A stretch of 64,000 nucleotides of DNA from an uncultured Acidobacteriota bacterium (GTDB lineage: Bacteria; Acidobacteriota; Vicinamibacteria; Vicinamibacterales; 2-12-FULL-66-21): NCBI GenBank assembly GCA_963695655.1, contig CAVOHG010000002.1, positions 305,117 to 369,116 on the forward strand, written 5' to 3'. How positions within the stretch are numbered: the stretch's first letter is position 1; each line of letters starts with the position of its first letter. The notes below the pieces were generated by a model. It saw only the letters and a program-made list of their open reading frames with translations, had not been told where the DNA came from and searched no databases. The position numbers and the translations under genes are program-made. Below, one piece after another: positions 1-64,000 of the stretch.

Positions 1-2
1 TC

Positions 3-110
3 CTGCAGAAACTCATTGCCTCACCCGGCGAGCCAGGCTGGGGCCCCGAAGATCACGAGTACAAGGTCAAGGGTCAGCGGCTGCTCGACAAGCTGAAGTC
101 GGGCGAATGA
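3..110 (+). CDS. 3' end of an unidentified CDS entering from upstream (partial)
   Basis: Open frame from the window edge (...LQKLIASPGEPGWGPEDHEYKVKGQRLLDKLKSGE) ending at TGA 108-110. Too short to assign a family. Confidence 0.3.
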   Translation: MQKLIASPGEPGWGPEDHEYKVKGQRLLDKLKSGE

Positions 111-141
111 GAGTCAGACGACGACTTCGGGTGAGCCTGGT

Positions 142-204
142 CTGAAAGCTGACAGCTGATGTCTGATAGCTGATTGCAGCGCTCTGAGAGCTGAGGTCTG
201 AGTG
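142..204. repeat. Tandem heptamer array, CTGANNG family (9 units)
   Basis: Reads ctgaaag ctgacag ctgatgt ctgatag ctgattg cagcgct ctgagag ctgaggt ctgagtg. The last units supply a GAGG Shine-Dalgarno-like motif and the GTG start of the thiolase at 202. Confidence 0.9.
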
Positions 205-1381
205 CCTGACATCTTCATTCTCGGCGGTGCACGGACGCCGATGGCGGACTACACCGGCAAGCTGAAGGACTTTTCCGCCATCGAGCTCGGCGCCATCGCC
301 GCGCGCGGCGCGATGCAGCGAACGGGTGTCCCGCCGTCCGCAATCGACCACGTCATTTTCGGAAACGTGCTGCAGACCAGCGCCGACGCCGTTTACGGCG
401 CGCGACACGTCGGCCTCAAAGCCGGCGTCCCGGTCGAAGTGCCGGCGCTCACGGTCAACCGCTTGTGCGGCTCCGGCATCCAGGCGGCCATCAGCGGCGC
501 GCAGATGATTCGTCTTGGCGAAGCGGATCTCGTCCTCAGCGGCGGCATGGAGAGCATGAGCCAGGCGCCCCACGTCATCCGCGGCTTGCGCAACGGGCTC
601 CGCCTCGGACAGGGCGAGCTCGAAGACTCATTGTTTTCTGCCCTGCTCGACACGCACTGCGGCTGCACGATGGCGGCGACGGCGGAGAACTGCGCCTCGA
701 CCTACGCGCATCTCGCGCGAGGATCAGGACCGATACGCGATTCGCAGCCAGCAACTGGCGGATGCCGCCTGGCGGGCGGGACGGCTGCGCGAAGAAGTCG
801 TGCCGGTCGAAATCACATCCCGCAAGGGGGTCGAGGTGTTCGAGAAGGACGACCACATGCGCCCGGATACGACGCTCGAGGGGCTGGCGAAGCTCCCCGC
901 CGCCTTCAGCAAGAACGGCTGCGTCACGGCTGGAAACGCCTCCGGCATCGTCGACGGCGGCGCCGCGTTGTTGCTCGCCTCGGAGACCGCGGTCCGCGAC
1001 CACGGCATGACGCCGCTCGCGCGCCTGACGCACTGGGCCATCGTCGGCGTCGAACCGACGCTGATGGGGATGGGACCCGTGCCGGCGACGCGGCTCGTGC
1101 TGCAGAAGGCAGGACTCACGCTCGCAGACATCGATCTCATCGAGGTCAACGAGGCTTTCGCGGCGCAATACCTGTCGGTCGAGAAGCAGCTCGGACTCGA
1201 TCGCGAGCGCGTCAACGTCAACGGCGGCGCTATCGCGCTCGGTCATCCTCTCGGAATGACGGGCACCCGCCTTCTGCTCACGCTCGTGCTCGAACTGCGC
1301 CGGCGGGGACTCCGCCGCGGCCTCGCAACCGCCTGCATCGGTGGCGGCCAGGGCATCGCGGCCATCGTCGAGAGGGTGTAG
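202..1381 (+). CDS. Acetyl-CoA C-acetyltransferase (thiolase), frame disrupted near 707
   Basis: N-terminal half in the frame of 202 (MPDIFILGGARTPMADYTG...NRLCGSGIQA). C-terminal half in the frame of 800 (...NVNGGAIALGHPLGMTG...ACIGGGQGIAAIVERV). Removing one nt at about 707 gives ...AENCASTYGISREDQDRYAIRSQQ. Length is 3n+1. Confidence 0.9.
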
Positions 1382-1386
1382 CCGGT

Positions 1387-1521
1387 AGCTCTCAGCTGTC
1401 AGCTTTCAGACGTCAGCGACTGACTACTGCGACCGGCTACTGCCTCGGCCTGAACGGAGCTTACCGGATTAGGGACGGAAAGCTACTGACAGCTGATAGC
1501 TGACAGCTGACAGCTGAGAAC
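1387..1521. repeat. Inverted heptamer blocks (NNNTCAG at 1387-1429, CTGANAG at 1481-1521)
   Basis: Left block agctctcagctgtcagctttcagacgtcag is the reverse orientation of right block ctgacagctgatagctgacagctgacagctgagaac. It lies between convergent genes and could form a long imperfect hairpin. Confidence 0.85.
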
Positions 1522-2568
1522 TACCCTTGAAGCAACCGCACGATTGCATCCCCCGCCGCTGTCGTGCCGAGCGTCCCGCCGATGTCGGTCGTGCCATGGC
1601 CAGCTTGCACCGCCGCGGCAACGGCGGCCTCGATCGCATCGGCTTCCGCCTTCAATCCGGACGTCTCGAGCATCAGCGCGGTCGAGAGGATGGCGCCGAA
1701 GGGATTGGCGACGTTCTTTCCGGCGAGCTTCGGGGCAGAGCCGTGGACCGGCTCGAACATCGAGGTCCGGCCCGGATGGATATTTCCTGAAGCCGCCATC
1801 CCGAGCCCCCCCTGGAGCGCAGCACCCAGGTCGGTCACGATGTCGCCGAACAGGTTGTTCGTGACGATCACCTGAAACTGTCCGGGGTCGAGGACCATGA
1901 ACATCGCGAGTGCGTCGACGTAGTAGTGCGTCGCCTCGATGCCGGGATACTCAGGCGCGATGTCTTTGAAGACACGCTGCCATAGCGCGTGACCGTGCGT
2001 CATCGCGTTGCTCTTGTCCGTCATGCACACTTTCGTCAGGCCGCGCGCTCGGGCGAACTCGAACGCGTGCCGGACGATCCGGTGCACGCCCTTCCACGTG
2101 TTCACTTCCTCCTGGATGGCAATCTCGTCTTCGGTCCCGGGCTTGAACCGGCCGCCGACGCCGACATACAGGCCCTCGGTGTTCTCGCGGAAGACTACGA
2201 AGTTGACGTCCGCGTGTCGTGCGTCCTTTCAGCGGGCACAGCCGTTCGTGCAGGAGCCTGATCGGGCGGTAGTTCACGTAGAGATCGAGCTCGAACCGGG
2301 TGCCGAGCAGGATGTCGCGCGCGTGCCGATTGTCGGGCACCCGCGGATCGCCGAGCGCGCCGATGAAGACCGCATCGAACTGCCGCAGCCGGTCGTAGCC
2401 GTCCGGCGGGATCGTGACACCGGTCTCGAGAAAGTAGTCCGCGCTCCACGGCAGCGGCTCGAGATCGAACGTCCGCCCGAACCGCTCGCCCACCGCGCGC
2501 AGTACTTTCACCGCTTCAGCGGTGACCTCTTTTCCGATGCCGTCACCCGCGATGGTCGCTATTCGCAC
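1521..2568 (-). CDS. Isocitrate/isopropylmalate dehydrogenase family enzyme (tartrate/D-malate dehydrogenase-like), frame disrupted near 2225
   Basis: N-terminal part MRIATIAGDGIGKEV...YVNYRPIRLL and C-terminal part ...NLFGDIVTDLGAALQGGLGMAASGN...FEPVHGSAPKLAGKNVANP lie in two frames. Deleting one nt near 2225 gives LCPLKDARHADVNFVVFRENTEG. Length is 3n+1. Confidence 0.85.
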
Positions 2569-2570
2569 TA

Positions 2571-2785
2571 CAGCTCCCAGCTTCCGGCTGCCAGCTTCCA
2601 GCTAAATCCTCGACCGCTCACAACTGCAGCGCGAACCAGTCTAGCTGCAAGCTGGAAGGTAGGACGTGAGACCTGTGATGTCAGCCCGGGACGCAGGCGC
2701 ACAGCCGTGTCCGAAAACCTGGGAGCCGGAAGCTGGAAGCGGGAAGCCAAAGTCTGAGACTGAGAGCTGACAGCTGACAGCTGAA
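2571..2785. repeat. Heptamer blocks AGCTNCC (2571-2603), inverted GGAAGCN (2721-2748) and CTGANAG (2751-2785)
   Basis: Reads cagctcccagcttccggctgccagcttccagct, then gggagccggaagctggaagcgggaagcc, then agtctgagactgagagctgacagctgacagctgaa. Confidence 0.8.
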
Positions 2786-3985
2786 TGCCTCGTCACAGTC
2801 GCCTCGACGGCTATCGCCATCCCCATCCCGCCGCTGACGCAGAGCGTCGCCAATCCTCGACGCGCCTTGCGCCGGAGCATCTCATGGACGAGGGTCACGA
2901 CGATCCGCGTCCCGGTACAGCCGATCGGATGACCGAGGGCGATGGCGCCGCCGTTGACGTTCAGCTTCTCTGACGGGATCGGTTCGTCCCGAAGCACCGC
3001 GAGCACCTGCGGAGCGAAGGCTTCGTTCAACTCGAACAGATCGAAATCGGCGAGCGAGAGCCCGGTGCGCGCGAAGAGCTTGCGCATGGCGGGGACGGGA
3101 CCGATTCCCATGATCCGCGGATCCACTCCCGCGGAAGCCCAGCCGATGATCCGCGCCAGCGGCGTGACGCGGTCGGTCGCGGCTCGTGCGGCACTCATGA
3201 GCACCACGGCCGCGCCGCCGTCGGTGATCCCGGATGACGTGCCCGCGGTGATAATCCCCCCGGGGAACACCGGCGGAAGCTTCTCGAGCGCATCGAGGGT
3301 GGTGTCGGGCCGCGGATGCTCGTCCACCTCCACGAGGACGACCTGGCCTTTCCGGTCCGTGATCGTCACGGGCGCCAGCTCGCTCACGAATCGGCCCTCG
3401 GCAATCGCTGCGCCGGCGCGCCGCTGCGTCTCGAGCGCGTAGGCATCCGACGCTTCCCGCGTGATGCCGTACCGCCGCGCCAGCTCCTCCCCCGTCTCGC
3501 CCATGATCTGTCCGGACAACGAGCACGTGAAGCCGTCGCGATACATCGCGTCGACGAACGTGAAGTTGCCCATGCGATGGCCCCACCGCGCATCCTCGGC
3601 ATCGACCAGGTACGGCATCCGGCTCATCGACTCGATCCCGCCAGCGACGACCACGTCCGCCTCGCCGAGCATGATCGCCTGCGCACCCGACGCGATCGAC
3701 TGCATCCCTGAAGCGCACGCCTTGTTGATCGTGTACGCCGGCACCTCGTCCGGCAGCCCCGCCCGTCGTCCCACCTGTCGTCGCCGGATTCGGACCAGAA
3801 CCGGCCTGCCGGGCGTGCCCGATGAGCACGTCGTCCACCTGCGCCCCGTCGACGCCGGCGCGCTCGAGCGCGGCGCGGACCGCTACCGCACCGAGCTCCG
3901 CGGGGTGGACGTTCCGAAACGCGCCTCCGTACCGTCCGATCGGTGTCCTCGCCGCGCCCACGATGACGACGTCCGAAGTAATCAC
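2641..3985 (-). CDS. Acetyl-CoA acetyltransferase (thiolase II), frame disrupted near 3780; 3' end uncertain
   Basis: N-terminus MITSDVVIVGAARTPIGRYGGAF...GHARQAGSGPNP, then in another frame ...GRRAGLPDEVPAYTINKACASGMQSI...NVNGGAIALGHPIGCTGTR...CVSGGMGMAIAVE. One extra nt sits near 3780. The last 50 or so codons (2641-2790) run through heptamer repeats, so the true stop may be near 2790. Confidence 0.85.
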
Positions 3986-3999
3986 GGGGTGATCATATC

Positions 4000-4221
4000 G
4001 GGATTGGGGATTGGGGATTAGGGATCAGGATCTCGCCTGCCACGCCGAAGCTCGCGAGAGCGAAGGCGGGGGACTCGGGGTTCGGGGTTCGGGGTTCGGG
4101 TTCGAGGCCGAGGTTCCGGCTCGGGAAGCTCTACCAACTGGCTACTAAAGCCGCTTCACTTGAAGCCTCGTCGAAGGATCCGGAAGGAGGAAACTGAGAG
4201 CTGAGAGCTGAGCACTGAGGG
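4000..4221. repeat. Composite heptamer region: GGGATTG (4000-4030), GGGGTTC (4068-4107), CTGAGAG (4191-4221)
   Basis: Reads gggattggggattggggattagggatcagga, then gggggactcggggttcggggttcggggttcgggttcgagg, then aaactgagagctgagagctgagcactgaggg. The G-rich strand is the + strand. Confidence 0.85.
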
Positions 4222-4225
4222 CTAT

Positions 4226-4424
4226 TTGGTTCGTCCCTGCCTGCTGGCGTTTCGTCCCTGTGAGCGGTTTCGTCCCACAATCCATCACTTTGGATTCAAA
4301 AACCCGTATTTCAGGGACGAATGAACCAAAGACAGACGCTAAATGCTTGATTCCAATGGTGCTCAGATGTCCCGTCCCCGGGCATATTCCGTGCTATATA
4401 GTCCCGTAGCTGGGACCGTCCCAG
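4226..4424 (+). promoter_or_regulatory. Cluster of GTCCC/GGGAC motifs with a 15-nt perfect palindrome next to a -10-like box, upstream of the TonB receptor
   Basis: TTCGTCCC direct repeats at 4230-4239, 4251-4260 and 4268-4277. Inverted copy cagggacgaa at 4312-4321. gtcccgtcccc at 4369-4379. TATAGT at 4397-4402. Perfect palindrome ctgggaccgtcccag at 4410-4424. Confidence 0.4.
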
Positions 4425-4512
4425 TCTTTCCAGTCATACGCGTTCGACCGGCTCCTCGGGGCCACGCATGCGCTGACTTGTTTCTGTTGTTTTTGAGGAG
4501 GATGAACCAGAC

Positions 4513-7500
4513 ATGCGAGCACGTACATTTGCCGCACTGATGGTGGCCCTGTTGTTTGCCCTGCCGGCCGCGGCACAGGAACAGCGTGGCTCCATCGAGG
4601 GCGTGGTGAGGGACAGTTCCGGTGCAGTGCTTCCCGGCGTCACCGTCGAAGCGCGGACCAACACCGGCGTGGTCCTGACGTCCACGTCAGATTCGGAAGG
4701 CACCTACCGCTTCCCGTCCGTCTCCCCCGGCACGTACGAGGTGACCGCGACGCTGCAGGGCTTCGCGCCCAAGAAGCAGGGCAACGTCGACGTCGGTCTT
4801 GGCCAGATCAAGAAGGTCGACATCGCGCTCGGGCTGCAGGGTGTAGCCGAGAATGTGCAGGTCACGGCGGAGTCGCCGCTCGTCGATGTCAAGCAGAGTG
4901 CGCGGCAGACGAACATCACGCGCGAACAGATTGAGCTGCTCCCGAAGGGTCGCGACTTCACCAGCCTCGTGACGCAGGCGCCCGGGGCCAACCAGGAGAA
5001 CAAACTCGGTGGTCTCTCGATCGATGGCGCCAGCGCGGGTGAGAATCGCTACATCATCGACGGCATCGAGACGACCAACCTCCAGAGCGGCATCTCGGGC
5101 AAGAACGTGATCCTCGACTTCGTCGAAGAGGTCCAGGTCAAGTCGAGCGGCTACACGGCCGAGTTCGGCGGCGCCACCGGGGGCGTGATCAACGTCATCA
5201 CCAAGAGCGGCACGAACAACTTCCACGGTAACGCCGGTCTCCAATACCAGGGCAGCGGCCTCTCAGGCGGGGCGTCGCCGGCCGCGGGCCAGACGACGAT
5301 CAGCACGGGTGTCCCCAGCCTTCGGATCAGCCTGACCGATTCGAACAAGTCCGAGTACGTGACCTATCCGAAAGACGACGAAAGCCGGTACGAGCCCAAT
5401 TTCGCGCTCGGTGGCCCGATCGTGTCGAACCGCGCGTGGTTCTTCGGCGCCTACCAGCCGGCGCTGACCAGCACGTCGCGCGACGTGAACCCGACGACCG
5501 CGGTGAACCCGGCCGCCGGCACGTTCTCGGTCTCGCGGTCGCAGCAGACGCAGTACGCAACCGGGAACCTCAACACCGCAGCTGTCCGACAGCCTGCGCG
5601 CGCGCGTCGCCTTCAACAACAGCTGGAGCCGCACGAAGGGCCTGCTGCCGTCGTTCAATGGCACTGACCGGACCGACACCAACTACGACAAGGTTTCGAC
5701 CTTCCCGAACTACTCGGTCTCGGGCAACATGGACTGGGTCGCGTCACAGCGGCTGTTCTTTGGCGTCCGCGGCGGCTACTATATGGCCGACCAGCACGAC
5801 ACCAACGTGACGGTGCAGCCCCTCTATCGGTTCGGCAATACCAGCAACGTCGGCTTCCTCGACGTGCCTTCGCCTCTGCAGAAGCCGGCCGGGTTCACGA
5901 GCATTCCGACCAACACGCAGGTGGTACGCGACCAGCAGACGCGCGCGTCCGTCCAGGCCGACGGCACCTGGTACGCGAAGGCGGGCGGCGACCACCAGTT
6001 CAAGTTCGGCGTCCAGCTCGACCGCGTCGGCAACGACGTCCTCAGCGGCGAGTCGCGCCCGCGCGTCTCGGTCAACTGGAACACCGCGCTCGGCGGCGTC
6101 CGTGGCCCGTACGGCTACTACACGGTTCGCAGCAACGGCGCCGACCCGACGAAGGGCTTCATCACCGAAGGGAACATCCACACCACCAACATCGGCCTGT
6201 TCATCCAGGATGCGTGGACGATCGGCCGCAAGTTGACGGTCAACGCAGGCCTCCGAACCGAGCGTGAGCGTGTACCGACCTACACGACGGGCGCCGACAT
6301 CCCGGAGTTCGGCATCGAGTTCCCGTTCAAGGACAAGCTGGCGCCGCGCGCCGGGTTCGCCTACGACATCAACGGCGACGGCAAGTGGAAGGCGTTCGGT
6401 TCGTGGGGCGTGTTCTACGACATCTTCAAGCTCGAGCTGCCGCGCGGGTCGTTCGGCGGCGACAAGTGGCTTGATTACAACTACACGCTCGACACGTTCG
6501 ACTGGCCGAACCTCCTGGCCAACTCGGCGTGCCCGCCGGCGTGCCCCGGGACGCTCATCAGCGGCCCGATCGACTTCCGGCACCCGTCGTTCGGCTCGGA
6601 CTCGATTCAGCCCGGCCTCAAGCCGATGCGCCAGCAGGAAGCCACCGTCGGCCTCGATCATCAGCTTGGCAACGTGGTCGCCGTCGGCGTCCACTACGTC
6701 CACAAGCAGATCGACCGCGCGATCGAAGACACCGGCTCGCTCGACGCCGCCGGTAACGAGATCTACATCATCGCCAATCCCGGCGAAGGGCTGACCGCGC
6801 TGGCGTCGACGGATCCCGTGACCGCGCTGCCGAAAGCCAAGCGCGACTACGACAGCGTCGAGTTCTCGGTGGAGAAGCGGTTCTCGGCCCGGTGGTACCT
6901 CCGGAGCAGCTACCTGTGGAGCCGGCTGTATGGCAACTATTCCGGACTGTCACAGTCGGATGAGAACGGCCGCACCAGCCCGAACGTGGGCCGGGCGTTC
7001 GACTATCCGGTGATGATGTTCCAGGACGGTGGCGTGCCGGCATACGGGCCACTCGCAACCGATCGTCCAAACCAGTTCAAGACGCAGTTCATCTATCAGC
7101 TGCCAATCGGAACCAGCGTCGGCGCCAACTATTACCTGGCGAGCGGACTCCCGGTCAGCCGCGAAATCGGGATCTACCCGACCAGCAACCTGCCGGTGAA
7201 CTATCTGGGCCGCGGCAGCGACGGCCGCACGGCGGTCTACGCACAGACCGATCTGTTCGTGCAGCACAGCTTCCGCTTCGCGGGCAGCCGACAGTTCCAG
7301 ATCGGCTTCAACGTGCTCAACCTGTTCAACCAGAAGGCCGCCGGTCAGCAAGTACAGCACGTATCAGCGCGTCAACGGCGTCGTCCCGAACGAGGCGCTC
7401 TTCTATCGTGGCCAGCAGACGCTGGAGCAGCTGATCGTCGTCGCAGAACATCTCGAAGGATCCGCGCTTCCTCCAGGACAACCTGTATCAGTCGCCGATC

Positions 7501-7533
7501 CAGGCGCGCGTCGGATTCAAGTTCTCCTTCTAG
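4513..7533 (+). CDS. TonB-dependent outer-membrane receptor with carboxypeptidase-regulatory-like N-domain (Oar-like), three frame disruptions
   Basis: GGAGG RBS and a signal peptide (MRARTFAALMVALLFALPAAAQ). Also GSIEGVVRDSSGAVLPGVTVEA...TYRFPSVSPGTYEV and plug-like ...LVDVKQSARQTNITREQIELLP. The C-terminus ...QARVGFKFSF ends on an aromatic residue. The frame moves +1 at about 5578, 7343 and 7440. Total length is 3n. Confidence 0.85.
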
Positions 7534-7562
7534 ACCAGCAGAGGAGAGTTCGGTTATCGTGC

Positions 7563-7595
7563 GCCCCGTGGGCTTCGGCCCACGGGGCTTTTTTT
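7563..7595 (+). terminator. Rho-independent terminator
   Basis: 11-bp GC stem gccccgtgggc / gcccacggggc, loop ttcg, followed by T7 (7589-7595). It lies 30 nt after the receptor stop. Confidence 0.85.
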
Positions 7596-7615
7596 CTCCA
7601 CCTCGGAGGACGACC

Positions 7616-8375
7616 ATGCGCATTCGACTTGCCTGTCTCATGGCTCTCATCGGCGTCAGTGCCCACCTGCTCTCCGCCCAGCCCCAGCGCAACCAGAATC
7701 GCGGCCGTGCCATGGGCCCGTACCGGATCGGACTCGAGGAGATGCGGTCGGAGCAGTGGGAAAAGGCGTCAGCGGACTTTCGCAACGCGATCGAGATCGA
7801 TCCGACCTTCGAGATGGCCTACTACGCGCTCGGGCGCTCGCTGATGCCCCAGAAGAAGTATGCGGAGGCGGTGACGCGCGCTCGCGAAGTGCCGCGACCT
7901 CTATACCGAACAGGCGGGACGGCAGTTCTCGAACCAGCAGGATGCGCAGCAATACCGGCGCGAGCGGCTGACCGAGCTCGACGAAGCCATCCGCCAGTAC
8001 CAGCAGGGCCCGCAGACGGCACAGACCTCAGAGTCGATCAGGCAGCTCACCGAAAACCGCCGCCTGCTGCAGGAAAATCTGCAGCGCGGGACGAACATCT
8101 CGATCGAGATGTCGGTGCCCTCGTTCGTATCGATGGCTCTCGGCAGCGCCTATTTCCGGCTCGGAAGCCTCGCCGACGCGGAACGGGAATACAAGGCCAC
8201 CATCGCGGCGGACCCGAAGACTGGCGAGGCCTACAGCAACCTCGCGGTGGTCTATCTGCAGACGGGAAGGTTCGATGACGCCGAGAAGGCGGTCAAGAGC
8301 GCGGAAAAGACAGGATTCAAGGTGAATCCGATGCTGAAGGACGATATCGCTTCGAGGAAGAAGGCTGGGCAGTAA
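7616..8375 (+). CDS. Secreted TPR-repeat protein, frame disrupted near 7877
   Basis: Signal peptide MRIRLACLMALIGVSAHLLSAQ. TPR-like ...FRNAIEIDPTFEMAYYALGRSL... and ...YKATIAADPKTGEAYSNLAVVYLQTGRFDDAEKAV. Frames join at about 7877 (AEAVT/ALAKCRDLYTEQ). Length is 3n+1. Confidence 0.7.
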
Positions 8376-8376
8376 G

Positions 8377-8533
8377 CAGTACAGTCACCAGTAGCCAGTG
8401 CCCCAGTCGCCAGTGCCCTCAGGTATCGCGCCGCCAGTGCCCCAGTAGCCAGTCGCCAGCGCCCAGAGTCAGTCGTGCTGGCTCGCGGACTGGAACTACT
8501 GGCTACTGGTTACTGGTTACTGGCGACTGGCAG
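8377..8533. repeat. Inverted heptamer blocks CCAGTNG (8387-8470) and CTGGYTA (8498-8533)
   Basis: Reads caccagtagccagtgccccagtcgccagtgccc...cccagtagccagtcgccag, then ctactggctactggttactggttactggcgactggcag. It lies between convergent genes. The last 7 codons and the stop of the kinase lie in the right block. Confidence 0.85.
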
Positions 8534-10972
8534 AATCACAGTACGTGATGAGTGATGAGTGATTCCTCGAGTCCCAGCGCTGGCCAGCAACGCGTGAAGG
8601 TCGGCGGCGCTGAACGGCTTCACGAGCACCGGAATGTCGCGAAGCAGTCCGTCACCTTCCAGCGTCGAGCGGTCTCCAGTGATGAACACGAAGCACTGCG
8701 CAAGCTCCGGATGCCGTGCCATGATCGTCCGGTAAAGATCCACCCCGTTCGACGTCGGCATTCGCACATCGCAGAGGACGAGCGCCAGTGATGTCGCCTC
8801 GGTGATCGCGAGCGCCGCTTCGGCGGTCTCCGCCTCGAGCACATCGAATCCTCGCCGTTCGAGGAGTCGCGACAGCAGTTTCCGGATCGGCGCCTCGTCG
8901 TCGACGATGAGCACGTGGCGCGACCGCGACGAGGACGCCATCGTCATGCGCGCCGGCGCCCCGGCGGCCGGCAGCGCCAGCCGGAAGCAGGCGCCCGGCC
9001 CGGAGTGGCACAGCGTGAGCGAGCCTCCGTGCGCCGCGGCGATTCCGTGGGAAATCGAGAGACCCAGCCCGGTCCCCTGCCCGACGTCCTTGGTCGTGAA
9101 AAATGGCTCGAAGATTCTCCCCCGCATCTGCGCACTGACCCCGGGCCCGTCGTCCGCCACTTCGACGATGTGGTGGCCTGATTCGGTAAGGCTGCGGATG
9201 GTGATCGTGCCACCGACTTCGGCCGAGAGCATCGCCTGCTCGGCGTTCAGGATCAGGTTCAGGATGATCTGCTGAATCTCTTCGCGGTTGACGACAACCG
9301 GCGCCGGCGCGGCCTGCAGCTCGGTCGTCAGTGTGATGTTCCGCTGCTGCAGGTGGTAGCCCCTGAGCTCGACGACCGAACGGACGATGTCGTTGAGGTC
9401 GGCGGTCGAGCGATCGGGAGCGCTGCGACGGACGAATGACAGCAGGTTCCTGACGATCTGCCCCGCGCGCGACGCTTCCCGGCGGACGACTTCGAGATCG
9501 CGACGGGAGCCCTGGTCCGGACGGTCCTCGAGGAGCAGTTCGACCGATCCGATGATCGTCTGGAGCGGATTGTTGATTTCGTGGGCGACTCCGGCCACGA
9601 GCTCGCCGATCGCCGAGAGCCGCTCGCTGTGCACGAGCTGATCCCGCAGCTTGAGCTCCTGGCCGATGTCACGCTCGGCACCGACGAAGTGTGTGATTCG
9701 GCCGCCCGAGTCTCTCAGTGCGACCACCGTGCACGATGCCGGGAAGGTCGAGCCGTCGCGCCGCTGCCGGAGGAGCGTGCCGCGCCAGATGCCGCGATCG
9801 CGGACCTCGGCGCTGATGTGGGCCGAGAGTGCACCGGACCCGCGGTCGACGAGGTCGGCGAACCCGAGTCCGGCGAGCTCGCGACGCGAATATCCCAGCG
9901 CGCGAACGAACGCGTCATTCGCCAGCTCGAAGCCGCCATCAGCACGCGTGATCAGGATCAGATCCCCCGTCTGCTCGGTGGCGGCCGCCAGCAGCCGCAT
10001 GCGGGCATCCGTCCGCTGCAGCTCGCCTCCCTGCGCGGCGAGACGAAGCGTCAGCACGCCAAGGCCGGCAACGGTCATCAATCCGGTGAGCAGGGCGCGG
10101 AACGAATCGCCTGCGCCGCCGAGCGGCTGGATGAAGAGCGCACCGTAACCGACGAGTGGAATGAGGAAGACCGGCAACGCGGCGAGCGCGGTGTGGCCGG
10201 CTGCCGAGTGGGTCTGAACGGGTTCGGCTCCCTTCGGGGAATCGGGCGCTGCGAGCGCCGCTGCCGCATACAAAAGAAAAGGCGCAATCCACGCCATGTC
10301 GTACAAGGTGCCGGTCTGATACCGGCCGTGCATGATCGCCAGGCTCGTGACGAGTCGGAGGAAGAAGCCAATCCCGGTCGCGATCGCCAGGCAGGCGTAG
10401 GCGCGGTACCACGGGGTGCGCCGTGCGACGATCATCGCCGTCAGCATGCCGATGAAGAGCAGCGCCCGGTGCACCTGCACCAGCTTCAGGAGCATGGCCT
10501 GAGCGTTGGTCGTGCCGGGCACCAGGCTCGGCACGAGCACGAAGTAGGTGTAGATGAAGATCGCGAGCAGGCCGTAGCTGCCGATCACGAGCGCGGCCGG
10601 GCCGACCGCGTCGCGGCGCACCCCGGCATGCGGGCGGGCAAAGAGCGCAATCAGCGGGCCGATGCCGCCGCAGAGGCTGAACAGGGTGTGCCACTGGAGC
10701 CAGGACTCGTGCCGGAGCACGATCATCTCGAAGGACCAGCCGAGGTGCCCGATGATCCAGAGGCCGACCCCGATCGCGAACGTATCCCAGAACAGCCGCT
10801 GGCATCCGGCCCACTGACGGCGCCTGTGTGCGAGGATCGCGCACACCGCGATCGGCGGCAGTATCAGCCCGAACGTGCCGAAGAGAGACAGCAGCATCGG
10901 GTGGCCGCGCAGTGCCCACCCGCCGGCAGCGTACGCCAGGACGTACCCAAGGCCGATCGAAAGATAAAGCAC
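8510..10972 (-). CDS. Hybrid sensor histidine kinase (multi-TM N-domain, PAS, HisKA, HATPase_c, C-terminal receiver)
   Basis: Intact 820-aa ORF. About 8 hydrophobic segments at the N-terminus. H-box VAGVAHEINNPL. ATPase motifs ...DDGPGV...GTGLGLSISHGI. Receiver ...HVLIVDDE...LVLCDVRMP...KPF. Confidence 0.9.
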   Translation of the reverse strand: MLYLSIGLGYVLAYAAGGWALRGHPMLLSLFGTFGLILPPIAVCAILAHRRRQWAGCQRLFWDTFAIGVGLWIIGHLGWSFEMIVLRHESWLQWHTLFSLCGGIGPLIALFARPHAGVRRDAVGPAALVIGSYGLLAIFIYTYFVLVPSLVPGTTNAQAMLLKLVQVHRALLFIGMLTAMIVARRTPWYRAYACLAIATGIGFFLRLVTSLAIMHGRYQTGTLYDMAWIAPFLLYAAAALAAPDSPKGAEPVQTHSAAGHTALAALPVFLIPLVGYGALFIQPLGGAGDSFRALLTGLMTVAGLGVLTLRLAAQGGELQRTDARMRLLAAATEQTGDLILITRADGGFELANDAFVRALGYSRRELAGLGFADLVDRGSGALSAHISAEVRDRGIWRGTLLRQRRDGSTFPASCTVVALRDSGGRITHFVGAERDIGQELKLRDQLVHSERLSAIGELVAGVAHEINNPLQTIIGSVELLLEDRPDQGSRRDLEVVRREASRAGQIVRNLLSFVRRSAPDRSTADLNDIVRSVVELRGYHLQQRNITLTTELQAAPAPVVVNREEIQQIILNLILNAEQAMLSAEVGGTITIRSLTESGHHIVEVADDGPGVSAQMRGRIFEPFFTTKDVGQGTGLGLSISHGIAAAHGGSLTLCHSGPGACFRLALPAAGAPARMTMASSSRSRHVLIVDDEAPIRKLLSRLLERRGFDVLEAETAEAALAITEATSLALVLCDVRMPTSNGVDLYRTIMARHPELAQCFVFITGDRSTLEGDGLLRDIPVLVKPFSAADLHALLASAGTRGITHHSSRTVILPVASNQ

Positions 10973-11035
10973 GATCCGGACACCCTGTCAGATTGGGACG
11001 GCCCCGCCGCCCTCGGAAAGTTGGAGGAAGACTTT

Positions 11036-11191
11036 ACAAGGTTCTGTCAGGTTCTACAAGGTTCTGCAAGGTTCTACCGGGTTCTGCGGGTTCTACCGGG
11101 CGCAGGTTCTACCGGGTTCTGCAGGTTGAACGGTTCTGAGAACTGCAGAACCGGAGAACCTTGCAGAACCCGAGAACCCCGTAGAACCCTA
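11036..11191. repeat. GGTTCTNC direct repeats (period 9-10) followed by inverted GNAGAACC copies
   Basis: Reads aaggttctgtcaggttctacaaggttctgcaaggttctaccgggttctgcgggttctaccggg...cggttctgagaactgcagaaccggagaaccttgcagaacccgagaaccccgtagaaccctag. Confidence 0.85.
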
Positions 11192-12704
11192 GATCTCTTC
11201 GTGATCGATCTGCGCCCGCTGGAGCTTGCCGCTGAAGTCGATGTAGATCGACTTCCACTCGGAGAAGACGTCGAGCGCAGCGACACCGGCTTCCCGGTGC
11301 CCGTTCCCGGTGTTCTTCGTGCCCCCGAAGGGGAGGTGGACTTCGGCGCCGATCGTAGGGGCGTTCACGTAGAAGATGCCGGTGTAAAGATCGCGCATTG
11401 CCGAAAAGGCGCGGTTGATGTCCTGCGTGTAGATTGACGCCGACAGGCCATACTCGACGTTGTTGCCGATGTCGACGGCCTCTTCGAGCGATCGGCACGG
11501 AATCACCGACACCACCGGCCCGAAGATCTCTTCCTGCGCAATCCTCATCGTCGGCTTCACGTCGGTGAAGATCGTGGGCTCGTGGAAGTAACCGCGCGCG
11601 AACGCACCCTTGTCGAGCCGATGGCCGCCGCAGGCAAGGGTCGCCCCTTCGTCTCGTCCGATCTGCACGTACTTCATGACCGTCTGCAACTGCGCGTCGC
11701 TGTTCGACGGGCCAACCTGGGTCGCCGGCATCCAGACCGTTGCCGACGACGAGCGCCTGAGCGCGGGCGACGAACTGGGAGACGAACGCGCCGTAGACCT
11801 TCTCGTGCACCACCACCCGGCTCGCGGCGGTGCAGCGCTGCCCCGCCGTCCCGAACCCGCCCCAGAGGCAGCCGTCGACGGCAAGCTCCAGGTTCGCGTC
11901 GTCCATGATCATGATGACGTTCTTGCCCCCCATCTCGAGGTGGACTTTCTTGAACGTCGGAGCCGCGGCCTGGTTGACGATCCGGCCGACTCGCGTCGAC
12001 CCGGTGAACGAGACGACGCGAACTGACGGACTGGTGGTGAGCGGCGTGCCGACCTCTTCCCCGTCGCCGGTGACCATGTTGACGACGCCTTTCGGGATGC
12101 CGGCGTCCTCGAGCACCTTGACGAAGTTCCACGCCGACAGCGGCGTTTGCGATGCCGGCTTGAACACCACGGTGTTGCCGCAGACGAGTGCCGGGATGAT
12201 CTTCCACGAGGGGATCGCCATCGGGAAGTTCCACGGCGTGATGATCGAGCACACGCCAAGCGGCTGCCGCACCGACATCGCAAACTTGTTGCGCAGTTCG
12301 GACGGCACGGTCTGCCCGAACATCCGGCGGCCCTCACCGGCCATGTAGAAGGTCATGTCGATGGCCTCCTGCACGTCGCCCTCGGTCTCGCTCAGAACCT
12401 TCCCCATCTCACGCGTCATGTCGCGCGCGTACTGACCCTTGCGGTCGGCAATCAGCTGCGCGGCCTTGAACAGCATCTCAGCCCTGACGGGCGCAGGCAC
12501 GAGGCGCCAGGTTTCGTAGGCGCGCGTCGCCGCCTCGATCGCCGCCTCGACATCGGCGCGGCCCGAATCCTGAAAGAGGCCGATGAGGTCGTCCGTGTCA
12601 GCCGGGTTGCGGTTTTCGAACGTACGACCGGTCCCGGAAGGAACCCAGCGCCCGTCGATGTAGTTGTTGTAGGTGGTGGGAGCCGCAGGTGCCATGACCC
12701 GCAA
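11189..12704 (-). CDS. NAD(P)-dependent aldehyde dehydrogenase, frame disrupted near 11723
   Basis: ...[30 protein letters not shown]...[16 protein letters not shown]...[12 protein letters not shown], then in a second frame ...[10 protein letters not shown]...YGLSASIYT...[16 protein letters not shown]. Frames join as GLDAGTQVGPS. Length is 3n+1. Confidence 0.9.
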
Positions 12705-12780
12705 TTATAGCGTTCCACTCTGACGGCCCGAGTCGCGACGGCGGCGGTACAGCAGTGCTGCGGTGCGGTGCGGAAACTGC

Positions 12781-13170
12781 CTACTCGGCGAGTTCGGCGT
12801 CGACGATTGGAGGCGCGCCGAGTGCGGCCAGCTTCTGGCGCTCGACGAACAAGCGGATCGCCCGCAGTGCGTGTTCCGAAGGCTCGGTGAATTCCAGGCC
12901 GGTGCGGTAGACGACGGCTCCCTGCTCGAGCCCTCGGACCTGGCTGTGGACGATGCGCCCCTTGATGATGACCGGAACGGCCTGAAGCACCAGCCGGAAG
13001 TCGTGGAGCGAGTCGAGGTGCAGCGGGAAACGGGTCTCGACCAGGGCGCCGCGCTCGCTGAGATCGAGGATCGACATCGGCTCGTAGACCGAGACTTCCC
13101 CGGTCACCTCGCCTGCGAGATAAACCCGCTCCGCGTCGCGCGTCCCGTCATTCGCAGACAATTGAGTCAA
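12781..13170 (-). CDS. PilZ domain protein
   Basis: Intact 129-aa ORF. ...GEVSVYEPMSILDLSERGALVETRFPL...VIIKGRIVHSQV...YRTGLEF matches the PilZ beta-barrel pattern. Confidence 0.7.
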   Translation of the reverse strand: MTQLSANDGTRDAERVYLAGEVTGEVSVYEPMSILDLSERGALVETRFPLHLDSLHDFRLVLQAVPVIIKGRIVHSQVRGLEQGAVVYRTGLEFTEPSEHALRAIRLFVERQKLAALGAPPIVDAELAE

Positions 13171-13206
13171 GACCTCCCCGGGCCTGCGCGAACAGGCCCG
13201 AAGTAC

Positions 13207-13660
13207 TTATCGGATTTTCACGTGTTCAAGATAGTCCCCCGATGCGATCCGGTTGGCGCCGCCGAGGGGGGCGTTGTAGAAGTAGACCCAGGCGGACTCG
13301 CTGCTGCCGTCCGGCAGGGCGACCGTCAACACGGCTGCGCACGTACAGGCTGCGGTCGTGATCGTCGGGCCGGTAGCCTTCAATCTCGTCAAGCGCCGCC
13401 AGGACCGTGGGCGCGTCGACGACCTCGTACAGCTCGCCCCAGACGACCCCGTCGGGTGCCGGCACCGCGGCAGGATAGAGCCCGAGATCGAACAGCGCCG
13501 CCCGGATGGATCCGCGCCCGAGATATTTGAGGTTGGCATCCATCCCGGCTCGTTGCCGGCGATCGAAGCCCGCCATCAGGGTGCCGTAGAAGAAGACGAG
13601 GTCGCGCACGGTCGGAGGAGCGTACACGGGCAGGAACCAAAAGAAAAGGGCCGGTGGCAA
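13207..13660 (-). CDS. Gamma-glutamylcyclotransferase (AIG2/GGACT-like) family protein, frame disrupted near 13337
   Basis: LVFFYGTLMAGF...GSIRAALFDLGLYPAAV...VWGELYEV...LDEIEGY, then ...AVLTVALPDGSSESAWVYFYN in a second frame. The start may be GTG at 13609. Length is 3n+1. Confidence 0.65.
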
Positions 13661-13707
13661 TCAGTGCCACCGGCCCTCGTCGAACGTGCGATTACGTGCT
13701 TATCCGT

Positions 13708-14770
13708 TTACTGGCTGAGCCCGGGCTGCGCGTTCGCCTTCGGGATCATCTGGATAATCTCTTGCGGGACGGTGAACGAGAGCGATACCGTCTTGCCGGT
13801 GCCGGTGAGCTGCAGGGAGTCGACGAGTGCGGTCGTGCGCGGATCGGCCTGGGCCTGCATGCGGGCGAGGGCGAGGAAGCCGCGGACCACGTCGCGCAGG
13901 TTCTCGGCCGCCTGGTCGTCGCGGGCTTCGGCGCGAAGGTTTCCCGACACGCCGCCGTCGACACGAGCTGCCGCGGCAAACCACTTGACCGCCGGAATCT
14001 GACGCCGAATCTGATCGGGCAGCTGCGCATGCGCCGCGAGGAGGTCGAAGCGACCCACCGCCCAGGCGTTGTTGGTCTGGCCGATGTCGGAGACGAGATC
14101 CATCATCTCGCTGTTGCTGGTGATGCTGTGGGCCGAGAGCTGGGCGTCAATGGCGGTCTTGACGGCAGTCGCGTCGCCGAACGCGATCAGCCCCGGCTCG
14201 AGAAAGGCGAGGACGAGCTTCTGGTGCATTTTGGAAGCCGCCTCGAGATGACGCTGGACGGTATCTCCGGCGTCAGGCATCGGGGCACCGGGGGCTGCCT
14301 CGACGGTCTGGTCGGCTCCGGGCGCCGGCGCGTTGACGAGCCGCTTGCCTTTGTACTCTTCGACCGTGCCGCCGTGCTCGCGGATGAGCCCTTCGAGCTG
14401 GGTGTCGTTGAACCGGCCGCGCGCGACGACCAGAGGTGCGTTCTTTTCACCGCCGGTTGAAATCGATGCCACGACGTAGTCGATGTCGCGCTCGATATCG
14501 ATGCCGGTCTGTTCCTGGAATTCCTTCTGTCCCTGCTCCGCTCGGCATGGCGGCCTTCAACCGGGTGCGCAGTTCGGAGTCCATGATGGCGCGCACGTCC
14601 GCATACGCCACGAGACTGGCGTCGGCCGGAACGTAGCGCAGCTCATTGGCAACTGCCGAGGCCGAGACCGGCTCGAATCCGCCCGCGTAGTAGGCGATCA
14701 GCCCGGTTCCGAGCCCTGCTGCCAGGACGGCGGTCGACCCTGCCATGAAATAGCGTGTTTTCTTTGTCAT
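13708..14770 (-). CDS. Hypothetical exported protein (last gene of the ABC cluster), frame disrupted near 14538
   Basis: MTKKTRYFMAGSTAVLAAGLGTGLIAYYAG signal anchor. The two ORF pieces join as ...LKAAMPSEQGQKEFQEQTGIDIERDIDYVVASISTGGEKN. No family recognised. Confidence 0.6.
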
Positions 14771-14872
14771 ACGCGTGGCCCTCACCAGGATTATACCGAT
14801 CGGGGCGGTAAAAAGTTCCTTCTGCAACCCGTCCCAGCGTCCGATTCCGGACAGCCGGGCGACCTTCCGGGT

Positions 14873-15670
14873 TTATTGCTCCAGCACGTATTCCTTGCGC
14901 TCCACAACCCAGGCTGCGGCTGCCAGAAACGTAATCCAGATCGCTGCCAGCCAGAACATGCTCATCCCCAGCGGCGGGGTTTCGCGGAAAATCCCCTGGA
15001 TCAGGCTGAGCGCCGTGTCGTTGGGCATCGCATGCGGCACGAGCGACTGCAGGTAATAGGCGATCGTGAACTTCTTCAGGTAGCCGGGAAACGCCAGCGC
15101 CGCCTGCTCCCACCCGAACACGAAAATAAGCCCGATGAGCAGCGGCCGCTTGAACTTCGCCCCGATGAACGCAAAGAGGGCTCCATAAACGGACAACCCC
15201 AGCGCCAGGAGTGCGAGGTCCTTCAACAGGTCGACGAACGAGGCGCCCAGGCTGCCCTGCATCGGCACGATCAGGAGATAGACGAGGACGACTGATGGAA
15301 GCACGACCAGGACGGTGCAGCCGAGATAGGCGAGGTACTTGCCGAACAGCACGGCGCCGCGCCGGATCGGCCGCGTGAACAGGTACGTGATCGTCTTGTC
15401 TTCGACCTCGTCGGCCATCAGCGACGTCCCGTAGAACACGCCGAGGACCGGAATCGTGAAGCGGAGGTAGAACACCCAGATCATCAGGCCGAAGATCGCG
15501 GGACCGGTCATCCGGGTGGTCTCGAGGATCGGCGCGCCGAACCCGATCAGGATCCGCAGAAACGCCGCAATCGCGACCGGGGCGCCGACCACGAGCAGCA
15601 TGAAGATGGTGCGGCGGGACCACAGCATCTCTCCGAGCGAGAGATCGAAGATGCGGAGCCCGGCGGTCAC
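14873..15670 (-). CDS. ABC-2 type transporter permease
   Basis: 265-aa ORF with 6 hydrophobic segments. It may begin at ATG 15731, two nt after the upstream stop, if one further indel near 15720 is assumed (14873-15731 is 3n+1). Confidence 0.75.
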   Translation of the reverse strand: MTAGLRIFDLSLGEMLWSRRTIFMLLVVGAPVAIAAFLRILIGFGAPILETTRMTGPAIFGLMIWVFYLRFTIPVLGVFYGTSLMADEVEDKTITYLFTRPIRRGAVLFGKYLAYLGCTVLVVLPSVVLVYLLIVPMQGSLGASFVDLLKDLALLALGLSVYGALFAFIGAKFKRPLLIGLIFVFGWEQAALAFPGYLKKFTIAYYLQSLVPHAMPNDTALSLIQGIFRETPPLGMSMFWLAAIWITFLAAAAWVVERKEYVLEQ

Positions 15671-15733
15671 GAACCCGGGGGCGGCCGGGATGGCACGAGC
15701 GGGGGCGGTGGGCTGGATGATCTCGGGCCATGA

Positions 15734-16658
15734 CTATTTGACCAGGTACTCGAACACGGCCTGGAGGTTATCGTCCGGCGAGGTCACTTCCTCGATCAGG
15801 CCGAACTCGCCGCTCGCCGCGAGCTCCGTCAGCCGGGCGTAGAAGGCGTCCGGCTTGCCCGTTTCGACCAGGACCGCGCCGTCCTCGAACTTCATGCTGC
15901 GGACGTCGGCGCGCTCGAGGAACTCCTTCGCCAGCCCGCGCGGATTTTCCGCCCGGACGTAGACGGTGTGCGGGTGCTCGTCGATCAGGTCCCGGATCTG
16001 GTGCACGTCGCCTTCGGCCAGGATCCGGCCGTTGTTGATCAGCAGGATGTTGGCGGTCATCGACTCGATCTCGTGCAGGATGTGGCTCGAGACGATGATG
16101 CTCTTGCCGGCGCGCGCCCAGTCGCGAATGAGCCGGATCGTCCGGCGGCGCGCGAGCGGATCCATGCCGGACAGCGGCTCGTCGAGAATCAGCAGGTCCG
16201 GATCGTGCACGATCGCCTGCGCGAGTTTGACGCGCTGGCGCATGCCCTTGCTGTAGGCGCCAATCTTCTTGTCGGCCGCGTCCATCAGGTCGACTGACGT
16301 CAGTGCGCGGCGCGCCGCTTCGTCCGCTTCTTTCTCGCCCAGCCCGTTCAGCCGCACGAGCGCCGTCACCCACTCGAGGCCGGTCATGCGCTCGTAGAAC
16401 GCATCCTGCTCGGGACAGAACCCGATTTGAAAATAGAGGTGCGGGATTGTCCCAGATCGGCTCGCCGAGGACCTTGACGACACCCTTGCTCGGTTTGAGC
16501 TGACCGGTGATCAGCTTCATGAACGTCGACTTGCCGGCGCCGTTCGGGCCGAGGAGGCCGGTGATCCCGGGTGGCACGTTGACGGTCACATCGTTGAGGC
16601 CGATGACCTGCCCGTACCACTTCGAGACGTGTTCGGCGGTGACGATCGGAACGCTCAC
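15734..16658 (-). CDS. ABC transporter ATP-binding protein, frame disrupted near 16443
   Basis: Walker [14 protein letters not shown] in the upstream frame. Signature YSKGMRQRV and Walker B LLILDEP in ORF 15734-16483. The GTG start overlaps the upstream stop (GTGA at 16655-16658). Confidence 0.9.
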
Positions 16659-17495
16659 GTGACGATCTCCACGCCGCGCACCCGCCGCTCGAGCACCGAT
16701 ATCGAGAGCGCGATGAGGCCGAGAATGACGATCAGGGACACCGGCCAGGGCGTCGCGTATCGCGGCCGCAGCCTGAAGATCACGTCGACGACCTGCATCA
16801 GGTTGGCGGTGAGCGAAATCCACGACAGCCGCGTGCTGCCGGTGATCGCGAGCAGCGCGCCGTAGATGGCGGCAGTGAAAAAGAGGATGCCGGCATACAG
16901 GATCCCGACGTAGCGGCTGCTCTTCGAGAGCGACGACAGCGCCAGCATCGTGAACGTCGTCAGCAGCCCCTGGAGCAGCGTCGCCACGGTGATGGCTGGA
17001 AACAGGAACAGGTTCTTCTGGAGAAAGACGAAGCTGCCGGCGAACAGCACCTGGAGGATGAGCAGCAGGATCGCCGGCACGAGCGTGACGAACAGCACGA
17101 ACGTCAGCAGCACCGCGGCCTTGCCGGCAATGTAGTCGGTCCGCAGCAGCGGTTTCGACAGGTAGATCTGGAGCGCGTTCGCACGGCGATCGTTGGCGAT
17201 GAGCCCGGCGCCGACGTAGATCGCGAGGATGAATACGAAGAAGTCCTGCTGTTCGAGGAACTGCCTGAACGTCTCCGCCGTCGGCGCGAACATCGCGACC
17301 TGCGGGTAGTTGGCGGTGACGTAAATCTGGACCGCGCGGACGAGAAACGGCCCCCACGCGGCGATCAGCAGACCCATGAACGCGCGCTTCCGCAGCATCG
17401 TCATGATGCCGGCGCGCGCGATGACGAGCCACGCCTGCCCGTGTGCGCGCGCGCCCGCCGCCGTATCGCCGGTAACTCTGATCGTGTATGGGCAT
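16655..17495 (-). CDS. ABC-2 family membrane permease, frame disrupted near 17444
   Basis: MPIHDQSYRRYGGGRA... joins ...HGQAWLVIARAGIMTMLRKRAFMGLL after removal of one nt. Six hydrophobic segments in ORF 16655-17404. Confidence 0.75.
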
Positions 17496-17530
17496 AACTC
17501 AGAAGTCTAAGTCGTCACCATCACCGCGTC

Positions 17531-17565
17531 GCACGTTGCACGTCGCACGTTGCACGTCGCACGTT
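17531..17565. repeat. Tandem heptamer array GCACGTY x5
   Basis: Reads gcacgtt gcacgtc gcacgtt gcacgtc gcacgtt, between two genes of the same operon. Confidence 0.9.
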
Positions 17566-18551
17566 ACTCATGCCCCACGGCCTTGGCGAAGACGTCCTCG
17601 AGCGTCGGCACGCTCGGACGCAGGTGCCGCACCTGCACGCCGAACTGCGCCGCCAGCGTGAACAGCTGGCGCTGGTCGTTGCCGGCGGAACTGAGCGCGG
17701 CCGGGACGAAGACGCGCATCACGTCTTCGTCGGTGGACGCGGCTTCCATCCCGGCGTTGCGGAGGACCTCGAGGAAACCCGGCAGGTTGCCCTTGATACG
17801 GAGCTCGAACACGCGCCCGCCAGGCCCCTTCAACTCGCGCAATCGGCCCCTGCGCGACCACCTGCCCCTTGTCCATCACGATCACGTCGTCGCACGTGTA
17901 TTCCACGTCGGGGAGGAGATGCGAGGAGAGGATCAGGTTGACGTTCTTGTTGTGACCCGAGGTCGCGGATGAGATCGAGCATCTCGTCGCGCCCCTTGGG
18001 GTCCATGCCGTTGGTCGGTTCGTCGAGGAAGAGGAGGTCGGGGTCGTGCACCAGTGCCTGTGCGAGCTTGATGCGCTGCTTCATGCCGGTCGAGTAGGTC
18101 TCGATGTTCCGATAGCGGGCTTCGCCGAGGCCGACGTAGTACAGCACTTCGTGCGCGCGCTGCATCGCGTCGACGGCTGGAAGTCCGGCGAGCTGGCCGC
18201 AGTAGGCGACGAACGACACCGCGTTCATGCCCGGGATGTGGGCATCGCTCTCGGGCATGTAGCCGATGCGCCCGCGGATTTCCATCGGCCGCTCAGCCAC
18301 GTTCGAGGCCGAGGACGGTCATCCGGCCTTCGGCCGGCTTGATGAAGCCGAGCAGCGACTTGAGCATCGTGCTCTTGCCCGCCCCGTTCGGGCCGAGCAG
18401 GCCCACGGCTCCCCCGGCAAACCGGGCGGTGACGTTCCTTGAGCGCCCGGTTGTCGCCGTAGATGACCGTGACCGCATCGAGGTCGACGACCGGACCGGT
18501 CGCTGCCGTGCTGTGCGGTTCGCGCGGGCTGAGGGCGGGTATGGTGTCCAA
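17564..18551 (-). CDS. ABC transporter ATP-binding protein, four frame disruptions (about 18437, 18304, 17957, 17838)
   Basis: Pieces in three frames reassemble to ...[42 protein letters not shown]...[32 protein letters not shown]...[25 protein letters not shown]...[16 protein letters not shown]... The TTG start at 18551 is tentative. Confidence 0.8.
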
Positions 18552-18577
18552 GTCTTTGCTTATACGGAAAGAGGGGC

Positions 18578-19143
18578 TCAGAGAGTTCCGCGGAGGCCGA
18601 GGGCGTCCGCCTGCTCCCGCAGCGAACATGATCACGTTGCCGATGTGCTCCTGCAGCGGCAGGCCAATCTCCTCCGCACCGCGCCGGAGGTCCTCCCGGG
18701 AGACGGCGCGGGCGAAGGCCTTGTCCTTCATCCGCTTGACGACCGATGACGACTCGAGGTCGAGGACGCTTTTCGACGGCCGGATGAGCGCGCAGGCGGT
18801 GACGAAGCCGGCCATCTCGTCGCAGGCGTACAGGCAATGCTCGAGACGCGATTCGCGCGGCGACGCCGGAGTAGTCCGCGTGCGACAGGATGGCACGGGT
18901 CACCCACTCGGGATATCCCTGCGCCTGGAGGATCTCGACCCCGCGAAACGGGTGGTTCTCCTGGTCGGGAAAACGCTCGTAGTCGAAATCGTGCAGCAGC
19001 GCCACCACCGCCCACTCCTCTTCGGGCTCGCCCCACAGGCGCGCATATCCGCGCACCGCGGCTTCAACCGCGAGCATGTGCTTGCGCAGGCTCTCGCTCT
19101 GCGTGTATTCGGTGACCAGCGCCCAGGCAGCCTCTCTCGACAT
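18578..19143 (-). CDS. HD-domain metal-dependent phosphohydrolase, two frame disruptions (about 18861, 18630)
   Basis: MSREAAWALVTEYTQSESLRKHMLAVEAAVRGYA...VVALLHDFDYERFPD...AILSHADYSGVPRESRLEHCLYACDEMAGFVTACALIRPSKS...MKDKAFARAV. The predicted end ...REQADALGLRGTL needs a second correction. Confidence 0.8.
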
Positions 19144-19160
19144 CGTCACAACAATGCACC

Positions 19161-19586
19161 TTATACCAGCCCCATCGCCTTGACCACCACCCGCTTCCGG
19201 CGGCGGCCGTCGAACTCGGCGTAGAAGATCTGCTCCCATGGACCGAGATCGAGCGCCCCGCCGGTGATCGGCACGATCACCTGGTGCCCCATGATCGTGC
19301 GCTTCAGATGCGCGTCCGCGTTGTCTTCGCCGGTCTGGTGGTGCTGGTACGGCAGGCCCGCCGGCGCGAGCTTCTCGAGCCACACCTGGAAGTCGTGGAT
19401 CAAGCCGTCCTCCCAGTCGTTGACGTACACGCCGGACGTGATGTGCATCGCGGACACCAGAACGATGCCGTCCCGGATCCCGCTCTTCTTCACGATCGCC
19501 GCCACATCGTCCGTGATGCGGATGAACTCCTGCGGCGTCTTGGTGTTGAACCAGAGGTAGTCGGTGAAGACGGTGGACTCAGACAT
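19161..19586 (-). CDS. YjbQ/UPF0047 family protein (secondary thiamine-phosphate synthase-like)
   Basis: Intact 141 aa from [28 protein letters not shown]...[18 protein letters not shown]...[14 protein letters not shown]. Confidence 0.85.
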
Positions 19587-19587
19587 C

Positions 19588-19671
19588 GGGACTCGGGACT
19601 CGGGATTCGGGATTCGGGATTCGGGATTCGATTCGGGTAGTTTCCAGTTTCCAGTTACCAGTATCCAGTTC
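19588..19671. repeat. Heptamer arrays GGGAYTC (19588-19637) and CCAGTTN (19638-19671)
   Basis: Reads gggactcgggactcgggattcgggattcgggattcgggattcgattcggg, then tagtttccagtttccagttaccagtatccagttc. It directly abuts the yjbQ start codon. Confidence 0.9.
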
Positions 19672-19698
19672 TTGGTTCCGGGGACTGTTCGCCGAGGA

Positions 19699-20878
19699 TC
19701 AGCCGTCGTGCTTGGGAGGGGCACTGGCAACTGGCGACTGGCGACTGGGTACTTCCAGGGCGAGCCCCGCCTCCGCGTTGAACTCCAGGCTCCCCGGGCC
19801 AGCGCTTCGGAACCGGCGCAGCGCGGCGGCGCCGATCATCGCCGCATTGTCGGTCGAGAGCGAGATCGGCGGGATGAAGACGGGGATGCCGTAGCGGATG
19901 CCCAGCGCCTCGGCATCGGCGCGCAAGCGGCTGTTGGCGGAAACACCGCCGGCAAGCCCCACGCTTCGTGCATTCAGCCAGCGTGCGGCTTCGAATGTTC
20001 GATCCAGCAGTGCGCCAACCACAGCCCGCTGAAAGCTGGCGCAGATGTCGGCGATGTCCTGTGGCGGGAGCAGCGCGCCGCCGTCGCCGGCAGCGCCGGC
20101 TTTGCCGCCCTGCTCGGCGCCGGTGCGTTCCCTCACCAGCCGCAGCACCGCGGTCTTCAGCCCGCTGAAGCTGAAATCGATCCGGCGCGCGATGTCGGCC
20201 GGCAGTACGCCGTCGCCGGTCGACTTCGGGGCATTTCGATCCGGCGTGCGTCAACCGCGTCACAGGAAAATCGTAGGCACGATCGTTGCCGGTCCGCGCC
20301 GCGCGATCGATCGCGGGCCCTCCCGGATAGCCGAGCCCGAGGAGCTTCGCGACCTTGTCGTATGCCTCGCCTGCCGCGTCGTCGCGTGTCCGCCCAATCA
20401 CCCGGTAGTGGCCGCGCTCCCGAATCAGGTACAGGCTCGTGTGCCCGCCCGAAACCACCAGGACCGCGGCAGGGAGCGGCATCTCGCCGTGCGCAAGCGT
20501 CAACGATTCGATGTGCCCGGCGAGATGATGAACCGGGACGACCGGAATGCCACGCGACCACGCGAGCGCCTTGGCGAACGCGACGCCAACGAGCAGCGAC
20601 CCCACCAGACCCGGGCCTTGTGTGACCGCCACGGCACCGATGTCGTCCAGCGTCACGCTTCCGACGGCGAGCGCCTCTTCGACGACGCCGCAGATGTCGC
20701 GCACGTGCTGGCGCGATGCGAGCTCGGGAACGACACCGCCCCACTCCCGGTGAATCGCCGCCTGCGATGCGACCACGTTCGAGCGCGCGCGCCACGGCCG
20801 TGCATCGTCGCCAGTCTCTTCGATGACGGCGGCGGCCGTTTCGTCGCACGACGTCTCGATGGCGAGGAGGTTCATCAC
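19699..20878 (-). CDS. tsaD: tRNA N6-adenosine threonylcarbamoyltransferase TsaD, frame disrupted near 20241
   Basis: [18 protein letters not shown]...[14 protein letters not shown]...HHLAGHIES...VSGGHT...[23 protein letters not shown], then ...[15 protein letters not shown]...[10 protein letters not shown]. One extra nt. The last 16 or so codons are encoded by CCAGTNG repeats. Confidence 0.9.
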
Positions 20879-20882
20879 ACGA

Positions 20883-21965
20883 CTAGGTGGCCTGGCCGGC
20901 TCCCGGCGCCTTGGCTGCCACGGCTGACGCGAGCGCGGCCTTCAGCGACTCGGTGTACGGCGCAGTGAAAATCCCCCGCTCCGTGATGATGCCGGTGATG
21001 TACCGGTGCGGCGTCACGTCGAACGCAGGGTTGCGGATGAGCGCACCGATCGGCGTGACCCTCGATGTTCCCAGGTGCGTCACCTCGCGCTGATCGCGCT
21101 CTTCGATCGGGATGTGATCGCCATCGGGCGTCGCCAGGTCGATCGTGGAAATCGGCGCGGCGACGTAGAACGGGATCTTGTGCTCGTGGGCGAGCACGGC
21201 CACGGTGTAAGTTCCGATCTTGTTGGCGGTATCGCCGTTCGCCGCGATCCGGTCGGCGCCGACGACGATGACGTCGATCTCGCCGCTGCGCATGAGCGGA
21301 CCGGCCATGCTCTCGGTGATGACCGTGGTGCTGATCCCCTCGCGAATGAGCTCCCACGCGGTCAGCCGCGCACCCTGCATGAATGGCCGGGTCTCGTCGG
21401 CAAACACCGCGATCTTCTTGCCCTGCTCCACCGCGGCGCGAATGACACCGAGCGCCGACCCGTAGCCGGCCGTCGCGAGTGCGCCGGCGTTGCAGTGAGT
21501 AAGCACGCGCGCGCCGTCCGGCACGACGGCGGCCCCGACGCCTCCCATCAGGCGGCAGTTGGCGACGTCCTCGTCGTGAATCGCGCGCGCCTCCTGCTCG
21601 AGACGGCCGGCGAGCTCCTCGGTCGATTCTCCGGCCTCGACCCCGGCGGCAAACGCCGCCTTCATCCGGTCGATCGCCCAGAACAGGTTGACCGCGGTTG
21701 GCCGCGTCGCCGCCATCATGTCGCAGGTCTTCTGGAACTCGACCGCGAACTGGCGCGTCCCCTTCGCCGTGCTTCGGCGCATTCCAAGTGCGAGCCCCAT
21801 CGCGGCGGCGACGCCGATCGCCGGGGCCCCGCGGATGACCATCGTGCGAATCGCCTTGGCGACTTCCTGCGCGGTCCGGCAGCGCAGGTAGATTTCCTGC
21901 CCCGGCAGCTTGCGCTGGTCGACCATGACGACTACGTCCCCCTGCCAATCAATCGTCGGAAGCAT
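20883..21965 (-). CDS. mtnA: S-methyl-5-thioribose-1-phosphate isomerase
   Basis: Intact 360 aa. ...[18 protein letters not shown]...[20 protein letters not shown]...[21 protein letters not shown]...[19 protein letters not shown]. Confidence 0.9.
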
Positions 21966-21969
21966 GTTG

Positions 21970-22581
21970 TTATCCCAGCAGTCGCCTGTCGAAGGGCAGC
22001 GGCAGAAGCGCCGACAGCCTCATCCGGGCCGTCGGCCCGTCCAGGTTCCCAAGAATGATATCGATGTCGCCGCAATACTCCCAGAGGAGTTGACGGCACG
22101 GACCGCACGGCGGCGTGGGCGCGTCTGTATCGGCGACCACGGCGATGCGGGTGAAGACGGCCTCGCCGTCCGAGAGCGCCTTGACGAGCGCGACGCGCTC
22201 GGCACAGAGCGTCAGGCCATAAGTCGCGTTTTCGATGTTGCAGCCGCTGATGATGCGGCCATCGTCTGTCTCGAGCGCCGCGCCCACCTTGAAGTTCGAG
22301 TACTGCGCATGCGCGCGGGTCCGCGCCTCTGCCGCGATCGTCACGAGGACCAGTTCCTCGTTGACGTAGGCGGCCGACGTCGGGTCGATCGTCACCGGGT
22401 GCCAGCCGCGCTCGCTGCGCCGATCGTTGCCGGAGCGCCGCTGGCGCACACGCCGTTCCGATATCGCAGCCGCTTCCACAGCGGCCCGCAGTCGTCGTTC
22501 GCTTCCACTCCGGCGATCGCCGCTGCGAGGCGCCGGCTGACCACGGCGCGCGGCCGGCTTGGGGCGTTCAGAGTCGCTCAA
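21970..22581 (-). CDS. cdd: Cytidine deaminase with a long Arg-rich N-terminal extension (start uncertain)
   Basis: Core ...[39 protein letters not shown]...PCGPCRQLL (CAE and PCxxC zinc motifs). About 70 preceding codons are Arg/Ser-rich. An internal GTG near 22380 is an alternative start. Confidence 0.85.
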
Positions 22582-23389
22582 TGATGGCCTCCAGTAGTGC
22601 CGAGAACTCGCCGCGGACGCGGCGCGCCACTTCCATCACTTCGTCGTGGACCAGGGGCTGGGGAAGAACTCCCGCCGCCGGGTTGGTGATGCACGAAATA
22701 CCCAGCACCTCCATCCCCATGTGCCGGGCGGCGATGGTTTCGGGCACCGTCGACATCCCCACCGCATCCGCGCCGATCGTCCTGAGGAACCGGATTTCGG
22801 CCGGCGTCTCGTAGCTCGGTCCGTGCATCGCGGCATAGATGCCATGGGCCAGGTCGATGCCGCGCGACGCCGCCGCCATGCCGGCCACGTGCCGGAGCCG
22901 CTTCGAATACGCCTCGGTCATGTCGGGAAAGCGCGGCCCGAAACGCTCGTCGTTCGGCCCGAACAGCGGACTGCTCCCCATCAGGTTGATGTGATCGTCT
23001 ATCACCATGAGCGTGCCGGGCTTGAACGCGAGGTTGATGCCTCCCGCGGCGTTCGTGAGGACAATCGTCCGCACGCCCAGCCGTGCGACGACACGCGTGG
23101 CGAATGCCGCCGTCTGGAGCGAATGCCCTTCGTAATAGTGAGCCCGGCCGCTGAGCGCCGCGACCCTGCGGGAGCCGACATTACCGACAACCAGCCTGCC
23201 GGCATGCCCGACTACTGCTGACGCCGGCCAGTTCGGGATCTCTTCGTAGGCGATCGTCGTCGCATCGAGGAGCGACGACGTGAAGTCGCCAAGCCCGGAG
23301 CCGAGCACGATCGCGACATCGGGAGGCGCGCCGATGCGCGGGCGGAGATGAGCTGCCGCTGCTTCCGCACGCGCGTAGAAATCAGTCAC
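22568..23389 (-). CDS. Purine nucleoside phosphorylase (PNP/MTAP family)
   Basis: VTDFYARAEAAA...VLGSGLG...GHAGRLVVG...LSGRAHYYEGH...TNAAGGIN...GPSYETPAEIR...GADAVGMSTVPE. The GTG start overlaps the nupC stop (GTGA at 23386-23389). The upstream part of ORF 22568-24526 is out of frame with nupC and was ignored. Confidence 0.9.
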   Translation of the reverse strand: MTDFYARAEAAAAHLRPRIGAPPDVAIVLGSGLGDFTSSLLDATTIAYEEIPNWPASAVVGHAGRLVVGNVGSRRVAALSGRAHYYEGHSLQTAAFATRVVARLGVRTIVLTNAAGGINLAFKPGTLMVIDDHINLMGSSPLFGPNDERFGPRFPDMTEAYSKRLRHVAGMAAASRGIDLAHGIYAAMHGPSYETPAEIRFLRTIGADAVGMSTVPETIAARHMGMEVLGISCITNPAAGVLPQPLVHDEVMEVARRVRGEFSALLEAIIERL

Positions 23390-24756
23390 AGCAGGAACCC
23401 GGCGATGGTCGCGGTCACGAAGTTCGCGAGCGTGCCGGCAAGCATCGCACGGAAGCCGAGCCGGGCGAGGTCGTGGCGCCTCGTCGGGGCGAGGGCGCCG
23501 ATGCCGCCGATTTGAATGCCGATCGAGCTGAAGTTGGCGAACCCGCACAAGGCGAAGGTCGCAATCGTGAACGATCGCGGATCGAGCATCGCCTTCATCG
23601 GCCCGAGCTGCGAATAGGCGACGAACTCGTTGAGCGCCATCCGCGTGCCGAGCAGGTTGCCGATCGTCGGGGCGTCGCGCCACGGCACCCCCATGCTCCA
23701 GGCGACCGGCGCAAACACCCAGCCGAAGATCTGCTGCAGGCTCAGCCCGGCGAGACCGAGCACCGCGTTGACGAGCGCGATGAGCGCGAGAAACGAGATG
23801 AGCATGGCGCCGACGTTCAGCGCCAGCGCGAGACCTTCTCCGGTGCCGCGGCCGGCAGCGTCGATGACGTTGACATCGGTCCGTTCGATCTGGAGCTTCA
23901 CCACGCCCATCGTTTCGGGCACCTCCGTCTCGGGCACGAAGATCTTTGCCATCATCAGCGTGCCTGGCGCGGTCATGATCACGGCGGTCAGCAGGTGCTG
24001 GGCCTCGATGCCGAACAGGATGTAGGCGGCCATGATGCCGCCCGAGATGTGCGCCATCCCCGAGGTCATGACCGTCATCAGCTCGGATTCGGTCATGCGC
24101 GGGAGGTACGGCCGGATGGTCAGCGGCGCTTCGGTCTGCCCCATGAAGATGCTGGCCGCGACGTTCAGCGACTCGGCCCCCGAGGCGCGCATCACGCGCC
24201 GCATCACCACCGCGAACGCGCGCACGACCAGCTGCATGATGCCGAAGTAATACAGGATGGCAAAGAGCGCGGCGATGAAGATGATCGTCGGCAGGACCTG
24301 GAACGCGAACACGACACCGTAGCGCGCGCCCTCGGGTCCGAGCACCTGCGTCATGATCCGCGGCCACACGACCTTGTCGCCGAGCGGACCGAACACGAAG
24401 CTCGAACCGACGAAGGCAAAGTCGAGCAGCCGGTTGATGACGCCGCCGAGCGTCTGGAAGACGCGCTGGCCCGCCGCGGTCTTCAGCACGAGCAGCGCAA
24501 AGACCATCTGCAGACTCAAGCCCCACACGACAGTACGCAGGTCGATGGCGCGACGATTCGTCGACAGAGTGTAGGCCAGCGTCATGATGACGATCAGCCC
24601 GACGAGCGGCTGAACGCGCGGCATGCCGCCGAACTGCGCGAGCAGCGCCACGAGCGTCGCGGCAGCAATCGCGCCCCCGATGATCGCCAGGTCGCGGGTG
24701 TCGAACGGTGCACGCATCGGGCGCACGGGGTGCTCGGCGCCAACTGCCTCAGTCAT
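23386..24756 (-). CDS. nupC: NupC/NupG family concentrative nucleoside transporter
   Basis: Multi-TM protein ...NRRAIDLRTVVWGLSLQMVFALLVLKT...SIFMGQTEAPL...MTSGMAHISGG...ALCGFANFSSIGI. Start chosen at MTEAVG (24756), 20 nt after the deoA stop. Confidence 0.9.
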   Translation of the reverse strand: MTEAVGAEHPVRPMRAPFDTRDLAIIGGAIAAATLVALLAQFGGMPRVQPLVGLIVIMTLAYTLSTNRRAIDLRTVVWGLSLQMVFALLVLKTAAGQRVFQTLGGVINRLLDFAFVGSSFVFGPLGDKVVWPRIMTQVLGPEGARYGVVFAFQVLPTIIFIAALFAILYYFGIMQLVVRAFAVVMRRVMRASGAESLNVAASIFMGQTEAPLTIRPYLPRMTESELMTVMTSGMAHISGGIMAAYILFGIEAQHLLTAVIMTAPGTLMMAKIFVPETEVPETMGVVKLQIERTDVNVIDAAGRGTGEGLALALNVGAMLISFLALIALVNAVLGLAGLSLQQIFGWVFAPVAWSMGVPWRDAPTIGNLLGTRMALNEFVAYSQLGPMKAMLDPRSFTIATFALCGFANFSSIGIQIGGIGALAPTRRHDLARLGFRAMLAGTLANFVTATIAGFLL

Positions 24757-24775
24757 CAAATCTCCTCGGAACCAT

Positions 24776-26096
24776 TCAGGACGCCGCGCCGTGCTCGATG
24801 CGATCGACGATGAGTGGACGAAGTACCGCCGGCTCATCGCCGACCTGGACGGCGGATTCGAGCAGCGGCAGCGCTTCGCTGAGCCCGCGGCCGGCGCGGT
24901 GATGGATCATCAGCACGGCATCCCCCTCGGACGACCTGCGTGCCAGGCGGGCAGCGGACTTCGACGCCGACGCCCGGATCGATCGTGTCGGCGAGCGTCG
25001 CGCGGCCGGCGCCAAGGGCAACAGCGGCACGTCCGATCTGCTCCGCGTGGAGGCCCGTGACGTACCCTGCGCGGCGTGCCGGGACGATGTGCCGGTCGGG
25101 GGCGGCGGGCAGTCGATGGTAATCGTCGATCACCGCGGGATCGCCGCCCTGCCGGGTCACAATCCGCCGGAACAGGTCGAGCGCCGCGCCGGAGTCGAGT
25201 GCGGCGCGGATGCGCGCTTCGGCTGCGGGCTCGCTATCCTCGATCCGCGCCGTCATCAGCATGCGGGCCGCCAGCGTCACGGACAGTGCTTCCAGATCGG
25301 CGGGGCCTCGCCCTTTGAGCGTCTCGATCGACTCGATGACCTCCAGGGAGTTGCCGACCATCCGACCGAGCGGCGCGTCCATCGACGTGATCAGCGCCTC
25401 GGTGCGGACTCCGGAGGCGACACCGATGGCGACGAGCGACTCGGCGAGCTGTCGTGACGCTTCGGGCGTTTTCATGAACGCGCCGACGCCGGTCTTGACG
25501 TCGAGCACCAGCCCGCCGATCCCTTCCGCGATTTTCTTGCTCATGATCGATGCGCAGATGAGCGGGATGCTCTCGACCGTGCCGGTTACGTCGCGAAGGG
25601 CGTAGAGGATACGGTCCGCGGGTGCAATCTCCGAGGTCTGGCCGATGAGCGCGCATCCGACGTCGTGGAGCGCCGCGCGCAGTTCGTCGAGCGACAGTGC
25701 CGTGCGAAACCCCGGGATCGCCTCGAGCTTGTCGAGCGTGCCGCCGGTATGTCCGAGGCCGCGTCCGGACATCATCGGCACGTACGCGCCGCATGCCGCC
25801 GCCAGAGGCGCGAGAATCAACGACGTCTTGTCGCCGACGCCGCCGGTGCTGTGCTTATCGACAGGAATTCCGTCGACGCCGGGGTAGTCGACGCGGACAC
25901 CGGAGCGAACCATTGCGTCCGTGAGCGCCGCGGTCTCCGGCGCCGACATGCCGCGGATGAGAATGGCCATGAGCAGCGCCGACGCCTGGTAATCGGGAAA
26001 ACTGCCGTCGGTCACGCCGTGCACGAAGAAATCGATCTCCTCGCGGTCCAGGGTGCGGCCGTCCCGCTTGTGCCGTATGACGTCGACCGCGCGCAT
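24776..26096 (-). CDS. deoA: Thymidine/pyrimidine-nucleoside phosphorylase, frame disrupted in a C5 run at 24922-24926
   Basis: MRAVDVIRHKRDG...DKHSTGGVGDKTSL...MMSGRGLGHTGGTLDKLE...SIMSKK... Removing one C gives ...GVEVRCPPGTQVVRGDAVLMIHHRAGRG. Length is 3n+1. Confidence 0.9.
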
Positions 26097-26340
26097 GGAA
26101 GGGTGTGGGTGTGGACTGGAGACCGGAGCGAATCCGGCTAAATCCGGACACTACTATAGATTATGGCCGGGTTCTTCGAGAACCGGTGATTACCAGTTTG
26201 TTTTTGTCGCGGAGCCCGGAATCGTCTAATAACGTCTAACGGGCGAAAGGATCGACGACAGGAACCCATGCTGTCACTCGACGCCGTGGTGTGAACATCT
26301 GGCTCAGGCGCGCTGCGCAAACGCGAGAGGGCGATGAGTG

Positions 26341-26604
26341 TTACGTTCTCGGGCGCTGGTTCAGCCGTTCGGCCAACGCGCCAAATACGTTTGCGGAGTC
26401 TTCCAGAAGCGCATTCGTGCGCTTCAGCTGTGCGACTTCGGCTTCCAAGTGATGGCAGTCGGGCGCAATCGGAAGGACATCATGGCGCGGTGATGTTGGA
26501 GCACCAGCCCGCCGACGCTCTTCGGTGTGAGCACCAGCCCGTTCAGGATGGCTAACTCGCCTGCGGTCGGGAATTGACGGCCACTCCGAGTGATTGGCGT
26601 CCAT
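26341..26604 (-). CDS. Small leucine-zipper protein, possibly an IS3-family OrfA-like remnant
   Basis: Strong RBS (acaggaggtgttatATG). The C-terminus LEAEVAQLKRTNALLEDSANVFGALAERLNQRP resembles the LRRANEILKAASAFFAAELDRP zipper of IS3 OrfA proteins (from memory). No OrfB follows. Confidence 0.35.
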   Translation of the reverse strand: MDANHSEWPSIPDRRRVSHPERAGAHTEERRRAGAPTSPRHDVLPIAPDCHHLEAEVAQLKRTNALLEDSANVFGALAERLNQRPRT

Positions 26605-26720
26605 ATAACACCTCCTGTGGAAGCGCCGGGTGAGGAACCCGACAGATGGCGGGAGGCTCAAATGGGCAGCGCGGACGAGAACTTACGACACGTTGCTGGT
26701 GTGGTCGGACCTGGACGCGT

Positions 26721-27458
26721 TTACTTGGTTGGAGCGGCGCGGTCAGACGCCAGCTGAGGGTTTCCCGCGCGGCGGCGACGCATGGCGAGCCACCCGAGGC
26801 CGCTCCCGAGCAGGATCAGCGTGGTCGGCTCCGGCACCGGGGCGAGCGAGTATTGATAGTCGAAGAACGGACGGTTCGGCTCGAAAAATATCACCCGCCC
26901 GGTGCCGGTGCCATAGAGCGAGTGCCGGAATAGAAGGGCGCCGGTGTCGATGTCGAAGCCGCTGAGTGTGCCGGAGAATGTCACCGGCGCCCGGCCGCCG
27001 ATCAGCCCGAGAGGATCACCCTCAAGCACGGCTGTCCCGCCCGTGAACAGGAAGTCACCTGCAATGTCATAAGCCTGTCCGTCACCAAAACTGCCCGCGA
27101 AGCCACGGCCACGGGTGAATGTGGCCCGCGTCGTCAGGCTGTACGGAGCGCCGGCCTTCAAGGGTTGTGGAGTGGCGGGCCGGCTGAGCTCAAGCCCACC
27201 GCGGTTACCGAGGATCGGGATGGTCTCGAGCGCCTCGCCGGAAAATTTCGGGAGTCCCGCGCCGACGAGAGAGAAGACGAGCTCGTTGATTGGGCCTTGG
27301 TAAGACGGAAAGTCGCCGCCTGCGGAATCGATGTTGACCGCCCCCGAGACTCTGATCGGCTCGGCGTGGGCGGGCACAGCCGCGAGCGCCTGGGCGATGA
27401 CGATTCCTGTTGTGAGAAAGAGAGCAACCCGTGATGGCAGTTTCGTTGAAAGCTTCAA
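26721..27458 (-). CDS. PEP-CTERM sorting-domain secreted protein
   Basis: TTG start after a gagagg RBS. Signal peptide (M)KLSTKLPSRVALFLTTGIVIAQALAAVPAHA. C-terminal VPEPTTLILLGSGLGWLAMRRRR motif. Confidence 0.75.
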   Translation of the reverse strand: MKLSTKLPSRVALFLTTGIVIAQALAAVPAHAEPIRVSGAVNIDSAGGDFPSYQGPINELVFSLVGAGLPKFSGEALETIPILGNRGGLELSRPATPQPLKAGAPYSLTTRATFTRGRGFAGSFGDGQAYDIAGDFLFTGGTAVLEGDPLGLIGGRAPVTFSGTLSGFDIDTGALLFRHSLYGTGTGRVIFFEPNRPFFDYQYSLAPVPEPTTLILLGSGLGWLAMRRRRAGNPQLASDRAAPTK

Positions 27459-27619
27459 GTAGACCCTCTCGCAAATTCCTCTGAATGGGTGACGCGGGCG
27501 GCTAGCACGCAAGAAAGAGACCGATGTCGTGGTCAGGCGAACTCCAAACACATGTTGCCCGGCCATATGGCGGCTACTTGAGCGGGACAAACACGCGTAT
27601 TCCGGCAGTGAGCACTACT

Positions 27620-28162
27620 TCAGACGGTCAGGGCTGGCCGATTCCGGCGGCGCCGCACGCTCCCAAGGAGCGCCAGCCCGGTCCCCCCAAGGACCAGAGA
27701 AGCAGGTTCAGGAACGGGATTCGAAAACTCGGCTGCGTGGCTGTCTCGGTTGATGTCAAGAAGCGAAACCGAAAACGGCGTGCAACACCCCGGGATGATG
27801 AGGTCGAACGCAATTAGATTCGTCGTCCCAACGCTGAACGTCGGCAACTGGTTGACGAACGTCGTGTCACCCGATGCAGGGAAGGACCCGGAAAGCTGGA
27901 ACAGCCCGTCACGAGCCCGGGCTCCAATCGTGTTCCTAAAACCAGTCGTCACGGGTGTCACTGCAATGAGAAACGCAATGAACTCCTGATTTAGGTTCGG
28001 CGTGAAATCGATCGTGCGTGTCCCGAACGTGACGACGGGGTCCACGTTCAGATCGGTGCTGACCGGGGACTCGAGCGGCAGTGGAATCTGAATCGGATCA
28101 GCTCCGGCAGAGCCGGCGGCCAGCAGGAAACCAATGAACATCAATGCGGCCAAGTCTCTCAT
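27620..28162 (-). CDS. PEP-CTERM sorting-domain secreted protein
   Basis: Signal peptide MRDLAALMFIGFLLAAGSAGA. C-terminal VPEPASLVLGGTGLALLGSVRRRR. Confidence 0.8.
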   Translation of the reverse strand: MRDLAALMFIGFLLAAGSAGADPIQIPLPLESPVSTDLNVDPVVTFGTRTIDFTPNLNQEFIAFLIAVTPVTTGFRNTIGARARDGLFQLSGSFPASGDTTFVNQLPTFSVGTTNLIAFDLIIPGCCTPFSVSLLDINRDSHAAEFSNPVPEPASLVLGGTGLALLGSVRRRRNRPALTV

Positions 28163-29009
28163 GGCTGTTCCTCCTGAAAACGCCGCGGCATTACCGCCAG
28201 CGCGACCGATGACCCGGTTCGATCACGGCTTCGACTGTCCGGATTCGGCAACTGTGAGCCGACTGTGAGCAAAAGGTAACCCGTTCTTACCGCCTGCAGG
28301 CGGCTGTGGGGGCAAGCCTGCAATTCCAGCGCCTCGCATTGGACGCTCGAGGTGGCGTAGCGTTTGCGGTAACGAAGCAAAGGTGATCAAACCTCGTCGA
28401 GCGCACGGCGATCCATCACGACCTCAGGAAGGCATCAGGCACGCTCTTCGCGATAGCGACGAAAGCGAGGCGTACTTCATCGGGCGGACCTTGGCAATCG
28501 CCCGGTCACGTGCGCCGTTTCCAGTATCCACATTCAGTTCCTCAGCGAGACGCACGCGACCTGCACGGCCTCGTACGCCTGCGGTGTCCCCTGGCCACTC
28601 GGCGCCGGCGCTCCTGCGACGACCTCCACCCTGTCCCTGGACGTGTTGAAGGAAGGCGGAGCGTGACAGATGGTGGAATCGGCTAGGGATCAGGTGTTCG
28701 TGCTCGATGTCCGGCGAAGAAATAATCAGGTCAACACAGCCTCACCCTGGGTTGTTCACCCTTGCGTCGGGTACGCAAATTACGATTCCGGCCAGTTGCG
28801 TAGACAGCGCTTGACGGCACGGCTACGGGATGCCGTCGCGTCCCGCCGCTTCCACGAGCAGCGGGGTTGTGTTCGAAACGGGAGCCACCAGGACAAGCGA
28901 CACCACCATCCAAACCAAATGCGCTGCGGATTGACCTGATGACTTTCGACTGCGGAAGTACTGTTTGGATCACCAGCGGGAGTCTGTGAGTAAGCTCTCG
29001 GCCAGAGAC

Positions 29010-29606
29010 ATGACGGCCGACCAGAATCACCGCACAATTCGCAGCAAGTGCGCGAAGGACTGGCCAGACGACCTCCCAATGCGCAACTTCTGCGAGGAGC
29101 GCGGCCACGCATGACCACCTGGCGAAGTTCCGCGCCTCGACGGTCGGCAAGCTGCAGACGAGGCTCGCCGAAGACCGTGCCGCCGCACTGAAGCCGAAGC
29201 AGACTCCGGACCCCGCAATGGCGACGGTGCGCGAACTGCGAAATCGGGAGATGCGCGATCAGTTGCGCACACTCGACAAGGTGCAGCTACAGGTTCGCAT
29301 TCGCCAAGCCGTGAGCGACGGAGCGTCGACGGATTTGTCGACGCACTGGAAGGTGCGCCCGCGGGTTTCGAGATCGCGCCGAAGCATCTCGTCGAAGAGG
29401 CGCGAGCCGCAATCGCAGAACGCGATCATCCCGAGCTCGGCGAACTCGCAACGCTCATGCGTCAGGACCAGTTCCTGATCAACAGCGCGACGCAGGCCGT
29501 AAAAGCCGCTGTCGAAGACGCCGGTCCCGCACCAGACGCACCGGTCGCGGACACGCGCCAGCCGTACACGGTTAGTGGCACTCCCCTGCCGGGTGCGAAG
29601 GCGTAG
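29010..29606 (+). CDS. Hypothetical island protein, apparently two compensating frame disruptions (about 29105, 29320)
   Basis: MTADQNHRTIRSKCAKDWPDDLPMRNFCEER / HDHLAKFRASTVGKLQTRLAEDR...VQLQVRIRQAVSDG / VDGFVDALEGAPAGFEIAPKHLVEEARAAIAERDHPELGELATLMRQDQFLINSATQAV... read as protein-like segments in frames 0, 1 and 0. No family recognised. Confidence 0.3.
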
Positions 29607-29777
29607 CGAAATAAAACCAGCGGAGGGTAGGCCGGGCGGTCAGGGTTGCTGCCTCGAATCACCGTCGGTCCCTCTGCGACGACGAGAGTCGTTACCAGCT
29701 GATGGTGAACACCCTGCAGGGAGCGTGGCGTCCCCTGTGTCAGCCGTCTGTCGCCCGAGGCGACAGCGGCACGTCAC

Positions 29778-30164
29778 CTAGCACGGCGTGAGCGAGCAGA
29801 TCACTTTCACGAGATCCGGCGGCATGAGCGGCACGAGAGCGACGTGGTCAAAGATTCCTGCGTCGATCTTCAAACGGAACGACACGAGCGCGATCAGCAC
29901 GTCGCACCGTGTTCTCGCTCGAAGCGTCAGGGCGATATGTTCCGCGTCATCGTGAGGGTGGAGTTGAACAACCACGACGTCTGCGGCACGTGGCGGCACG
30001 TTTTCGAGAGCGCCGGCGACATGAACCTCGAACCCGTCCGCCCGGATGATCTGCGCGTACAGCTCACGCGTGTCCGCGTGAGCGGAGAGCAGAACGACAC
30101 GTACGGTAATGGGGTCCACAGGGAGATCACCGCTGAGCTTAGCTCCGAGCGGAGCGAGGCGCAA
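29778..30164 (-). CDS. Receiver-like (CheY-fold) protein lacking the phospho-acceptor Asp
   Basis: VRVVLLSAHADTRELYAQIIRADGFEVHVAG...AADVVVVQLHPHDD...DVLIALVS...PLMPPDL follows the REC strand/helix pattern, but has SAH in place of the acidic pair and Q in place of the D in the VVVVQL strand. Confidence 0.45.
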   Translation of the reverse strand: MRLAPLGAKLSGDLPVDPITVRVVLLSAHADTRELYAQIIRADGFEVHVAGALENVPPRAADVVVVQLHPHDDAEHIALTLRARTRCDVLIALVSFRLKIDAGIFDHVALVPLMPPDLVKVICSLTPC

Positions 30165-30523
30165 GCATCAGGCGTTCTATCCACCCTTAGCCGTGCATCA
30201 GCGACGCAGGAGTTAGCCCTAAACACTTGCAAACAACGCATTTACCGCGTGTCTCAACTGTTGTCTCGCCCATAAGTCTCATTAGACAGTCCGGGCATGG
30301 ACAAAAACGCGATTCGGACGCTTCGCACGCATCTCTGGTACATCGCGGACACCGCGACCATGGCGTAACGCGTCAAGGCGGATAGCGAGGACCTCTGTGA
30401 TCTGCTCGACGACATCGACACGCACCTCCAGGCCACCATCGAACTGGTCAATCGGCTGCGCGGCGTCGAATGCGAGGACCGGGATGTCTAGGCGCGTTTA
30501 CCTCATCAACGTCGGGAGGGGTT

Positions 30524-31698
30524 ATGCGCGGTAGTTTGCACAAGGCATCGATGAAACGCGGCAGCCTGCCGAAAGGCCAGTTCCGCTGGAACATCATGCT
30601 GTCGCTCGGTCGCGCCGAGGATGGCAAGTACAAACAGAAGTGCATCCGCTTCTGCGGCACGCGCAGGCAGGCGGAGCAGAAACTAGTCGAGCTGACTGGC
30701 GAGATTCACCGGGGCGAATTCATCGAGCCATCAAAGATCACGGTCGGTGAGTACTTGGACACGTGGCTTGAGATGGCGATCAAGCCGCCGCAGAAAGCCC
30801 AGAGTACGGTACAGACTCCTACGAGACGATCGTCCGTCTCCACATAAAGCCGGCGCTCGGACATCTGCCGCTGCAGGCGCTCACGCCGTTGCACATCCAG
30901 CGTTACTACGCAGATTTGAAAATGGCTCCGGGAAGTGCGTGCGTTCACCACGCCGTTCTGAGCCACGCGCTTAAGTCCGCCGTGAACGCCGGCCACCTGC
31001 GAACGAACGCAGCGTCACGCGTCTCGAACAAGCCACGGCTGCAGCACAGCGAAGACGTTTTGAACAACGTCTGGAACGCGGACGAGGCTCGCAAGTTCCT
31101 AGCCTACGTGCAGCAGAACTGCAGCACGCAGGATGCCGCGTTTTACACCGTCGCGCTTGAGAGCGGATGCCGAAAGTGCGAACTGCTCGGACTGCAGTGG
31201 AAGGATGTGAGCGGTTCGTCGCTACGCGTCGAGCGGCAGTTGACTGGCCCGGAACCGTCGTTCTCCATGCCGAAGAGTCGCCGAGGCCGCTCGCTCGACC
31301 TCTCGTCGCAGACGCTCAAACTGCTGGCGCAGCACAAAAGCGAGCAGGCCGAGTTGAAGATGAAGAACCGTCACCACTACCAGGACAACGGACTAATCTT
31401 CGCGCGCGAGTGGGGGCAGCAGAACGTCCTTCACGCGCTCGGAACGCCGCTCGGGATCGCACGCATCAACGAAGGCCTGAATCGACTGTGCAAGGCCGCC
31501 GATGTGAAGTGCATCACCGTGCACGGCCTGCGGCACACCTGCGCGACGTTGTTGCTCTCTCAGGGCGCACAGCCGCACCTCGTGCAACAACGGCTCGGCC
31601 ACAAGAACATCATGATTACGCTGCAGATCTACGGGCACGTGTTGCCTTCGATGCAGCACGAGGCGGCCAACAAACTTGGAAACCTGCTGCACGGCTAG
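30524..31698 (+). CDS. Tyrosine site-specific recombinase (phage integrase family), frame disrupted near 30817
   Basis: SAM-like N-domain ...TVGEYLDTWLEMAIKP.../...YETIVRLHIKPALGHLPLQALTPLHIQRYY. Catalytic residues in ...ALESGCRKCELLGLQW (R), VHGLRHTCATLL (H-x-x-R), LGHKNIMITLQIYGHV (H...Y). Length is 3n+2. Confidence 0.85.
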
Positions 31699-31990
31699 TG
31701 CACTCACAACCGTACGCTCTCCGCGCCAATGGCTGCCAGAAGTCGTATTTGGAGTAGTGGTCAGTTTGGTTTTGCGCTCGATCATGCAAACCGCACAGGT
31801 CTGTTCCAGCCCTTCCGCAAGCGCCTAATCATCGAAGTGTCACGTGTGCTGCTTGCGAGTCGCGGTATCGTGTCCTAGCCACGACTTGCGCGAGCAGGCT
31901 GTGGCTACTTCAGGTTCACACGTCCGACCTGCCACCCAGCATTCTTGACGGTCCGCGCTCCCATTCCCTGAGCTGGAATGGCCGCGCAGG

Positions 31991-32194
31991 GTGATTCTCA
32001 TGCCCGATCCTAGCTTACCGCGGGGCTGTCCCGCATGCGGTGCGAAGCTGACGTACCTGCTGACGATTGCCGATACGCACATCTACTCATGTCTGAGAGA
32101 CGGATTGGCGGAGCTTCCACCGGCTGGGATCATTCGTCTTGTAGCCCGCGAAGAACTCGAAGCCCGAATCGACCGTGGCGATCCCATCAGCTGA
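31991..32194 (+). CDS. Possible small Cys-containing (zinc-ribbon-like) protein
   Basis: 67-aa ORF with CPACGAKL...YSC. No RBS checked and no family recognised. Confidence 0.2.
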   Translation: MILMPDPSLPRGCPACGAKLTYLLTIADTHIYSCLRDGLAELPPAGIIRLVAREELEARIDRGDPIS

Positions 32195-33033
32195 ATCTTG
32201 GTCTGGCCGACGATGTGCTATTCCGGTTCGAATGGGCAACCGTCGCAATTCCGGCCTCTCGATTTTTGACGCCGCGATGGCTCGGCTAAAGAGTGCCGAC
32301 GAAGCACTCAGGATGAGCAGCGTACTGGTGGCGGAGTCGAAGATTACGGCTGCGGTCGCGGTGTTGGACACTCGGCAGCGCGCGCAGAGTCGGCTGACCG
32401 AACGCCGTCCGTCAGAGTGACGCTGGAGGACATCACGCGATTTGGCGCAACGAGAAGAACGGTCTGCGGTACTCATGCAGCTCATCGAACGGACTGTGCA
32501 GCTTTTGGTGAGCTGGAGACCGGACCTCGGCACGAACTCAGGAAAGCTAAGAGGGAGCGGACTATATTATGGCCGGGATCGGTGAACAGTGCCGTTCGCC
32601 CCGCGTTTCGCAGGCCGCGGGCTGCGGCCTCCATACTCGTCGTTTACAGGCCAGCGTACGGAACAGCCCTTCACGTCGGCTCGGACGGATTCGTCAGTCC
32701 GACGCCGAAGTTGTAATCAGTCGTGTGGTCACAGTTCGGCGGACTGGCCGGCGCACAGGACCTCCCGCCAAGGTCGGTCGAGCGACGGCCCGTCGCAAAC
32801 ACGCCGGTTTGCGCATAACTGCACAGCCAGACTGAGTAGCACGACAATTGAACTCTGTCCCACGAAGCTCGAGTCAGGTCCGACCGCTATAGATTAGAAT
32901 TACCAGCGACCGCCACAGCCAAAATGTCCGAGGTGATGCCGTTTCCGCCCGGGATCTTGCGCCGCGCCTCACGTGGTCCGACGTGCACCCGCCGACCTGC
33001 GCCGACGCCGCACCGGATGGCTGAACGGTCCCG

Positions 33034-35265
33034 GTGGCTCCGCTGGCATTGATGACAACGCCAGAGCCTTCTCCACCGCAGCTCTCGCCCGAAGCCGCCG
33101 CGCGGTTCGCGGAATTCGCCCGCGCCTGCAAGTCGGCGGCGCGCGCCGTGGCGCTGTACCCCGGCAGCCATCCCGCCATTGGCACCTCCCTTGGACGCCT
33201 GGCCGAGGCCACGACCAGACTGAGCGAGGCCGGGCCGTTCCGTCTGCAGGTCAGGGCCGGGGCCCTGCTGCTCGATGGCTCTGTCTCTCCCAAGCCGGAC
33301 CCGGCACTCGCCGAGCTCGCTGAGGTCCTCCACCGGCACCTGATCGGCGCCCTGACGGTGAACGCCGGCGCGGACGCCGCCTCCTGGCAGATTCTCCTGC
33401 TGCTCCTGGCGCGCACGCCCGAGGAGGTGCGCGCCGATGGTGGCATCTCGCGTCTCTGGACCACGGCCGGGGGACCCAGTCTCGAGATCATCGAGATTGA
33501 CTATGCCGAGGTACTGCGTGAGAAGCAGGGGCTGGCCGCGACCATCGACCAGATCCTCGCCGCAGCGCTGGCCGGTCCGCAGATCGAGTTGGACGACGCG
33601 GCGGCGGATGCGTTGCTGCAGTTGATTGGCGACCCGGCCAAGCTCCAGGAGCTGATGGCGCAGCTCGAAGAGCGGACCGCCGGGCAGGGCCCGGATCTGA
33701 AGACGGCCGCCTTCCTCAACCTGCTGCGCGGGCTCGCCGAGCACCTCGCGCGCACCGGCCCCGACAAGCTGGATGCGATGTTCAGGCAGATGGGGCAGGC
33801 GGCCGGGCGGTTGAGCGCCGAGGACATGCTGTCGCTGCTCGCCAAGCGCGAACGACCGGAGGCGATGGCCGGCACGATCAACGTGGTCGGCGCGACGACG
33901 GAACGGATGTCGGACGCCTCGGTGGCGCAATTCGTCGCCGGGTCAGTCGTTGCCGAGGGCGGCGCCACGGACCGTCTCGCGCAGGCATTCCAGGCGCTCG
34001 TCCCCGAGCGCGATCGCCAGCGGCAGCTCCTCGCGCTGGCCGAAACCGAGGTGGCCGCTTCCGAGGTCGGTGACGACCCCGAACTGTGGGGCCGCGTCGA
34101 AGGCATGCTGACGTCCTACTCGGACGACAGTTTCGTCTCGAACGACTACGGCCGCGAGCTCGCCAGCGCGCGCAACCGCGCCGTGACCGTCGAGTCGACG
34201 AGCGACGATCCACCCGAACGCGTCACGGCATGGCTTGCCACCGTGGGCGACGCGGCACTCCGCGGGCTCGATCACCAGCTGCTCATCGACCTCCTCGTCA
34301 TCGAGACCGATCCGCTGCGATGGCGCGATGTCGCCCAGACCGTCGCCGCGCACGCGGACGATCTCGTTCGCGTCGGCTACTTCGATCACGCGTGGCAGCT
34401 CGTCGAAGCGGTGCTGGACCAGGGCATCGCCGATCCGGGGCGGCAGCCGCACGCGCGCGCGGCACTCGAGCAATTTGGCCGCGGCTCGATGATGAAGCAT
34501 GTTGCCGCGCACCTGCGCAGTGTCGACGACCAGGGCTACGAGCGCTTCAAGCGGATCTGCCACGCGATGGGCACGGCCGTGGTCGCCCCCCTGGCCGAAG
34601 TGCTCTCCAGCGAGCAGGACGCCCGCTCCCGTCGTCGGCTTCGCGAAGTGCTCCTTGGATTCGGCGCGAGCGGCCGCGAGGCCGTGCAGCAGTTGATGAA
34701 TGCGCCGAACTGGGAGGTGCGACGCACGGCGGCATACCTCCTGCGTGAATTCGGCGGCACCGAAGGGTTGAAGGAGCTGGTGCCGCTCTTGACCGACGCC
34801 GAGCCGCTGGTCCGTCGCGAGGCCGTCCAGGGACTCGCGCTGAACGGCAGCGACGAAGCGTCGGCGCTGCTGCTCACGGCACTGACGACGAGCACGGGCA
34901 AGGCGCAACAAACGCTGGCCAGCGATGTCATGGGGCTCCGCGACAGGCGCGCGGTGCCGTTCTTTGCGTTCGTGCTGCGGCGCATGGAGCCAGGCGCGCT
35001 GCCGCAGGTGTACGCAGCCGCGATCGAGTCGATTGCCGCAATCGGTCCGGCGGCGGGCACCGAAGCCGTTGCCGGTCTCGAGTCCGCCTTCAAGCACGGG
35101 CAGTGGTGGGCGCCGGTGCGCACCAGGCGCCGCCGCACGACCATCGCGGTCGCGCTTCGAAAGATAGGAACGCCGGAAGCCATCGAAGCACTCCGCACGG
35201 CGGCATCGAGCGGACCGCGCGGCGTGCGCGTCGCGGCTCGCAGTCAGCTGAGCGGTCTGATCTGA
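33034..35265 (+). CDS. Large HEAT-repeat protein (about 480-aa unknown N-terminal region plus C-terminal HEAT/PBS-lyase-like repeats)
   Basis: Intact 743 aa. C-terminal repeats ...NAPNWEVRRTAAYLLREFGGTEGLKELVPLLTDAEPLVRREAVQGLALNGSDEA...IGTPEAIEALRTAASSGPRGVRVAA. The start could be ATG 33052. Confidence 0.75.
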   Translation: MAPLALMTTPEPSPPQLSPEAAARFAEFARACKSAARAVALYPGSHPAIGTSLGRLAEATTRLSEAGPFRLQVRAGALLLDGSVSPKPDPALAELAEVLHRHLIGALTVNAGADAASWQILLLLLARTPEEVRADGGISRLWTTAGGPSLEIIEIDYAEVLREKQGLAATIDQILAAALAGPQIELDDAAADALLQLIGDPAKLQELMAQLEERTAGQGPDLKTAAFLNLLRGLAEHLARTGPDKLDAMFRQMGQAAGRLSAEDMLSLLAKRERPEAMAGTINVVGATTERMSDASVAQFVAGSVVAEGGATDRLAQAFQALVPERDRQRQLLALAETEVAASEVGDDPELWGRVEGMLTSYSDDSFVSNDYGRELASARNRAVTVESTSDDPPERVTAWLATVGDAALRGLDHQLLIDLLVIETDPLRWRDVAQTVAAHADDLVRVGYFDHAWQLVEAVLDQGIADPGRQPHARAALEQFGRGSMMKHVAAHLRSVDDQGYERFKRICHAMGTAVVAPLAEVLSSEQDARSRRRLREVLLGFGASGREAVQQLMNAPNWEVRRTAAYLLREFGGTEGLKELVPLLTDAEPLVRREAVQGLALNGSDEASALLLTALTTSTGKAQQTLASDVMGLRDRRAVPFFAFVLRRMEPGALPQVYAAAIESIAAIGPAAGTEAVAGLESAFKHGQWWAPVRTRRRRTTIAVALRKIGTPEAIEALRTAASSGPRGVRVAARSQLSGLI

Positions 35266-35296
35266 AGGGCCTCAGCTGACGCTTCGGCCCAGGATC

Positions 35297-35441
35297 GGGA
35301 CTCGGGACTCGGGACTCGGGATCCGGGGTTCGGGGTTCGGGGTTCGGGGTTCGAGGTTCGGGTCGGGGTTCGGGGTTCCGGGTTCGGGGTTCCGGGTTCG
35401 AGGTTCGGGGTTCGGGGTTCGGGGTTCGGGGTTCGAGGTTC
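35297..35441 (+). repeat. 21-unit heptamer array GGGACTC/GGGGTTC (11 perfect GGGGTTC units)
   Basis: Counted unit by unit. Two runs of four consecutive GGGGTTC (35325-35352 and 35407-35434) satisfy the G4-N3 x4 quadruplex motif. The G-rich strand is the + strand, which is the sense strand of both flanking genes. Confidence 0.95.
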
Positions 35442-35479
35442 CGTTCGGCGGATGCGGGCGGGTTCGCGAGCGAGCTGCG

Positions 35480-35573
35480 GTAGCTTCCGCCTTCAGGCGG
35501 AAGACCTGCGGTGCGTAGCTTCCGCCTTCAGGGGAAAGACCTGCGGTGCGTAGCTTCCGCCTTTAGGCGGAAG
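35480..35573. repeat. REP-like hairpin element, 3 copies at 35-nt period
   Basis: gtagcttccgccttcaggcggaag at 35480-35503, with variants at 35515-38 and 35550-73. Each has the stem cttccgcc/ggcggaag. The same element occurs at 55421-55588. Confidence 0.9.
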
Positions 35574-35582
35574 ACCTGGTAA

Positions 35583-35631
35583 CTGGTAGCTGGAGACTGA
35601 TAGCTGATAGCTGAGAACTGATAGCTAACAG
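35583..35631. repeat. Heptamer array CTGRNAG (7 units)
   Basis: Reads ctggtag ctggaga ctgatag ctgatag ctgagaa ctgatag ctaacag. It ends 17 nt before the HD-GYP start codon. Confidence 0.9.
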
Positions 35632-35648
35632 CGATTGCCGCCGAATTT

Positions 35649-37028
35649 ATGTCCGACCTGCAGACGCGTATCGGCCAGTACGACGAGTTGCTCCGGCGCT
35701 TCGCCTCCGGCGTGCGTGCGGCGCAGCTCTATGCCCCCGACCACCCGCTCGTCGGGCGAAATGTCGAAGGGCTGCTGGCGGTGCTCAAGGTGCTCCACGC
35801 GGCGCAGCCCTCAGTTGCGATTGGGATCGTGGGCACGCAGCTCATCGTCGCGGACACGCCCATGTCCAAAGCGAGCCTCGGCATGGCCGAGCTCGTCAAG
35901 CGGCTGAAGGACCACCTGATCGAACGCGTGTCGTTCGAGCGCGGCGTGACCGAGCAGGAGATTGCGCCGTTCATCCTCACCCTCGCCGCCCTCGGCGGCA
36001 AGGCGGAGGTCCCCGAGAGCGCGTGGCAGTTTGCGCACATCCGCGTCGGCCGCATCACCGCCGAAGAGCGCCGTACCGATGGGATCGGCAGCGACATGGC
36101 CGCCATCCGCAAGCTCTATTCGAGCGCGGTGTCGGTCGCGCAGGTCGCGTGGGAGAGCGCCGAGATCGAGGGCGCCCCCGATCTCCCGAACGCTCTCCAG
36201 GCGATCGAGGGTCTCGCCGACGCCGTCACCCAGAATCGCACCGCGCTCGTGGCGCTCACGGCGATGCGCAATTACGACAACTACACCTTCACCCACATGG
36301 TGAACGTGTCGATCCTGACGATGGGCCAGGCGCGCGCGCTCGGCATCGAGGGCCGGCTGCTGCGCGAGTTCGGCCTGTCCGCCCTGATGCACGACATCGG
36401 CAAGGTCCGCACGCCGAAAGAAATCCTGAACAAGCCCGACAAGCTGACCGACGACGAATTCACGATCATGCGCAGGCACACGGTCGACGGCGCGGAGATC
36501 CTGCGGCGCACGCCGGAGATGCCGATTCTTGCGCCGGTCGTCGCCTTCGAGCACCACCTGCGGCAGGACGGCACCGGTTATCCGGTGACCGCGAAACGCG
36601 AGGGCCTCAATCTCGGCACGATGCTCTGCGGCATCTCCGACGTCTACGATGCGATGCGCTCGCAGCGTGCGTACCAGCAGGCGTTCCCGACCGATCGCAT
36701 CCTTGCCGTGCTCAAACGCAACGACGGCACCCAGTTCGATCAGAACCTGGTCAGACGATTCGTTCAGCTGCTCGGCATCTACCCGCCGGGCAACCTGGTG
36801 AGACTGACGACCGGAGAAGTTGCGGTCGTCACGGAGGTGCACGCCCCGGACCCGCACCGCCCCCGCGTCCGCGTGCTCTACGCCACCGATGGCACACGGC
36901 TCGACCTGCCCTACGACCGCAACTTGTGGGAGTCGGCTCGCGCCGGGGACGAGGCGCCCTCAATTGTTGCGCCGGTCGATCCCGCCGAGTTCGGCATCGA
37001 CCCGCTCAATCACATGGAGACGCGGTAG
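35649..37028 (+). CDS. HD-GYP domain c-di-GMP phosphodiesterase-type protein
   Basis: Intact 459 aa. ...THMVNVSILTMGQARALG...SALMHDIGKVRTP...DEFTIMRRHTVDGAEIL...FEHHLRQDGTGYPV...ISDVYDAMRSQRAYQ (HD...HHE..GYP motifs). Confidence 0.9.
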   Translation: MSDLQTRIGQYDELLRRFASGVRAAQLYAPDHPLVGRNVEGLLAVLKVLHAAQPSVAIGIVGTQLIVADTPMSKASLGMAELVKRLKDHLIERVSFERGVTEQEIAPFILTLAALGGKAEVPESAWQFAHIRVGRITAEERRTDGIGSDMAAIRKLYSSAVSVAQVAWESAEIEGAPDLPNALQAIEGLADAVTQNRTALVALTAMRNYDNYTFTHMVNVSILTMGQARALGIEGRLLREFGLSALMHDIGKVRTPKEILNKPDKLTDDEFTIMRRHTVDGAEILRRTPEMPILAPVVAFEHHLRQDGTGYPVTAKREGLNLGTMLCGISDVYDAMRSQRAYQQAFPTDRILAVLKRNDGTQFDQNLVRRFVQLLGIYPPGNLVRLTTGEVAVVTEVHAPDPHRPRVRVLYATDGTRLDLPYDRNLWESARAGDEAPSIVAPVDPAEFGIDPLNHMETR

Positions 37029-37162
37029 CACCCACGCCTGGTGCTGGCGCCCGACCAGCCGACAGCAACTGCGGTCGCGCGTCCAACACGATACGCGCGC
37101 GGAGCGCCTCGCGCACGCGCCTTGTCGGCGGGGCGGACAGGCCGGCGTCGACGTCAAACAGC

Positions 37163-37168
37163 TATACT
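37163..37168 (+). promoter_or_regulatory. -10-like TATACT box 8 nt upstream of a GTG start (possible leaderless transcript)
   Basis: cagcTATACTctccgggcGTG. The same GCTATACT string precedes sppA on the other strand (55332-55339). Confidence 0.3.
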
Positions 37169-37176
37169 CTCCGGGC

Positions 37177-37632
37177 GTGACCGAAGGATTTCGTACAACG
37201 TTCGTGGCGTTTGCCGCACTGGGACTGGGTCTCACCTGGCAGGCGGTGCGAACGTCGATGATCCCGGCCAGTTCTCCCGACCGACTGGTCTCGGAGCTGC
37301 GGCTCGCTCAGATCATCGCCTTGCTTCTCGCGATGTCTGCAGGTGCATACGTCGGGCTTGCGGTCGCGCACGAGGCCCAGCTCGGGGTCGGGTTCGACGT
37401 GGCGCTCGCGATCGGCTTCTTCGTCGTCGCTGCGGCCACGCTGGTGCGAGATCCGCACCAGGCGCTGACCATGCTCGCCTTCGCATTTGCCGCGCACGCC
37501 GTCCTCGACGTCGCCCATCGTCCTGGCTGGCCGCTACCCGACGAGATGGCGCCGCGGTGGTACTCAATCGGTTGCGCCGTCTTCGATGCATACATCGGCG
37601 CCCTCTGTTACCTGCCGATCCTGCGGCGGTAA
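37177..37632 (+). CDS. Small integral membrane protein (4 predicted TM helices)
   Basis: VTEGFRTTFVAFAALGLGLTW...IIALLLAMSAGAYVGLAV...ALAIGFFVVAAATLV...YSIGCAVFDAYIGALCYLPILRR. No family recognised. Confidence 0.55.
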   Translation: MTEGFRTTFVAFAALGLGLTWQAVRTSMIPASSPDRLVSELRLAQIIALLLAMSAGAYVGLAVAHEAQLGVGFDVALAIGFFVVAAATLVRDPHQALTMLAFAFAAHAVLDVAHRPGWPLPDEMAPRWYSIGCAVFDAYIGALCYLPILRR

Positions 37633-37681
37633 CCGCGTGGCCTGGCGATTCGACAACGTGGACCGCGATGAGGGGCAACTG

Positions 37682-38431
37682 ATGCGCTCGACCATCTCGA
37701 CACCAGTGTTGGCGATCGCGCTGCTGCTCTGGTCCTCCTTCGCCCATCCCGCGGCGGCACAGTCGGACGGACGGTTCGTGGTCGGCATCAACGGCGGCGT
37801 CCAGACTGGCGCGACGCGCCTCACGGATCACTTCGAGTTCGAAAGCAACGTTGAAACGGCGACAGTCGAGGTCACGTACCCGTCGAAGGCGGCGGTGCTG
37901 ATCGACGGGAGTGTCGTCGTACGCCTCTGGAACCAACTCGGCGCCGGCGTCGCCGTGTCCCAGGCGACGCGAGACGGAGCGGCGGAGGTCGACGCCCTCA
38001 TTCCGCATCCGCTGCTCTTCCAGCAGCCGCGGACCGTGACCGGATCGCAGTCCGGAATCAGCGACGCACAAACCGGGGTCCACTTTCAGCTGTCGTACGC
38101 CGTTGCGGTCACACCGCGCGTCATCGTGACGCTTTCCGGCGGCCCATCCTACGTGCACGTGAGCCAGGATCTGGTGACGGATGTGAATTACAGCGAGAGT
38201 TATCCGTACGACACCGCCACCTTCACCAGCGCGCCGACCGAACGGACCACCGCCGGAGCCGTCGGGTTCAATGCCGGCGGCGACGTCCGCTGGATGTTTG
38301 CCCGGTCGTTCGGCATCGGCGGAATGGTCCGCTTCACACGCGCGACAGTCGATCTCGCGTCTGGCGACCGAACGATCTCCGTGGAGGCCGGCGGGGTGCA
38401 GGCCGGCGGGGGTATTCGGCTGGTGTTTTAG
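37682..38431 (+). CDS. Outer-membrane beta-barrel protein
   Basis: Signal peptide MRSTISTPVLAIALLLWSSFAHPAAAQ. Alternating beta-strand pattern. C-terminal ...GGVQAGGGIRLVF ending in Phe. Confidence 0.7.
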   Translation: MRSTISTPVLAIALLLWSSFAHPAAAQSDGRFVVGINGGVQTGATRLTDHFEFESNVETATVEVTYPSKAAVLIDGSVVVRLWNQLGAGVAVSQATRDGAAEVDALIPHPLLFQQPRTVTGSQSGISDAQTGVHFQLSYAVAVTPRVIVTLSGGPSYVHVSQDLVTDVNYSESYPYDTATFTSAPTERTTAGAVGFNAGGDVRWMFARSFGIGGMVRFTRATVDLASGDRTISVEAGGVQAGGGIRLVF

Positions 38432-38442
38432 TGCCCGGATCA

Positions 38443-38650
38443 GGGATTCGGGACTAGGGATTGGGGATTCGGGCTCGGGGTTCGGGGTTCGGGGTTCCGG
38501 GCTCGGGGCTCGTGGCTCGAGGCTGGAAGCTCGGAAACTGGCCGCTGAGGTGTCTGAGAGCTGAAGTCTGATAGCTGAAACTGATTGCTGATTGCTGATT
38601 GCTGATTGCTGATTGCTGATTGCTGATAGCTGAAGTCTGATTGCTGATGT
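38443..38650. repeat. Composite heptamer region: GGGRYTC/GGGGTTC (38443-38525), then CTGANNG with 6 perfect CTGATTG (38545-38650)
   Basis: ctgattg x6 at 38581-38622, followed by ctgatag ctgaagt ctgattg ctgatgt. The ATG (38647) of the next gene lies in the last unit. Confidence 0.95.
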
Positions 38651-39036
38651 CCGCGTTTTCGACCCGCGTCATCTCAGTCGTCCGGCGCATCCCTCCGGGC
38701 CGCGTCGCTACGTACGGCGACGTGGCCAAAGCAGCGGGTCAGCCGGGCGCGGCGCGTGCGGTCGGGAACATCATGAGCCATCTTCGGGCGCGTGATGTGC
38801 CCGCGCACCGGGTCGTGGCGGCCGCCGGGCGGATCGGCGGCTTCGGTGGAAATATCGAGTTGAAGCGGGCGCTGCTGAGGGCGGAGGGGGTCACGGTAGG
38901 TCCCTCCACGATCCGTGATTTTGCAGCCCGGCGGTGGCCGCGCCCTGGTGAGGCTCGAGCCACAGCGTCCAAGGAGCCCGCCCGGGGTTCCCGGGGGCGG
39001 TCTCGAGCGAAACATAAATCGCCTCGGGCTCGTTAA
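38641..39036 (+). CDS. Alkyltransferase-like (ATL) protein: MGMT DNA-binding domain without the acceptor Cys
   Basis: ...IPPGRVATYGDVAKAAGQPGAARAVGNIM...DVPAHRVVAAAGRIGGFGG...LLRAEGV. PAHRV replaces the PCHRV active site. The start is probably ATG 38647. The basic C-terminal tail is of uncertain reality. Confidence 0.75.
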   Translation: MLMSAFSTRVISVVRRIPPGRVATYGDVAKAAGQPGAARAVGNIMSHLRARDVPAHRVVAAAGRIGGFGGNIELKRALLRAEGVTVGPSTIRDFAARRWPRPGEARATASKEPARGSRGRSRAKHKSPRAR

Positions 39037-39092
39037 TCAGTAAATGTCCCCGCCTCTCCGGCCCATCCCCGCGAAAGCAACGCGAAACCCGT

Positions 39093-39698
39093 ATGGCAAC
39101 GTCTAAACAGACGATGGCTCCATCCAGGAGCCCCGAAGTTGCCGGACGCGCGGCCGACATGGCGCTCGTGGAACGGTGCCGTGCGGGGGACCTCGCCGCG
39201 TTCGAGGAGTTGTATGCTGCCCACGCCGGGAAGCTGTTCAGCGTGGCGTGCCGGATGCTTGGCAACCAGTCGGATGCCGAAGACATCCTGCAGGAGATTT
39301 TCCTGTCGGCGCACCGCAAGCTCGACGGCTTTCGCGGCGACGCGGCGCTCGGCACGTGGCTGTACCGGCTGGCGATGAACCAGTGCCTCGACCATCTGAG
39401 GAGCCGGTCGACTCGCACCAACCAGCTCACCGACGTGCTGGACGACGAGCCGGCTCTCTACGAGGCGGGCGGTGGTGGGCTCGCGGAACAGACCGTCGCG
39501 AAGATGGACATCGAACGTGCGCTCGCGCAGCTCCCGGCCGGCTGCCGGGCGGCGTTCGTGCTGCACGACGTCGAAGGTCTGGAGCACCGCGAGGTCGCCG
39601 ATGCGCTCGGGATCGCGGAAGGCACCTCGAAGTCGCAGGTGCACAAGGCAAGGCTGCGGCTGCGTGCGCTGCTCGGCGCGCGAGGCCGCGCAACGTAG
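39093..39698 (+). CDS. ECF-type RNA polymerase sigma-70 factor
   Basis: Region 2 ...AEDILQEIFLSAHRKLDGFRGDAALGTWLYRLAMNQCLDHLR. Region 4 ...AFVLHDVEGLEHREVADALGIAEGTSKSQVHKARLRL. Confidence 0.9.
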   Translation: MATSKQTMAPSRSPEVAGRAADMALVERCRAGDLAAFEELYAAHAGKLFSVACRMLGNQSDAEDILQEIFLSAHRKLDGFRGDAALGTWLYRLAMNQCLDHLRSRSTRTNQLTDVLDDEPALYEAGGGGLAEQTVAKMDIERALAQLPAGCRAAFVLHDVEGLEHREVADALGIAEGTSKSQVHKARLRLRALLGARGRAT

Positions 39699-39746
39699 CA
39701 CGTGCACGTAGCACGTAGCACGTAGCACGTAGCACGTAGCACGTGA
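39695..39746. repeat. Heptamer array GTAGCAC (about 7 units)
   Basis: Reads gtagcac gtgcac gtagcac x5 gtgag. The sigma factor stop codon TAG (39696-98) is part of the first unit. Confidence 0.9.
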
Positions 39747-39756
39747 GTAAAACGAC

Positions 39757-40545
39757 ATGGAATGCACGCGGTATCGCGAATCAATCCAGGACCTGATCGA
39801 CGGCACGATCGGACCGATCCGGCGCGCCGAGCTCGAGCGGCATCTCGACGGCTGCGCCGACTGCCGTGCGCTCGTCGCCGATCTCGAGACGATTCGCGAT
39901 CGGGCCGCCTCGCTCGATCCGATCGAGCCGCCGTCGCGCGTCTGGCTCCAGATCGCCGGGCGCTTGCGGCAGGAGGGCCGCATTGCCGCGGCGCCGGCGC
40001 GACGTGCGGCGACGCTGCTGCACCCGGCACTGCTCGCGATCGCGGCTGCACTCATCCTCGCCGTGGGCGCATCGCTGGTGATGCTGCTGCCCCGTACTCG
40101 ACCTGGCGCGGTGGCACCAGCTGCAGGCACGGCAGCCACCGTCCCGGCCCAGGGCAACGCGCCGGCCGACACTACCGTCCAAGATGTTGAGAGCGAGTTC
40201 CGGCTGGCCGAGCAGCACTACCAGAACGCGATTACGAAACTGGAGCAGGCGGCACGGCTGGATCAGGCAACGGCGGGCGAACCGGCGACCGGCGACCAGG
40301 CGACGATCGATCCCGCCACCGCGGCAATGCTGCAGAAGAACCTGCACGTGATCGATGCCGCAATCGCAGAAAGCCGGGCCGCACTTCGGACCGAGCCACA
40401 GAGTGTCGCCGCGCGCGACAGCCTCTTCGACGCGCTGAAGCGGAAGGTGGCGCTGCTCCAGGACACGATTGCGCTGATGAACGAGATGCGCAAGGGGAAC
40501 GCGGCCGGTGCCGCACAAATCATCGAGGGCGCGAGCAAATCGTGA
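39757..40545 (+). CDS. Anti-sigma factor (zf-HC2 N-domain, one TM helix, periplasmic coiled region)
   Basis: MECTRYRESIQDLIDG...ELERHLDGCADCRALV (H-x3-C-x2-C). TM helix LLHPALLAIAAALILAVGASLVMLL. It lies immediately downstream of the ECF sigma gene. Confidence 0.85.
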   Translation: MECTRYRESIQDLIDGTIGPIRRAELERHLDGCADCRALVADLETIRDRAASLDPIEPPSRVWLQIAGRLRQEGRIAAAPARRAATLLHPALLAIAAALILAVGASLVMLLPRTRPGAVAPAAGTAATVPAQGNAPADTTVQDVESEFRLAEQHYQNAITKLEQAARLDQATAGEPATGDQATIDPATAAMLQKNLHVIDAAIAESRAALRTEPQSVAARDSLFDALKRKVALLQDTIALMNEMRKGNAAGAAQIIEGASKS

Positions 40546-40591
40546 GCCTCACCCGCGGGAGATTGACCAGCGGTATTGCGGAAGCGAACAG

Positions 40592-41652
40592 ATGACCATG
40601 TCAAAGACAGTTCCGTCCGTCGCGCTCGCCGTGTTCGTCGCGGCGGCGATACCCGCGCCGGCGCAGACGCTGCTCCGGCCAGTCCGCGCGGAGTTCCGCG
40701 GCAGCGCGGCGGGCGCGCCCCTCGACGAGCAGAATCGCGATCAGAACCGCGAGACGCAGACCGATCGCCAGACGAAGACGTTCAAGCTGGGTTCCGATGG
40801 AGAGCTCTCGCTCGGGAACGTGGCCGGCGACATCCGGGTGACGACCGTCAGCGGCGATCAGGCGACTCTGGAAATTGTGAAGACCGCGCGCGGCCGCACC
40901 GCCGACGACGCACGGGAAATGCTCGGCCTCGTCAACGTCACCGTCACCGAACGCGGCAGTCGCGTCGAAGTGAAGACGGTGTATCCGAGGGGCGAAGATC
41001 GCAACGAGCGCCACCGCAACATCGACGTCTCGGTCGCTTACACCGTCAGCGCCCCCGCTGGAACGAGGGTGACGGCCGCATCCGTCTCCGGCAGCGTCAG
41101 CGTCGACGGCATCAAGGGTGATCTCAGTGCCAGCTCGGTCAGCGGCACGGTGCGGATCGCAAACGCCGGGCGGGTGTCGAGCGCCAAGTCCGTGTCAGGC
41201 AGCGTCGAGGTCCTGGATACGCAAATCGACGGCGGCATCGAAGTGCAGAGCGTCAGCGGTAATGTCGTCCTGCGCAAGGTGAATGCGCGGCAGATCGAGG
41301 CCAGCAGCGTCAGCGGCGAGGTCCAAATCCAGGACGTTCAGGCCGAGCGCATCGAGGGCCACTCGGTCAGCGGCAACGTCGAATACAGCGGCACATTGGC
41401 GAAGGGCGGCCGCTACGAACTCAACTCGCATTCCGGGGACGTGCGCCTGACGATTGGACCCGGTACGGGATTCGAGCTCGAGGCAAGCTCGTTCAGCGGG
41501 TCCATCAAGTCCGATTTGCCACTCAAGAGCGGGACCGCGATTCGGACTCCGGACCCGGACGCCGCCGCAGCGTGAACGGGGTGTTCGGCGACGGCAGCGC
41601 CGTCCTCGATGTCACCACCTTCTCCGGCAACATCGTCCTTTCCAAACGGTGA
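40592..41652 (+). CDS. DUF4097-like beta-strand-repeat protein, frame disrupted near 41532 (apparent 1-nt deletion)
   Basis: Signal peptide MTMSKTVPSVALAVFVAAAIPAPAQ. Repeated ...SVSGSVSV.../...SVSGNVVL.../...SGDVRL... The tail ...DRDSDSGPGRRRSVNGVFGDGSAVLDVTTFSGNIVLSKR is in the -1 frame. Confidence 0.75.
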
Positions 41653-41690
41653 CCGGTTCGTCGCCTCGCGAAAGCTGTCGTCCCCCGAAA

Positions 41691-41735
41691 CACGTCGCAC
41701 GTAGGACGTGGCACGTAGCACGTAGCACGTATGAC
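41691..41735. repeat. Heptamer array GCACGTN (about 6 units)
   Basis: Reads cacgtcgcacgtaggacgtggcacgtagcacgtagcacgtatgac. Confidence 0.85.
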
Positions 41736-41979
41736 AGCCAGCCCGACTGTCGCATTTCGCAACGCCGCTCCCACGCGAGCCGAACGCGTCGACTCCCCTG
41801 GCGCATGAAAACGGCAGCGTTTTACCGCAAATCGATGGCACCCTGATTGCTTTTCTCACTTGCACGACGCCAGTCTGCCCTGTTGCACCTATAATTGCCG
41901 GGGCAGGAGGACACTTCCTCCGGGTTCGGGACTTACCCGGGCGGATTCCAGATTCGACCCTGTCAGGAGAATTGTCGTT

Positions 41980-42466
41980 ATGAGAAACCAGTTTGTGGCG
42001 GTGGGAATTCTGGCGGGTTCGCTGATGGCGGCCCCGGCATTCGCGCAGCACACGGCACCGAACCAGCAGCCGCCGACGGCGACAGCGCCCGCCGCCCCGA
42101 CGGGCGATCTCGCGCTCGGGACCGTGCACCTGACCAAGGCGGTGACGGCAGACGGCAAGCCGCTGCCGGCCGGCACCTACCAGGTCCGGCTGACCGCCCA
42201 GGAAGCCAAGCCCGACGCGGTCGGCGCCAGCAAGAATGTGGAACGCTGGGTCGAGTTCGTGCAGGGCGGGACGGTCAAGGGACGCGAGGTCGTCAGCATC
42301 GTCCCCCAGGCAGAAGCGAAGGTCGTCGCCAAGGACACGCCGCCGCCGGCGGGGGGCGTCGAAAGTCCAGGTGCTCCGCGGCAACGAATACGTTCGCGTC
42401 TGGATCAACAAGGCGGGGAATTACTACCTGATTCACCTGCCGACGGGCGCCGCGGCGAAGGCCTGA
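41980..42466 (+). CDS. Hypothetical secreted protein, frame disrupted in a G6 run (42351-42356)
   Basis: RBS caggaga. Signal peptide MRNQFVAVGILAGSLMAAPAFAQ. The pieces join as ...DTPPPAGASKVQVLRGNEYVRVWINKAGNYYLIHLPTG. Confidence 0.55.
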
Positions 42467-42476
42467 GTCTCGAATC

Positions 42477-42502
42477 CCGGCCGGGGCGGGCAGCCCCGGC
42501 CG
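42477..42502. terminator. GC-rich hairpin between convergent genes (possible bidirectional terminator, no T-run)
   Basis: ccggccgggg / ccccggccg stem with a 7-nt loop. Confidence 0.35.
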
Positions 42503-42509
42503 CGCTGCT

Positions 42510-44162
42510 CTAGACCGCCATCACGTCGAACTGTTCGTGATGGAGGTGCGTGTCGGGCTTGATCGTGACCGTTTTGCCAAGCGTCTGCTGCATGTCTCGC
42601 AGCACCGCGTTTTCCTCTTCCTTCAGCGCCCTGGCGATGTCGGGGTTCACCCGCAGCACCACCCCCTGCCCTTCCAGATCGCTCCCCAGCTTCTTCATCT
42701 CGGTGAGGATCTCGTAGCAGATCGTCGACGCCGACTTGATCGACCCAGACCCTGAGCAGTACGGGCATGGATCGGTCAGCTGCCGCTCGATGCTCTGCTT
42801 GACGCGTTTACGCGTGACGATGACGAGGCCGAAGTCCGAGACCTGCAGCGCCTTCGACGGCGAGCGATCGCGGCGCAGTTCCTTCTCGACCTCCTGGAAG
42901 ACCTTCTGCCGGTTCTTCTTCTCTTCCATGTCGATCAGGTCGAGGACGATGATCCCGCCGAGGTCGCGCAATCGAAGCTGCCGGACGATCTCCTTGACCG
43001 CCTCCAGGTTCGTCTTGACGATGGTGTCTTCCAGCCGCCCGGTTCTCTTGCCGACGTAGCGCCCGGTGTTCACGTCAATCGCGACGAGCGCCTCGGTCTG
43101 GTTGATGACGAGGTAGCCGCCCGACTTCAACCACACTTTGCTGCGGAGCGCCTTGTCGATCTCCGCCTGGACCCCGTACTCCTCGAAGATCGGGAACTCC
43201 TTGGTATAGAGCTTCACCCGCGGCAACAGCGCCGGCATGATCCGTTCGATCAGGGCGACGACGCGCCGATGCTCCTGCTCGTTGTCGATGCGGATGGCGG
43301 TGAAGTCTTCGGTGAGGAGGTCGCGGAGCAGCTTCGTGACGAGGCTCTGTTCCTGGAACAGGACCGCTGGCGGGCGCCTCGTTTCCATCCGCTGGCGAAT
43401 CTCGGTCCAGACCTGGTGGAAATACGCCAGGTCGCTGACGATGTCTTCCTTCGAGCGTCCGCCGGCGGCGGTGCGGATGATCACGCCGCCCGTGAAGCCA
43501 TGCTCTTCGCGGAACTCACGAACGATGCCGCGCAGGCGCGCGCGTTCGTCGCGTGACTCGATCTTGCGGGAGACGCCGACGTGATCGACCGTCGGCATGA
43601 ACACGAGGAAGCGGCCCGGCATCGTCACGTGCGAGGTCAGCCGCGCGCCCTTGGTGCCCAGCGGTTCCTTGACCACCTGGACGAGCACCTCCTGCCCTTC
43701 TTTGAGGAGGTCCTCGATCTTGGCTTGAGGCTCGCGCTCGGCGCCGCGGGCGCCGCCGCGAGAAGCGGGGGCGGCAGCCGTCGAGGGAGCTGAGTCGGTG
43801 CTGCGGTCGTTTGCCGTGGCCGCGGCCTCGGGTTCCTGCCCTTCGCCGGCGAGAACCGGCTCGGGTACGGCTACCGCAACTGCCGGGAGGCTGTCCTCTT
43901 CGTCGCCGGATTCGAGCCGATCGAACTCCTCGACCGTGTTGACGACCTCGGTGACGTAGAGAAAGGCGTCGCGCTCGAGGCCGATATCAACGAACGAGGA
44001 CTGCATGCCGGGGAGCACCTTCGAGACCCGGCCCTTGTAGATGTTGCCGACGACGCCGCGCTGACGCTCGCGCTCGATGAAAATCTCGACAACCTGATCC
44101 TCCTCGAGAATGGCGACGCGGGTGTCGTGATCCCCCGAGCAGATGATCATCTCCTTGTTCAT
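42510..44162 (-). CDS. rng: Ribonuclease G/E family endoribonuclease
   Basis: Intact 550 aa. S1 domain ...GNIYKGRVSKVLPGMQSSFVDIGLERDAFLYV. Catalytic core ...LVAIDVNTGRYVG... C-terminal ...CPYCSGSG. Contains an acidic/Ala-rich insertion of about 80 aa after the S1 domain. Confidence 0.9.
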   Translation of the reverse strand: MNKEMIICSGDHDTRVAILEEDQVVEIFIERERQRGVVGNIYKGRVSKVLPGMQSSFVDIGLERDAFLYVTEVVNTVEEFDRLESGDEEDSLPAVAVAVPEPVLAGEGQEPEAAATANDRSTDSAPSTAAAPASRGGARGAEREPQAKIEDLLKEGQEVLVQVVKEPLGTKGARLTSHVTMPGRFLVFMPTVDHVGVSRKIESRDERARLRGIVREFREEHGFTGGVIIRTAAGGRSKEDIVSDLAYFHQVWTEIRQRMETRRPPAVLFQEQSLVTKLLRDLLTEDFTAIRIDNEQEHRRVVALIERIMPALLPRVKLYTKEFPIFEEYGVQAEIDKALRSKVWLKSGGYLVINQTEALVAIDVNTGRYVGKRTGRLEDTIVKTNLEAVKEIVRQLRLRDLGGIIVLDLIDMEEKKNRQKVFQEVEKELRRDRSPSKALQVSDFGLVIVTRKRVKQSIERQLTDPCPYCSGSGSIKSASTICYEILTEMKKLGSDLEGQGVVLRVNPDIARALKEEENAVLRDMQQTLGKTVTIKPDTHLHHEQFDVMAV

Positions 44163-44292
44163 GAATGGAACTCCAGAAGTGCTTGGGGTCCGGAGCGCGT
44201 CTCGCGCACGCGTGCAACAGCGCCGGGCGTGGCATCCGCCAGGCCAGCCAGCACGCGAAGAGCACGAAGAGCAGAAGCGCCATCATTCCCCG

Positions 44293-45402
44293 TTAGTTCG
44301 TAAACCGGCGCATCCTCACGTTGAGGACGAGGCCGAATGCTGCGAGCGATGCGATCATCGATGATCCGCCGTAGCTCATGAGGGGCAGCGTGAGCCCTTT
44401 CACGGGAGCCAGTCCGGCCGACATCGTGACGTTGTAGATGACCTGGAATGCGAAACCCGAGATGATGCCTCCCACCAGGTACGCGCCGATCCGGTCCTTC
44501 GCGAGACGGGCCGCTTCGAGCGATCTGATGATCACGAACAGGTAGAGCCCGAGCGCGACGAGCACGCCGATGAACCCGTGCTCCTCCGCGAGAACCGAGA
44601 AGATGAAGTCGTTGTCGGCGACCGGCAGGAACTTGTACGTGCCCTGGGTGCCGTTCATGAATCCCTTGCCCTTGAATCCACCGGATCCGACGGTGATGCG
44701 GGCCTGGATCTGCTGGTAGCCGCGCCCGCGCGCGTCCTGCTCGGGATCGAGGAAGGTGATGATCCGGCCCTTCTGGTAATCCTTGAGCACGAGCTTCCAC
44801 GCGACCGGCGCGAGGAGCACCGCCGCGATCGCGACCACGGCGATGAGCCGCACGCGAAGGCCGGCGAGGAAAGCGATGCCGAAACACACCGGGACGAGCG
44901 TGACCGCTGTCCCGAGGTCCGGCTGCTTGCCGATGAGAACGAACGGCACGAGGAAAAAGAGTCCGGCGACGATGAGGTCGCTGTAGTTGCGGGCGCCGCG
45001 GCGGTTCTCACCGAAGTACATGGCAAGAATGAGCGCGAGCACCATCCGGCCGAACTCGGACGGCTGGAGATTGAAGACACCGAGGGAAATCCACCGCGTC
45101 GAGCCGCCGGCGCGGACCCCACCGATGAGCACGTAGAGCAGGAGACCGACGAGCGCGGCGTAGAGGAAGAGTGAATGTTCGGCGAGGAACCGGTAGTCGA
45201 GAGCGAGGAACACGATCAGTGCGCCGACACCGAGACCGACGGCGTAGAGCTGGACCCAGAAGCGGTTCCCGGGGTGACCGCCACCCCCGGGCAGATGGAC
45301 GTAGGTGGTGCTGTAGATCATCGCCAGCCCCATGCCGGCGAGAAGGAGCACGGCGCCGAGGAGCAGCCAGTCGATGTGGAAGTAGAGGCGCCGTTCGAAC
45401 AT
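44293..45402 (-). CDS. rodA: Rod shape-determining protein RodA (SEDS family)
   Basis: Intact 369 aa. ...IDWLLLGAVLLLAGMGLAMIYS...QPSEFGRM...DNDFIFSVLAEEHGFIG...LPLMSYGGSSM. Confidence 0.9.
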   Translation of the reverse strand: MFERRLYFHIDWLLLGAVLLLAGMGLAMIYSTTYVHLPGGGGHPGNRFWVQLYAVGLGVGALIVFLALDYRFLAEHSLFLYAALVGLLLYVLIGGVRAGGSTRWISLGVFNLQPSEFGRMVLALILAMYFGENRRGARNYSDLIVAGLFFLVPFVLIGKQPDLGTAVTLVPVCFGIAFLAGLRVRLIAVVAIAAVLLAPVAWKLVLKDYQKGRIITFLDPEQDARGRGYQQIQARITVGSGGFKGKGFMNGTQGTYKFLPVADNDFIFSVLAEEHGFIGVLVALGLYLFVIIRSLEAARLAKDRIGAYLVGGIISGFAFQVIYNVTMSAGLAPVKGLTLPLMSYGGSSMIASLAAFGLVLNVRMRRFTN

Positions 45403-45405
45403 GAG

Positions 45406-47322
45406 CTAGTTGCCGCCGCCCACTGGCGCGCCGCTGCCGCTGCGGGCGTACGGATCCTTGTAATCGAGGCGAAGTTCTTCGTGCGTCGGTGGCGCCGGCA
45501 GCGGTTTGCCGTCGACCATCGCAAAGTGCGTCGCGAGAATATGATGCGCCAGGGCGGCCGCATTCGGGCCGTGGATGCCGTGCTCGAGGAACACGACACC
45601 GGCGATTTCCGGCTTGTCGCGCGGGGCGAAGAACACGAACCAGCCGTTGTCGCGGAGATCGCGGTTCCCCCTCGCGGCGACACGGCCCTTGTTCGAGATC
45701 ACCTGCGCCGTGCCGGTCTTGCCGCAGACGTCATGGCCCTCGACCCGGGCGCGGCCACCGGTGCCGCCGCCGTTGACCACTCCCCACATCCCGTCGCGGA
45801 TTGCCGCCAGCTTCTCCGGGGTGACATCAACGGTCGACTGGGGCGCCGGCGGCGGCACCGGCTTCATCCCGGTCCCGTCGTCCACCGCCTTGACGATGTG
45901 CGGCGTGATTCGGGTTCCGCCGTTGCCGAGCGTCGCCGCGTAGACCGCCATGGAGACCGGCGTGACCGCCACCTGCCCCTGCCCGATCGCCACTGAAATG
46001 GTCTCTCCCGCGTACCACTTCGATTCCTTCTGCGTCTTCTTCCACTCGGTCGAGGGAACGAGGCCGACGAGCTCGTTCGGCAGGTCGATGTTCGACTTCA
46101 CGCCGAGGCCGAAGAGCGTCGCCCACTTGTTGATCCGGTCGACCCCAAGCATGTTGCCGACGGTATAGAAGTACACGTCACACGACTGCTCGATCGCGTG
46201 CCGCAGATCGACGGTCCCGTGACCGCCCTTCTTCCAGCACCCGAACCGGTGGCCGTAGAACGTCGCGCCGCCCGAACAGTGCACCTGGAAGCTGGGCGTG
46301 ATGACGCCTTCTTCGAGACCGGCCAGCCCCACCGCCATCTTGAACGTGGAGCCGGGGGAATATCGCCCCTGGAGGGCACGGTTCTGCAGCGGGCGCAACT
46401 CGTCGGTGTTCAACGCGGCCCATGTCGCACGGTCGATGCCCGAGGCAAACGCGTTCGGGTCGTACGCCGGACGGCTCGTGAACGACAGCACCGCACCCGT
46501 TCGCGGATCGAGCACTACCGCGGCGCCGTTGAACCCTGACGCCGTGAACGCGTCGTCTGTCGCCTTCTGCAGGTCGGCGTCAATCGTGAGTTGCAGGCGT
46601 TGACCTTCAACCGGGTCCTGCTTGTCGAGCTCCTGGATTTCGCGGCCGAGGCTGTTCACCACGACCGCGCGGTTGCCTTCGGCCCCCATCAGGATTTTGT
46701 TGTAGGCCTGCTCGATGCCCGCCTGGCCGACCAGGTCGCCCGATTCGACTCCCTGGTACTCCGGTCGCTGAAGCTGGGCCTCGGTCACCTCGGTCACGTA
46801 CCCGAAGAGGTGCGCCGCCATTTCGTTCGACGGGTAGCGGCGTGATGGCCCCGGTCGCGCTTCGATCCCGGGCAGCTCCCACTTGCGCGCGCGGACGGCA
46901 ATGACCTGTTCGAGCGTCGCGTTCGAGATCAGGACGATTGGCCGGTAGCTCGGATCCTTCTTGCGACGGTTGACCGTGTCGCGCAGCTGCGCCTCGTCGG
47001 CGCCGGTCGCCAGCGCCAGCGTATGAATCGTCTGATCGAGGTTCTTCGTCTGCTCGCGCAGGAGCGCGATGTTGAAACTGTTCTGATTCTCGACCAGGAT
47101 CTTGCCATTCCGATCGAACAGCACGCCGCGGGGCGCAGGCAGCGGCAGCCGCCGGAGATGATTCTCTTCGGCCATCTCCGAAAATTTCTCGTGCTGAGCG
47201 ACCTGAAAAATCCAGAACGCCACCGCGAGCGTGGCGAACAGCCCGCCGATGACGTACTGGATCACCGTGAGCCTCAGCGTGAGGCTGCGCCGATCGTCCG
47301 GAAGAATGGCAGGGCTTGGCAT
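45406..47322 (-). CDS. mrdA: Penicillin-binding protein 2 (elongasome transpeptidase)
   Basis: Intact 638 aa. SxxK (GSTFKMAVG), SxN-type (EQSCDVYF) and KTGTA motifs. N-terminal TM anchor. Confidence 0.9.
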   Translation of the reverse strand: MPSPAILPDDRRSLTLRLTVIQYVIGGLFATLAVAFWIFQVAQHEKFSEMAEENHLRRLPLPAPRGVLFDRNGKILVENQNSFNIALLREQTKNLDQTIHTLALATGADEAQLRDTVNRRKKDPSYRPIVLISNATLEQVIAVRARKWELPGIEARPGPSRRYPSNEMAAHLFGYVTEVTEAQLQRPEYQGVESGDLVGQAGIEQAYNKILMGAEGNRAVVVNSLGREIQELDKQDPVEGQRLQLTIDADLQKATDDAFTASGFNGAAVVLDPRTGAVLSFTSRPAYDPNAFASGIDRATWAALNTDELRPLQNRALQGRYSPGSTFKMAVGLAGLEEGVITPSFQVHCSGGATFYGHRFGCWKKGGHGTVDLRHAIEQSCDVYFYTVGNMLGVDRINKWATLFGLGVKSNIDLPNELVGLVPSTEWKKTQKESKWYAGETISVAIGQGQVAVTPVSMAVYAATLGNGGTRITPHIVKAVDDGTGMKPVPPPAPQSTVDVTPEKLAAIRDGMWGVVNGGGTGGRARVEGHDVCGKTGTAQVISNKGRVAARGNRDLRDNGWFVFFAPRDKPEIAGVVFLEHGIHGPNAAALAHHILATHFAMVDGKPLPAPPTHEELRLDYKDPYARSGSGAPVGGGN

Positions 47323-47415
47323 ATATTCTCGCCGCTTACGCGGCGGGTTGTAAGAGTTCTGACGTTCTATGAGTTATACGCTTCGCGGATTTCTACCTGC
47401 ACGAAACCGGCAACG

Positions 47416-47570
47416 TGGAACCGGGCCTCGAACCATCGACACCTGCAACCTAGAACCGATACCTAGAACGTAGAACCCGTAGAGCGTAAAACGTGACCTA
47501 GAACTCGTAAAACCCTTAGCACCTAAAACCCGACCTAGAACTCCTATAACCCCTAGAACCTAAAACCCTT
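47416..47570. repeat. Degenerate TAGAACN/TAAAACN repeat tract inside the mre-mrd operon
   Basis: Reads ...aacctagaaccgatacctagaacgtagaacccgtagagcgtaaaacgtgacctagaactcgtaaaacccttagcacctaaaacccgacctagaactcctataacccctagaacctaaaaccc. Confidence 0.8.
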
Positions 47571-47596
47571 GGAGCTCCTGCAGGATCCATCGTAGA

Positions 47597-48115
47597 TCAG
47601 TAGCGCCTCCGCCCGAATACCGTCCCCTGCGACCGTCGCCGCTGGAGCAGGCCCGGCGCCCCTTCGATGACCTGGAACGCCAGCACGCCGACTGCCGCGT
47701 TCACCAGCGCCTGGATGAGCACGGCCGAGTACTGCACGGTGAACGCGCGTGATTCGATCAGCGCATACAGCGCCTGGAAGAGCAGCTCGTGTGCGAAGGT
47801 CGCGCCGACGAACATCACGAAGCGCGGGATCGGCTGCGACACGATGAACTGCGCGCCGAGCACGCCGACGAAAAACCCGACGATCGTCTTCGACAGCCCG
47901 CCAACGCCGACGATACCGTTGGCGAGCGCGTCCTGCACCAGCCCTCCGGCGGTGCCGGCAAGGAGTCCCGTCACCGCTCCGAACGCGAGCGCGACGTAGA
48001 CGACCGCGACGAGGACGAAGTTGACGCGGGTGCCGGTCGACATCCACATACCTGACAGCGTGGCCTGGAGGACGATCGCCACGCCGAGCGCGGCGAGTAC
48101 ACCAACAGTTCTCAC
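47597..48115 (-). CDS. mreD: Rod shape-determining protein MreD
   Basis: 172-aa polytopic membrane protein downstream of mreC. The GTG start overlaps the mreC stop (GTGA at 48112-48115). Confidence 0.8.
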   Translation of the reverse strand: MRTVGVLAALGVAIVLQATLSGMWMSTGTRVNFVLVAVVYVALAFGAVTGLLAGTAGGLVQDALANGIVGVGGLSKTIVGFFVGVLGAQFIVSQPIPRFVMFVGATFAHELLFQALYALIESRAFTVQYSAVLIQALVNAAVGVLAFQVIEGAPGLLQRRRSQGTVFGRRRY

Positions 48116-48981
48116 TTGACCGTCCCCGCTGGTGCGGGTGCGGGCTCCGCTTCTGCTGTCGCCGGACGGGCGGGAACCAGGACGACGAGCACTTCCTCGA
48201 TGTTCGAAAAATTCACGGCCGGCCGCACGGTAATCGTGCGATACAGCTGCGCGCCGCGCTCGGATTTTTCCACGACCCCGACCCTGAAGCCCTTCGGATA
48301 GATGCCGTCGACACCGGAGGCGACGACGATGTCGCCCTCTTTGACATCCGCAAGATTGGACACGAGCTCCATCGCGAGCGGCGGATCCTTCTCGACGCCC
48401 ACGACCATCCCGCCCGCACGGGCCCGCTCGGTCACGGCGCCGGCGGCGGCGTAGCGATCGATCAGGAGCTGCACCCGCGCCGCGTGCGCCGCCGGTCTGC
48501 CGACGATGCGTCCGACGATCCCGGCCGGCGCGATGACGGCCATGTCGGCCTCGACCCCGTCAGCCGTTCCACGTCCGATCGTCAGCGTCCGCAACCCGGG
48601 ATTCGGATTACCCGCGATCACGTCCGCCGCGATCGTCGGCAGCGGCGTGCTCGCCTTGAGGTCCATCAACTCCTGCAGCCGCGACGCTCTCAGCGCCAGC
48701 GTGCGCTGCTCCTGGAGCCGGATCTCCAGGTCGGCAACCTGCTTGTGCAGCAACTCGTTCTCTTCGCGCGCACCGCGGAGCGCAATGTAGTTGGCCCAGA
48801 ATCCGCGCCCGCCGTGTACTGCGCTGTACGTCCCCTGCTGCACGCGCGCGAACAACCCGAACGTCATCGCCTGGAGCACCGGTACGCCGGATTTCGACTG
48901 CACCTGCACCGAAATCAGGAAGATGTGCCCCATCGTGAGGACGAACAGGAGAACGCCCGTGCGGCGGCGGATATCTAACAA
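48112..48981 (-). CDS. mreC: Rod shape-determining protein MreC
   Basis: Intact 289 aa. N-terminal TM helix, coiled coil ...ENELLHKQVADLEIRLQEQ..., beta-rich C-terminal domain ...GDIVVASGVDGIYPKGFRVG. Confidence 0.9.
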   Translation of the reverse strand: MLDIRRRTGVLLFVLTMGHIFLISVQVQSKSGVPVLQAMTFGLFARVQQGTYSAVHGGRGFWANYIALRGAREENELLHKQVADLEIRLQEQRTLALRASRLQELMDLKASTPLPTIAADVIAGNPNPGLRTLTIGRGTADGVEADMAVIAPAGIVGRIVGRPAAHAARVQLLIDRYAAAGAVTERARAGGMVVGVEKDPPLAMELVSNLADVKEGDIVVASGVDGIYPKGFRVGVVEKSERGAQLYRTITVRPAVNFSNIEEVLVVLVPARPATAEAEPAPAPAGTVK

Positions 48982-48983
48982 GG

Positions 48984-49138
48984 CTCCAGTTTCCAGCTAA
49001 CCAGTAACCAGTTTCCAGTAACCAGAATCCAGTTCCCAGGCAGTCAGCTTGGTGGCGATCCGCGGGATCCGACGTGCCGTGGATCACGCCGGATCCGCTC
49101 GCGGAGAGCACTGGTTACTGGCGACTGGAGACTGGCGA

Positions 49139-49140
<2 letters not shown>
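48984..49140. repeat. Inverted heptamer blocks CCAGTNN (48984-49040) and CTGGNNA (49109-49140) flanking a GGATCC-containing palindromic centre
   Basis: Reads ctccagtttccagctaaccagtaaccagtttccagtaaccagaatccagttcccagg, then cactggttactggcgactggagactggcgact. It lies between mreB and mreC. Confidence 0.85.
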
Positions 49141-50164
<1,024 letters not shown>

Positions 50165-50252
50165 CGATAGCTCCTTCAGTAACTGAACGCCGGGTATGGC
50201 TGACGAATTGAGCCAGGAACCGGAAAACGAGGGATGGCAGACGTCAGCAGGA

Positions 50253-51296
50253 TCAGCTTCCCGATACGTGAAGCCCGTTCTTGCCGTGATCCTTCACCCA
50301 GTACATCGCCTCGTCCGCCGCCTGGACGAGGCCGTCGGCCGAGGCCGCAACGTCTGGCAGCGTGGCGACGCCGACCGACACGGTCAGCTTGATCGCCAGG
50401 CCGTCGCCTTCAAGGAACCGGAACGCCGCGATGCGTTCGCGGACGCGCTCCCCGACGGCGGCGGCGCCCTCACTGCCGGTGTCGGGAAGAATCAGCGCGA
50501 ACTCGTCGCCGCCGAAGCGCGCCACCATGTCCGTTTCGCGCGCGCTGGCGCGGATGACGCCGGCGGCTTCGACCAGCGCGCGGCTCCCGAACAGGTGCCC
50601 GTGCGTGTCGTTGATGCTCTTGAACCCGTCCAGATCGATGAACAGCAGCGACAGCGGCCGGCCGCCGCGCGATGCCCGCTTCGTCTCCCGCCGCAGCACC
50701 TGCGACAGGAACCGCGAGTTGTACAGCTGCGTCAGATCGTCGGTGACCGACAGCGCTTCGGCGCGCTGGATGCGAAGCGCGCTCTCGAGCGCGATCGCGC
50801 CCGGCTCAATCCCGGCAAGAAGCGCCGTCATCGTCGCGGCATTGAACTTCGGTGCCGTCTGTGCCGGCACCCGGTCGACCGCGACCAGCGCACCCATCGT
50901 CCGCCCCCGGCAGGTGAGCGGAAAACCCAGCGCCGCGACCTCGGCCTTGTCGGCAACGCGGCGATCCTGTCCCACGCACGCGGAGGTAAACACCTCGCCG
51001 GTGCGCATCACCCAGCTGCCGACGGCATGGGCGCAGGTGTCGAGCGGCGGCGTCAGCCCGTTCGCGGCCATCGGCCGCGTGTGCCCGCCGCCGTCCACCG
51101 CCAGGACGAGCCAGGCGGGCGCGGGAATCCACTCGGAGGCCTGCGACAGCAGCGCCTCCGCCACCTTCTCGGGCTCGAGGCTCGAGTTCACCGCGCGGAT
51201 CATGTCAGCTAGTACATCGGCTCGGGCGAGCCGGCGCTTAAGGGCCGCCTGAAGCGGCTTCAGCCTGCCCGCCAGGTCGCGGCGTACTGCGGACAC
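50253..51296 (-). CDS. GAF-GGDEF diguanylate cyclase
   Basis: Only the last 348 codons of ORF 50253-52952 are used (GTG at 51296). GAF-like ...LADMIRAVNSSLEPEKV... Then ...TDDLTQLYNSRF...LLFIDLDGFKSINDTHGH...VARFGGDEFALIL. Confidence 0.85.
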   Translation of the reverse strand: MSAVRRDLAGRLKPLQAALKRRLARADVLADMIRAVNSSLEPEKVAEALLSQASEWIPAPAWLVLAVDGGGHTRPMAANGLTPPLDTCAHAVGSWVMRTGEVFTSACVGQDRRVADKAEVAALGFPLTCRGRTMGALVAVDRVPAQTAPKFNAATMTALLAGIEPGAIALESALRIQRAEALSVTDDLTQLYNSRFLSQVLRRETKRASRGGRPLSLLFIDLDGFKSINDTHGHLFGSRALVEAAGVIRASARETDMVARFGGDEFALILPDTGSEGAAAVGERVRERIAAFRFLEGDGLAIKLTVSVGVATLPDVAASADGLVQAADEAMYWVKDHGKNGLHVSGS

Positions 51297-51518
51297 GGCT
51301 CTGCTCGATGGGCGACGGGCGCGAGTCTGCCGACCAGTCGCGGTCAATCGGCTCTGCGTCCTGTAAGAATGGGGGGGCCCTCTAAGTCCTTCTAGCGAAC
51401 GAGAATATAACACATTAGGTGGTCCGTACCGGCGGTCGGAATGCCTCCAGGAGCTGACGCCGCGGGGCCGGAAGCGTATAATTGGGGTTTCCCGTCCGTC
51501 CAAGAGGCCGATAAAACC

Positions 51519-53465
51519 ATGACGATGCTCGACCGGATGCGCCGACACAAGGGCTGGCTCAAGTGGAGCCTGGCCGTTGTCGTCCTTGCATTCATCCTTT
51601 TGTATATCCCCAGCTTCCTCCAGACCGATGCCCGGGCCGGCAGCAGCCAGGTGGTGGCATCCGTGGACGGCCGGGAGATCACGGCCGACCGGTTCAGGCG
51701 CGTTTACCAGCAGCAGATGCAGCAGTATCGGTCGGCGTACGGCGCCAACGTCGACGAACGCATGCTGAAGCAGCTCGGCATCGACCAGCGGATCGTGCAG
51801 CAGATGCTCGAGGAAGAGACCGCGCTGGCCGAAGCATCGAAGCTGGGCATCACGGCGACGGACGAAGAAGTGCGTGAGCGCATTGCCGTTCTCCCCGCGC
51901 TTCAGGAGAACGGGCGCTTCATCGGCGAGGAACGCTACCGCCAGCTGCTGCAGATGCAGAATCCCCCGCTCCGCCCTGACGAATTCGAAGAACAGGTGCG
52001 CCGCGGCGTCACGGTCGAGAAGCTGCAGGCCGCGCTGACGAACTGGATTACGGTGACGGACAAGGAAGTCGACCAGGAGTTCCGCCGCCGGAACGAGAAG
52101 GTGAAGCTCGCGGTCGTGTCGTTCCCCTCCGACAAGTTCCGTGAGGGACTCGCGGCGACCGACGCCGAACTGAACACCTATTTCGAGGCGCACAAGAACG
52201 AGCTCAAGATCCCCGAGAAGCGGAAGGTCAAGTACGCGGTCATCGACATGCAGGCCGCGCGCGAGAAGATTCAGATTTCGCCCGAGGACATCCAGCGCTC
52301 GTACGAGGACAATCAGCAGCAGTACTCGACGCCGGAGCAGGTGCGCGCCAGCCACATCCTGTTGAAGACCGAAGGCAAGGACGAAGCCGCGGTCAAGAAG
52401 CAGGCCGAAGAGGTTCTTGCCAAGGCGAAGGCCGGGGGCGATTTCGCGCAGCTCGCCAAGCAGTACTCGGAAGACGACACCAGCAAGGTGAAGGGCGGAG
52501 ACCTCGATTACTTCCCCAAGGGCCAGATGGTGCCGGAGTTCGACAAGGCGGCGTTTGCGATGACGCCTGGGCAGATCAGCGACCTCGTCAAGACCCAGTA
52601 CGGCTTCCACATCATCAAGGTGATCGACAAGAAAGCGGCGACGACGAAGCCGCTGGCCGAAGTGCGGGCACAGATCGAAGACCAGTTGAAGTGGGATCGG
52701 GCGCAGACCCAGGCGCAGCGGACCGCAGACGATGTCGCGTCGAAGCTGAAGAAGCCGGCGGACTTCGACACCGTCGCCAAGGCGCGCGGACTGACCGTGG
52801 GTGAGTCGGGATTGTTCAGCCGCGAGGAGCCGATCACCGGCATCGGCATGGCGCCTGCCGTGGCCGAGCGGGCGTTCGAACTCAAGGACGGTGAAGTGAG
52901 CGATGCGATCCGGACGCCCCAGGGCTTCGCGTTCATCACCGTCACCGGGCACCAGGATTCGTACGTGCCGAAGTTCGACGAGGTCAAGGCCAAGGTGAGC
53001 GACGCGGTCCTGAAGAAGAAGGCCATCGACGCGGCACGCCAGCGCGCGGCGGCCGTTGACGCACAGATGAAGTCAGGGGACTTCGATGCCGCCGCCAAGA
53101 CTGCTGGCCTCGAGGTGAAGACCACCGACCTCATCGCGCGAGGCGCGACGATTGCGGACGTCGGCGTCAGCCCTGCGGTCGATGCGGCCGCGTTCGCGCT
53201 GCCCGCCGGCGGCGTCAGCGACCCAATCGTCACCGACACGGGCGCCGTGATCGTGAAGGTGCTCGAGAAGGCCGACGCGAACACCAAGCCCGCCGTCGCC
53301 GCCAAGGATGCTCCGCCCGCCCAGCCGCCCGCGACGATGGACTCGGTCAGGACCGACATGCTCAGCGAGCGGCGCAATCGCTTCTACGCGTCGTATATGA
53401 GCAAGGCGCGCGAGCGGATGAAGGTGAACATCAACCGCGAGGTCATCGCGCAGCTGGTGGCGTAA
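51519..53465 (+). CDS. PpiD/SurA-like periplasmic chaperone with a parvulin PPIase domain
   Basis: MTMLDRMRRHKGWLKWSLAVVVLAFILLYIP anchor. Parvulin domain ...VRASHILLKT...GGDLDYFPKGQMVPEFDKAAF...TQYGFHIIKV. Confidence 0.85.
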   Translation: MTMLDRMRRHKGWLKWSLAVVVLAFILLYIPSFLQTDARAGSSQVVASVDGREITADRFRRVYQQQMQQYRSAYGANVDERMLKQLGIDQRIVQQMLEEETALAEASKLGITATDEEVRERIAVLPALQENGRFIGEERYRQLLQMQNPPLRPDEFEEQVRRGVTVEKLQAALTNWITVTDKEVDQEFRRRNEKVKLAVVSFPSDKFREGLAATDAELNTYFEAHKNELKIPEKRKVKYAVIDMQAAREKIQISPEDIQRSYEDNQQQYSTPEQVRASHILLKTEGKDEAAVKKQAEEVLAKAKAGGDFAQLAKQYSEDDTSKVKGGDLDYFPKGQMVPEFDKAAFAMTPGQISDLVKTQYGFHIIKVIDKKAATTKPLAEVRAQIEDQLKWDRAQTQAQRTADDVASKLKKPADFDTVAKARGLTVGESGLFSREEPITGIGMAPAVAERAFELKDGEVSDAIRTPQGFAFITVTGHQDSYVPKFDEVKAKVSDAVLKKKAIDAARQRAAAVDAQMKSGDFDAAAKTAGLEVKTTDLIARGATIADVGVSPAVDAAAFALPAGGVSDPIVTDTGAVIVKVLEKADANTKPAVAAKDAPPAQPPATMDSVRTDMLSERRNRFYASYMSKARERMKVNINREVIAQLVA

Positions 53466-53470
53466 AGAAG

Positions 53471-53550
53471 AGTCGCAGTCACCAGTTCCCAGTCGCCAGT
53501 TAGTCACCAGTTCTGCTCCTGGCTACTGGTTACTGGCTACTGGCAACTAG
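53471..53550. repeat. Inverted heptamer blocks CCAGTNN (53471-53513) and CTGGYTA (53519-53550)
   Basis: Reads agtcgcagtcaccagttcccagtcgccagttagtcaccagttc, then ctggctactggttactggctactggcaactag. It lies between convergent ppiD and sppA. The sppA stop is inside the right block. Confidence 0.85.
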
Positions 53551-55292
53551 TGGATGAAGACATTCGGCATAATCGCTAACGGCTCTCCCCTTCGGAAGAT
53601 CCGGAGCGGCGCCGTCAGCAGCTCGAGCGCCCGCGGGTCGCGGAATCCAAGCATCGCCGAGAGACCGCTGGTGCTGTCGGCGCCGCCGAACGGGTTCTTG
53701 ACGATGTCGTAGATCGACTTCCTGCCCGGAAACACGACCAGCTCCACTTCGCTGCCTGCGGGGATCTTCGCGCGTTGCCTGGCGACGACGAGCGCGCGTT
53801 CGAGACCGCCGAGTTCGTCGACGAGACCGATGTCCTTCCCTTGCTTCCCCGTCCAGACGCGACCCTGCGCGACGGCGTCGATCCGCTGCGGCGTGGTGTG
53901 TCGGCCCTCGGCAGCCTTCTCGACGAAGGTGTCGTAGGTCGCCTGCATCTGTTCCTGGACCTTGGCGCGCTCTTCGGGCGTGAACACGTGTACCGGCGAG
54001 TAGAGCCCGGCATAGCGGCCGCTGGTGACCCCTTCGACGTTCATGCCGAGCTTTTTCAGTGTGCCGTCGACCACGAACTTGAGCATCACCACCCCGATCG
54101 ACCCGGTGAGCGTCGCGGGCTCCGCGACGATCGAGTGCGCTGCCATCGCGATGTAGTAGCCGCCCGATGCCGCGACGTCCGACATCGAGGCAATCACCGG
54201 CTTCACCCCGCGCGTCAGCATCACTTCGCGCCAGATGATGTCTGAGGCGATTGCGGATCCTCCCGGGCTGTCGACTCGCAGGACGATCGCTTTGATCGAA
54301 TTGTCCGCGCGCGCCTTCCGCAGGTAGTCAATCATCGTGTCTGAACCGACGACTTGACCCGACGGTGCGTCGTAGCTGCTCTGACCCGATGCAATCACGC
54401 CCGACGCGTAGATGATCGCGATCCGCGGCCCGCGATTGAGCCCCAGCGAAGTCGGCGATATGCGGCGGTAGTCCGCCTCGGTGACGAATCTCGCCGTCCC
54501 GTTCGCGAGCTTGACCTTGTCGTCCAGTTCATCCTCGTACGCCACATCGTCCACCAGCCCCGCGCGGACGGCGTCCTCGGGCAGGAAGGGGCCGTGATCG
54601 ACGAGGCCGCGGATGTCCTTTTCTGATTTGTGGCGGCCGGCGGCCAGACCGCGAATCAGCTGCTCGTACATGTCGCCGTTCAGTGAACGCGCCATTTCGA
54701 GATGCGCCGGGGTGTAAGTGGTCTCGGTGAACGTGTTGGACGCGGTCTTGTACTGGCCGATGTGCAGCGTGTCGGGGTAGGCGCCGATCTTGTCGAGCGT
54801 GCCGCGCAGGAACAGCTCGTAGCTCGCCATGCCGGTGAGGTCGAGCGACGCCGTCGGCATCAGGAACACCTTGTCGCAGGCGCTCGCGAGGTAGAACTCC
54901 TGCTCGCCGCCGTATTCGAGATAGCCGACGATTGGCTTGCCGGATGTCTTGAAGTCCGTGATCGCGTCGCGGACCTCCTGCACCTTGCCCCACAGCGCCG
55001 CCGCGCCGGAGGGCCGGACGATGACGCTCGAGATCCGGCGATCGACCTTTGCCTTCCGCAGCGCCTCGACGAGAGATCGCACCGTCGCCGGGGCCTCGAA
55101 GAACTGCCCGATCACGCCGCCGGGCTCGGTCTCCTGGAGGTCGCCGCCGATCCGCAGCACCAGCGTCGAGTTGCCCGCGACCTGCGGCTGCCGTCCGACG
55201 ATGGCGGCCATGAGGATGAGACCCGCGGCCGACACCACGATGGCGGCGATGATGAGTCCGAGCACGATACCGACGCCGCGCCTGAGTGCCAC
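53547..55292 (-). CDS. sppA: Signal peptide peptidase SppA (67K type, two S49 domains)
   Basis: Intact 581 aa. N-terminal TM helix. ...KAIVLRVDSPGGSAIASD...IASMSDVAASGGYYIA... Confidence 0.9.
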   Translation of the reverse strand: MALRRGVGIVLGLIIAAIVVSAAGLILMAAIVGRQPQVAGNSTLVLRIGGDLQETEPGGVIGQFFEAPATVRSLVEALRKAKVDRRISSVIVRPSGAAALWGKVQEVRDAITDFKTSGKPIVGYLEYGGEQEFYLASACDKVFLMPTASLDLTGMASYELFLRGTLDKIGAYPDTLHIGQYKTASNTFTETTYTPAHLEMARSLNGDMYEQLIRGLAAGRHKSEKDIRGLVDHGPFLPEDAVRAGLVDDVAYEDELDDKVKLANGTARFVTEADYRRISPTSLGLNRGPRIAIIYASGVIASGQSSYDAPSGQVVGSDTMIDYLRKARADNSIKAIVLRVDSPGGSAIASDIIWREVMLTRGVKPVIASMSDVAASGGYYIAMAAHSIVAEPATLTGSIGVVMLKFVVDGTLKKLGMNVEGVTSGRYAGLYSPVHVFTPEERAKVQEQMQATYDTFVEKAAEGRHTTPQRIDAVAQGRVWTGKQGKDIGLVDELGGLERALVVARQRAKIPAGSEVELVVFPGRKSIYDIVKNPFGGADSTSGLSAMLGFRDPRALELLTAPLRIFRRGEPLAIMPNVFIH

Positions 55293-55331
55293 GAGGATCC
55301 CTCCTGTCCGACGATGGGTCGGTCGGGATCG

Positions 55332-55337
55332 AGTATA
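55332..55337 (-). promoter_or_regulatory. -10-like TATACT box upstream of sppA, preceded by a CTGATAG array
   Basis: The minus strand reads ...ctgatagctgatagctgagttgctgcgagcTATACTcgatcc...aggagggatcctcGTG. CTGATA sits 17 nt upstream of the box. Confidence 0.3.
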
Positions 55338-55348
55338 GCTCGCAGCAA

Positions 55349-55404
55349 CTCAGCTATCAGCTATCAGCCGTCAGCAATCAGCTTTCAGTAGTCAGCAATC
55401 AGTT
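55349..55404. repeat. Heptamer array NTCAGCN (reverse orientation of CTGANNG, 8 units)
   Basis: Reads ctcagct atcagct atcagcc gtcagca atcagct ttcagta gtcagca atcagtt. Confidence 0.9.
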
Positions 55405-55420
55405 GGGAACTGCGAGGTTT

Positions 55421-55588
55421 GTAGCTTCCGCCTTCAGGCGGAAGTTGTTAGGGCCAGCTTGCCGCGCCGAAGCCTCAGGAGTAGCTTCCGCCTTCAGGCG
55501 GAAGTTGTTAGGGCCAGCTTGCGCCGAAGCTCCCAGGAGTAGCTTCCGCCTTCAGGTTCCCAGGCGTAGCTTCCGCCTTCAGGCGGAA
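55421..55588. repeat. REP-like hairpin element, 4 copies (one truncated)
   Basis: gtagcttccgccttcaggcggaag at 55421-44, 55481-504 and 55565-88, with a truncated copy at 55539-56. The first two copies are part of a unit of about 60 nt that includes ttgttagggccagcttgc. Confidence 0.9.
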
Positions 55589-55592
55589 GTGC

Positions 55593-55625
55593 ATGAGCGG
55601 CCAGCCGAAGAGGCTGACCGCTCAT
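55593..55625 (-). terminator. Hairpin just downstream of the cytochrome gene stop (terminator-like, no T-run)
   Basis: atgagcggccagcc / ggctgaccgctcat, 13 of 14 bp. Confidence 0.35.
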
Positions 55626-55632
55626 TGGCAAG

Positions 55633-57159
55633 CTACGGTTTGGGGGCGGGTTTGGTGAACACGTCGTCAGCCACCGGAGCGTTGAGCTTCACGTCGGTGA
55701 ACTTTTCGGTCGTGACCGCGTTCCACGTCGCGTGCCGGACGGTGAACGGCACCTTGACCCCGTTCACGTCGCGGTAGTCGCTGTAGTCAATCTGTTCCGG
55801 CAGGTTCATCAAGCGGACGCCTGTCGTCACGATCGACCGGCGCAGGAGCAGACCGCTCTCGCGATCGAAACTGAGCTGCTCGGTGACGTCCGGATACGGG
55901 TGGCCGGTGAGGACGACAACCTGCTTGCCATCGACGGTGTCGTAGGTCTTGTTCACGGCCAGGCCTTTGTAGACGTCCTTGAGTCGCGTCGGGAGAGAGA
56001 AGTCGGCAAGGCGCAACCCCTGTTGCAGCTGGAATCCCGCCAGGTCGCGCGGCGCATCGGGCGCCGGCTGACCGCCGGGTCCACCCTGCCCGCCGCCGGG
56101 CCCAGCAGGTCCAGGGCCGGGAGCAGCGGGGGCACCGGATCCGCGTGCGCCTGCTGCGCCGGGACCGGCCGCACCCACCTGTCCACCAGGTGCACTGACA
56201 CCGGGACCAGCGGCCGCCGCACCGCCGGGGCCACCGGGCCCACCTGGTGCCGTGCCAGCGCCGGGACCACCAGGGCCAGGTGCCGCGCCGCCGGGGCCAC
56301 CAGGTCCGCCGGGACCGCCGCGCCCGCCACCACCAGGGCCTGCGGCAATCGTCCACGCGGTCTTGCCGTTGAAGGCGCGCACCGTCGGGATCGGCGTCGT
56401 CGCGATATCAATCCGGTATTCGCCTGTCGCCTTTTCCTGGACCGTCGCGGGTGTCGTCACGAGATCCCGGCTCGTCACCGTGCCGGTCATGACGCGGGTC
56501 TTTGCCGCCTGGAGGGCTGACGTTCCACCGAGCGCCTGCACATATTTGGAGACGACGTCATCGACCGTCTCTGTCGGTTCGGGCGGCGCCGCTGGCGCTC
56601 CGCCGCGTCCGGCACCTCCCGGTGCACCGCCGCCGCCAGGTCCGCCCGGACCACCGGGGCCACGACCGCGGGCCGCGGCTGCGGCCTGCGCCTGGGCGGG
56701 CGTCATTTCGATGGAGAGGGGCGGGGTCTTCGAGGGTTTCGCGTGGCCGTTGTGGCAGGACGCGCAGCTCAGGCGATCCTTGCCGTCGAAGAACTTGCTG
56801 TTCACGTCCGCGACCATCTTCATCATGTCGCGGGCGATTTTCTTGGTTTCCTTGTCGTCGAGATCGTTCTGCCCCTGGACGTGGCAGTAGTTGCACTGCA
56901 CGCCGAGCGACGCCGCGATGTACTGCATCGTGGTCCCCAGCTGATCCTGGGGGACGTCCTTGAGGACCTGGATGTTCTTGGGCGCGTTGCCACGGCCGCC
57001 GCCTCCGCCGCCGGGCTGCGGTGCACCCTGGGGGGCTGCCGCCGGGGGTGCGGCCGCCGGTGGCTGCTGCGCGCGGAGGGTCGTCCGTCCGGCGAGTGAG
57101 ATCAGCAGTGCAAGTGTCATGGCGGCCGTCAAGACACGGCCGGGGCTTCGTTCAATCAC
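55633..57159 (-). CDS. Di-haem c-type cytochrome (PRC cytochrome-subunit-like N-domain) fused to a beta-rich C-domain, interrupted by Gly/Pro low-complexity tracts
   Basis: Intact 508 aa. Signal peptide. NIQVLKDVPQDQLGTTMQYIAASLGVQCNYCH and ...RLSCASCH (two CxxCH motifs). GPGG-rich tracts at aa 157-193 and aa 273-369 (nt 56581-56691 and 56053-56343). Confidence 0.75.
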   Translation of the reverse strand: MIERSPGRVLTAAMTLALLISLAGRTTLRAQQPPAAAPPAAAPQGAPQPGGGGGGRGNAPKNIQVLKDVPQDQLGTTMQYIAASLGVQCNYCHVQGQNDLDDKETKKIARDMMKMVADVNSKFFDGKDRLSCASCHNGHAKPSKTPPLSIEMTPAQAQAAAAARGRGPGGPGGPGGGGAPGGAGRGGAPAAPPEPTETVDDVVSKYVQALGGTSALQAAKTRVMTGTVTSRDLVTTPATVQEKATGEYRIDIATTPIPTVRAFNGKTAWTIAAGPGGGGRGGPGGPGGPGGAAPGPGGPGAGTAPGGPGGPGGAAAAGPGVSAPGGQVGAAGPGAAGARGSGAPAAPGPGPAGPGGGQGGPGGQPAPDAPRDLAGFQLQQGLRLADFSLPTRLKDVYKGLAVNKTYDTVDGKQVVVLTGHPYPDVTEQLSFDRESGLLLRRSIVTTGVRLMNLPEQIDYSDYRDVNGVKVPFTVRHATWNAVTTEKFTDVKLNAPVADDVFTKPAPKP

Positions 57160-57342
57160 CAGGTTTCCTCCTGAGAGCGGTTCGGGTCGGGAGTTGTCGA
57201 GATAGAGGTTAGACCGGATACGCCCGCGGGCGGCGGGACGTTACACTTCGGCTGGAAAATTCGAGCGGGTGACCGGACTCGACGCCACACGCCGGTTTGT
57301 CTATAATTAGGGTTTCCAGTTCGAACGGTCTCCCCTTCTTGT

Positions 57343-57426
57343 GCGGAAGTGGCGGAACTGGCAGACGCGCAAGCCTCAGGAGCTTGTTACCGCAAGGTAG
57401 TGGAGGTTCAAATCCTCTCTTCCGCA
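57343..57426 (+). tRNA. tRNA-Leu (anticodon CAG), class II with a long variable arm
   Basis: Folded by hand. Acceptor GCGGAAG/CTTCCGC. D stem GCG/CGC. Anticodon stem CAAGC/GCTTG with loop CTCAGGA. Variable arm TACC-GCAA-GGTA. T arm GGAGG-TTCAAAT-CCTCT. Discriminator A. Confidence 0.92.
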
Positions 57427-57523
57427 AATCCTCTCTTCCGCACCACAGCTACAAGTGATTCATACTGAATAACTTGCCGCGTTCCAGTTGGTGCGGAATG
57501 CTGGAACTCCCTCTTCCGCACCA
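57411..57523 (+). repeat. Duplicated tRNA-Leu 3' end (16-nt perfect tandem copy plus CCA) and a third degenerate copy in a mini-hairpin
   Basis: aatcctctcttccgca at 57411-57426 and again at 57427-57442, followed by cca. ctcttccgcacca recurs at 57511-57523, paired with tggtgcggaa at 57489-57498. Confidence 0.85.
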
Positions 57524-57960
57524 GGCGAACGCGTGCGCTCCGCCGATTCTTCGTACGTTTCCAACCGACCACTCCGCGTGCGTGCCCATTCGGCAGGCCA
57601 CTATGGACAGGCGCTCGGTCGCGGCGCACCCGCGTTTCCGCTAAGGCCTCTGGAGCACGCTGCATTACTGCGCAACTTGCCGTACCTGTTTTGTACCTGG
57701 GCTTTGCGTAGTTGCTTGTAGCGTAGGCCGCGCGTTCGCGATCGAGAGGAGGCACGGGCGGTCCATCTCAGGTGCCGCGCTCCGGGACTCCGCGACGCCG
57801 TGCGCCCGGCCGCGACTCTGGCGGAGTGGAGCGTCAGGCTCTGCACGTGCGGTTGCTCCGCCCGCACTGGCGGGCGCACCGGACTACAACCAAGGCGTGG
57901 TGCGCAAGCGGCGTTGCGCGAGCGATGATTTCGTCTGCGTCGAGTGCTGTCGAACTTCGC

Positions 57961-58326
57961 CTACAACGTGGGGGTGCGGTGTGGCGCGGTCACCTCCTGA
58001 AGCCGCTCATGCCTCAAGCAGTACGGCGTCCACGGTATCGCATCGAGCCGTTTCGGCTCGATCGGACCTCCGTCTACCGTGCATTGACCGAACGTGCCGT
58101 TATCGATTCGTTTCAAAGCGGCTTCCACCTGTTGAAGGACGGCGGCATCGAGCTCCCCTGCGGTGAAGTCCTCGTTCGCCGCCTCGTCCGAGACGCTCTC
58201 GTCGGCCGCATCACGGCTGATGTCCCGCACCTGGTCGCGTCCGAGTGTGAGCTCGCGCTGGAGCCGTGCGCCGAGCTGACGTTCGAGCTGCAGAAGTCTT
58301 CGCCTGTAGTACTCGGTGTCCCTCAT
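57961..58326 (-). CDS. DksA/TraR-family protein (C-terminal zinc-finger region with only two Cys)
   Basis: MRDTEYYRRRLLQLERQL... coiled coil, then ...ALKRIDNGTFGQCTVDGGPIEPKRLDAIPWTPYCLRH. Confidence 0.75.
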   Translation of the reverse strand: MRDTEYYRRRLLQLERQLGARLQRELTLGRDQVRDISRDAADESVSDEAANEDFTAGELDAAVLQQVEAALKRIDNGTFGQCTVDGGPIEPKRLDAIPWTPYCLRHERLQEVTAPHRTPTL

Positions 58327-58340
58327 TCGAGCCTCCTCTA

Positions 58341-60045
58341 CTACGTGCCGACGGTCTGAGTTGAACCACTCCATTGCTGGAGCACTTGATGAACAAAGGC
58401 GATGGCAATCGACCCCTCGCCGACCGCGGACGCCACGCGCTTGATATTGCCGCCGCGCACATCGCCGACGGCAAAGATGCCGGGGCGACTCGTCTCGAGT
58501 AGATACGGCTGCCTCGCCAGGGGCCACCTCGACGCCGTCAGATCCGCGGGAGAAAGGTCCGGCCCCGTCTTGATGAAGCGCTTTTCGTCGAGGACGACAC
58601 AGCGCTCGAGCCAGCCGGTGTTTGGCATCGCGCCGGCCATGATGAAAACGTGTCGTATGTCGTGGGTTTCAATCGTGCTATCCGACTCAGCTCGCCAGCG
58701 CACGCGTTCGAGATGGCCGGTTCCTTCCACACCAACGAGTTCCGTCCTGGCGTGAAGCACGATCGCCGGATTGTCCTCGATGCGGCGAATGAGGTAGCGT
58801 GACATCGTGTCGGCCAGGCCGCTTGCGCGGACCAGCATGTGTACGCGCTTGACACCCTGCGCGAGGAACACCGCAGCCTGCCCCGCGGAGTTGCCGCCGC
58901 CAATCACCACGACCTCTTCGCCGGCGCAGAGCTGCGCCTCCATTGGCGTCGCCGCGTAGTAGACACCCGCGCCTTCAAACTGCGCGAGATTCTCAAGCGG
59001 CGGTTTCCGGTATTCCGCGCCGGTCGCGATAATCACCGCACGTGCCGGCACGGGAGCGCCGTCGTCAATCCGCACCGCGTACAATTGCTGGTTGCACGTC
59101 AGCGCCGTGGCCCCTTTCGCGATCATGATCTGCGCGCCGAATTTCTGGGCCTGCGAGTATGCACGCGCCGTGAGCTCCTGCCCGGAGATGCCGGTGGGAA
59201 AGCCGAGGTAGTTTTCGATTCTGGAACTCGATCCCGCCTGACCGCCGGGCACGTTCGACTCAACCACGAGGTACATCCAGCCCCTCGGACGCGGCGTAGA
59301 CCGCCGCTGCGAGACCGGCTGGACCGGCGCCCACGATCACGACATCGCGCACGTGCATCTGATCGATGGCCTCGTTGAAGCCGAGACACTCAGCGATTTG
59401 ACGATTGCTGGGATTGCGCAGCACGGCGTCGCCGCGGCAGATCAGGACGGGCACATCGGCCGCCGTCACGTTGAATCGATCCAGGAGCACCTGGGCGTCG
59501 GCGTCGTGATCAAGGTCGATGTACGCGAACGGATGGTTGTTGCGACTCAAGAACTCCCTTACCCGTAACGTGCCGGAGCAATGCGTGGACCCTACCAGGA
59601 CGACGTCACCGAGGCCGTTGGCAATCAGCTCGGCACGCCGCAGGATAAACGCCCGCATGACGATGTCGCTCAGTTCAGCGTCGGTCTGCACGAGCGCCAA
59701 CAACTGGCGGTGACTCAGCTCGAGGACCTCGCCCGGCTCGGTGACAAGCGCCCGAATCAGCGCGGGTCGGCCGGCGATCATATTGCCCTCACCGAGGAAC
59801 TCCCCTGGCCGGTGTGTGACGATGAGCGTGCTCGTGGCGCCGGACGGCCGCAGGATCTGGATCGCTCCGCTGACGACGACGAAGAACGGAATGTCTTTGT
59901 CGCCCGCGTTGACGAGTACTTCTCCAGCAGCAATCGGTCGTATGCGCGCATGCGCCGAGATGCGCGCCATCTGCGCGGCCGTCAACATTGGAAACAGCCG
60001 CTCGGTCGCGGTGTTCGCATGTAGCGGAAGATGAGTTTCAGGCAT
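58341..60045 (-). CDS. Cyclic-nucleotide-binding domain fused to thioredoxin-disulfide reductase-like flavoprotein, frame disrupted near 59270
   Basis: cNMP-binding ...GEVLVNAGDKDIPFFVVVSGAIQIL...GEFLGEGNMIAG. FAD motif VVIVGAGPAGLAAAVYAASEGLDV joins LVVESNVPGGQAGSSSRIENYLGFP...VVVIGGGNSAGQAAVFL...GIFAVGDVRGG. Confidence 0.85.
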
Positions 60046-60198
60046 GGCTAATTCAGTTCACACCAATCGAAGTAAGCATTAGGCGAATGCGATGGATGGG
60101 CTTCGACCGTGAAGGTCCAGGCCGCTCCGCTTCTCTGAGCCAAGCCCTCCCGATGCGACTTCAACGTGCGTCGCGTCACCCTGGACCTCAGTGCCCAC

Positions 60199-61293
60199 TC
60201 AGTCGATGCGAAGGCTCTGCTCCATTGAATAGCACTGGTCCCAGATGTAGACGTCGTAGGCGGCAAGTTTCGTCGACCACTTCGGCGTCAGCTGGTTCAC
60301 ACAGCTGAGAGCGACTCGATCGATGTAGTTGTCGAAGACGGACCACGGATTACTCGTGCGGTCCGTGGCATCGAGGCCGACAGCCGGAGCGGTCGTCTTC
60401 AGGGCGGTCTCTGCGGCGGCCTTGAGCTCCTCCATGAACGCGAGTTGCGTCATCACGTCTCCGTGGGTGCCGGTGCGAGCAACGTGCCCACCCACGAGCG
60501 TGTCGAACTGCCACTTGCTGATCTTCTTTACCTGCTCGAAGTACGCAGGTACGTCCTGTGCGAGTGCAAACCGGCGCCACGGCATCCAACCCGGAAAGAT
60601 GACATCGACCACCATCAGCGTTCGCTGCTTCGGCGCGTAGATGAAGATGTTGCCTGGCACGTGCGCGTTCCCGTGGTACGACAACTCGAGCACCTGACTG
60701 CCGACCACCAGCCGGTATTCGTTGTCGAACGTCACGGTTGCGAGAGGTCGATTTGGATCGTTGTCCCGCGCCAGCAAGCGGTTCGTCTCGGCCTGCGCGA
60801 TAATGACCGGCCGGCCGCCGAGGCTATTCACGCCACCGATGTGGTCGGTGTGAGCATGGCTGTAGACGACATGTGTGATCGGGCTGCTGGTCACCTCGGC
60901 GATCGCTTCACGGATGTGCGCCGCATACGATGGAGGCGCGTCGATTACCACGACACCCTCTTCGTAGGTCATGAACATCGACTGGTATCCGCCGTCGGTC
61001 ACCATGTACAGGCCGTCGCCGAGCTTTTGAATGCGGTAGCCCTTGGCAGGATCCACGTCCGCTCCTTTGGCGAAGTCCGGAACGTCCAGGTACTTATCGA
61101 CTCGCACACCAATGGGCGCGATCGCTGGCATGTTGGCGTACGGGGCGCCAGGCGCCCCTGGACGGGCCCCGTTGCGCGCGGCAAGCGACACGCCGCTCCA
61201 GACAACGACGGCGAGGACAGCGAACACGCTGGCGCAAGCGATCGACGTCGATACGGTCAGTTGATTGCGCAACCCGAAATTCGACAGATTCAT
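60199..61293 (-). CDS. Secreted MBL-fold metallo-hydrolase
   Basis: Intact 364 aa. Signal anchor. HxHxDH motif in ...VVYSHAHTDHIGGV... Confidence 0.8.
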   Translation of the reverse strand: MNLSNFGLRNQLTVSTSIACASVFAVLAVVVWSGVSLAARNGARPGAPGAPYANMPAIAPIGVRVDKYLDVPDFAKGADVDPAKGYRIQKLGDGLYMVTDGGYQSMFMTYEEGVVVIDAPPSYAAHIREAIAEVTSSPITHVVYSHAHTDHIGGVNSLGGRPVIIAQAETNRLLARDNDPNRPLATVTFDNEYRLVVGSQVLELSYHGNAHVPGNIFIYAPKQRTLMVVDVIFPGWMPWRRFALAQDVPAYFEQVKKISKWQFDTLVGGHVARTGTHGDVMTQLAFMEELKAAAETALKTTAPAVGLDATDRTSNPWSVFDNYIDRVALSCVNQLTPKWSTKLAAYDVYIWDQCYSMEQSLRID

Positions 61294-61471
61294 TTGGATG
61301 CTCCTTCCTTTCCGCTCCGACCTGACGATTGGAGCATCCGCGCGAACGCATATCTATTGGACGATGGTGTCGATCGACACCTTGGTATGGGCGTTTACGA
61401 ACACCTGCCGGATCGAGGACGAAAGCGCCCACGACAGAACGGGGCGAACGCAACCGAACTTCGGACGATTG

Positions 61472-62131
61472 TCAGCGTGTCGGCGCGGAACGTGGGTCGA
61501 GCCGAGCAGCCATCGTCACAAGGCCAGGAAGGGAGCCGGCGTTCATCTTGCGCATCACCTGACCTCGGTGCGCCTTCACCGTGATCTCGCTGATGCCGAG
61601 CTCGCCACCCACCTGCTTATTGAGCAGCCCGGAGACGACCAACGCCATCACCTGCCGCTCGCGGGCGGTGAGCGAAGCATGACGGTCGCGAAGCTTCCGG
61701 ATGTCATCCTCGTCATCAAGAATGGTGCGGCTCCGCTCGAGGGCATGCTGGATGGCGCCGACAAGCATGTCGCCAACCAATGGTTTCGTCAGGAACTCGA
61801 CTGCTCCCGCCTTCATGGCCTGGACCGTCATCGGTACATCGCCGTAGCCGGAGATGAAGATGATGGGCATGTCACTCCGGTCCGGGGCGACGCGCTTCTG
61901 CAGCTCGAGACCATCAAGGTCCGGAAGACTCAGGTCGAGTACCAGACAGCTCGGGGCAGCGACCCGTGGGCGGTGCAGAAACTCCTGCGCGGATGCGAAG
62001 GTCTCCGCCTTCCAGCCTGCGGAGTCGATCAGCAATTCCAGCGACTTGCGCACCGAGACGTCGTCATCGACTACGAATACGGTTGGTGTGACGTGCAACA
62101 TGACCAACGACCTCGATGCATTCTCATGCAA
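61472..62131 (-). CDS. FixJ/LuxR-family response regulator
   Basis: REC ...TVFVVDDDVSVRKSL...CLVLDLSLPDLDG...IFISGYGDV...FLTKP. LuxR HTH ...LTARERQVMALVVSGLLNKQVGGELGISEITVKAHRGQVM. The start is probably 62101. Confidence 0.9.
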   Translation of the reverse strand: MHENASRSLVMLHVTPTVFVVDDDVSVRKSLELLIDSAGWKAETFASAQEFLHRPRVAAPSCLVLDLSLPDLDGLELQKRVAPDRSDMPIIFISGYGDVPMTVQAMKAGAVEFLTKPLVGDMLVGAIQHALERSRTILDDEDDIRKLRDRHASLTARERQVMALVVSGLLNKQVGGELGISEITVKAHRGQVMRKMNAGSLPGLVTMAARLDPRSAPTR

Positions 62132-62201
62132 TTGATCGTCCGGTCGTTATCACATCTTTCTGTTACAGACGGCCGCGCATCAATCTGACAAAATCCTGGG
62201 C

Positions 62202-62615
62202 ATGGCCATGCGTGACCCTGCGCACCCTCGCCGTTCGATCGTTGCGGCGGTCGACGATGATCAGAGGATTCTCGAATCGCTCGAGATTCTGCTGGACTCT
62301 GCAGATTATGAGGTGCGCCTGTTTTCGTCTGCGAAGGCACTGCTGGAGGATGCCGGCCTCGGGGAGATTGACATCCTAATCTCCGACGTCGCCATGCCCG
62401 TCATGGACGGTTTTGAACTCGTCCGAATAATTCAAGCGGCGCGGCCGGGGTTGCCGGTCATCATGGTGACCGGTCTCCCCGACCTCGTGAATCGGGCGCC
62501 GGTCGGTTGGCCATCTCACTACCGGCTGTTCAAAAAGCCGTTCAATGGCTCTGAACTTCTTACGGCGGTCGGCGATGCTCTGCAGAGTCCGGATCGCCGT
62601 ATCCCCGACGCGTGA
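62202..62615 (+). CDS. Single-domain response regulator (receiver only)
   Basis: ...IVAAVDDDQRILESL...DILISDVAMPVMDGFEL...VIMVTG...LFKKPF. Confidence 0.85.
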   Translation: MAMRDPAHPRRSIVAAVDDDQRILESLEILLDSADYEVRLFSSAKALLEDAGLGEIDILISDVAMPVMDGFELVRIIQAARPGLPVIMVTGLPDLVNRAPVGWPSHYRLFKKPFNGSELLTAVGDALQSPDRRIPDA

Positions 62616-62624
62616 TGCCAACCA

Positions 62625-63272
62625 TCAACTGCTGCGCCCTGTTTGAATTTGGCTTTCCCGACGGAGCGGTATTTCGAGCCTCACAGCCATTCTCACCAGC
62701 GCTGCCAGCGAGTCCGCCTCCATCTTCTTCATGATCCTCCCTCGATGAATCTGGATGGTGATGTCGCTGATCCCGAGCTCCGCCGCGACTTGTTTGTTGA
62801 GAAGCCCTGACACAACCAGCGGCAGGACCTCACGCTCGCGTGGCGTCAGACACGACAGGCGCCGCCGCAGCTCGGCGAGCTCGGCTCTCTCCAGCCTGGC
62901 CGCCCGGTCCTTCGTGATGGCGGCGCGGACGGCCCTTATCAGCTCCGACTCTTTGAGGGGTTTCGTCAAAAAGTCGACAGCGCCTGCCTTGATCGCACGT
63001 ACCGACTTGGGAATGTCGCCTTGTCCGGTAATGAACACGATTTGCGCGTGAGCCTGCGCAGGCTGGCTCTGCAACTCGAGTCCGTTGACGTCGGGAAGTT
63101 CCACGTCCAGAAGGAGGCAAGCCGGGACCGCTGGTTTCGGGTACGCGATGTACTCAGCAGCCGAACCGAACGAGACCACGTCCAAGTCGAAGCTCGACAG
63201 CAGATCAGTCAGCGCTTCGCGAACCCCCTGATCATCATCGACGACAAAGACGATGTGGTCGCGCGGTTTCAC
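62625..63272 (-). CDS. FixJ/LuxR-family response regulator
   Basis: ...HIVFVVDDDQGVREAL...CLLLDVELPDVNG...VFITGQGDI...FLTKP. ...LTPREREVLPLVVSGLLNKQVAAELGISDITIQIHRGRIM. Confidence 0.9.
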   Translation of the reverse strand: MKPRDHIVFVVDDDQGVREALTDLLSSFDLDVVSFGSAAEYIAYPKPAVPACLLLDVELPDVNGLELQSQPAQAHAQIVFITGQGDIPKSVRAIKAGAVDFLTKPLKESELIRAVRAAITKDRAARLERAELAELRRRLSCLTPREREVLPLVVSGLLNKQVAAELGISDITIQIHRGRIMKKMEADSLAALVRMAVRLEIPLRRESQIQTGRSS

Positions 63273-63376
63273 TCCTGAGAGAATGCGCCACTCATGGCCA
63301 CAAGTCCATCAGACGTTGAGCGTTCCGTCGACTTGGCCAACAGCGGGTCGAGCCTTCGCCGACGCGCATGCCGTAT

Positions 63377-64000
63377 ATGATTCAGCGCAGGAACGAAGCA
63401 TTGGCGATGCCCCACGATCAATTCGTCCAGCGGCGCACGCGACGCTTCGCTTCGATGGCGGGCGTGGCGGAGGACCAGCATTTCGTCCTCTCGAGCCTGC
63501 CTCCAAGTCCGGGGCAGAAACGCCTCGCTGTCGGCATCGTGCTCGGCCTGATCATCGCCCTTTACCTGGTCGTCGGGCCGTTCGGTGGCATGCAGTTGGG
63601 CGCGATCCACTCGTTCGTCGCGTTCTATACGACCGGGATGTTCGTGACTGATTCGATCACCGCGATACTCCTGTACGCACAGTTCTCTATTCTGCGATCC
63701 CGCGCCATTCTCCTGATTGCGAGTGGATATCTCTTTAGTGCGTTTCTCATCGTTCCGTATGTCCTCGCGTTCCCAGGGGTGTTGGCGCCAGGCGGCGTGA
63801 TCGGCGGACTGCAGACGACTGCGCAGCTGTACCTTCTGTGGCATTGTGCGTTCCCGATATTCGTCATCGGTTATGCCTTGGCGAAGGACGAGGACCCGAG
63901 CAAGCGGTTCTCGCAAGCCGAGGTCAGTTCAGCGATCTTCCGGACCGTCATCCTAACGGCTGCCGCCGCCGCAGCGGCAATGTTCTTGTGCATCAACAGC
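63377..64000 (+). CDS. N-terminal membrane sensor domain (MASE-type, several TM helices) of a signalling protein, partial, runs off the window
   Basis: Not in the ORF track because it is open-ended. My translation is MIQRRNEALAMPHDQF...LAVGIVLGLIIALYLVVGPFGG...FVAFYTTGMFVTDSITAILLYAQFSILRSRAILLIASGYLFSAFLIVPYVLAFPG...LYLLWHCAFPIFVIGYAL... The start codon is tentative. Confidence 0.6.
   Translation, partial: MIQRRNEALAMPHDQFVQRRTRRFASMAGVAEDQHFVLSSLPPSPGQKRLAVGIVLGLIIALYLVVGPFGGMQLGAIHSFVAFYTTGMFVTDSITAILLYAQFSILRSRAILLIASGYLFSAFLIVPYVLAFPGVLAPGGVIGGLQTTAQLYLLWHCAFPIFVIGYALAKDEDPSKRFSQAEVSSAIFRTVILTAAAAAAAMFLCINS

What the first reader, a model, noticed from the sequence alone, without database searches (positions are those of the whole stretch)
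142..55404. A multi-family heptanucleotide tandem-repeat system occupies nearly every native intergenic spacer
At least 16 spacers carry tandem 7-nt units from a small set of families.
- CTGANAG: 142-204, 1481-1521, 2751-2785, 4191-4221, 35583-35631, 38545-38650; reverse orientation at 1387-1429 and 55349-55404.
- GGGRYTC/GGGGTTC: 4000-4107, 19588-19637, 35297-35441, 38443-38525.
- CCAGTNG: 8387-8533, 19638-19671, 19721-19758, 48984-49140, 53471-53550.
- GCACGTN: 17531-17565, 39695-39746, 41691-41735.
- AGCTNCC: 2571-2748.
- TAGAACN: 47416-47570, with a 9-10-nt GGTTCTNC variant at 11036-11191.

The period is 7, not a multiple of 3, and the arrays sit outside the conserved core of every recognised protein; they touch coding sequence only at start codons and at C-terminal tails next to stop codons. 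The only analogue I know is the STRR heptamer repeats of heterocystous cyanobacteria. I am not aware of an equivalent description for a high-GC genome of this type.
Basis: partly seen in the sequence, partly recalled or inferred. Interest (0 to 1): 0.8.

Follow-up and report, generated by a model that had tools for sequence, protein, structure and literature searches.

The report
Seven-base repeat arrays filling gene spacers
The gaps between genes in this soil acidobacterium are packed with fast-changing runs of 7-base repeats, many paired into long hairpins; this kind of repeat is already known from Xanthomonas, cyanobacteria and Beggiatoa but not from this lineage.

Summary
Period-7 self-similarity covers 1141 nt in 23 segments, against about 7 nt in simulations, and no period other than 14 and 21 is enriched. 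83% of it lies in the 14% of the window that looks non-coding. Sixteen of about 25 non-coding segments in the high-GC part carry arrays; two lower-GC blocks carry none.

The window comes from a Vicinamibacterales (Acidobacteriota) metagenome genome. Independent assemblies of relatives carry arrays at the same spacers, so this is not an assembly artefact.

The arrays behave as hypermutable long simple-sequence repeats:
- Unit number differs between strains about 95% identical.
- Units are copied from local sequence, often the stop-codon end of a gene.
- Spacers of 0-26 nt in distant relatives have grown to 60-390 nt here.

At the mreB-mreC spacer the arms co-vary across 31 species while the sequence changes.

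The claim that no high-GC analogue exists is wrong. GGGNATC repeats (Xanthomonas, Nostoc) and TAACTGA repeats (Beggiatoaceae) match two of the families. I file this as a new member of a known kind. One feature stays unexplained: a 42:2 polarity of the TCAG...CTGA hairpins, shared with cyanobacteria.

The parts
139..204 (+). Direct CTGANAG array running into the GTG start (202) of thiolase gene 1
   Evidence: no significant fold, z -0.1. The thiolase N-terminus is identified.
1384..1523 (.). Inverted pair (CTNTCAG)n 1384-1430 and (CTGANAG)n 1478-1523, between the convergent thiolase stop (1381) and isocitrate/isopropylmalate dehydrogenase stop (1521)
   Evidence: MFE -71.9, z -6.7; 19-28 arm-to-arm pairs; gene identities.
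2568..2794 (.). Inverted pair AGCTNCC (2568-2607) and GGNAGCT (2715-2750), plus a CTGANAG array at 2751-2794. It lies between the end of thiolase 2 and the dehydrogenase start (2568), both on the minus strand.
   Evidence: (z -5.2). In one search the Thiolase_C domain ends about 50 codons before the ORF stop, so the ORF tail runs through the arrays.
3992..4226 (+). G-rich arrays GGGATTG (3992-4035) and GGGGTTC (4062-4110), then CTGAGAG (4181-4226). They sit in the divergent spacer between the thiolase 2 start (3985, minus strand) and the TonB-receptor-like gene (4513, plus strand).
   Evidence: G4 motifs at 4000-4023 and 4068-4094; gene identities. The relative L082 has a 130-nt C-rich array abutting the thiolase ATG.
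8382..8569 (.). Inverted pair CCAGTNG (8382-8475) and CNACTGG (8490-8535), plus GTGATGA x2.7 (8545-8563). It lies between a plus-strand gene end near 8375 and the histidine-kinase stop (8510); the kinase tail takes its stop from the array.
   Evidence: (z -3.0). One search shows the same spacer in L082 (CCAGT type) and L083 (AGCTTCC type).
11035..11195 (.). Inverted pair of 8-10-nt units, GGTTCTNC (11035-11130) and AGAACCNN (11139-11195), between the aldehyde dehydrogenase stop and the histidine-kinase start (minus strand)
   Evidence: z -4.6; 43-47 arm-to-arm pairs. In one search, L082 has 3+3 units and L083 has none.
17521..17574 (+). Direct GCACGTN array. In gene sense it reads (NACGTGC)n and starts at the TAA stop of an ABC ATPase gene.
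   Evidence: One search shows the same family at the same spacer in L082 (3 units) and L083 (about 7 units).
19575..19758 (.). G-rich GGGACTC/GGGATTC array (19575-19637, plus strand), which is C-rich in the leader that abuts the YjbQ start at 19586. Next to it is a CCAGTNN/NNACTGG inverted pair (19638-19678 and 19714-19758) overlapping the TsaD tail.
   Evidence: 28 arm-to-arm pairs; G4 motif at 19588-19611.
35285..35447 (+). Longest array: (GGGACTC)4 followed by (GGGGTTC) about 16 times. It begins about 30 nt after the HEAT-repeat gene stop (35265), with the G-rich strand as the sense strand.
   Evidence: four G4 motifs. This spacer is 386 nt here and about 14-26 nt in L009, L012 and L019.
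35572..35634 (+). Direct CTGGTAN to CTGATAG array, 17 nt upstream of the ATG (35649) of an HD-GYP-like regulator
   Evidence: Strain L001 has 7 more units and identical flanks.
38433..38650 (+). Composite of GGGRYTC arrays (38433-38537) and CTGANAG/CTGATTG arrays (38545-38650). It runs from 12 nt after a stop (38431) into the ATG (38648) of an MGMT-DNA-binding-domain gene.
   Evidence: The stretch is absent in L002, about 50 nt in L003 and about 270 nt in L001.
39693..39751 (+). (GCACGTA)x7.6 filling the whole spacer between the ECF sigma factor and its anti-sigma gene. The sigma stop codon (TAG) lies inside the array.
   Evidence: L001 has 2 fewer units. Distant relatives have spacers of 0-20 nt or overlapping genes.
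41684..41740 (+). Direct GCACGTN array about 110 nt after the DUF4097 gene stop. It is part of an insertion of about 80 nt that L002 and L003 lack.
47416..47570 (-). Degenerate GGTTCTA/GGGTTTTA array (in gene sense) with a 37-nt higher-order unit, between the mreD stop and the mrdA start. It is seeded from mreD's terminal cggttcTAG.
   Evidence: L008 has a single copy, L006 has 2, L007 about 8, and L001 one extra 37-nt unit.
48984..49145 (.). Inverted pair CCAGTNN (48984-49040) and NNACTGG (49105-49145) around a unique central hairpin. It fills the mreB-mreC spacer from stop to start.
   Evidence: z -5.0; 25 pairs; arm co-variation across 31 species.
53470..53555 (.). Inverted pair CCAGTNN and CNACTGG between the convergent PpiD-like stop (53465) and SppA stop (53547)
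   Evidence: z -3.0; 22-27 pairs.
55345..55404 (-). Direct array that reads CTGANNG in SppA sense, 53 nt upstream of the SppA start (55292)
35480..35573 (+). Three copies of a REP-like palindrome, GTAGCTTCCGCCTTCAGGCGGAAG, lying between the two arrays of this spacer. This is a separate repeat class that co-occurs with the arrays.
55421..55589 (+). Three full copies and one partial copy of the same REP-like palindrome, next to the 55345-55404 array
   Evidence: Copy number differs in L001.

Best explanation
These are heptanucleotide long simple-sequence repeats (LSSRs) of a Vicinamibacterales genome.

How they arise. They are born and turn over in place by slipped-strand mispairing or unequal exchange, a process that in this lineage strongly favours 7-nt units.
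- A local heptamer, often the one holding a gene's stop codon, is duplicated in tandem.
- The array then grows, shrinks and homogenises quickly.
- It survives only outside reading frames, because 7 is not a multiple of 3.
- The net effect is to inflate spacers that were once tight.

Structural consequences. There are two layers.

(a) Hairpins. About half of the arrays are the two arms of an inverted pair. The transcript (or single-stranded DNA) can therefore fold into an 18-47 bp stem placed directly after a stop codon and often up to the next start codon.
- The arms change together, so base pairing is maintained, either by selection or by template switching between arms.
- I infer that these stems act on RNA as 3'-end, processing or stability elements and as gates on the downstream start. 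They lack the U-tract of classical terminators.
- The tested precedent is the H. influenzae hmw leader, where a heptamer array forms one arm of a long hairpin cut by RNase III.

(b) Unpaired arrays. These come in two kinds.
- G-tract units (GGGRYTC) are capable of forming G-quadruplexes. They sit downstream of stops on the sense strand, or upstream of starts on the antisense strand, as in Xanthomonas and Nostoc.
- CTGA-core units sit just before start codons in sense orientation and place UGA in all three frames, as with TAACTGA repeats.

Shown: the arrays exist and are significant, they lie in non-coding sequence, they vary between strains, they originate in place, their arms co-vary, and their geometry is as described.

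Inferred: slippage as the process, action at the RNA level, and any effect on expression.
For: Significance and period.
- Only periods 7, 14 and 21 are enriched.
- In 1.28 Mb from 80 related genomes, arrays with at least 3 copies number 75 at period 7, 24 at period 8, 23 at period 9, and 1, 2 and 1 at periods 5, 6 and 10.

Non-coding location. 83% of period-7 bases lie in the 14% of the window that looks non-coding.

Hypermutability.
- Against a strain about 95% identical (L001), all but three of the 22 indels of at least 4 nt fall in arrays or REP copies.
- Whole units are gained or lost (+7 units at 35633, -2 units at 39731, +37 nt at 47517), while the flanks stay identical.

Origin in place.
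- The mreD end cggttcTAG is single-copy in L008, 2 copies in L006, about 8 in L007 and a long array here.
- The sigma-factor end cgtTAGc, the ABC ATPase end TAAcgtgc and the aldehyde dehydrogenase end TAGggttct seed their own arrays.

Spacer inflation.
- HEAT to HD-GYP: 386 nt here against about 14-26 nt in distant relatives.
- Sigma to anti-sigma: 61 nt here against 0-20 nt.

Not sequence-specific overall. There are 64 distinct units among 91 arrays in relatives.

Absent from likely acquired DNA. No arrays occur in 26-33 kb, which carries an integrase and has lower GC, or beyond tRNA-Leu at 57-64 kb.

Hairpins.
- Fold z-scores run from -3.0 to -6.7 for S2, S3, S5, S6, S14 and S15.
- Arm-to-arm pairing is 18-47 bp.
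- In relatives, 58 of 122 arrays have an inverted partner within 300 nt, against 0 of 122 for a reversed-sequence control.
- At mreB-mreC in 31 species, the best 21-nt complementarity between arms has a median of 17 within a locus and 12 between loci (Mann-Whitney p = 6e-16).
- The change from TCAG to CCAG in all left-arm units of the window is matched by CTGA to CTGG in all right-arm units.
- Classical U-tract terminators occur only in array-free spacers, at 7563-7588 and 13646-13678.
- Sense-strand RNA folds are more stable than antisense folds in 67 of 91 operon spacers (p = 7e-7).

Not an artefact. Arrays sit at the same spacers in independent assemblies, some apparently long-read (L001, L082) and some short-read (L002-L008, L083).

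Precedents. PMC4692102, PMC4679880 and PMC12721329.
Against: - Slippage was not observed directly and no raw reads were available. The window and L001 carry many 1-nt indels and frameshifted genes, so exact unit counts may contain sequencing error.
- A purely random-seed model does not explain why a few unit types recur in many spacers of one genome. It also does not explain why CTGA/TCAG is in 27 of 91 units when 5.9 are expected.
- It does not explain the 42:2 polarity of TCAG...CTGA hairpins.
- RNA-level function rests on geometry and on a sense-over-antisense stability bias that G+T skew could also produce.
- The hairpins have no U-tract, and there are no expression data.
- Arm co-variation could come from template switching rather than from selection.
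Confidence: 0.6

Rival explanations
1. Pure mutational debris. The arrays and the inverted pairs are by-products of slippage plus template switching at quasi-palindromes. They have no role in RNA or DNA function and are merely tolerated in spacers.
For: - Turnover is rapid and arrays are lost in close relatives.
- Spacers have inflated relative to tight ancestral gene junctions.
- Units are very diverse.
- The two arms often differ in length, for example 3 against 8 units in L083.
- Neighbouring genes are ordinary housekeeping genes.
Against: - A hairpin persists at mreB-mreC in about 31 species while its sequence is replaced.
- Hairpins and classical terminators occupy different spacers.
- Folds are more stable on the sense strand.
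- The CTGA-core hairpins show strong polarity.
Confidence: 0.22
2. A sequence-specific regulatory network. A protein, or the ribosome, recognises particular heptamers such as CUGANAG in leaders or GGGRYTC at the DNA level, and the arrays act as arrays of binding sites that co-regulate the adjacent genes.
For: - A few unit types recur in many spacers.
- The CTGA core is over-represented with z = 9.2 across the lineage.
- All 8 CTGA-core arrays in the window point toward the adjacent gene boundary: 5 read CTGA before a start codon and 3 read TCAG after a stop.
- Some array-abutted starts lack a Shine-Dalgarno sequence (38648, 35649, 19586).
- A similar proposal has been made for TAACTGA repeats (PMC4679880).
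Against: - Orthologous spacers swap families or lack arrays altogether in relatives at 80-95% identity.
- There are 64 distinct units among 91 arrays.
- The adjacent genes share no functional theme.
- No candidate binding protein was identified.
Confidence: 0.1
3. Mobile elements. The repeat hairpins are MITE- or REP-like non-autonomous elements that insert into spacers and bring their arms with them.
For: - The inverted-repeat architecture has a fixed polarity.
- The hairpins co-occur with a genuine REP-like palindrome whose stem contains the AGCTTCC unit.
- The whole mreB-mreC spacer appears replaced between strains about 95% identical.
- The element type is found in both Acidobacteriota and Cyanobacteria.
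Against: - Loops are unique to each locus and range from 0 to 268 nt.
- I saw no conserved termini or target-site duplications.
- Arm lengths vary by whole units.
- Several arrays can be traced to the local gene end.
- The window encodes no transposase or RAYT gene that I detected.
Confidence: 0.06
4. Assembly or sequencing artefact. The arrays were produced by the assembler or by long-read errors.
For: The window and L001 show many single-base indels and broken reading frames, which is typical of unpolished long-read assemblies.
Against: Arrays occur at the same spacers in at least six independent assemblies from different samples and pipelines, including short-read MAGs. They also occur in 120 or more JGI metagenome contigs.
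Confidence: 0.02

Closest known systems
Heptanucleotide long simple-sequence repeats (LSSRs) of prokaryotic genomes (Mrazek, Guo and Shah 2007, as summarised in PMC4679880 and PMC4692102)
   Same: - Tandem units of 5-11 nt with a sharp preference for 7.
- Found in large, high-GC, non-pathogen genomes.
- Sporadic distribution across phylogeny.
- Polymerase slippage proposed as the cause.
   Different: - The lineage (Vicinamibacteria) was not part of that survey as far as I could see.
- Local density is about 230-360 arrays per Mb in this window.
- The survey papers I could read do not analyse the inverted-pair architecture.
GGGNATC / GGGGA(C/T)T quadruplex-forming heptamer repeats of Xanthomonas and Nostoc (Rehm et al. 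2015, PMC4692102)
   Same: - Heptamer units carrying a G-tract. GGGGATT itself occurs at 3998-4025 and 38455-38473.
- About 90% of repeats are intergenic.
- They sit within 50 bp after a stop on the coding strand, or before a start on the non-coding strand. All four G-rich spacers here fit this pattern.
- Inverted pairs are frequent.
- Length and sequence vary between close relatives.
- One host, Xanthomonas, is high-GC.
   Different: - The main units here are GGGGTTC, GGGATTC and GGGACTC rather than GGGAATC.
- There is no preference for four units; copy numbers run from 3.7 to about 20.
- They share spacers with several unrelated unit families.
- G4 formation was not tested.
TAACTGA direct repeats of marine Beggiatoaceae, Cyanobacteria and Bacteroidetes (MacGregor 2015, PMC4679880)
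   Same: - The CTGA core. CTGATAG differs by 1 nt from the rotation CTGATAA.
- Forward orientation directly upstream of start codons.
- Stop codons in all three frames in the forward orientation.
- A Shine-Dalgarno sequence is often missing.
- Distribution crosses phyla.
   Different: - The unit is not TAACTGA, and the fifth position varies freely.
- About half of the arrays here are one arm of a hairpin, whereas only one indirect repeat was reported in the orange Guaymas 'Maribeggiatoa' (BOGUAY) genome.
- Arrays here are longer, up to 15 units.
STRR (short tandemly repeated repetitive) heptamers of heterocystous cyanobacteria (Calothrix; cited in PMC4692102; unit sequences from my own knowledge)
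   Same: - Several heptamer families in one genome.
- Intergenic location.
- Function unknown.
   Different: - The STRR1-3 units are not present as arrays here. Only two chance-level CCCCAGT dimers were found.
- The host phylum differs.
H. influenzae hmw1A 5'-UTR (ATCTTTC)n repeat hairpin processed by RNase III (PMC12721329)
   Same: - A heptamer array is transcribed.
- It forms one arm of a long RNA hairpin next to a start codon.
- Repeat number varies.
   Different: - There, only one arm is a repeat and the partner is a G-rich region.
- That case is a phase-variable adhesin locus in a pathogen.
- Here both arms are arrays, the genes are housekeeping genes, and no RNase III or expression data exist.
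REP/BIME extragenic palindromes
   Same: - Intergenic stem-loops placed after stop codons, often in clusters.
- Thought to stabilise upstream mRNA.
- A true REP-like element (GTAGCTTCCGCCTTCAGGCGGAAG) lies beside two of the arrays.
   Different: - REPs have one conserved sequence per family and a 5' GTAG.
- The repeat hairpins have no conserved sequence and their arms are tandem arrays.

Membership tests
Heptanucleotide LSSR (long simple-sequence repeats) | Head-to-tail iterations of a short unit, longer than chance allows | tested here: met
   1141 nt in 23 segments against 7.4 nt in simulations; TRF output.
Heptanucleotide LSSR (long simple-sequence repeats) | Period 7 dominates over other unit lengths | tested here: met
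   In the window only periods 7, 14 and 21 are enriched. In relatives, arrays number 75 at period 7, 24 at period 8, 23 at period 9 and at most 2 at periods 5, 6 and 10.
Heptanucleotide LSSR (long simple-sequence repeats) | Unit number varies between strains | tested here: met
   Window against L001 and L082. Caveat: the window, L001 and L082 look like unpolished long-read assemblies.
Heptanucleotide LSSR (long simple-sequence repeats) | Generated by replication slippage | not testable with these tools
   Inferred from whole-unit indels and from arrays that can be traced to a single local copy.
GGGNATC-type G4 heptamer repeats (Xanthomonas, Nostoc) | A G-tract of at least 3 in every 7-nt unit, with at least 4 units | tested here: met
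   Nine G3+N1-7 x4 motifs, all inside the arrays at 4000-4094, 19588-19611, 35297-35431 and 38443-38494.
GGGNATC-type G4 heptamer repeats (Xanthomonas, Nostoc) | Unit consensus GGGAATC or GGGGA(C/T)T | tested here: inconclusive
   GGGGATT occurs at 3998-4025 and 38455-38473, but the dominant units are GGGGTTC, GGGATTC and GGGACTC.
GGGNATC-type G4 heptamer repeats (Xanthomonas, Nostoc) | Within 50 bp after a stop on the coding strand, or before a start on the non-coding strand | tested here: met
   35297 lies 32 nt after stop 35265. 38443 lies 12 nt after stop 38431. 3998 lies 13 nt upstream of the minus-strand start at 3985. The array at 19575-19637 abuts the minus-strand start at 19586.
GGGNATC-type G4 heptamer repeats (Xanthomonas, Nostoc) | Forms a quadruplex in vitro | not testable with these tools
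   Needs CD spectroscopy of (GGGGTTC)4 in K+.
TAACTGA repeats (Beggiatoaceae, Cyanobacteria, Bacteroidetes) | Unit is TAACTGA | tested here: not met
   Only one dimer within 1 mismatch, at 35596. The units here are CTGANAG, which share only the CTGA core.
TAACTGA repeats (Beggiatoaceae, Cyanobacteria, Bacteroidetes) | Forward orientation immediately upstream of start codons, with stops in all frames | tested here: met
   Arrays end 0 nt (202), 0 nt (38648), 17 nt (35649), 53 nt (55292) and about 290 nt (4513) from the starts. There is a TGA every 7 nt.
STRR of heterocystous cyanobacteria | Units STRR1 CCCCAGT, STRR2 TTGGTCA, STRR3 CAACAGT (sequences from my own knowledge) | tested here: not met
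   No arrays of these units; only two isolated CCCCAGT-like dimers.
Classical intrinsic terminator | GC-rich hairpin followed directly by a U-tract | tested here: not met
   None of the repeat hairpins was called. The two strong calls, 7563-7588 and 13646-13678, are in array-free spacers.
MITE | Conserved internal sequence, defined terminal inverted repeats and target-site duplication | tested here: not met
   In 50 metagenome elements the loops are unique (0-268 nt) and no common termini or duplications were seen.
REP/BIME | One conserved palindrome per family, with a 5' GTAG | tested here: not met
   The repeat hairpins have no conserved sequence. The separate element GTAGCTTCCGCCTTCAGGCGGAAG does meet this definition.
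Phase-variation contingency locus | SSR tied to surface, virulence or restriction genes, switching expression on and off | tested here: not met
   The neighbours are thiolases, mreBCD-mrdA, a sigma/anti-sigma pair, tsaD, ABC transporters, SppA and PpiD. Expression switching was not testable.

The most novel reading that the evidence does not exclude
The TCAG...CTGA repeat hairpin may be a distinct, undescribed class of bacterial intergenic element. It would consist of a stem whose two arms are tandem heptamers that evolve in concert. It would have a fixed polarity, 5'-(NNNYCAG)n-loop-(CTGRNNN)n-3', that neither thermodynamics nor gene orientation explains.

The same element type occurs in Acidobacteriota and Cyanobacteria, and the hairpin is kept at a syntenic position (mreB-mreC) across dozens of species. 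That would point to a dedicated process behind the long-noted but unexplained excess of 7-nt repeats in bacteria. Candidates are a strand- or sequence-specific enzyme, or a ribosome- or RNase-linked selection.
Probability: 0.2. Interest if true: 0.7.

Novelty: new member of a known kind. Interest (0 to 1): 0.45.

Why it matters
The excess of 7-nt tandem repeats in bacterial genomes has been noted since 2007 and has no accepted cause or function. This window is an unusually dense example from an abundant but little-studied soil lineage (Vicinamibacteria).

Comparison with about 80 related genomes lets one watch arrays being born from a single heptamer at a gene end. They then expand, swap unit type and inflate operon spacers.

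The analysis also gives two handles that can be tested:
- Hairpins whose repeat arms co-vary at a fixed operon position.
- A 42:2 polarity of the TCAG...CTGA elements, shared across phyla.

If the hairpins do act on RNA, they would be a fast-evolving, length-tunable substitute for terminators and intercistronic processing sites. If they do not, the window is still a clear case of mutation-driven growth of non-coding DNA in bacteria. It is also a practical warning for MAG assembly and annotation in this group.

Tried and rejected
- **Rfam and tRNA scans.** The only hit was tRNA-Leu; no known RNA family overlaps the arrays.
- **Sigma-70 promoter scan.** No promoter-like sites fall in the arrays and the counts are at or below shuffle expectation. 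I dropped the idea that the arrays are promoter arrays.
- **Classical terminator scan.** None of the repeat hairpins qualifies.
- **Automatic orientation test in 80 loci.** I ran a rough ORF-based test of array orientation relative to genes. For CTGA-core arrays it was too noisy to use (16, 11, 7 and 13 in the four classes). For G-rich arrays it only suggested the Xanthomonas-type geometry (31 against 16). I relied on the manually checked window instead.
- **TAG stop codon as the seed of the TCAG arm.** TAG precedes the arm in only about 8 of 45 metagenome elements, roughly the chance level among NAG (read off).
- **Purine/pyrimidine rule for arm polarity.** Other unit families in relatives mostly carry the purine- or G-rich arm on the 5' side, the opposite of the CTGA family.
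- **Coding heptad peptides.** The arrays score as non-coding and no long ORF spans them.
- **Mrazek 2007.** The full text could not be fetched, so I cite it only through the two papers that summarise it.
- **First folding script.** It timed out with dinucleotide shuffles. I re-ran it with mononucleotide shuffles, so the z-scores are approximate.

Full report

Examples are TCGGGGT x18-20 at 35295-35441, CTGATTG x9.7 at 38581-38648, ACGTAGC x7.6 at 39693-39744 and TCGGGAT x6.4 at 19586-19630.

I ran an independent self-similarity scan that required at least 16 of 21 matches at a fixed lag. Period 7 covers 1141 nt in 23 segments, against a mean of 7.4 nt in 20 second-order Markov simulations. Periods 14 and 21 are also enriched, and the other periods tested up to 15 sit at or near background.

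A codon-bias segmentation.4% of the window non-coding-like, and 83% of the period-7 bases fall there.

Sixteen of about 25 non-coding segments in 1-26 kb and 33-57 kb carry arrays. So 'nearly every spacer' is somewhat overstated. There are no arrays in 26-33 kb, which has lower GC, two PEP-CTERM genes and a phage-type integrase at 30889-31698. There are none beyond tRNA-Leu at 57342-57427 either.

**2. Source and reliability of the sequence**

The MrdA protein encoded at 45406-47322 has its closest named relatives in Acidobacteriota / Vicinamibacterales MAGs.

Several genes are split by frameshifts: two thiolases, an isocitrate/isopropylmalate dehydrogenase, an aldehyde dehydrogenase, TsaD and a TonB-dependent receptor. 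The window also differs from a strain about 95% identical by 75 single-base indels in 20 kb. Both look like unpolished long-read assemblies.

The arrays are nevertheless present at the same spacers in independent assemblies:
- L001 and L082, from other ENA samples.
- L002-L008 and L083, which are short-read MAGs.

An assembly artefact is therefore excluded, although exact unit counts could be slightly off.

**3. How the arrays behave**

*They are hypermutable.* Between the window and L001, all but three of the 22 indels of at least 4 nt lie in arrays or in REP copies. They add or remove whole units while the flanks stay identical. Substitutions are also concentrated inside the arrays.

*They arise in place.*
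- The mreD end 'cggttcTAG' is single-copy in L008, two copies in L006, about eight in L007 and a long degenerate array here.
- The sigma-factor end, an ABC ATPase end (TAAcgtgc) and the aldehyde dehydrogenase end (TAGggttct) seed their own arrays.

*They inflate spacers.*
- HEAT to HD-GYP is 386 nt here and about 14-26 nt in distant relatives.
- Sigma to anti-sigma is 61 nt here and 0-20 nt, or overlapping genes, elsewhere.

*The habit is lineage-wide and unit-agnostic.* In 1.28 Mb around mrdA from 80 species, arrays with at least 3 copies number 75 at period 7, 24 at period 8 and 23 at period 9. There are almost none at periods 5, 6 or 10. Among 91 period-7 arrays there are 64 distinct units.

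*Yet there is a preferred core.* CTGA/TCAG occurs in 27 of 91 units when 5.9 are expected (z = 9.2).

**4.

Seven spacers in the window hold inverted pairs of arrays. They fold far better than shuffled sequence and form 18-47 arm-to-arm base pairs:

| Spacer | Window region | Fold z-score |
|---|---|---|
| S2 | 1370-1530 | -6.7 |
| S3 | 2560-2800 | -5.2 |
| S5 | 8279-8575 | -3.0 |
| S6 | 10973-11200 | -4.6 |
| S8b | 19630-19765 | hairpin seen in the fold; no separate z-score |
| S14 | 48975-49150 | -5.0 |
| S15 | 53460-53560 | -3.0 |

They sit either between convergent stop codons, or run from a stop codon to the next start codon.

In relatives, 58 of 122 arrays have an inverted partner within 300 nt, against 0 of 122 for a reversed-sequence control. 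Of 25 adjacent array pairs, 16 are inverted and none are direct repeats of the same family.

The mreB-mreC spacer is the clearest case. Most relatives with a long spacer there have a hairpin, but the unit type differs:
- CCAGTNN in the window.
- CTNTCAG in L001, L002, L004, L005 and L080.
- AGCTNCC in L003 and L008.
- GGTTC in L007.
- 8-10-nt units in L075 and L076.
- A plain palindrome in L019 and L025.

Across 31 species, the best 21-nt complementarity between the two arms has a median of 17 within a locus and 12 between loci (p = 6e-16). In the window, the change from TCAG to CCAG in every left-arm unit is matched by CTGA to CTGG in every right-arm unit. Pairing is therefore maintained while the sequence is free to change.

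Two further points bear on function:
- The only classical U-tract terminators, at 7563-7588 and 13646-13678, are in array-free spacers.
- Sense-strand folds are more stable than antisense folds in 67 of 91 operon spacers. This is suggestive of RNA-level constraint, but it is confounded by G+T skew.

**5. The unpaired arrays**

*G-tract arrays.* All nine plus-strand G4 motifs in the window lie inside these arrays. Each array sits in one of two positions:
- Just upstream of a minus-strand start on the antisense strand (3998 and 19575-19637).

This is the geometry reported for GGGNATC repeats in Xanthomonas and Nostoc (PMC4692102).

*CTGA-core arrays.* They read CTGA in gene sense before five start codons (202, 4513, 35649, 38648 and 55292). 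They read TCAG in gene sense after three stop codons. This parallels the TAACTGA repeats of Beggiatoaceae, including UGA in all three frames and, at some starts, the lack of a Shine-Dalgarno sequence (PMC4679880).

*GCACGTN arrays.* They fill the sigma/anti-sigma spacer and follow an ABC ATPase stop codon. They fold only weakly.

**6. A cross-phylum, polar element**

Of the 89 contigs with enough flanking sequence, the partner arm was distributed as follows:
- 42 carry an inverted (CTNTCAG) partner 5' of the CTGA arm.
- 2 carry it 3' of the CTGA arm.
- 1 carries a partner on both sides.
- 44 have no partner.

The binomial p for 42 against 2 is 1e-10.

The arrangement 5'-(CTNTCAG)n-loop-(CTGANAG)n-3' reads the same from either strand, and it contains the same duplex as the reverse arrangement. 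Neither gene orientation nor stability can therefore explain the bias.

Loops are unique to each contig, which argues against a MITE.

One hit with 40% GC is cyanobacterial. Its HisS is identical to that of an Oculatellaceae MAG and 94% identical to Crinalium epipsammum. The element there lies between the rpsD and moaA stop codons.

All YCAG/CTGR-type hairpins in the window and in the mreB-mreC spacers of relatives have the common polarity. I have no explanation for it.

**7. Interpretation**

The best-supported reading is that these are heptanucleotide LSSRs. They are produced and turned over by slippage-type processes and are confined to non-coding DNA by the frameshift cost of a 7-nt unit.

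About half of them form repeat-armed hairpins that are most likely used at the RNA level. Possible roles are 3'-end formation, processing or stability, and occlusion of the downstream start.

The experimentally studied precedent is the H. influenzae hmw leader. There a heptamer array is one arm of a long hairpin cut by RNase III, and the hairpin is also needed for changes in repeat number (PMC12721329).

Slippage, RNA-level action and any regulatory effect are inferences. I put 0.6 on this combined account.

| Rival explanation | Confidence |
|---|---|
| Pure mutational debris, including hairpins kept by template switching | 0.22 |
| A sequence-specific binding network | 0.10 |
| Mobile elements | 0.06 |
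| Assembly or sequencing artefact | 0.02 |

**8. Novelty**

Each feature has a published counterpart:
- Dominance of 7-nt repeats in large genomes, high-GC ones among them (Mrazek 2007, via PMC4679880 and PMC4692102).
- G-rich heptamers with inverted pairs in Xanthomonas.
- CTGA-core heptamers before start codons in Beggiatoaceae and cyanobacteria.
- Several heptamer families in Calothrix.

I found no description for Vicinamibacteria or Acidobacteria, and no paper containing these unit dimers in a relevant context.

I therefore file the finding as a new member of a known kind. Two results go beyond what I found in the searchable literature and deserve follow-up: the arm co-variation at a syntenic operon position, and the 42:2 polarity shared across phyla.

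Noticed in passing
window 35480-35573 and 55421-55589: A REP-like palindrome, GTAGCTTCCGCCTTCAGGCGGAAG (a 5' GTAG plus an 8-bp stem), occurs in six full copies in two clusters, all on the plus strand. Copies also occur in L006, L001 and L082, and copy number differs between strains. Its stem contains the AGCTTCC heptamer that also forms arrays. No RAYT-type transposase was seen in the window.
   Followed up: partly
window 202-1381, 1521-2568, 2641-3985, 4513-8278, 11189-12704, 19655-20878: Many housekeeping genes are split across reading frames: two thiolases, an isocitrate/isopropylmalate dehydrogenase, a TonB-dependent receptor, an aldehyde dehydrogenase and TsaD. The window also differs from a strain about 95% identical by 75 single-base indels in 20 kb. 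This most likely reflects unpolished long-read assembly errors rather than pseudogenes.
   Followed up: partly
window 26000-33000: A lower-GC block (60-62%) holds two PEP-CTERM proteins (26721-27590 and 27620-28162), a phage-type integrase (30889-31698) and many short ORFs with no family match. It contains no heptamer arrays and is probably an acquired island.
   Followed up: partly
window 57342-57442: tRNA-Leu(CAG) is followed by an exact tandem duplication of its 16-nt 3' end (CAAATCCTCTCTTCCG at 57409-57424 and 57425-57440). This looks like an attachment-site scar. The region downstream (57-64 kb) has lower GC, encodes response regulators and oxidoreductases, has no arrays, and is not syntenic with L001.
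   Followed up: partly
window 44163-44292 (minus strand): The rodA-rng spacer contains a conserved small ORF (starting MALLLFVLFACWLAW, hydrophobic) that is kept in L001-L003 and L006-L008. This spacer has no arrays in those genomes. More distant relatives lack the ORF and often carry repeat hairpins there instead.
   Followed up: no
window 41875-41906 and 37159-37187: Two short non-repeat motifs are conserved across L001-L003 inside otherwise variable spacers. One is ctgccctgTTGCACcTATAATtgccggggcag, a small palindrome enclosing a TATAAT box, upstream of the gene at 41980. The other is cAGCTATACTctccgggcgtgaccgaagg, upstream of the DUF6010 gene. AGCTATACT also occurs upstream of SppA at 55332-55340. 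These are candidate promoter or leader elements.
   Followed up: no
window 56117-56328: Period-9, -18 and -36 repeats (unit CCGCCGGGA) lie inside the cytochrome-c-like gene at 55633-57159. These are in-frame Pro/Gly-rich coding repeats and are unrelated to the heptamer arrays.
   Followed up: no
window 7563-7588 (+) and 13646-13678 (-): The only two strong classical intrinsic terminators (GC-rich stem plus U-tract) lie in spacers without heptamer arrays. The one at 13646-13678 is conserved in L083.
   Followed up: partly
L147 8714-8741 (JAESGO010000136.1, cyanobacterial; Oculatellaceae/Crinalium-like): A (CTNTCAG)4-loop-(CTGATAG)5 hairpin of the same type as in the window sits between the convergent stops of rpsD and moaA in a cyanobacterial contig of 40% GC.
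   Followed up: partly

Follow-up and report, generated by a model that had tools for sequence, protein, structure and literature searches.

The 383-nt spacer between a HEAT-repeat gene and an HD-GYP gene (positions 35266-35648 of the 64-kb window, which is the whole stretch of DNA analysed) consists almost entirely of repeats, arranged in three blocks: G-rich heptamers, then three REP hairpins, then CTGA-type heptamers. On balance we consider it likely that this island is a lineage-specific pile-up of three types of intergenic repeat in an ancestral 0-15-nt operon junction, that it is probably transcribed, and that it would thereby alter the expression ratio of the two genes. The repeats are real, specific to period 7, located at gene ends, and wholly different between close relatives at the same junction. 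Each repeat kind in the island is already known from other bacteria, and Acidobacteriota are a new phylum for them; a limited search of the literature on such heptamers in Acidobacteria or Vicinamibacter yielded nothing relevant. The layout of a nearly all-repeat spacer in three blocks, as given in a preliminary description of this DNA, was confirmed by reading of the sequence and by TRF, and the names it gave to the flanking genes by Pfam and by the HD and GYP residues. The junction contains the following features:

33034-35265, + strand: HEAT-repeat protein gene, 743 aa (Pfam HEAT_2, E=6e-16; stop codon TGA at 35263-35265)
35243-35280, + strand: 10-bp inverted repeat GTCAGCTGAG / CTCAGCTGAC (100% complementary, repeat search), with the HEAT stop codon in its loop
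35295-35441, + strand: G block of 21 tandem heptamers (GGGACTC, GGGATCC, GGGGTTC, GAGGTTC, CGGGTTC; TRF period 7, 18-20 copies; unit parse)
35325-35352, + strand: first perfect (GGGGTTC)4 run, a canonical G4N3 quadruplex motif (PQS regular-expression match at 35325-35349; rG4 in the minimum free energy structure with G-quadruplexes)
35407-35434, + strand: second perfect (GGGGTTC)4 run (PQS match at 35407-35431; rG4 in the same type of structure)
35480-35578, + strand: three head-to-tail GTAG-tagged REP units of 35 nt each (TRF period 35, 2.8 copies, 92%)
35576-35631, + strand: S block, of the CTGA type, reading CTGGTAA, CTGGTAG, CTGGAGA, CTGATAG, CTGATAG, CTGAGAA, CTGATAG and CTAACAG (TRF periods 7 and 21)
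35632-35651, + strand: 17-nt leader CGATTGCCGCCGAATTT, then the ATG of the HD-GYP gene (sequence; last in-frame stop at 35622-35624)
35649-37028, + strand: HD-GYP domain protein gene, 459 aa (Pfam HD_5, E=6e-20; HD at residue 248, GYP at residue 310)

Gene calls were ORF-based and approximate, with many gene ends checked against Pfam. Many genes of the window are split by frameshifts, which suggests an indel-rich assembly, so that exact G-run lengths may be wrong. An exact-sequence look-up of the HD-GYP protein, aimed at assemblies of the same species, returned no match. The whole window was searched against Rfam with no match at the gathering score; at E<=1, the sole match over the island was mir-769, at chance level (23 bits vs a gathering score of 57). 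The inverted repeat around the HEAT stop codon folds as RNA with -26.2 kcal/mol (z=-2.0). At the other end of the spacer, the 17-nt leader was read for a Shine-Dalgarno-like GGAGG, which is absent; the HD-GYP N-terminus MSDL is kept in the related loci L001-L008. An intrinsic-terminator scan of 34900-35900 gave no terminator-like site inside the spacer, and a sigma-70 scan of the same region gave no promoter-like site there, with the reservation that the sigma-70 consensus may not fit acidobacterial promoters. Reading of the sequence found no T run 3' of the REP stems, which argues against an intrinsic (Rho-independent) terminator.

By its units, the G block belongs to the GGGNNTC class of G-run heptamer simple-sequence repeats. 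Sequence reading and TRF located the 21 heptamers, with two runs of four perfect GGGGTTC, at exactly the coordinates first reported. The unit parse includes GGGACTC three times, GGGATCC, GGGGTTC four times, GAGGTTC and one 5-nt GGGTC. The block begins ~29 nt 3' of the HEAT stop with the G on the coding strand, contains 18 G tracts of at least 3, and has no stop codon in any frame. Its characterisation as a canonical quadruplex motif was supported by prediction: G4Hunter gave a mean of 1.38 and a maximum of 2.44 with four canonical motifs, and ViennaRNA with G4 energies placed two rG4s, one on each perfect run, which makes the block a strong candidate for quadruplex formation. The RNA fold of the block has z=-7.6 via G-U and G-C self-pairing, and the long predicted G-U hairpin can compete with G4 formation. 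Nine canonical G4 motifs were found on the + strand of the window, all in heptamer arrays, with 2.85 expected over both strands. The epithet 'telomere-like' holds as a mere resemblance of the units; a telomere or linear-replicon reading was dropped, given that the arrays are found at many internal sites, flanked by ordinary chromosomal genes.

Closely similar arrays are the quadruplex-forming heptameric SSRs described by Rehm et al. (2015, PMC4692102), GGGAATC in Xanthomonas and GGGGA(C/T)T in Nostoc, a class with a preference for four units. The G block shares with them the tandem heptamer, the G3-4 tract, the 3-4-nt spacer and the number of at least four units. GGGNATC-type heptamers, near-identical to the units of the G block, form G4 in vitro (PMC4692102), so that what is predicted here has been measured there. 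The arrays here and those of the Rehm class are likewise dispersed and near-exclusively intergenic, comprise 2 to >20 units, form convergent inverted pairs (in Xanthomonas in the published class), vary greatly in length and sequence among relatives at the same junction, and are found inside operons, e.g. pecE|pecF in Nostoc. Differences lie in the host (Acidobacteriota, Vicinamibacterales), in the units (GGGGTTC, GGGACTC, GGGATTC) and in the composite island, where the array is joined by REPs and another type of heptamer.

In the middle block, the 35-nt hairpin unit GTAGCTTCCGCCTTCAGGCGGAAGACCTGCGGTGC is present 2.8 times. Each unit is laid out as GTAG + CTTCCGCC-TTCA-GGCGGAAG + ACCTGCGGTGC, where CTTCCGCC-TTCA-GGCGGAAG forms a stem of 8 bp, i.e. 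a GC-rich short imperfect palindrome. The palindromes lie at 35484-35503, 35519-35538 and 35554-35573, with the stem degenerate in the middle copy, and the RNA fold of the block has z=-3.2. A search with the REP element gave 11 matches vs 0 expected; the window holds six intact copies at two sites, plus the degenerate one at 35518. The 24-nt element also occurs at 55421-55589 and in the related loci L015, L027 and L034, with one compensatory change from a C-G to a G-C pair, and 8 copies were counted in 3 of the 80 related loci, in head-to-tail and mixed clusters. GTAG or GTGG stands directly 5' of the stem in 13 of 14 aligned copies from 4 genomes. Going by this layout, the units are GTAG-tagged REPs: the claim of REP-like hairpins was thus sustained, the GT[AG]G tag being the hallmark that defines GTAG REPs (Di Nocera et al., 2013, PMC3733652). 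Such REPs and BIMEs are RAYT-associated (PMC3733652; Nunvar et al., 2010, PMC2817692). The units here share with GTAG REPs the 20-nt imperfect palindrome with GT[AG]G at one end, the intergenic location between co-directional genes, the head-to-tail tandems with pieces of flanking DNA, the mixed orientations in clusters (L027), and a sequence kept across genomes whose other intergenic DNA has diverged; they differ in that the 2013 survey reported no GTAG REPs from Acidobacteria. No cognate RAYT (Y1 transposase) gene was seen among the scanned genes of the window. The same genome also has inverted CCGGAAG heptamers, which the REP stem CTTCCGSC/GSCGGAAG resembles.

The S block was initially described as seven CTGRNAG units ending 17 nt before the HD-GYP ATG. 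There are indeed seven units (CTGRNAR, 35576-35624), but the seventh ends 24 nt from the ATG at 35649, and the 17 nt apply to an eighth, degenerate unit (CTAACAG) that ends at 35631. The block has 46% GC and stops in frames 0, 1 and 2 within 35576-35631, and RNA folding of the block together with the start region gave no more structure than in shuffled sequences (z=-0.23). CTGA-type arrays are likewise forward-oriented and end close to the starts at 202, 2568(-), 48981(-) and 55292(-), again with no Shine-Dalgarno, and in the related loci CTGA arrays have median distances of 20 nt from the 3' end of the CTGA strand and 195 nt from its 5' end.

TAACTGA direct repeats were described by MacGregor (2015, PMC4679880) in intergenic regions just upstream of starts in Beggiatoaceae, cyanobacteria and Bacteroidetes, and the S block, a CTGRNAG heptamer repeat, appears from its units to be related to them. 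Both have a CTGA-core heptamer (TAACTGA read from its CTGA gives CTGATAA, vs CTGATAG here), stand in forward orientation directly before a start codon with no recognisable Shine-Dalgarno, have stops in three frames forward and none in reverse, and include 'split' sets of related heptamers. Unlike TAACTGA, the units here are CTGRNNN variants (CTGATAG, CTGACAG, CTGAGAG, CTGATTG, CTGGTAA, CTGGAAG, ACTGGCG), the genome is high-GC, and the arrays also follow stops in reverse orientation and form inverted pairs. Since the units of the S block are one or two changes from CTGATAA, it would work like the TAACTGA family and is not a strict member. Cyanobacteria also carry short tandemly repeated repetitive (STRR) sequences, which are families of intergenic tandem heptanucleotides; STRR1 is CCCCAGT, the complement of ACTGGGG. 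We take STRR1 to share its sequence space with the units GGGGACT and ACTGGNN found here, with phylum and GC content differing from the cyanobacterial case.

In most of the related loci, the HD-GYP gene is immediately preceded by a HEAT orthologue. The spacer measures 0-15 nt in at least 30 orthologous loci, e.g. TGAcgccATG in L004, L005 and L007, and heptamer-filled spacers of 49-268 nt were found in L001, L002, L003, L010, L011, L012, L016, L026, L027, L034, L056 and L062. The inflated junctions are confined to one subclade, and their units, lengths and even polarity vary among loci; in L003 the polarity is reversed, with the C-rich strand in place of the G-rich one. From this distribution, the tight 0-15-nt junction is most simply read as ancestral and its inflation as lineage-specific. 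The junction is a natural experiment comprising a 4-nt spacer, short arrays, opposite-polarity arrays and the 383-nt composite; with such varied junctions between the same two genes, the effect of the island on operon expression is directly testable.

The island is one case of a genome-wide period-7 habit of its Vicinamibacterales host. The window contains 21 period-7 arrays, whereas none of 10 Markov shuffles yielded any and periods 5, 6, 8, 9 and 10 gave 0-2 arrays; after correction of gene ends, the period-7 arrays sit at gene borders. The window and the related loci together yielded 95 arrays in 953 kb. The recurrence of a G-rich block followed by a CTGA block was verified at two further sites of the window, 3996-4223 and 38443-38646, and the sister islands are:

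3996-4223, + strand: GGGATTG/GGGGTTC arrays (3996-4031, 4067-4107), then a CTGAGAG array (4191-4223)
19587-19754, + strand: GGGAYTC array, then an inverted ACTGG-type pair (19638-19670, 19718-19754)
38443-38646, + strand: G block (38443-38524), then about 10 CTGATTG units
55343-55589, - strand: CTGATAG-type array (55343-55402) upstream of the start of an S49 peptidase gene, beside GTAG REPs

The CTGATTG array runs into the ATG (38647) of a gene with an MGMT-like DNA-binding domain (Pfam DNA_binding_1 from residue 4). Beside the 55-kb array lie three intact REPs and one truncated copy, in the same + orientation as those at 35.5 kb.

Array orientation follows the genes. On the sense strand, G-run and YCAG-type arrays follow stops, and C-run and CTGR-type arrays precede starts. 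This rule holds within the window in 8 of 8 cases with automatic gene calls and in ~18 of 18 counted by hand, where most of the gene ends were Pfam-checked; elsewhere it holds in 12 of 15 cases in L001-L080 (p=0.035) and in 33 of 39 in metagenome loci (p=1.4e-5). The half of the rule that concerns S-type arrays comes mostly from the 64-kb window, with 4 classifiable cases outside it, 2 of them consistent. The G-run half has exceptions in L010, L016, L026, L056 and L062, where GGGATTA and GTGATTA arrays, read on the sense strand, lie directly against start codons. The 5' ends of all four G blocks in the window lie next to an ORF end. The block at 3996 begins 10 nt upstream of the thiolase start (3985, - strand; N-terminus Pfam-verified), on the non-coding strand of thiolase; the GGGAYTC array at 19587 adjoins the UPF0047 ATG (19586, - strand; start Pfam-verified) at 0 nt, on the non-coding strand of UPF0047; and the blocks behind the HEAT stop and the stop at 38431 begin after ~29 and 11 nt, respectively. 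At 45 further sites beyond these four, single G arrays have a median distance of 25 nt to the 5'-side ORF vs 143 nt to the 3'-side ORF (36:8, p=2.5e-5), as in the class of Rehm et al. (28 vs 160 nt, PMC4692102), where the 5' end of the G strand likewise lies near an ORF whatever the orientation of that ORF. Inverted pairs in related and metagenome loci are convergent, with G-then-C vs C-then-G at 18:1 (p=8e-5). The G block of the HEAT/HD-GYP island has no C-rich partner.

Two broader formulations were examined. A test for a C-rich inbound strand over all array types in Vicinamibacterales loci gave a weak trend (29:17, p=0.10). Three-frame stops on the inbound strand as a general property of all arrays were unsupported (11 vs 17) and kept for the CTGA block only; this test is confounded because ORF-based gene calls run through arrays that contain no stops.

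As to origin and function, we infer that the arrays arise and change by replication slippage and that the REPs spread by a REP-type mechanism, with selection then filtering orientation as one possibility among others. A G-rich, G4-prone or Shine-Dalgarno-mimicking RNA beside a start codon would be costly, and a structured G-rich RNA located 3' of a stop would be useful or at least tolerated. The island is probably part of a bicistronic mRNA; read-through is compatible with the observations because the spacer holds no promoter- or terminator-like site and because similar repeat blocks occur in the mreB|mreC, mreD|PBP2 and ECF sigma|anti-sigma junctions. In such a transcript the island would break the ancestral translational coupling. 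Stable structures behind the HEAT cistron (rG4 or G-U hairpin, then REP stem-loops) could protect or attenuate, and the HD-GYP start would gain an unstructured leader with stops in all three frames and no Shine-Dalgarno, the net outcome being an altered ratio of HEAT to HD-GYP expression. An intercistronic hairpin joining stop and start, which fits paired arrays such as those in mreB|mreC, was rejected for the HEAT/HD-GYP island because its G block and S block are not complementary.

Instead of altering expression, the island might be neutral, with slippage-prone heptamers and selfish REPs piling up in tolerant intergenic DNA, no effect and no selection on orientation. Sequence is not conserved at the orthologous junctions, most relatives have no spacer, 38 of the 80 related loci have no arrays, the genes beside arrays are ordinary housekeeping genes, and Rehm et al. 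could identify no function for their heptamer class (PMC4692102), all of which speaks for this reading. Yet the polarity at gene ends (36:8, 18:1, 33/39) requires selection or a directional mechanism, the arrays lie within a few nt of start and stop codons and are not scattered through the spacers, and 383 nt of G4- and hairpin-prone RNA in a coupled junction are unlikely to be free of effect; we therefore regard neutrality as a doubtful account, albeit one to be taken seriously.

At the opposite extreme, heptamer arrays could be cross-phylum gene-boundary marks of fixed polarity (Xanthomonas, cyanobacteria, Beggiatoaceae, Acidobacteriota) and not mere slippage debris, a proposal that we consider improbable. 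RNA leaving a gene would bear a G-run/YCAG array prone to G4 or hairpins, and RNA entering a gene would bear a C-run/CTGR array that is unstructured, C-rich or stop-rich and resembles Rho-loading or ribosome-release sites. Prompt translation initiation would rescue sense transcripts, antisense and read-in transcripts would be silenced, and paired arms would bring the upstream stop beside the downstream start. The arrays might be made or kept up by a dedicated binding protein, or by a RAYT-like enzyme that acts on units containing GTAG.

Intergenic heptamer repeats are plentiful in a number of bacterial phyla. Vicinamibacterales (Acidobacteriota subgroup 6), a widespread and largely uncultured soil lineage, shares both the kinds of repeat and the placement rule; as the phenomenon now extends to a third or fourth phylum, the view that the rule stems from a selective filter or a general mechanism gains weight over that of a Xanthomonas quirk.

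A further alternative has the island split the operon, the G block and REPs terminating transcription after HEAT and the HD-GYP gene having its own promoter in the distal part. The predicted structures of both blocks are highly stable, G-rich RNA from the non-template strand generally favours R-loops and G4, and a role of REPs in transcription termination has been proposed (PMC3733652). To this we give little credence: the stems are not followed by a U tract, the scans found neither a terminator-like site nor a sigma-70-like promoter in the spacer, comparable blocks lie inside the mreBCD-mrdAB and sigma/anti-sigma junctions, where the downstream genes must be expressed, and the S block adjoins the start codon, so that a typical promoter with its leader would not fit.

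The preliminary description had instead suggested a replication-linked polarity. Taken further, the G blocks would be quadruplex elements acting at the DNA level in replication, with the G strand fixed relative to the chromosome as leading or lagging. The four heptamer G blocks of the window do all carry G on the + strand, as stated there, as do 9 of 9 array G4 motifs, despite differing orientation of the flanking genes. Where single G sites neighbour each other on a contig, co-orientation prevails by 8:3, and the six intact REPs at two sites share one chromosomal orientation with flanking genes in opposite orientations. However, four of four is not significant (two-sided p=0.125), the co-orientation falls to 5:3 without the window, and the abutted ORF end predicts the orientation of each block, so that the ORF-end rule accounts for the + strand pattern. 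Convergent G/C pairs hold both orientations within 10-110 nt (110 nt apart in L062), L003 shows the C strand at its HEAT/HD-GYP junction, and the Xanthomonas repeats of the Rehm class have no leading/lagging preference (PMC4692102). Splitting the GC3 skew of the window according to the strand of the genes left a replication component of 0.002, so that no replication direction can be read from the window; the cumulative skew is flat. At 47447-47568, a repeat block not made of heptamers is G-richer on the - strand. A replication-linked polarity thus found no support, and we hold it to be very unlikely.

That the repeats were made or inflated by error-prone assembly, as the frameshift-split genes and irregular units such as GGGTC or GGGGTTCC GGGTTC (possible homopolymer errors) might suggest, is scarcely credible given the same repeat types in independent short-read MAGs (L001 and L002, both k141 assemblies) and in at least 120 metagenome contigs from many projects, the respect of the arrays for gene boundaries, and the specificity for period 7. 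The arrays do affect annotation: since they contain no stops in one orientation, ORF calls are extended at gene ends, and reverse-oriented CTGA-type arrays let ORFs run on in this way in the extensions of thiolase and TsaD.

The 383-nt spacer between the HEAT-repeat and HD-GYP genes (35266-35648, the island) consists of three repeat blocks, as noted in the preliminary description, with coordinates and units reconfirmed:

33034-35265, +: HEAT-repeat gene, upstream of the island
35295-35441: G block, 21 heptamers, one unit cut to 5 nt (GGGTC)
35325-35352 and 35407-35434: perfect (GGGGTTC)4 runs inside the G block
35480-35578: hairpin block, 2.8 copies of a 35-nt unit
35576-35631: CTGA block, 7 CTGRNAR heptamers and a degenerate eighth, ending 17 nt 5' of the ATG
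35649-37028, +: HD-GYP gene, HD at residue 248, GYP at residue 310

A 10-bp inverted repeat flanks the HEAT stop codon on both sides. The island repeats far exceed chance: the window contains 21 period-7 arrays, each of ten Markov shuffles none, and periods 5, 6, 8, 9 and 10 gave 0-2 arrays each in the window. All 9 canonical G4 motifs of the + strand lie within heptamer arrays, with 2.85 expected for both strands.

A gap of 0-15 nt separates the HEAT and HD-GYP genes in at least 30 orthologous loci (e.g. TGAcgccATG in L004, L005 and L007; L001-L080 denote related loci around orthologues of the HD-GYP gene). In one subclade, the junction is packed with heptamers:

L001, 100 nt: GGGATTG, then GGGACTG, then GTAACTG
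L002, 268 nt: G-rich units, then CTGATAG / CCGGAAG
L003, 66 nt: C-rich complement (GAACCCC type)
L010, L012, L016, L026, L056, L062: GGGATTA, GTGATTA or CTGATTG reaching the ATG

At 383 nt, the junction of the window is the longest heptamer-filled one among the loci compared; array density per 10 kb, which is 0 in 38 of the 80 loci and 3.7 at most, reaches 3.3 in the window. Judged by sequence comparison, a tight operon junction has been inflated in a lineage-specific manner to give the island. Close relatives differ there in units, lengths and even polarity, as expected of fast-evolving simple-sequence repeats but not of a conserved element. One continuous in-register array at 5902-5991 of L001 drifts from GGGATTG via GGGACTG and GAAACTG to GTAACTG, so that G-rich and CTGR-type heptamers can be two ends of a single mutational continuum rather than distinct elements. 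The natural series of junctions makes the cause of the gene-end polarity of arrays testable.

The G block belongs to a heptamer class published by Rehm et al. (2015; PMC4692102), with the unit GGGAATC in Xanthomonas and GGGGA(C/T)T in Nostoc. The published repeats are intergenic, comprise 2-26 units, form G4s in vitro, lie 28 nt from the ORF on their 5' side and 160 nt from that on their 3' side in either ORF orientation, frequently occur as convergent inverted pairs, vary between relatives, and favour neither the leading nor the lagging strand; one case lies within the pec operon (PMC4692102). Placement was tested on 120 metagenome contigs with (GGGGTTC)3 as well as on the window and the 80 related loci. 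Single G-run arrays had a median distance of 25 nt to the 5' ORF, as against 143 nt to the 3' ORF (36:8, p=2.5e-5), and among neighbouring arrays on opposite strands, 18 pairs ran G-then-C and 1 ran C-then-G (p=8e-5). With gene ends checked by Pfam, 4/4 window G blocks obey the 5'-ORF placement rule:

3996: 10 nt from the thiolase (-) start at 3985
19587: adjoins the UPF0047 (-) ATG at 19586
35295: about 29 nt 3' of the HEAT stop
38443: 11 nt 3' of the stop at 38431

The G block of the island is predicted to fold into two rG4s or else into a long G-U hairpin (z=-7.6).

The earlier statement that G-strand polarity is indifferent to gene orientation is correct for these four blocks; the replication-linked chromosome-strand polarity proposed from it is not supported. 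Agreement in 4/4 gives p=0.125 and orientation follows the nearest ORF end, the replication component of GC3-skew in the window is 0.002, and both polarities occur at or near the HEAT|HD-GYP junction (L003, L062). Co-orientation of G sites along contigs was 8:3, or 5:3 leaving out the window. No link of G-array polarity to chromosome strand was visible in the window, related and metagenome loci, and replichore bias is absent from the Xanthomonas repeats (PMC4692102).

What sets G block polarity is where the block lies with respect to the nearest ORF end. In mRNA sense, G-run arrays stand after stop codons and C-run arrays before start codons, a rule that held in automatic tests for 8/8 cases in the window, 12/15 in the independent related loci (p=0.035) and 33/39 in metagenome loci (p=1.4e-5). 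It also covers other heptamer families of the window: read along the sense strand, units of CTGR type (CTGATAG, CTGGAAG, CTGGTTA) run up to start codons, and their YCAG-type complements begin 3' of stop codons. Counted manually with these families, the rule held in about 18/18 cases, all from the single window that was the hypothesis's own source.

Starts preceded by CTGR-type units: 202, 2568 (-), 35649, 38647, 48981 (-), 55292 (-)
Stops followed by YCAG-type arrays: 1381, 1521 (-), ~2797 (-), 8375, 8510 (-), 49139 (-), 53547 (-), also after TsaD

As exceptions, sense-strand GGGATTA or GGGATTC reaches the HD-GYP start in L016, L026, L056, L062, L009 and L011 (e.g. GATTAGGGATTCCAATG), contrary to the rule that G-run arrays shun the sense strand before start codons; AGGGA in such junctions may be a weak Shine-Dalgarno sequence. 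On the view that gene ends set polarity, the island order of G block and CTGA block repeats the convergent architecture of G/C pairs, with each arm directed at the ORF end beside it; having diverged, the arms no longer pair.

Inverted heptamer-array pairs, 20-120 nt apart, are common in the window and could fold as long imperfect hairpins (1387-1417 and 1483-1523; 2571-2603 and 2719-2747; 8382-8475 and 8496-8531; 19638-19670 and 19718-19754; 48993-49033 and 49110-49140). The outer end of each arm adjoins a gene end, for example in the mreB|mreC junction. The thiolase (-) and TsaD (-) ORFs overrun their Pfam domain ends by 40-50 codons through heptamer arrays (2719-2802, 19699-19831); as the arrays are stop-free in that orientation, ORF calls are inflated at gene 3' ends. 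An inverted pair whose period is about 9-10 nt instead of 7 lies at 11035-11193 between a histidine-kinase gene start and an aldehyde-dehydrogenase gene stop (AGGTTCTRC about nine times, then GCAGAACCY about five times). The mreD|PBP2 junction holds a C-rich block of period 9/37 at 47447-47568 (CCTAGAACC / CTAAAACCC), whose G-richer strand (GGGTTTTAGG...), the most telomere-like sequence of the window, is the - strand and the sense strand of the mre operon.

The hallmark of REPs is a palindrome with a GTAG tag at one end; they are found singly, as dimers and in head-to-tail tandem clusters, frequently between co-directional genes, and the published survey lists none with a GTAG tag for Acidobacteria (PMC3733652). 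On sequence grounds, the island hairpins are GTAG REPs. The element GT[AG]G-CTTCCGSC-TTCA-GSCGGAAG has 6 intact copies at two window sites and a degenerate seventh at 35518; a pattern search of the window gave 11 matches with 0 expected. Eight further copies occur in L015, L027 and L034, where the neighbouring protein is 70-78% identical. At one stem pair, C-G is replaced by G-C in a compensatory manner, and the predicted fold of the block is stable (z=-3.2). The REPs at 35.5 kb and 55.4 kb share one chromosomal orientation with genes on opposite strands; the L027 cluster has mixed orientations.

The REP stem CTTCCGG/CCGGAAG (35484-35573) is an inverted form of the CCGGAAG/CTGGAAG heptamer, which forms tandem arrays at 2719-2747 of the window and 5878-5992 of L002, which hints at a tie between the REP and heptamer families. 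(ACGTAGC)7.6 at 39693-39748 occupies the whole 58-nt ECF sigma|zf-HC2 anti-sigma gap, and a CACGTAG array lies at 41691-41736, 116 nt 3' of a DUF4097 gene; in both, the REP tag GTAG recurs at 7-nt intervals. GTAG REPs take the place of the array in the sigma|anti-sigma junction of L027 and L034.

The CTGA block resembles the TAACTGA repeats (MacGregor, 2015; PMC4679880), which read from their CTGA as CTGATAA and thus share a core with its unit CTGATAG; strict membership fails, as the unit is not TAACTGA. Both stand in forward orientation directly 5' of start codons, lack a Shine-Dalgarno sequence and have stops in all three frames (PMC4679880). The GC content of the block is 46% (window 65%), and predicted structure of block and start region does not exceed that of shuffled sequence (z=-0.23).

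Scans of the spacer gave neither promoter-like nor terminator-like sites, and no Rfam family matched it. Similar repeat blocks stand in the mreB|mreC, mreD|PBP2 and sigma|anti-sigma junctions, the downstream genes of which still have to be expressed. The island would be transcribed inside a bicistronic HEAT/HD-GYP mRNA and would abolish the ancestral translational coupling. It may leave a structured RNA 3' of the HEAT cistron, by analogy with the REPs of enteric bacteria, which stabilise or attenuate upstream messages, and would place the HD-GYP start in an open leader with all-frame stops and no Shine-Dalgarno sequence. The orientation rule may reflect selection against G-rich, G4-prone or Shine-Dalgarno-mimicking RNA beside start codons, and perhaps also against C-rich, Rho-loading RNA straight after stop codons. 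Among the papers searched, none dealt with heptamer repeats of Acidobacteria or Vicinamibacter; each island component is of a known kind, and none appears to have been described before in this phylum.

Orthologues of the HD-GYP protein were found only in Vicinamibacterales / Acidobacteriota subgroup 6 MAGs (top identities 94% and 92%). The window is ordinary chromosome, with mreBCD-PBP2-RodA-RNase G, SurA, S49 peptidase, thiolase, ABC transporter and hybrid histidine kinase genes and an ECF sigma/anti-sigma factor pair. Numerous genes are split or partial against Pfam profiles (202-1381, 1521-2568, 2641-3985, 4477-8278, 11189-11884, 19699-20250): two thiolases and one isocitrate/isopropylmalate dehydrogenase are each spread over two frames, a TonB-dependent-receptor-like outer-membrane barrel is broken into two ORFs, and the genes for TsaD, aldehyde dehydrogenase and ABC ATPase are fragmentary. 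The splits point to an assembly that is probably indel-rich (long-read?), or to genuine pseudogenes; given the many split genes, exact G-run lengths are possibly unreliable and should not be over-read.

At 26000-33000, GC is lower (0.61) and the coding score poor; with a gene of the phage integrase family (30889-31698) and a PEP-CTERM protein inside it, this region may be an integrated element; no tRNA adjoins it, the sole tRNA of the window being tRNA-Leu(CAG) at 57342-57427. A 9-nt CCGCCGGGA-type repeat lies in frame at 56199-56328 within a multihaem cytochrome c-like gene (55633-57159, -), where it probably codes for a Pro/Gly-rich linker.
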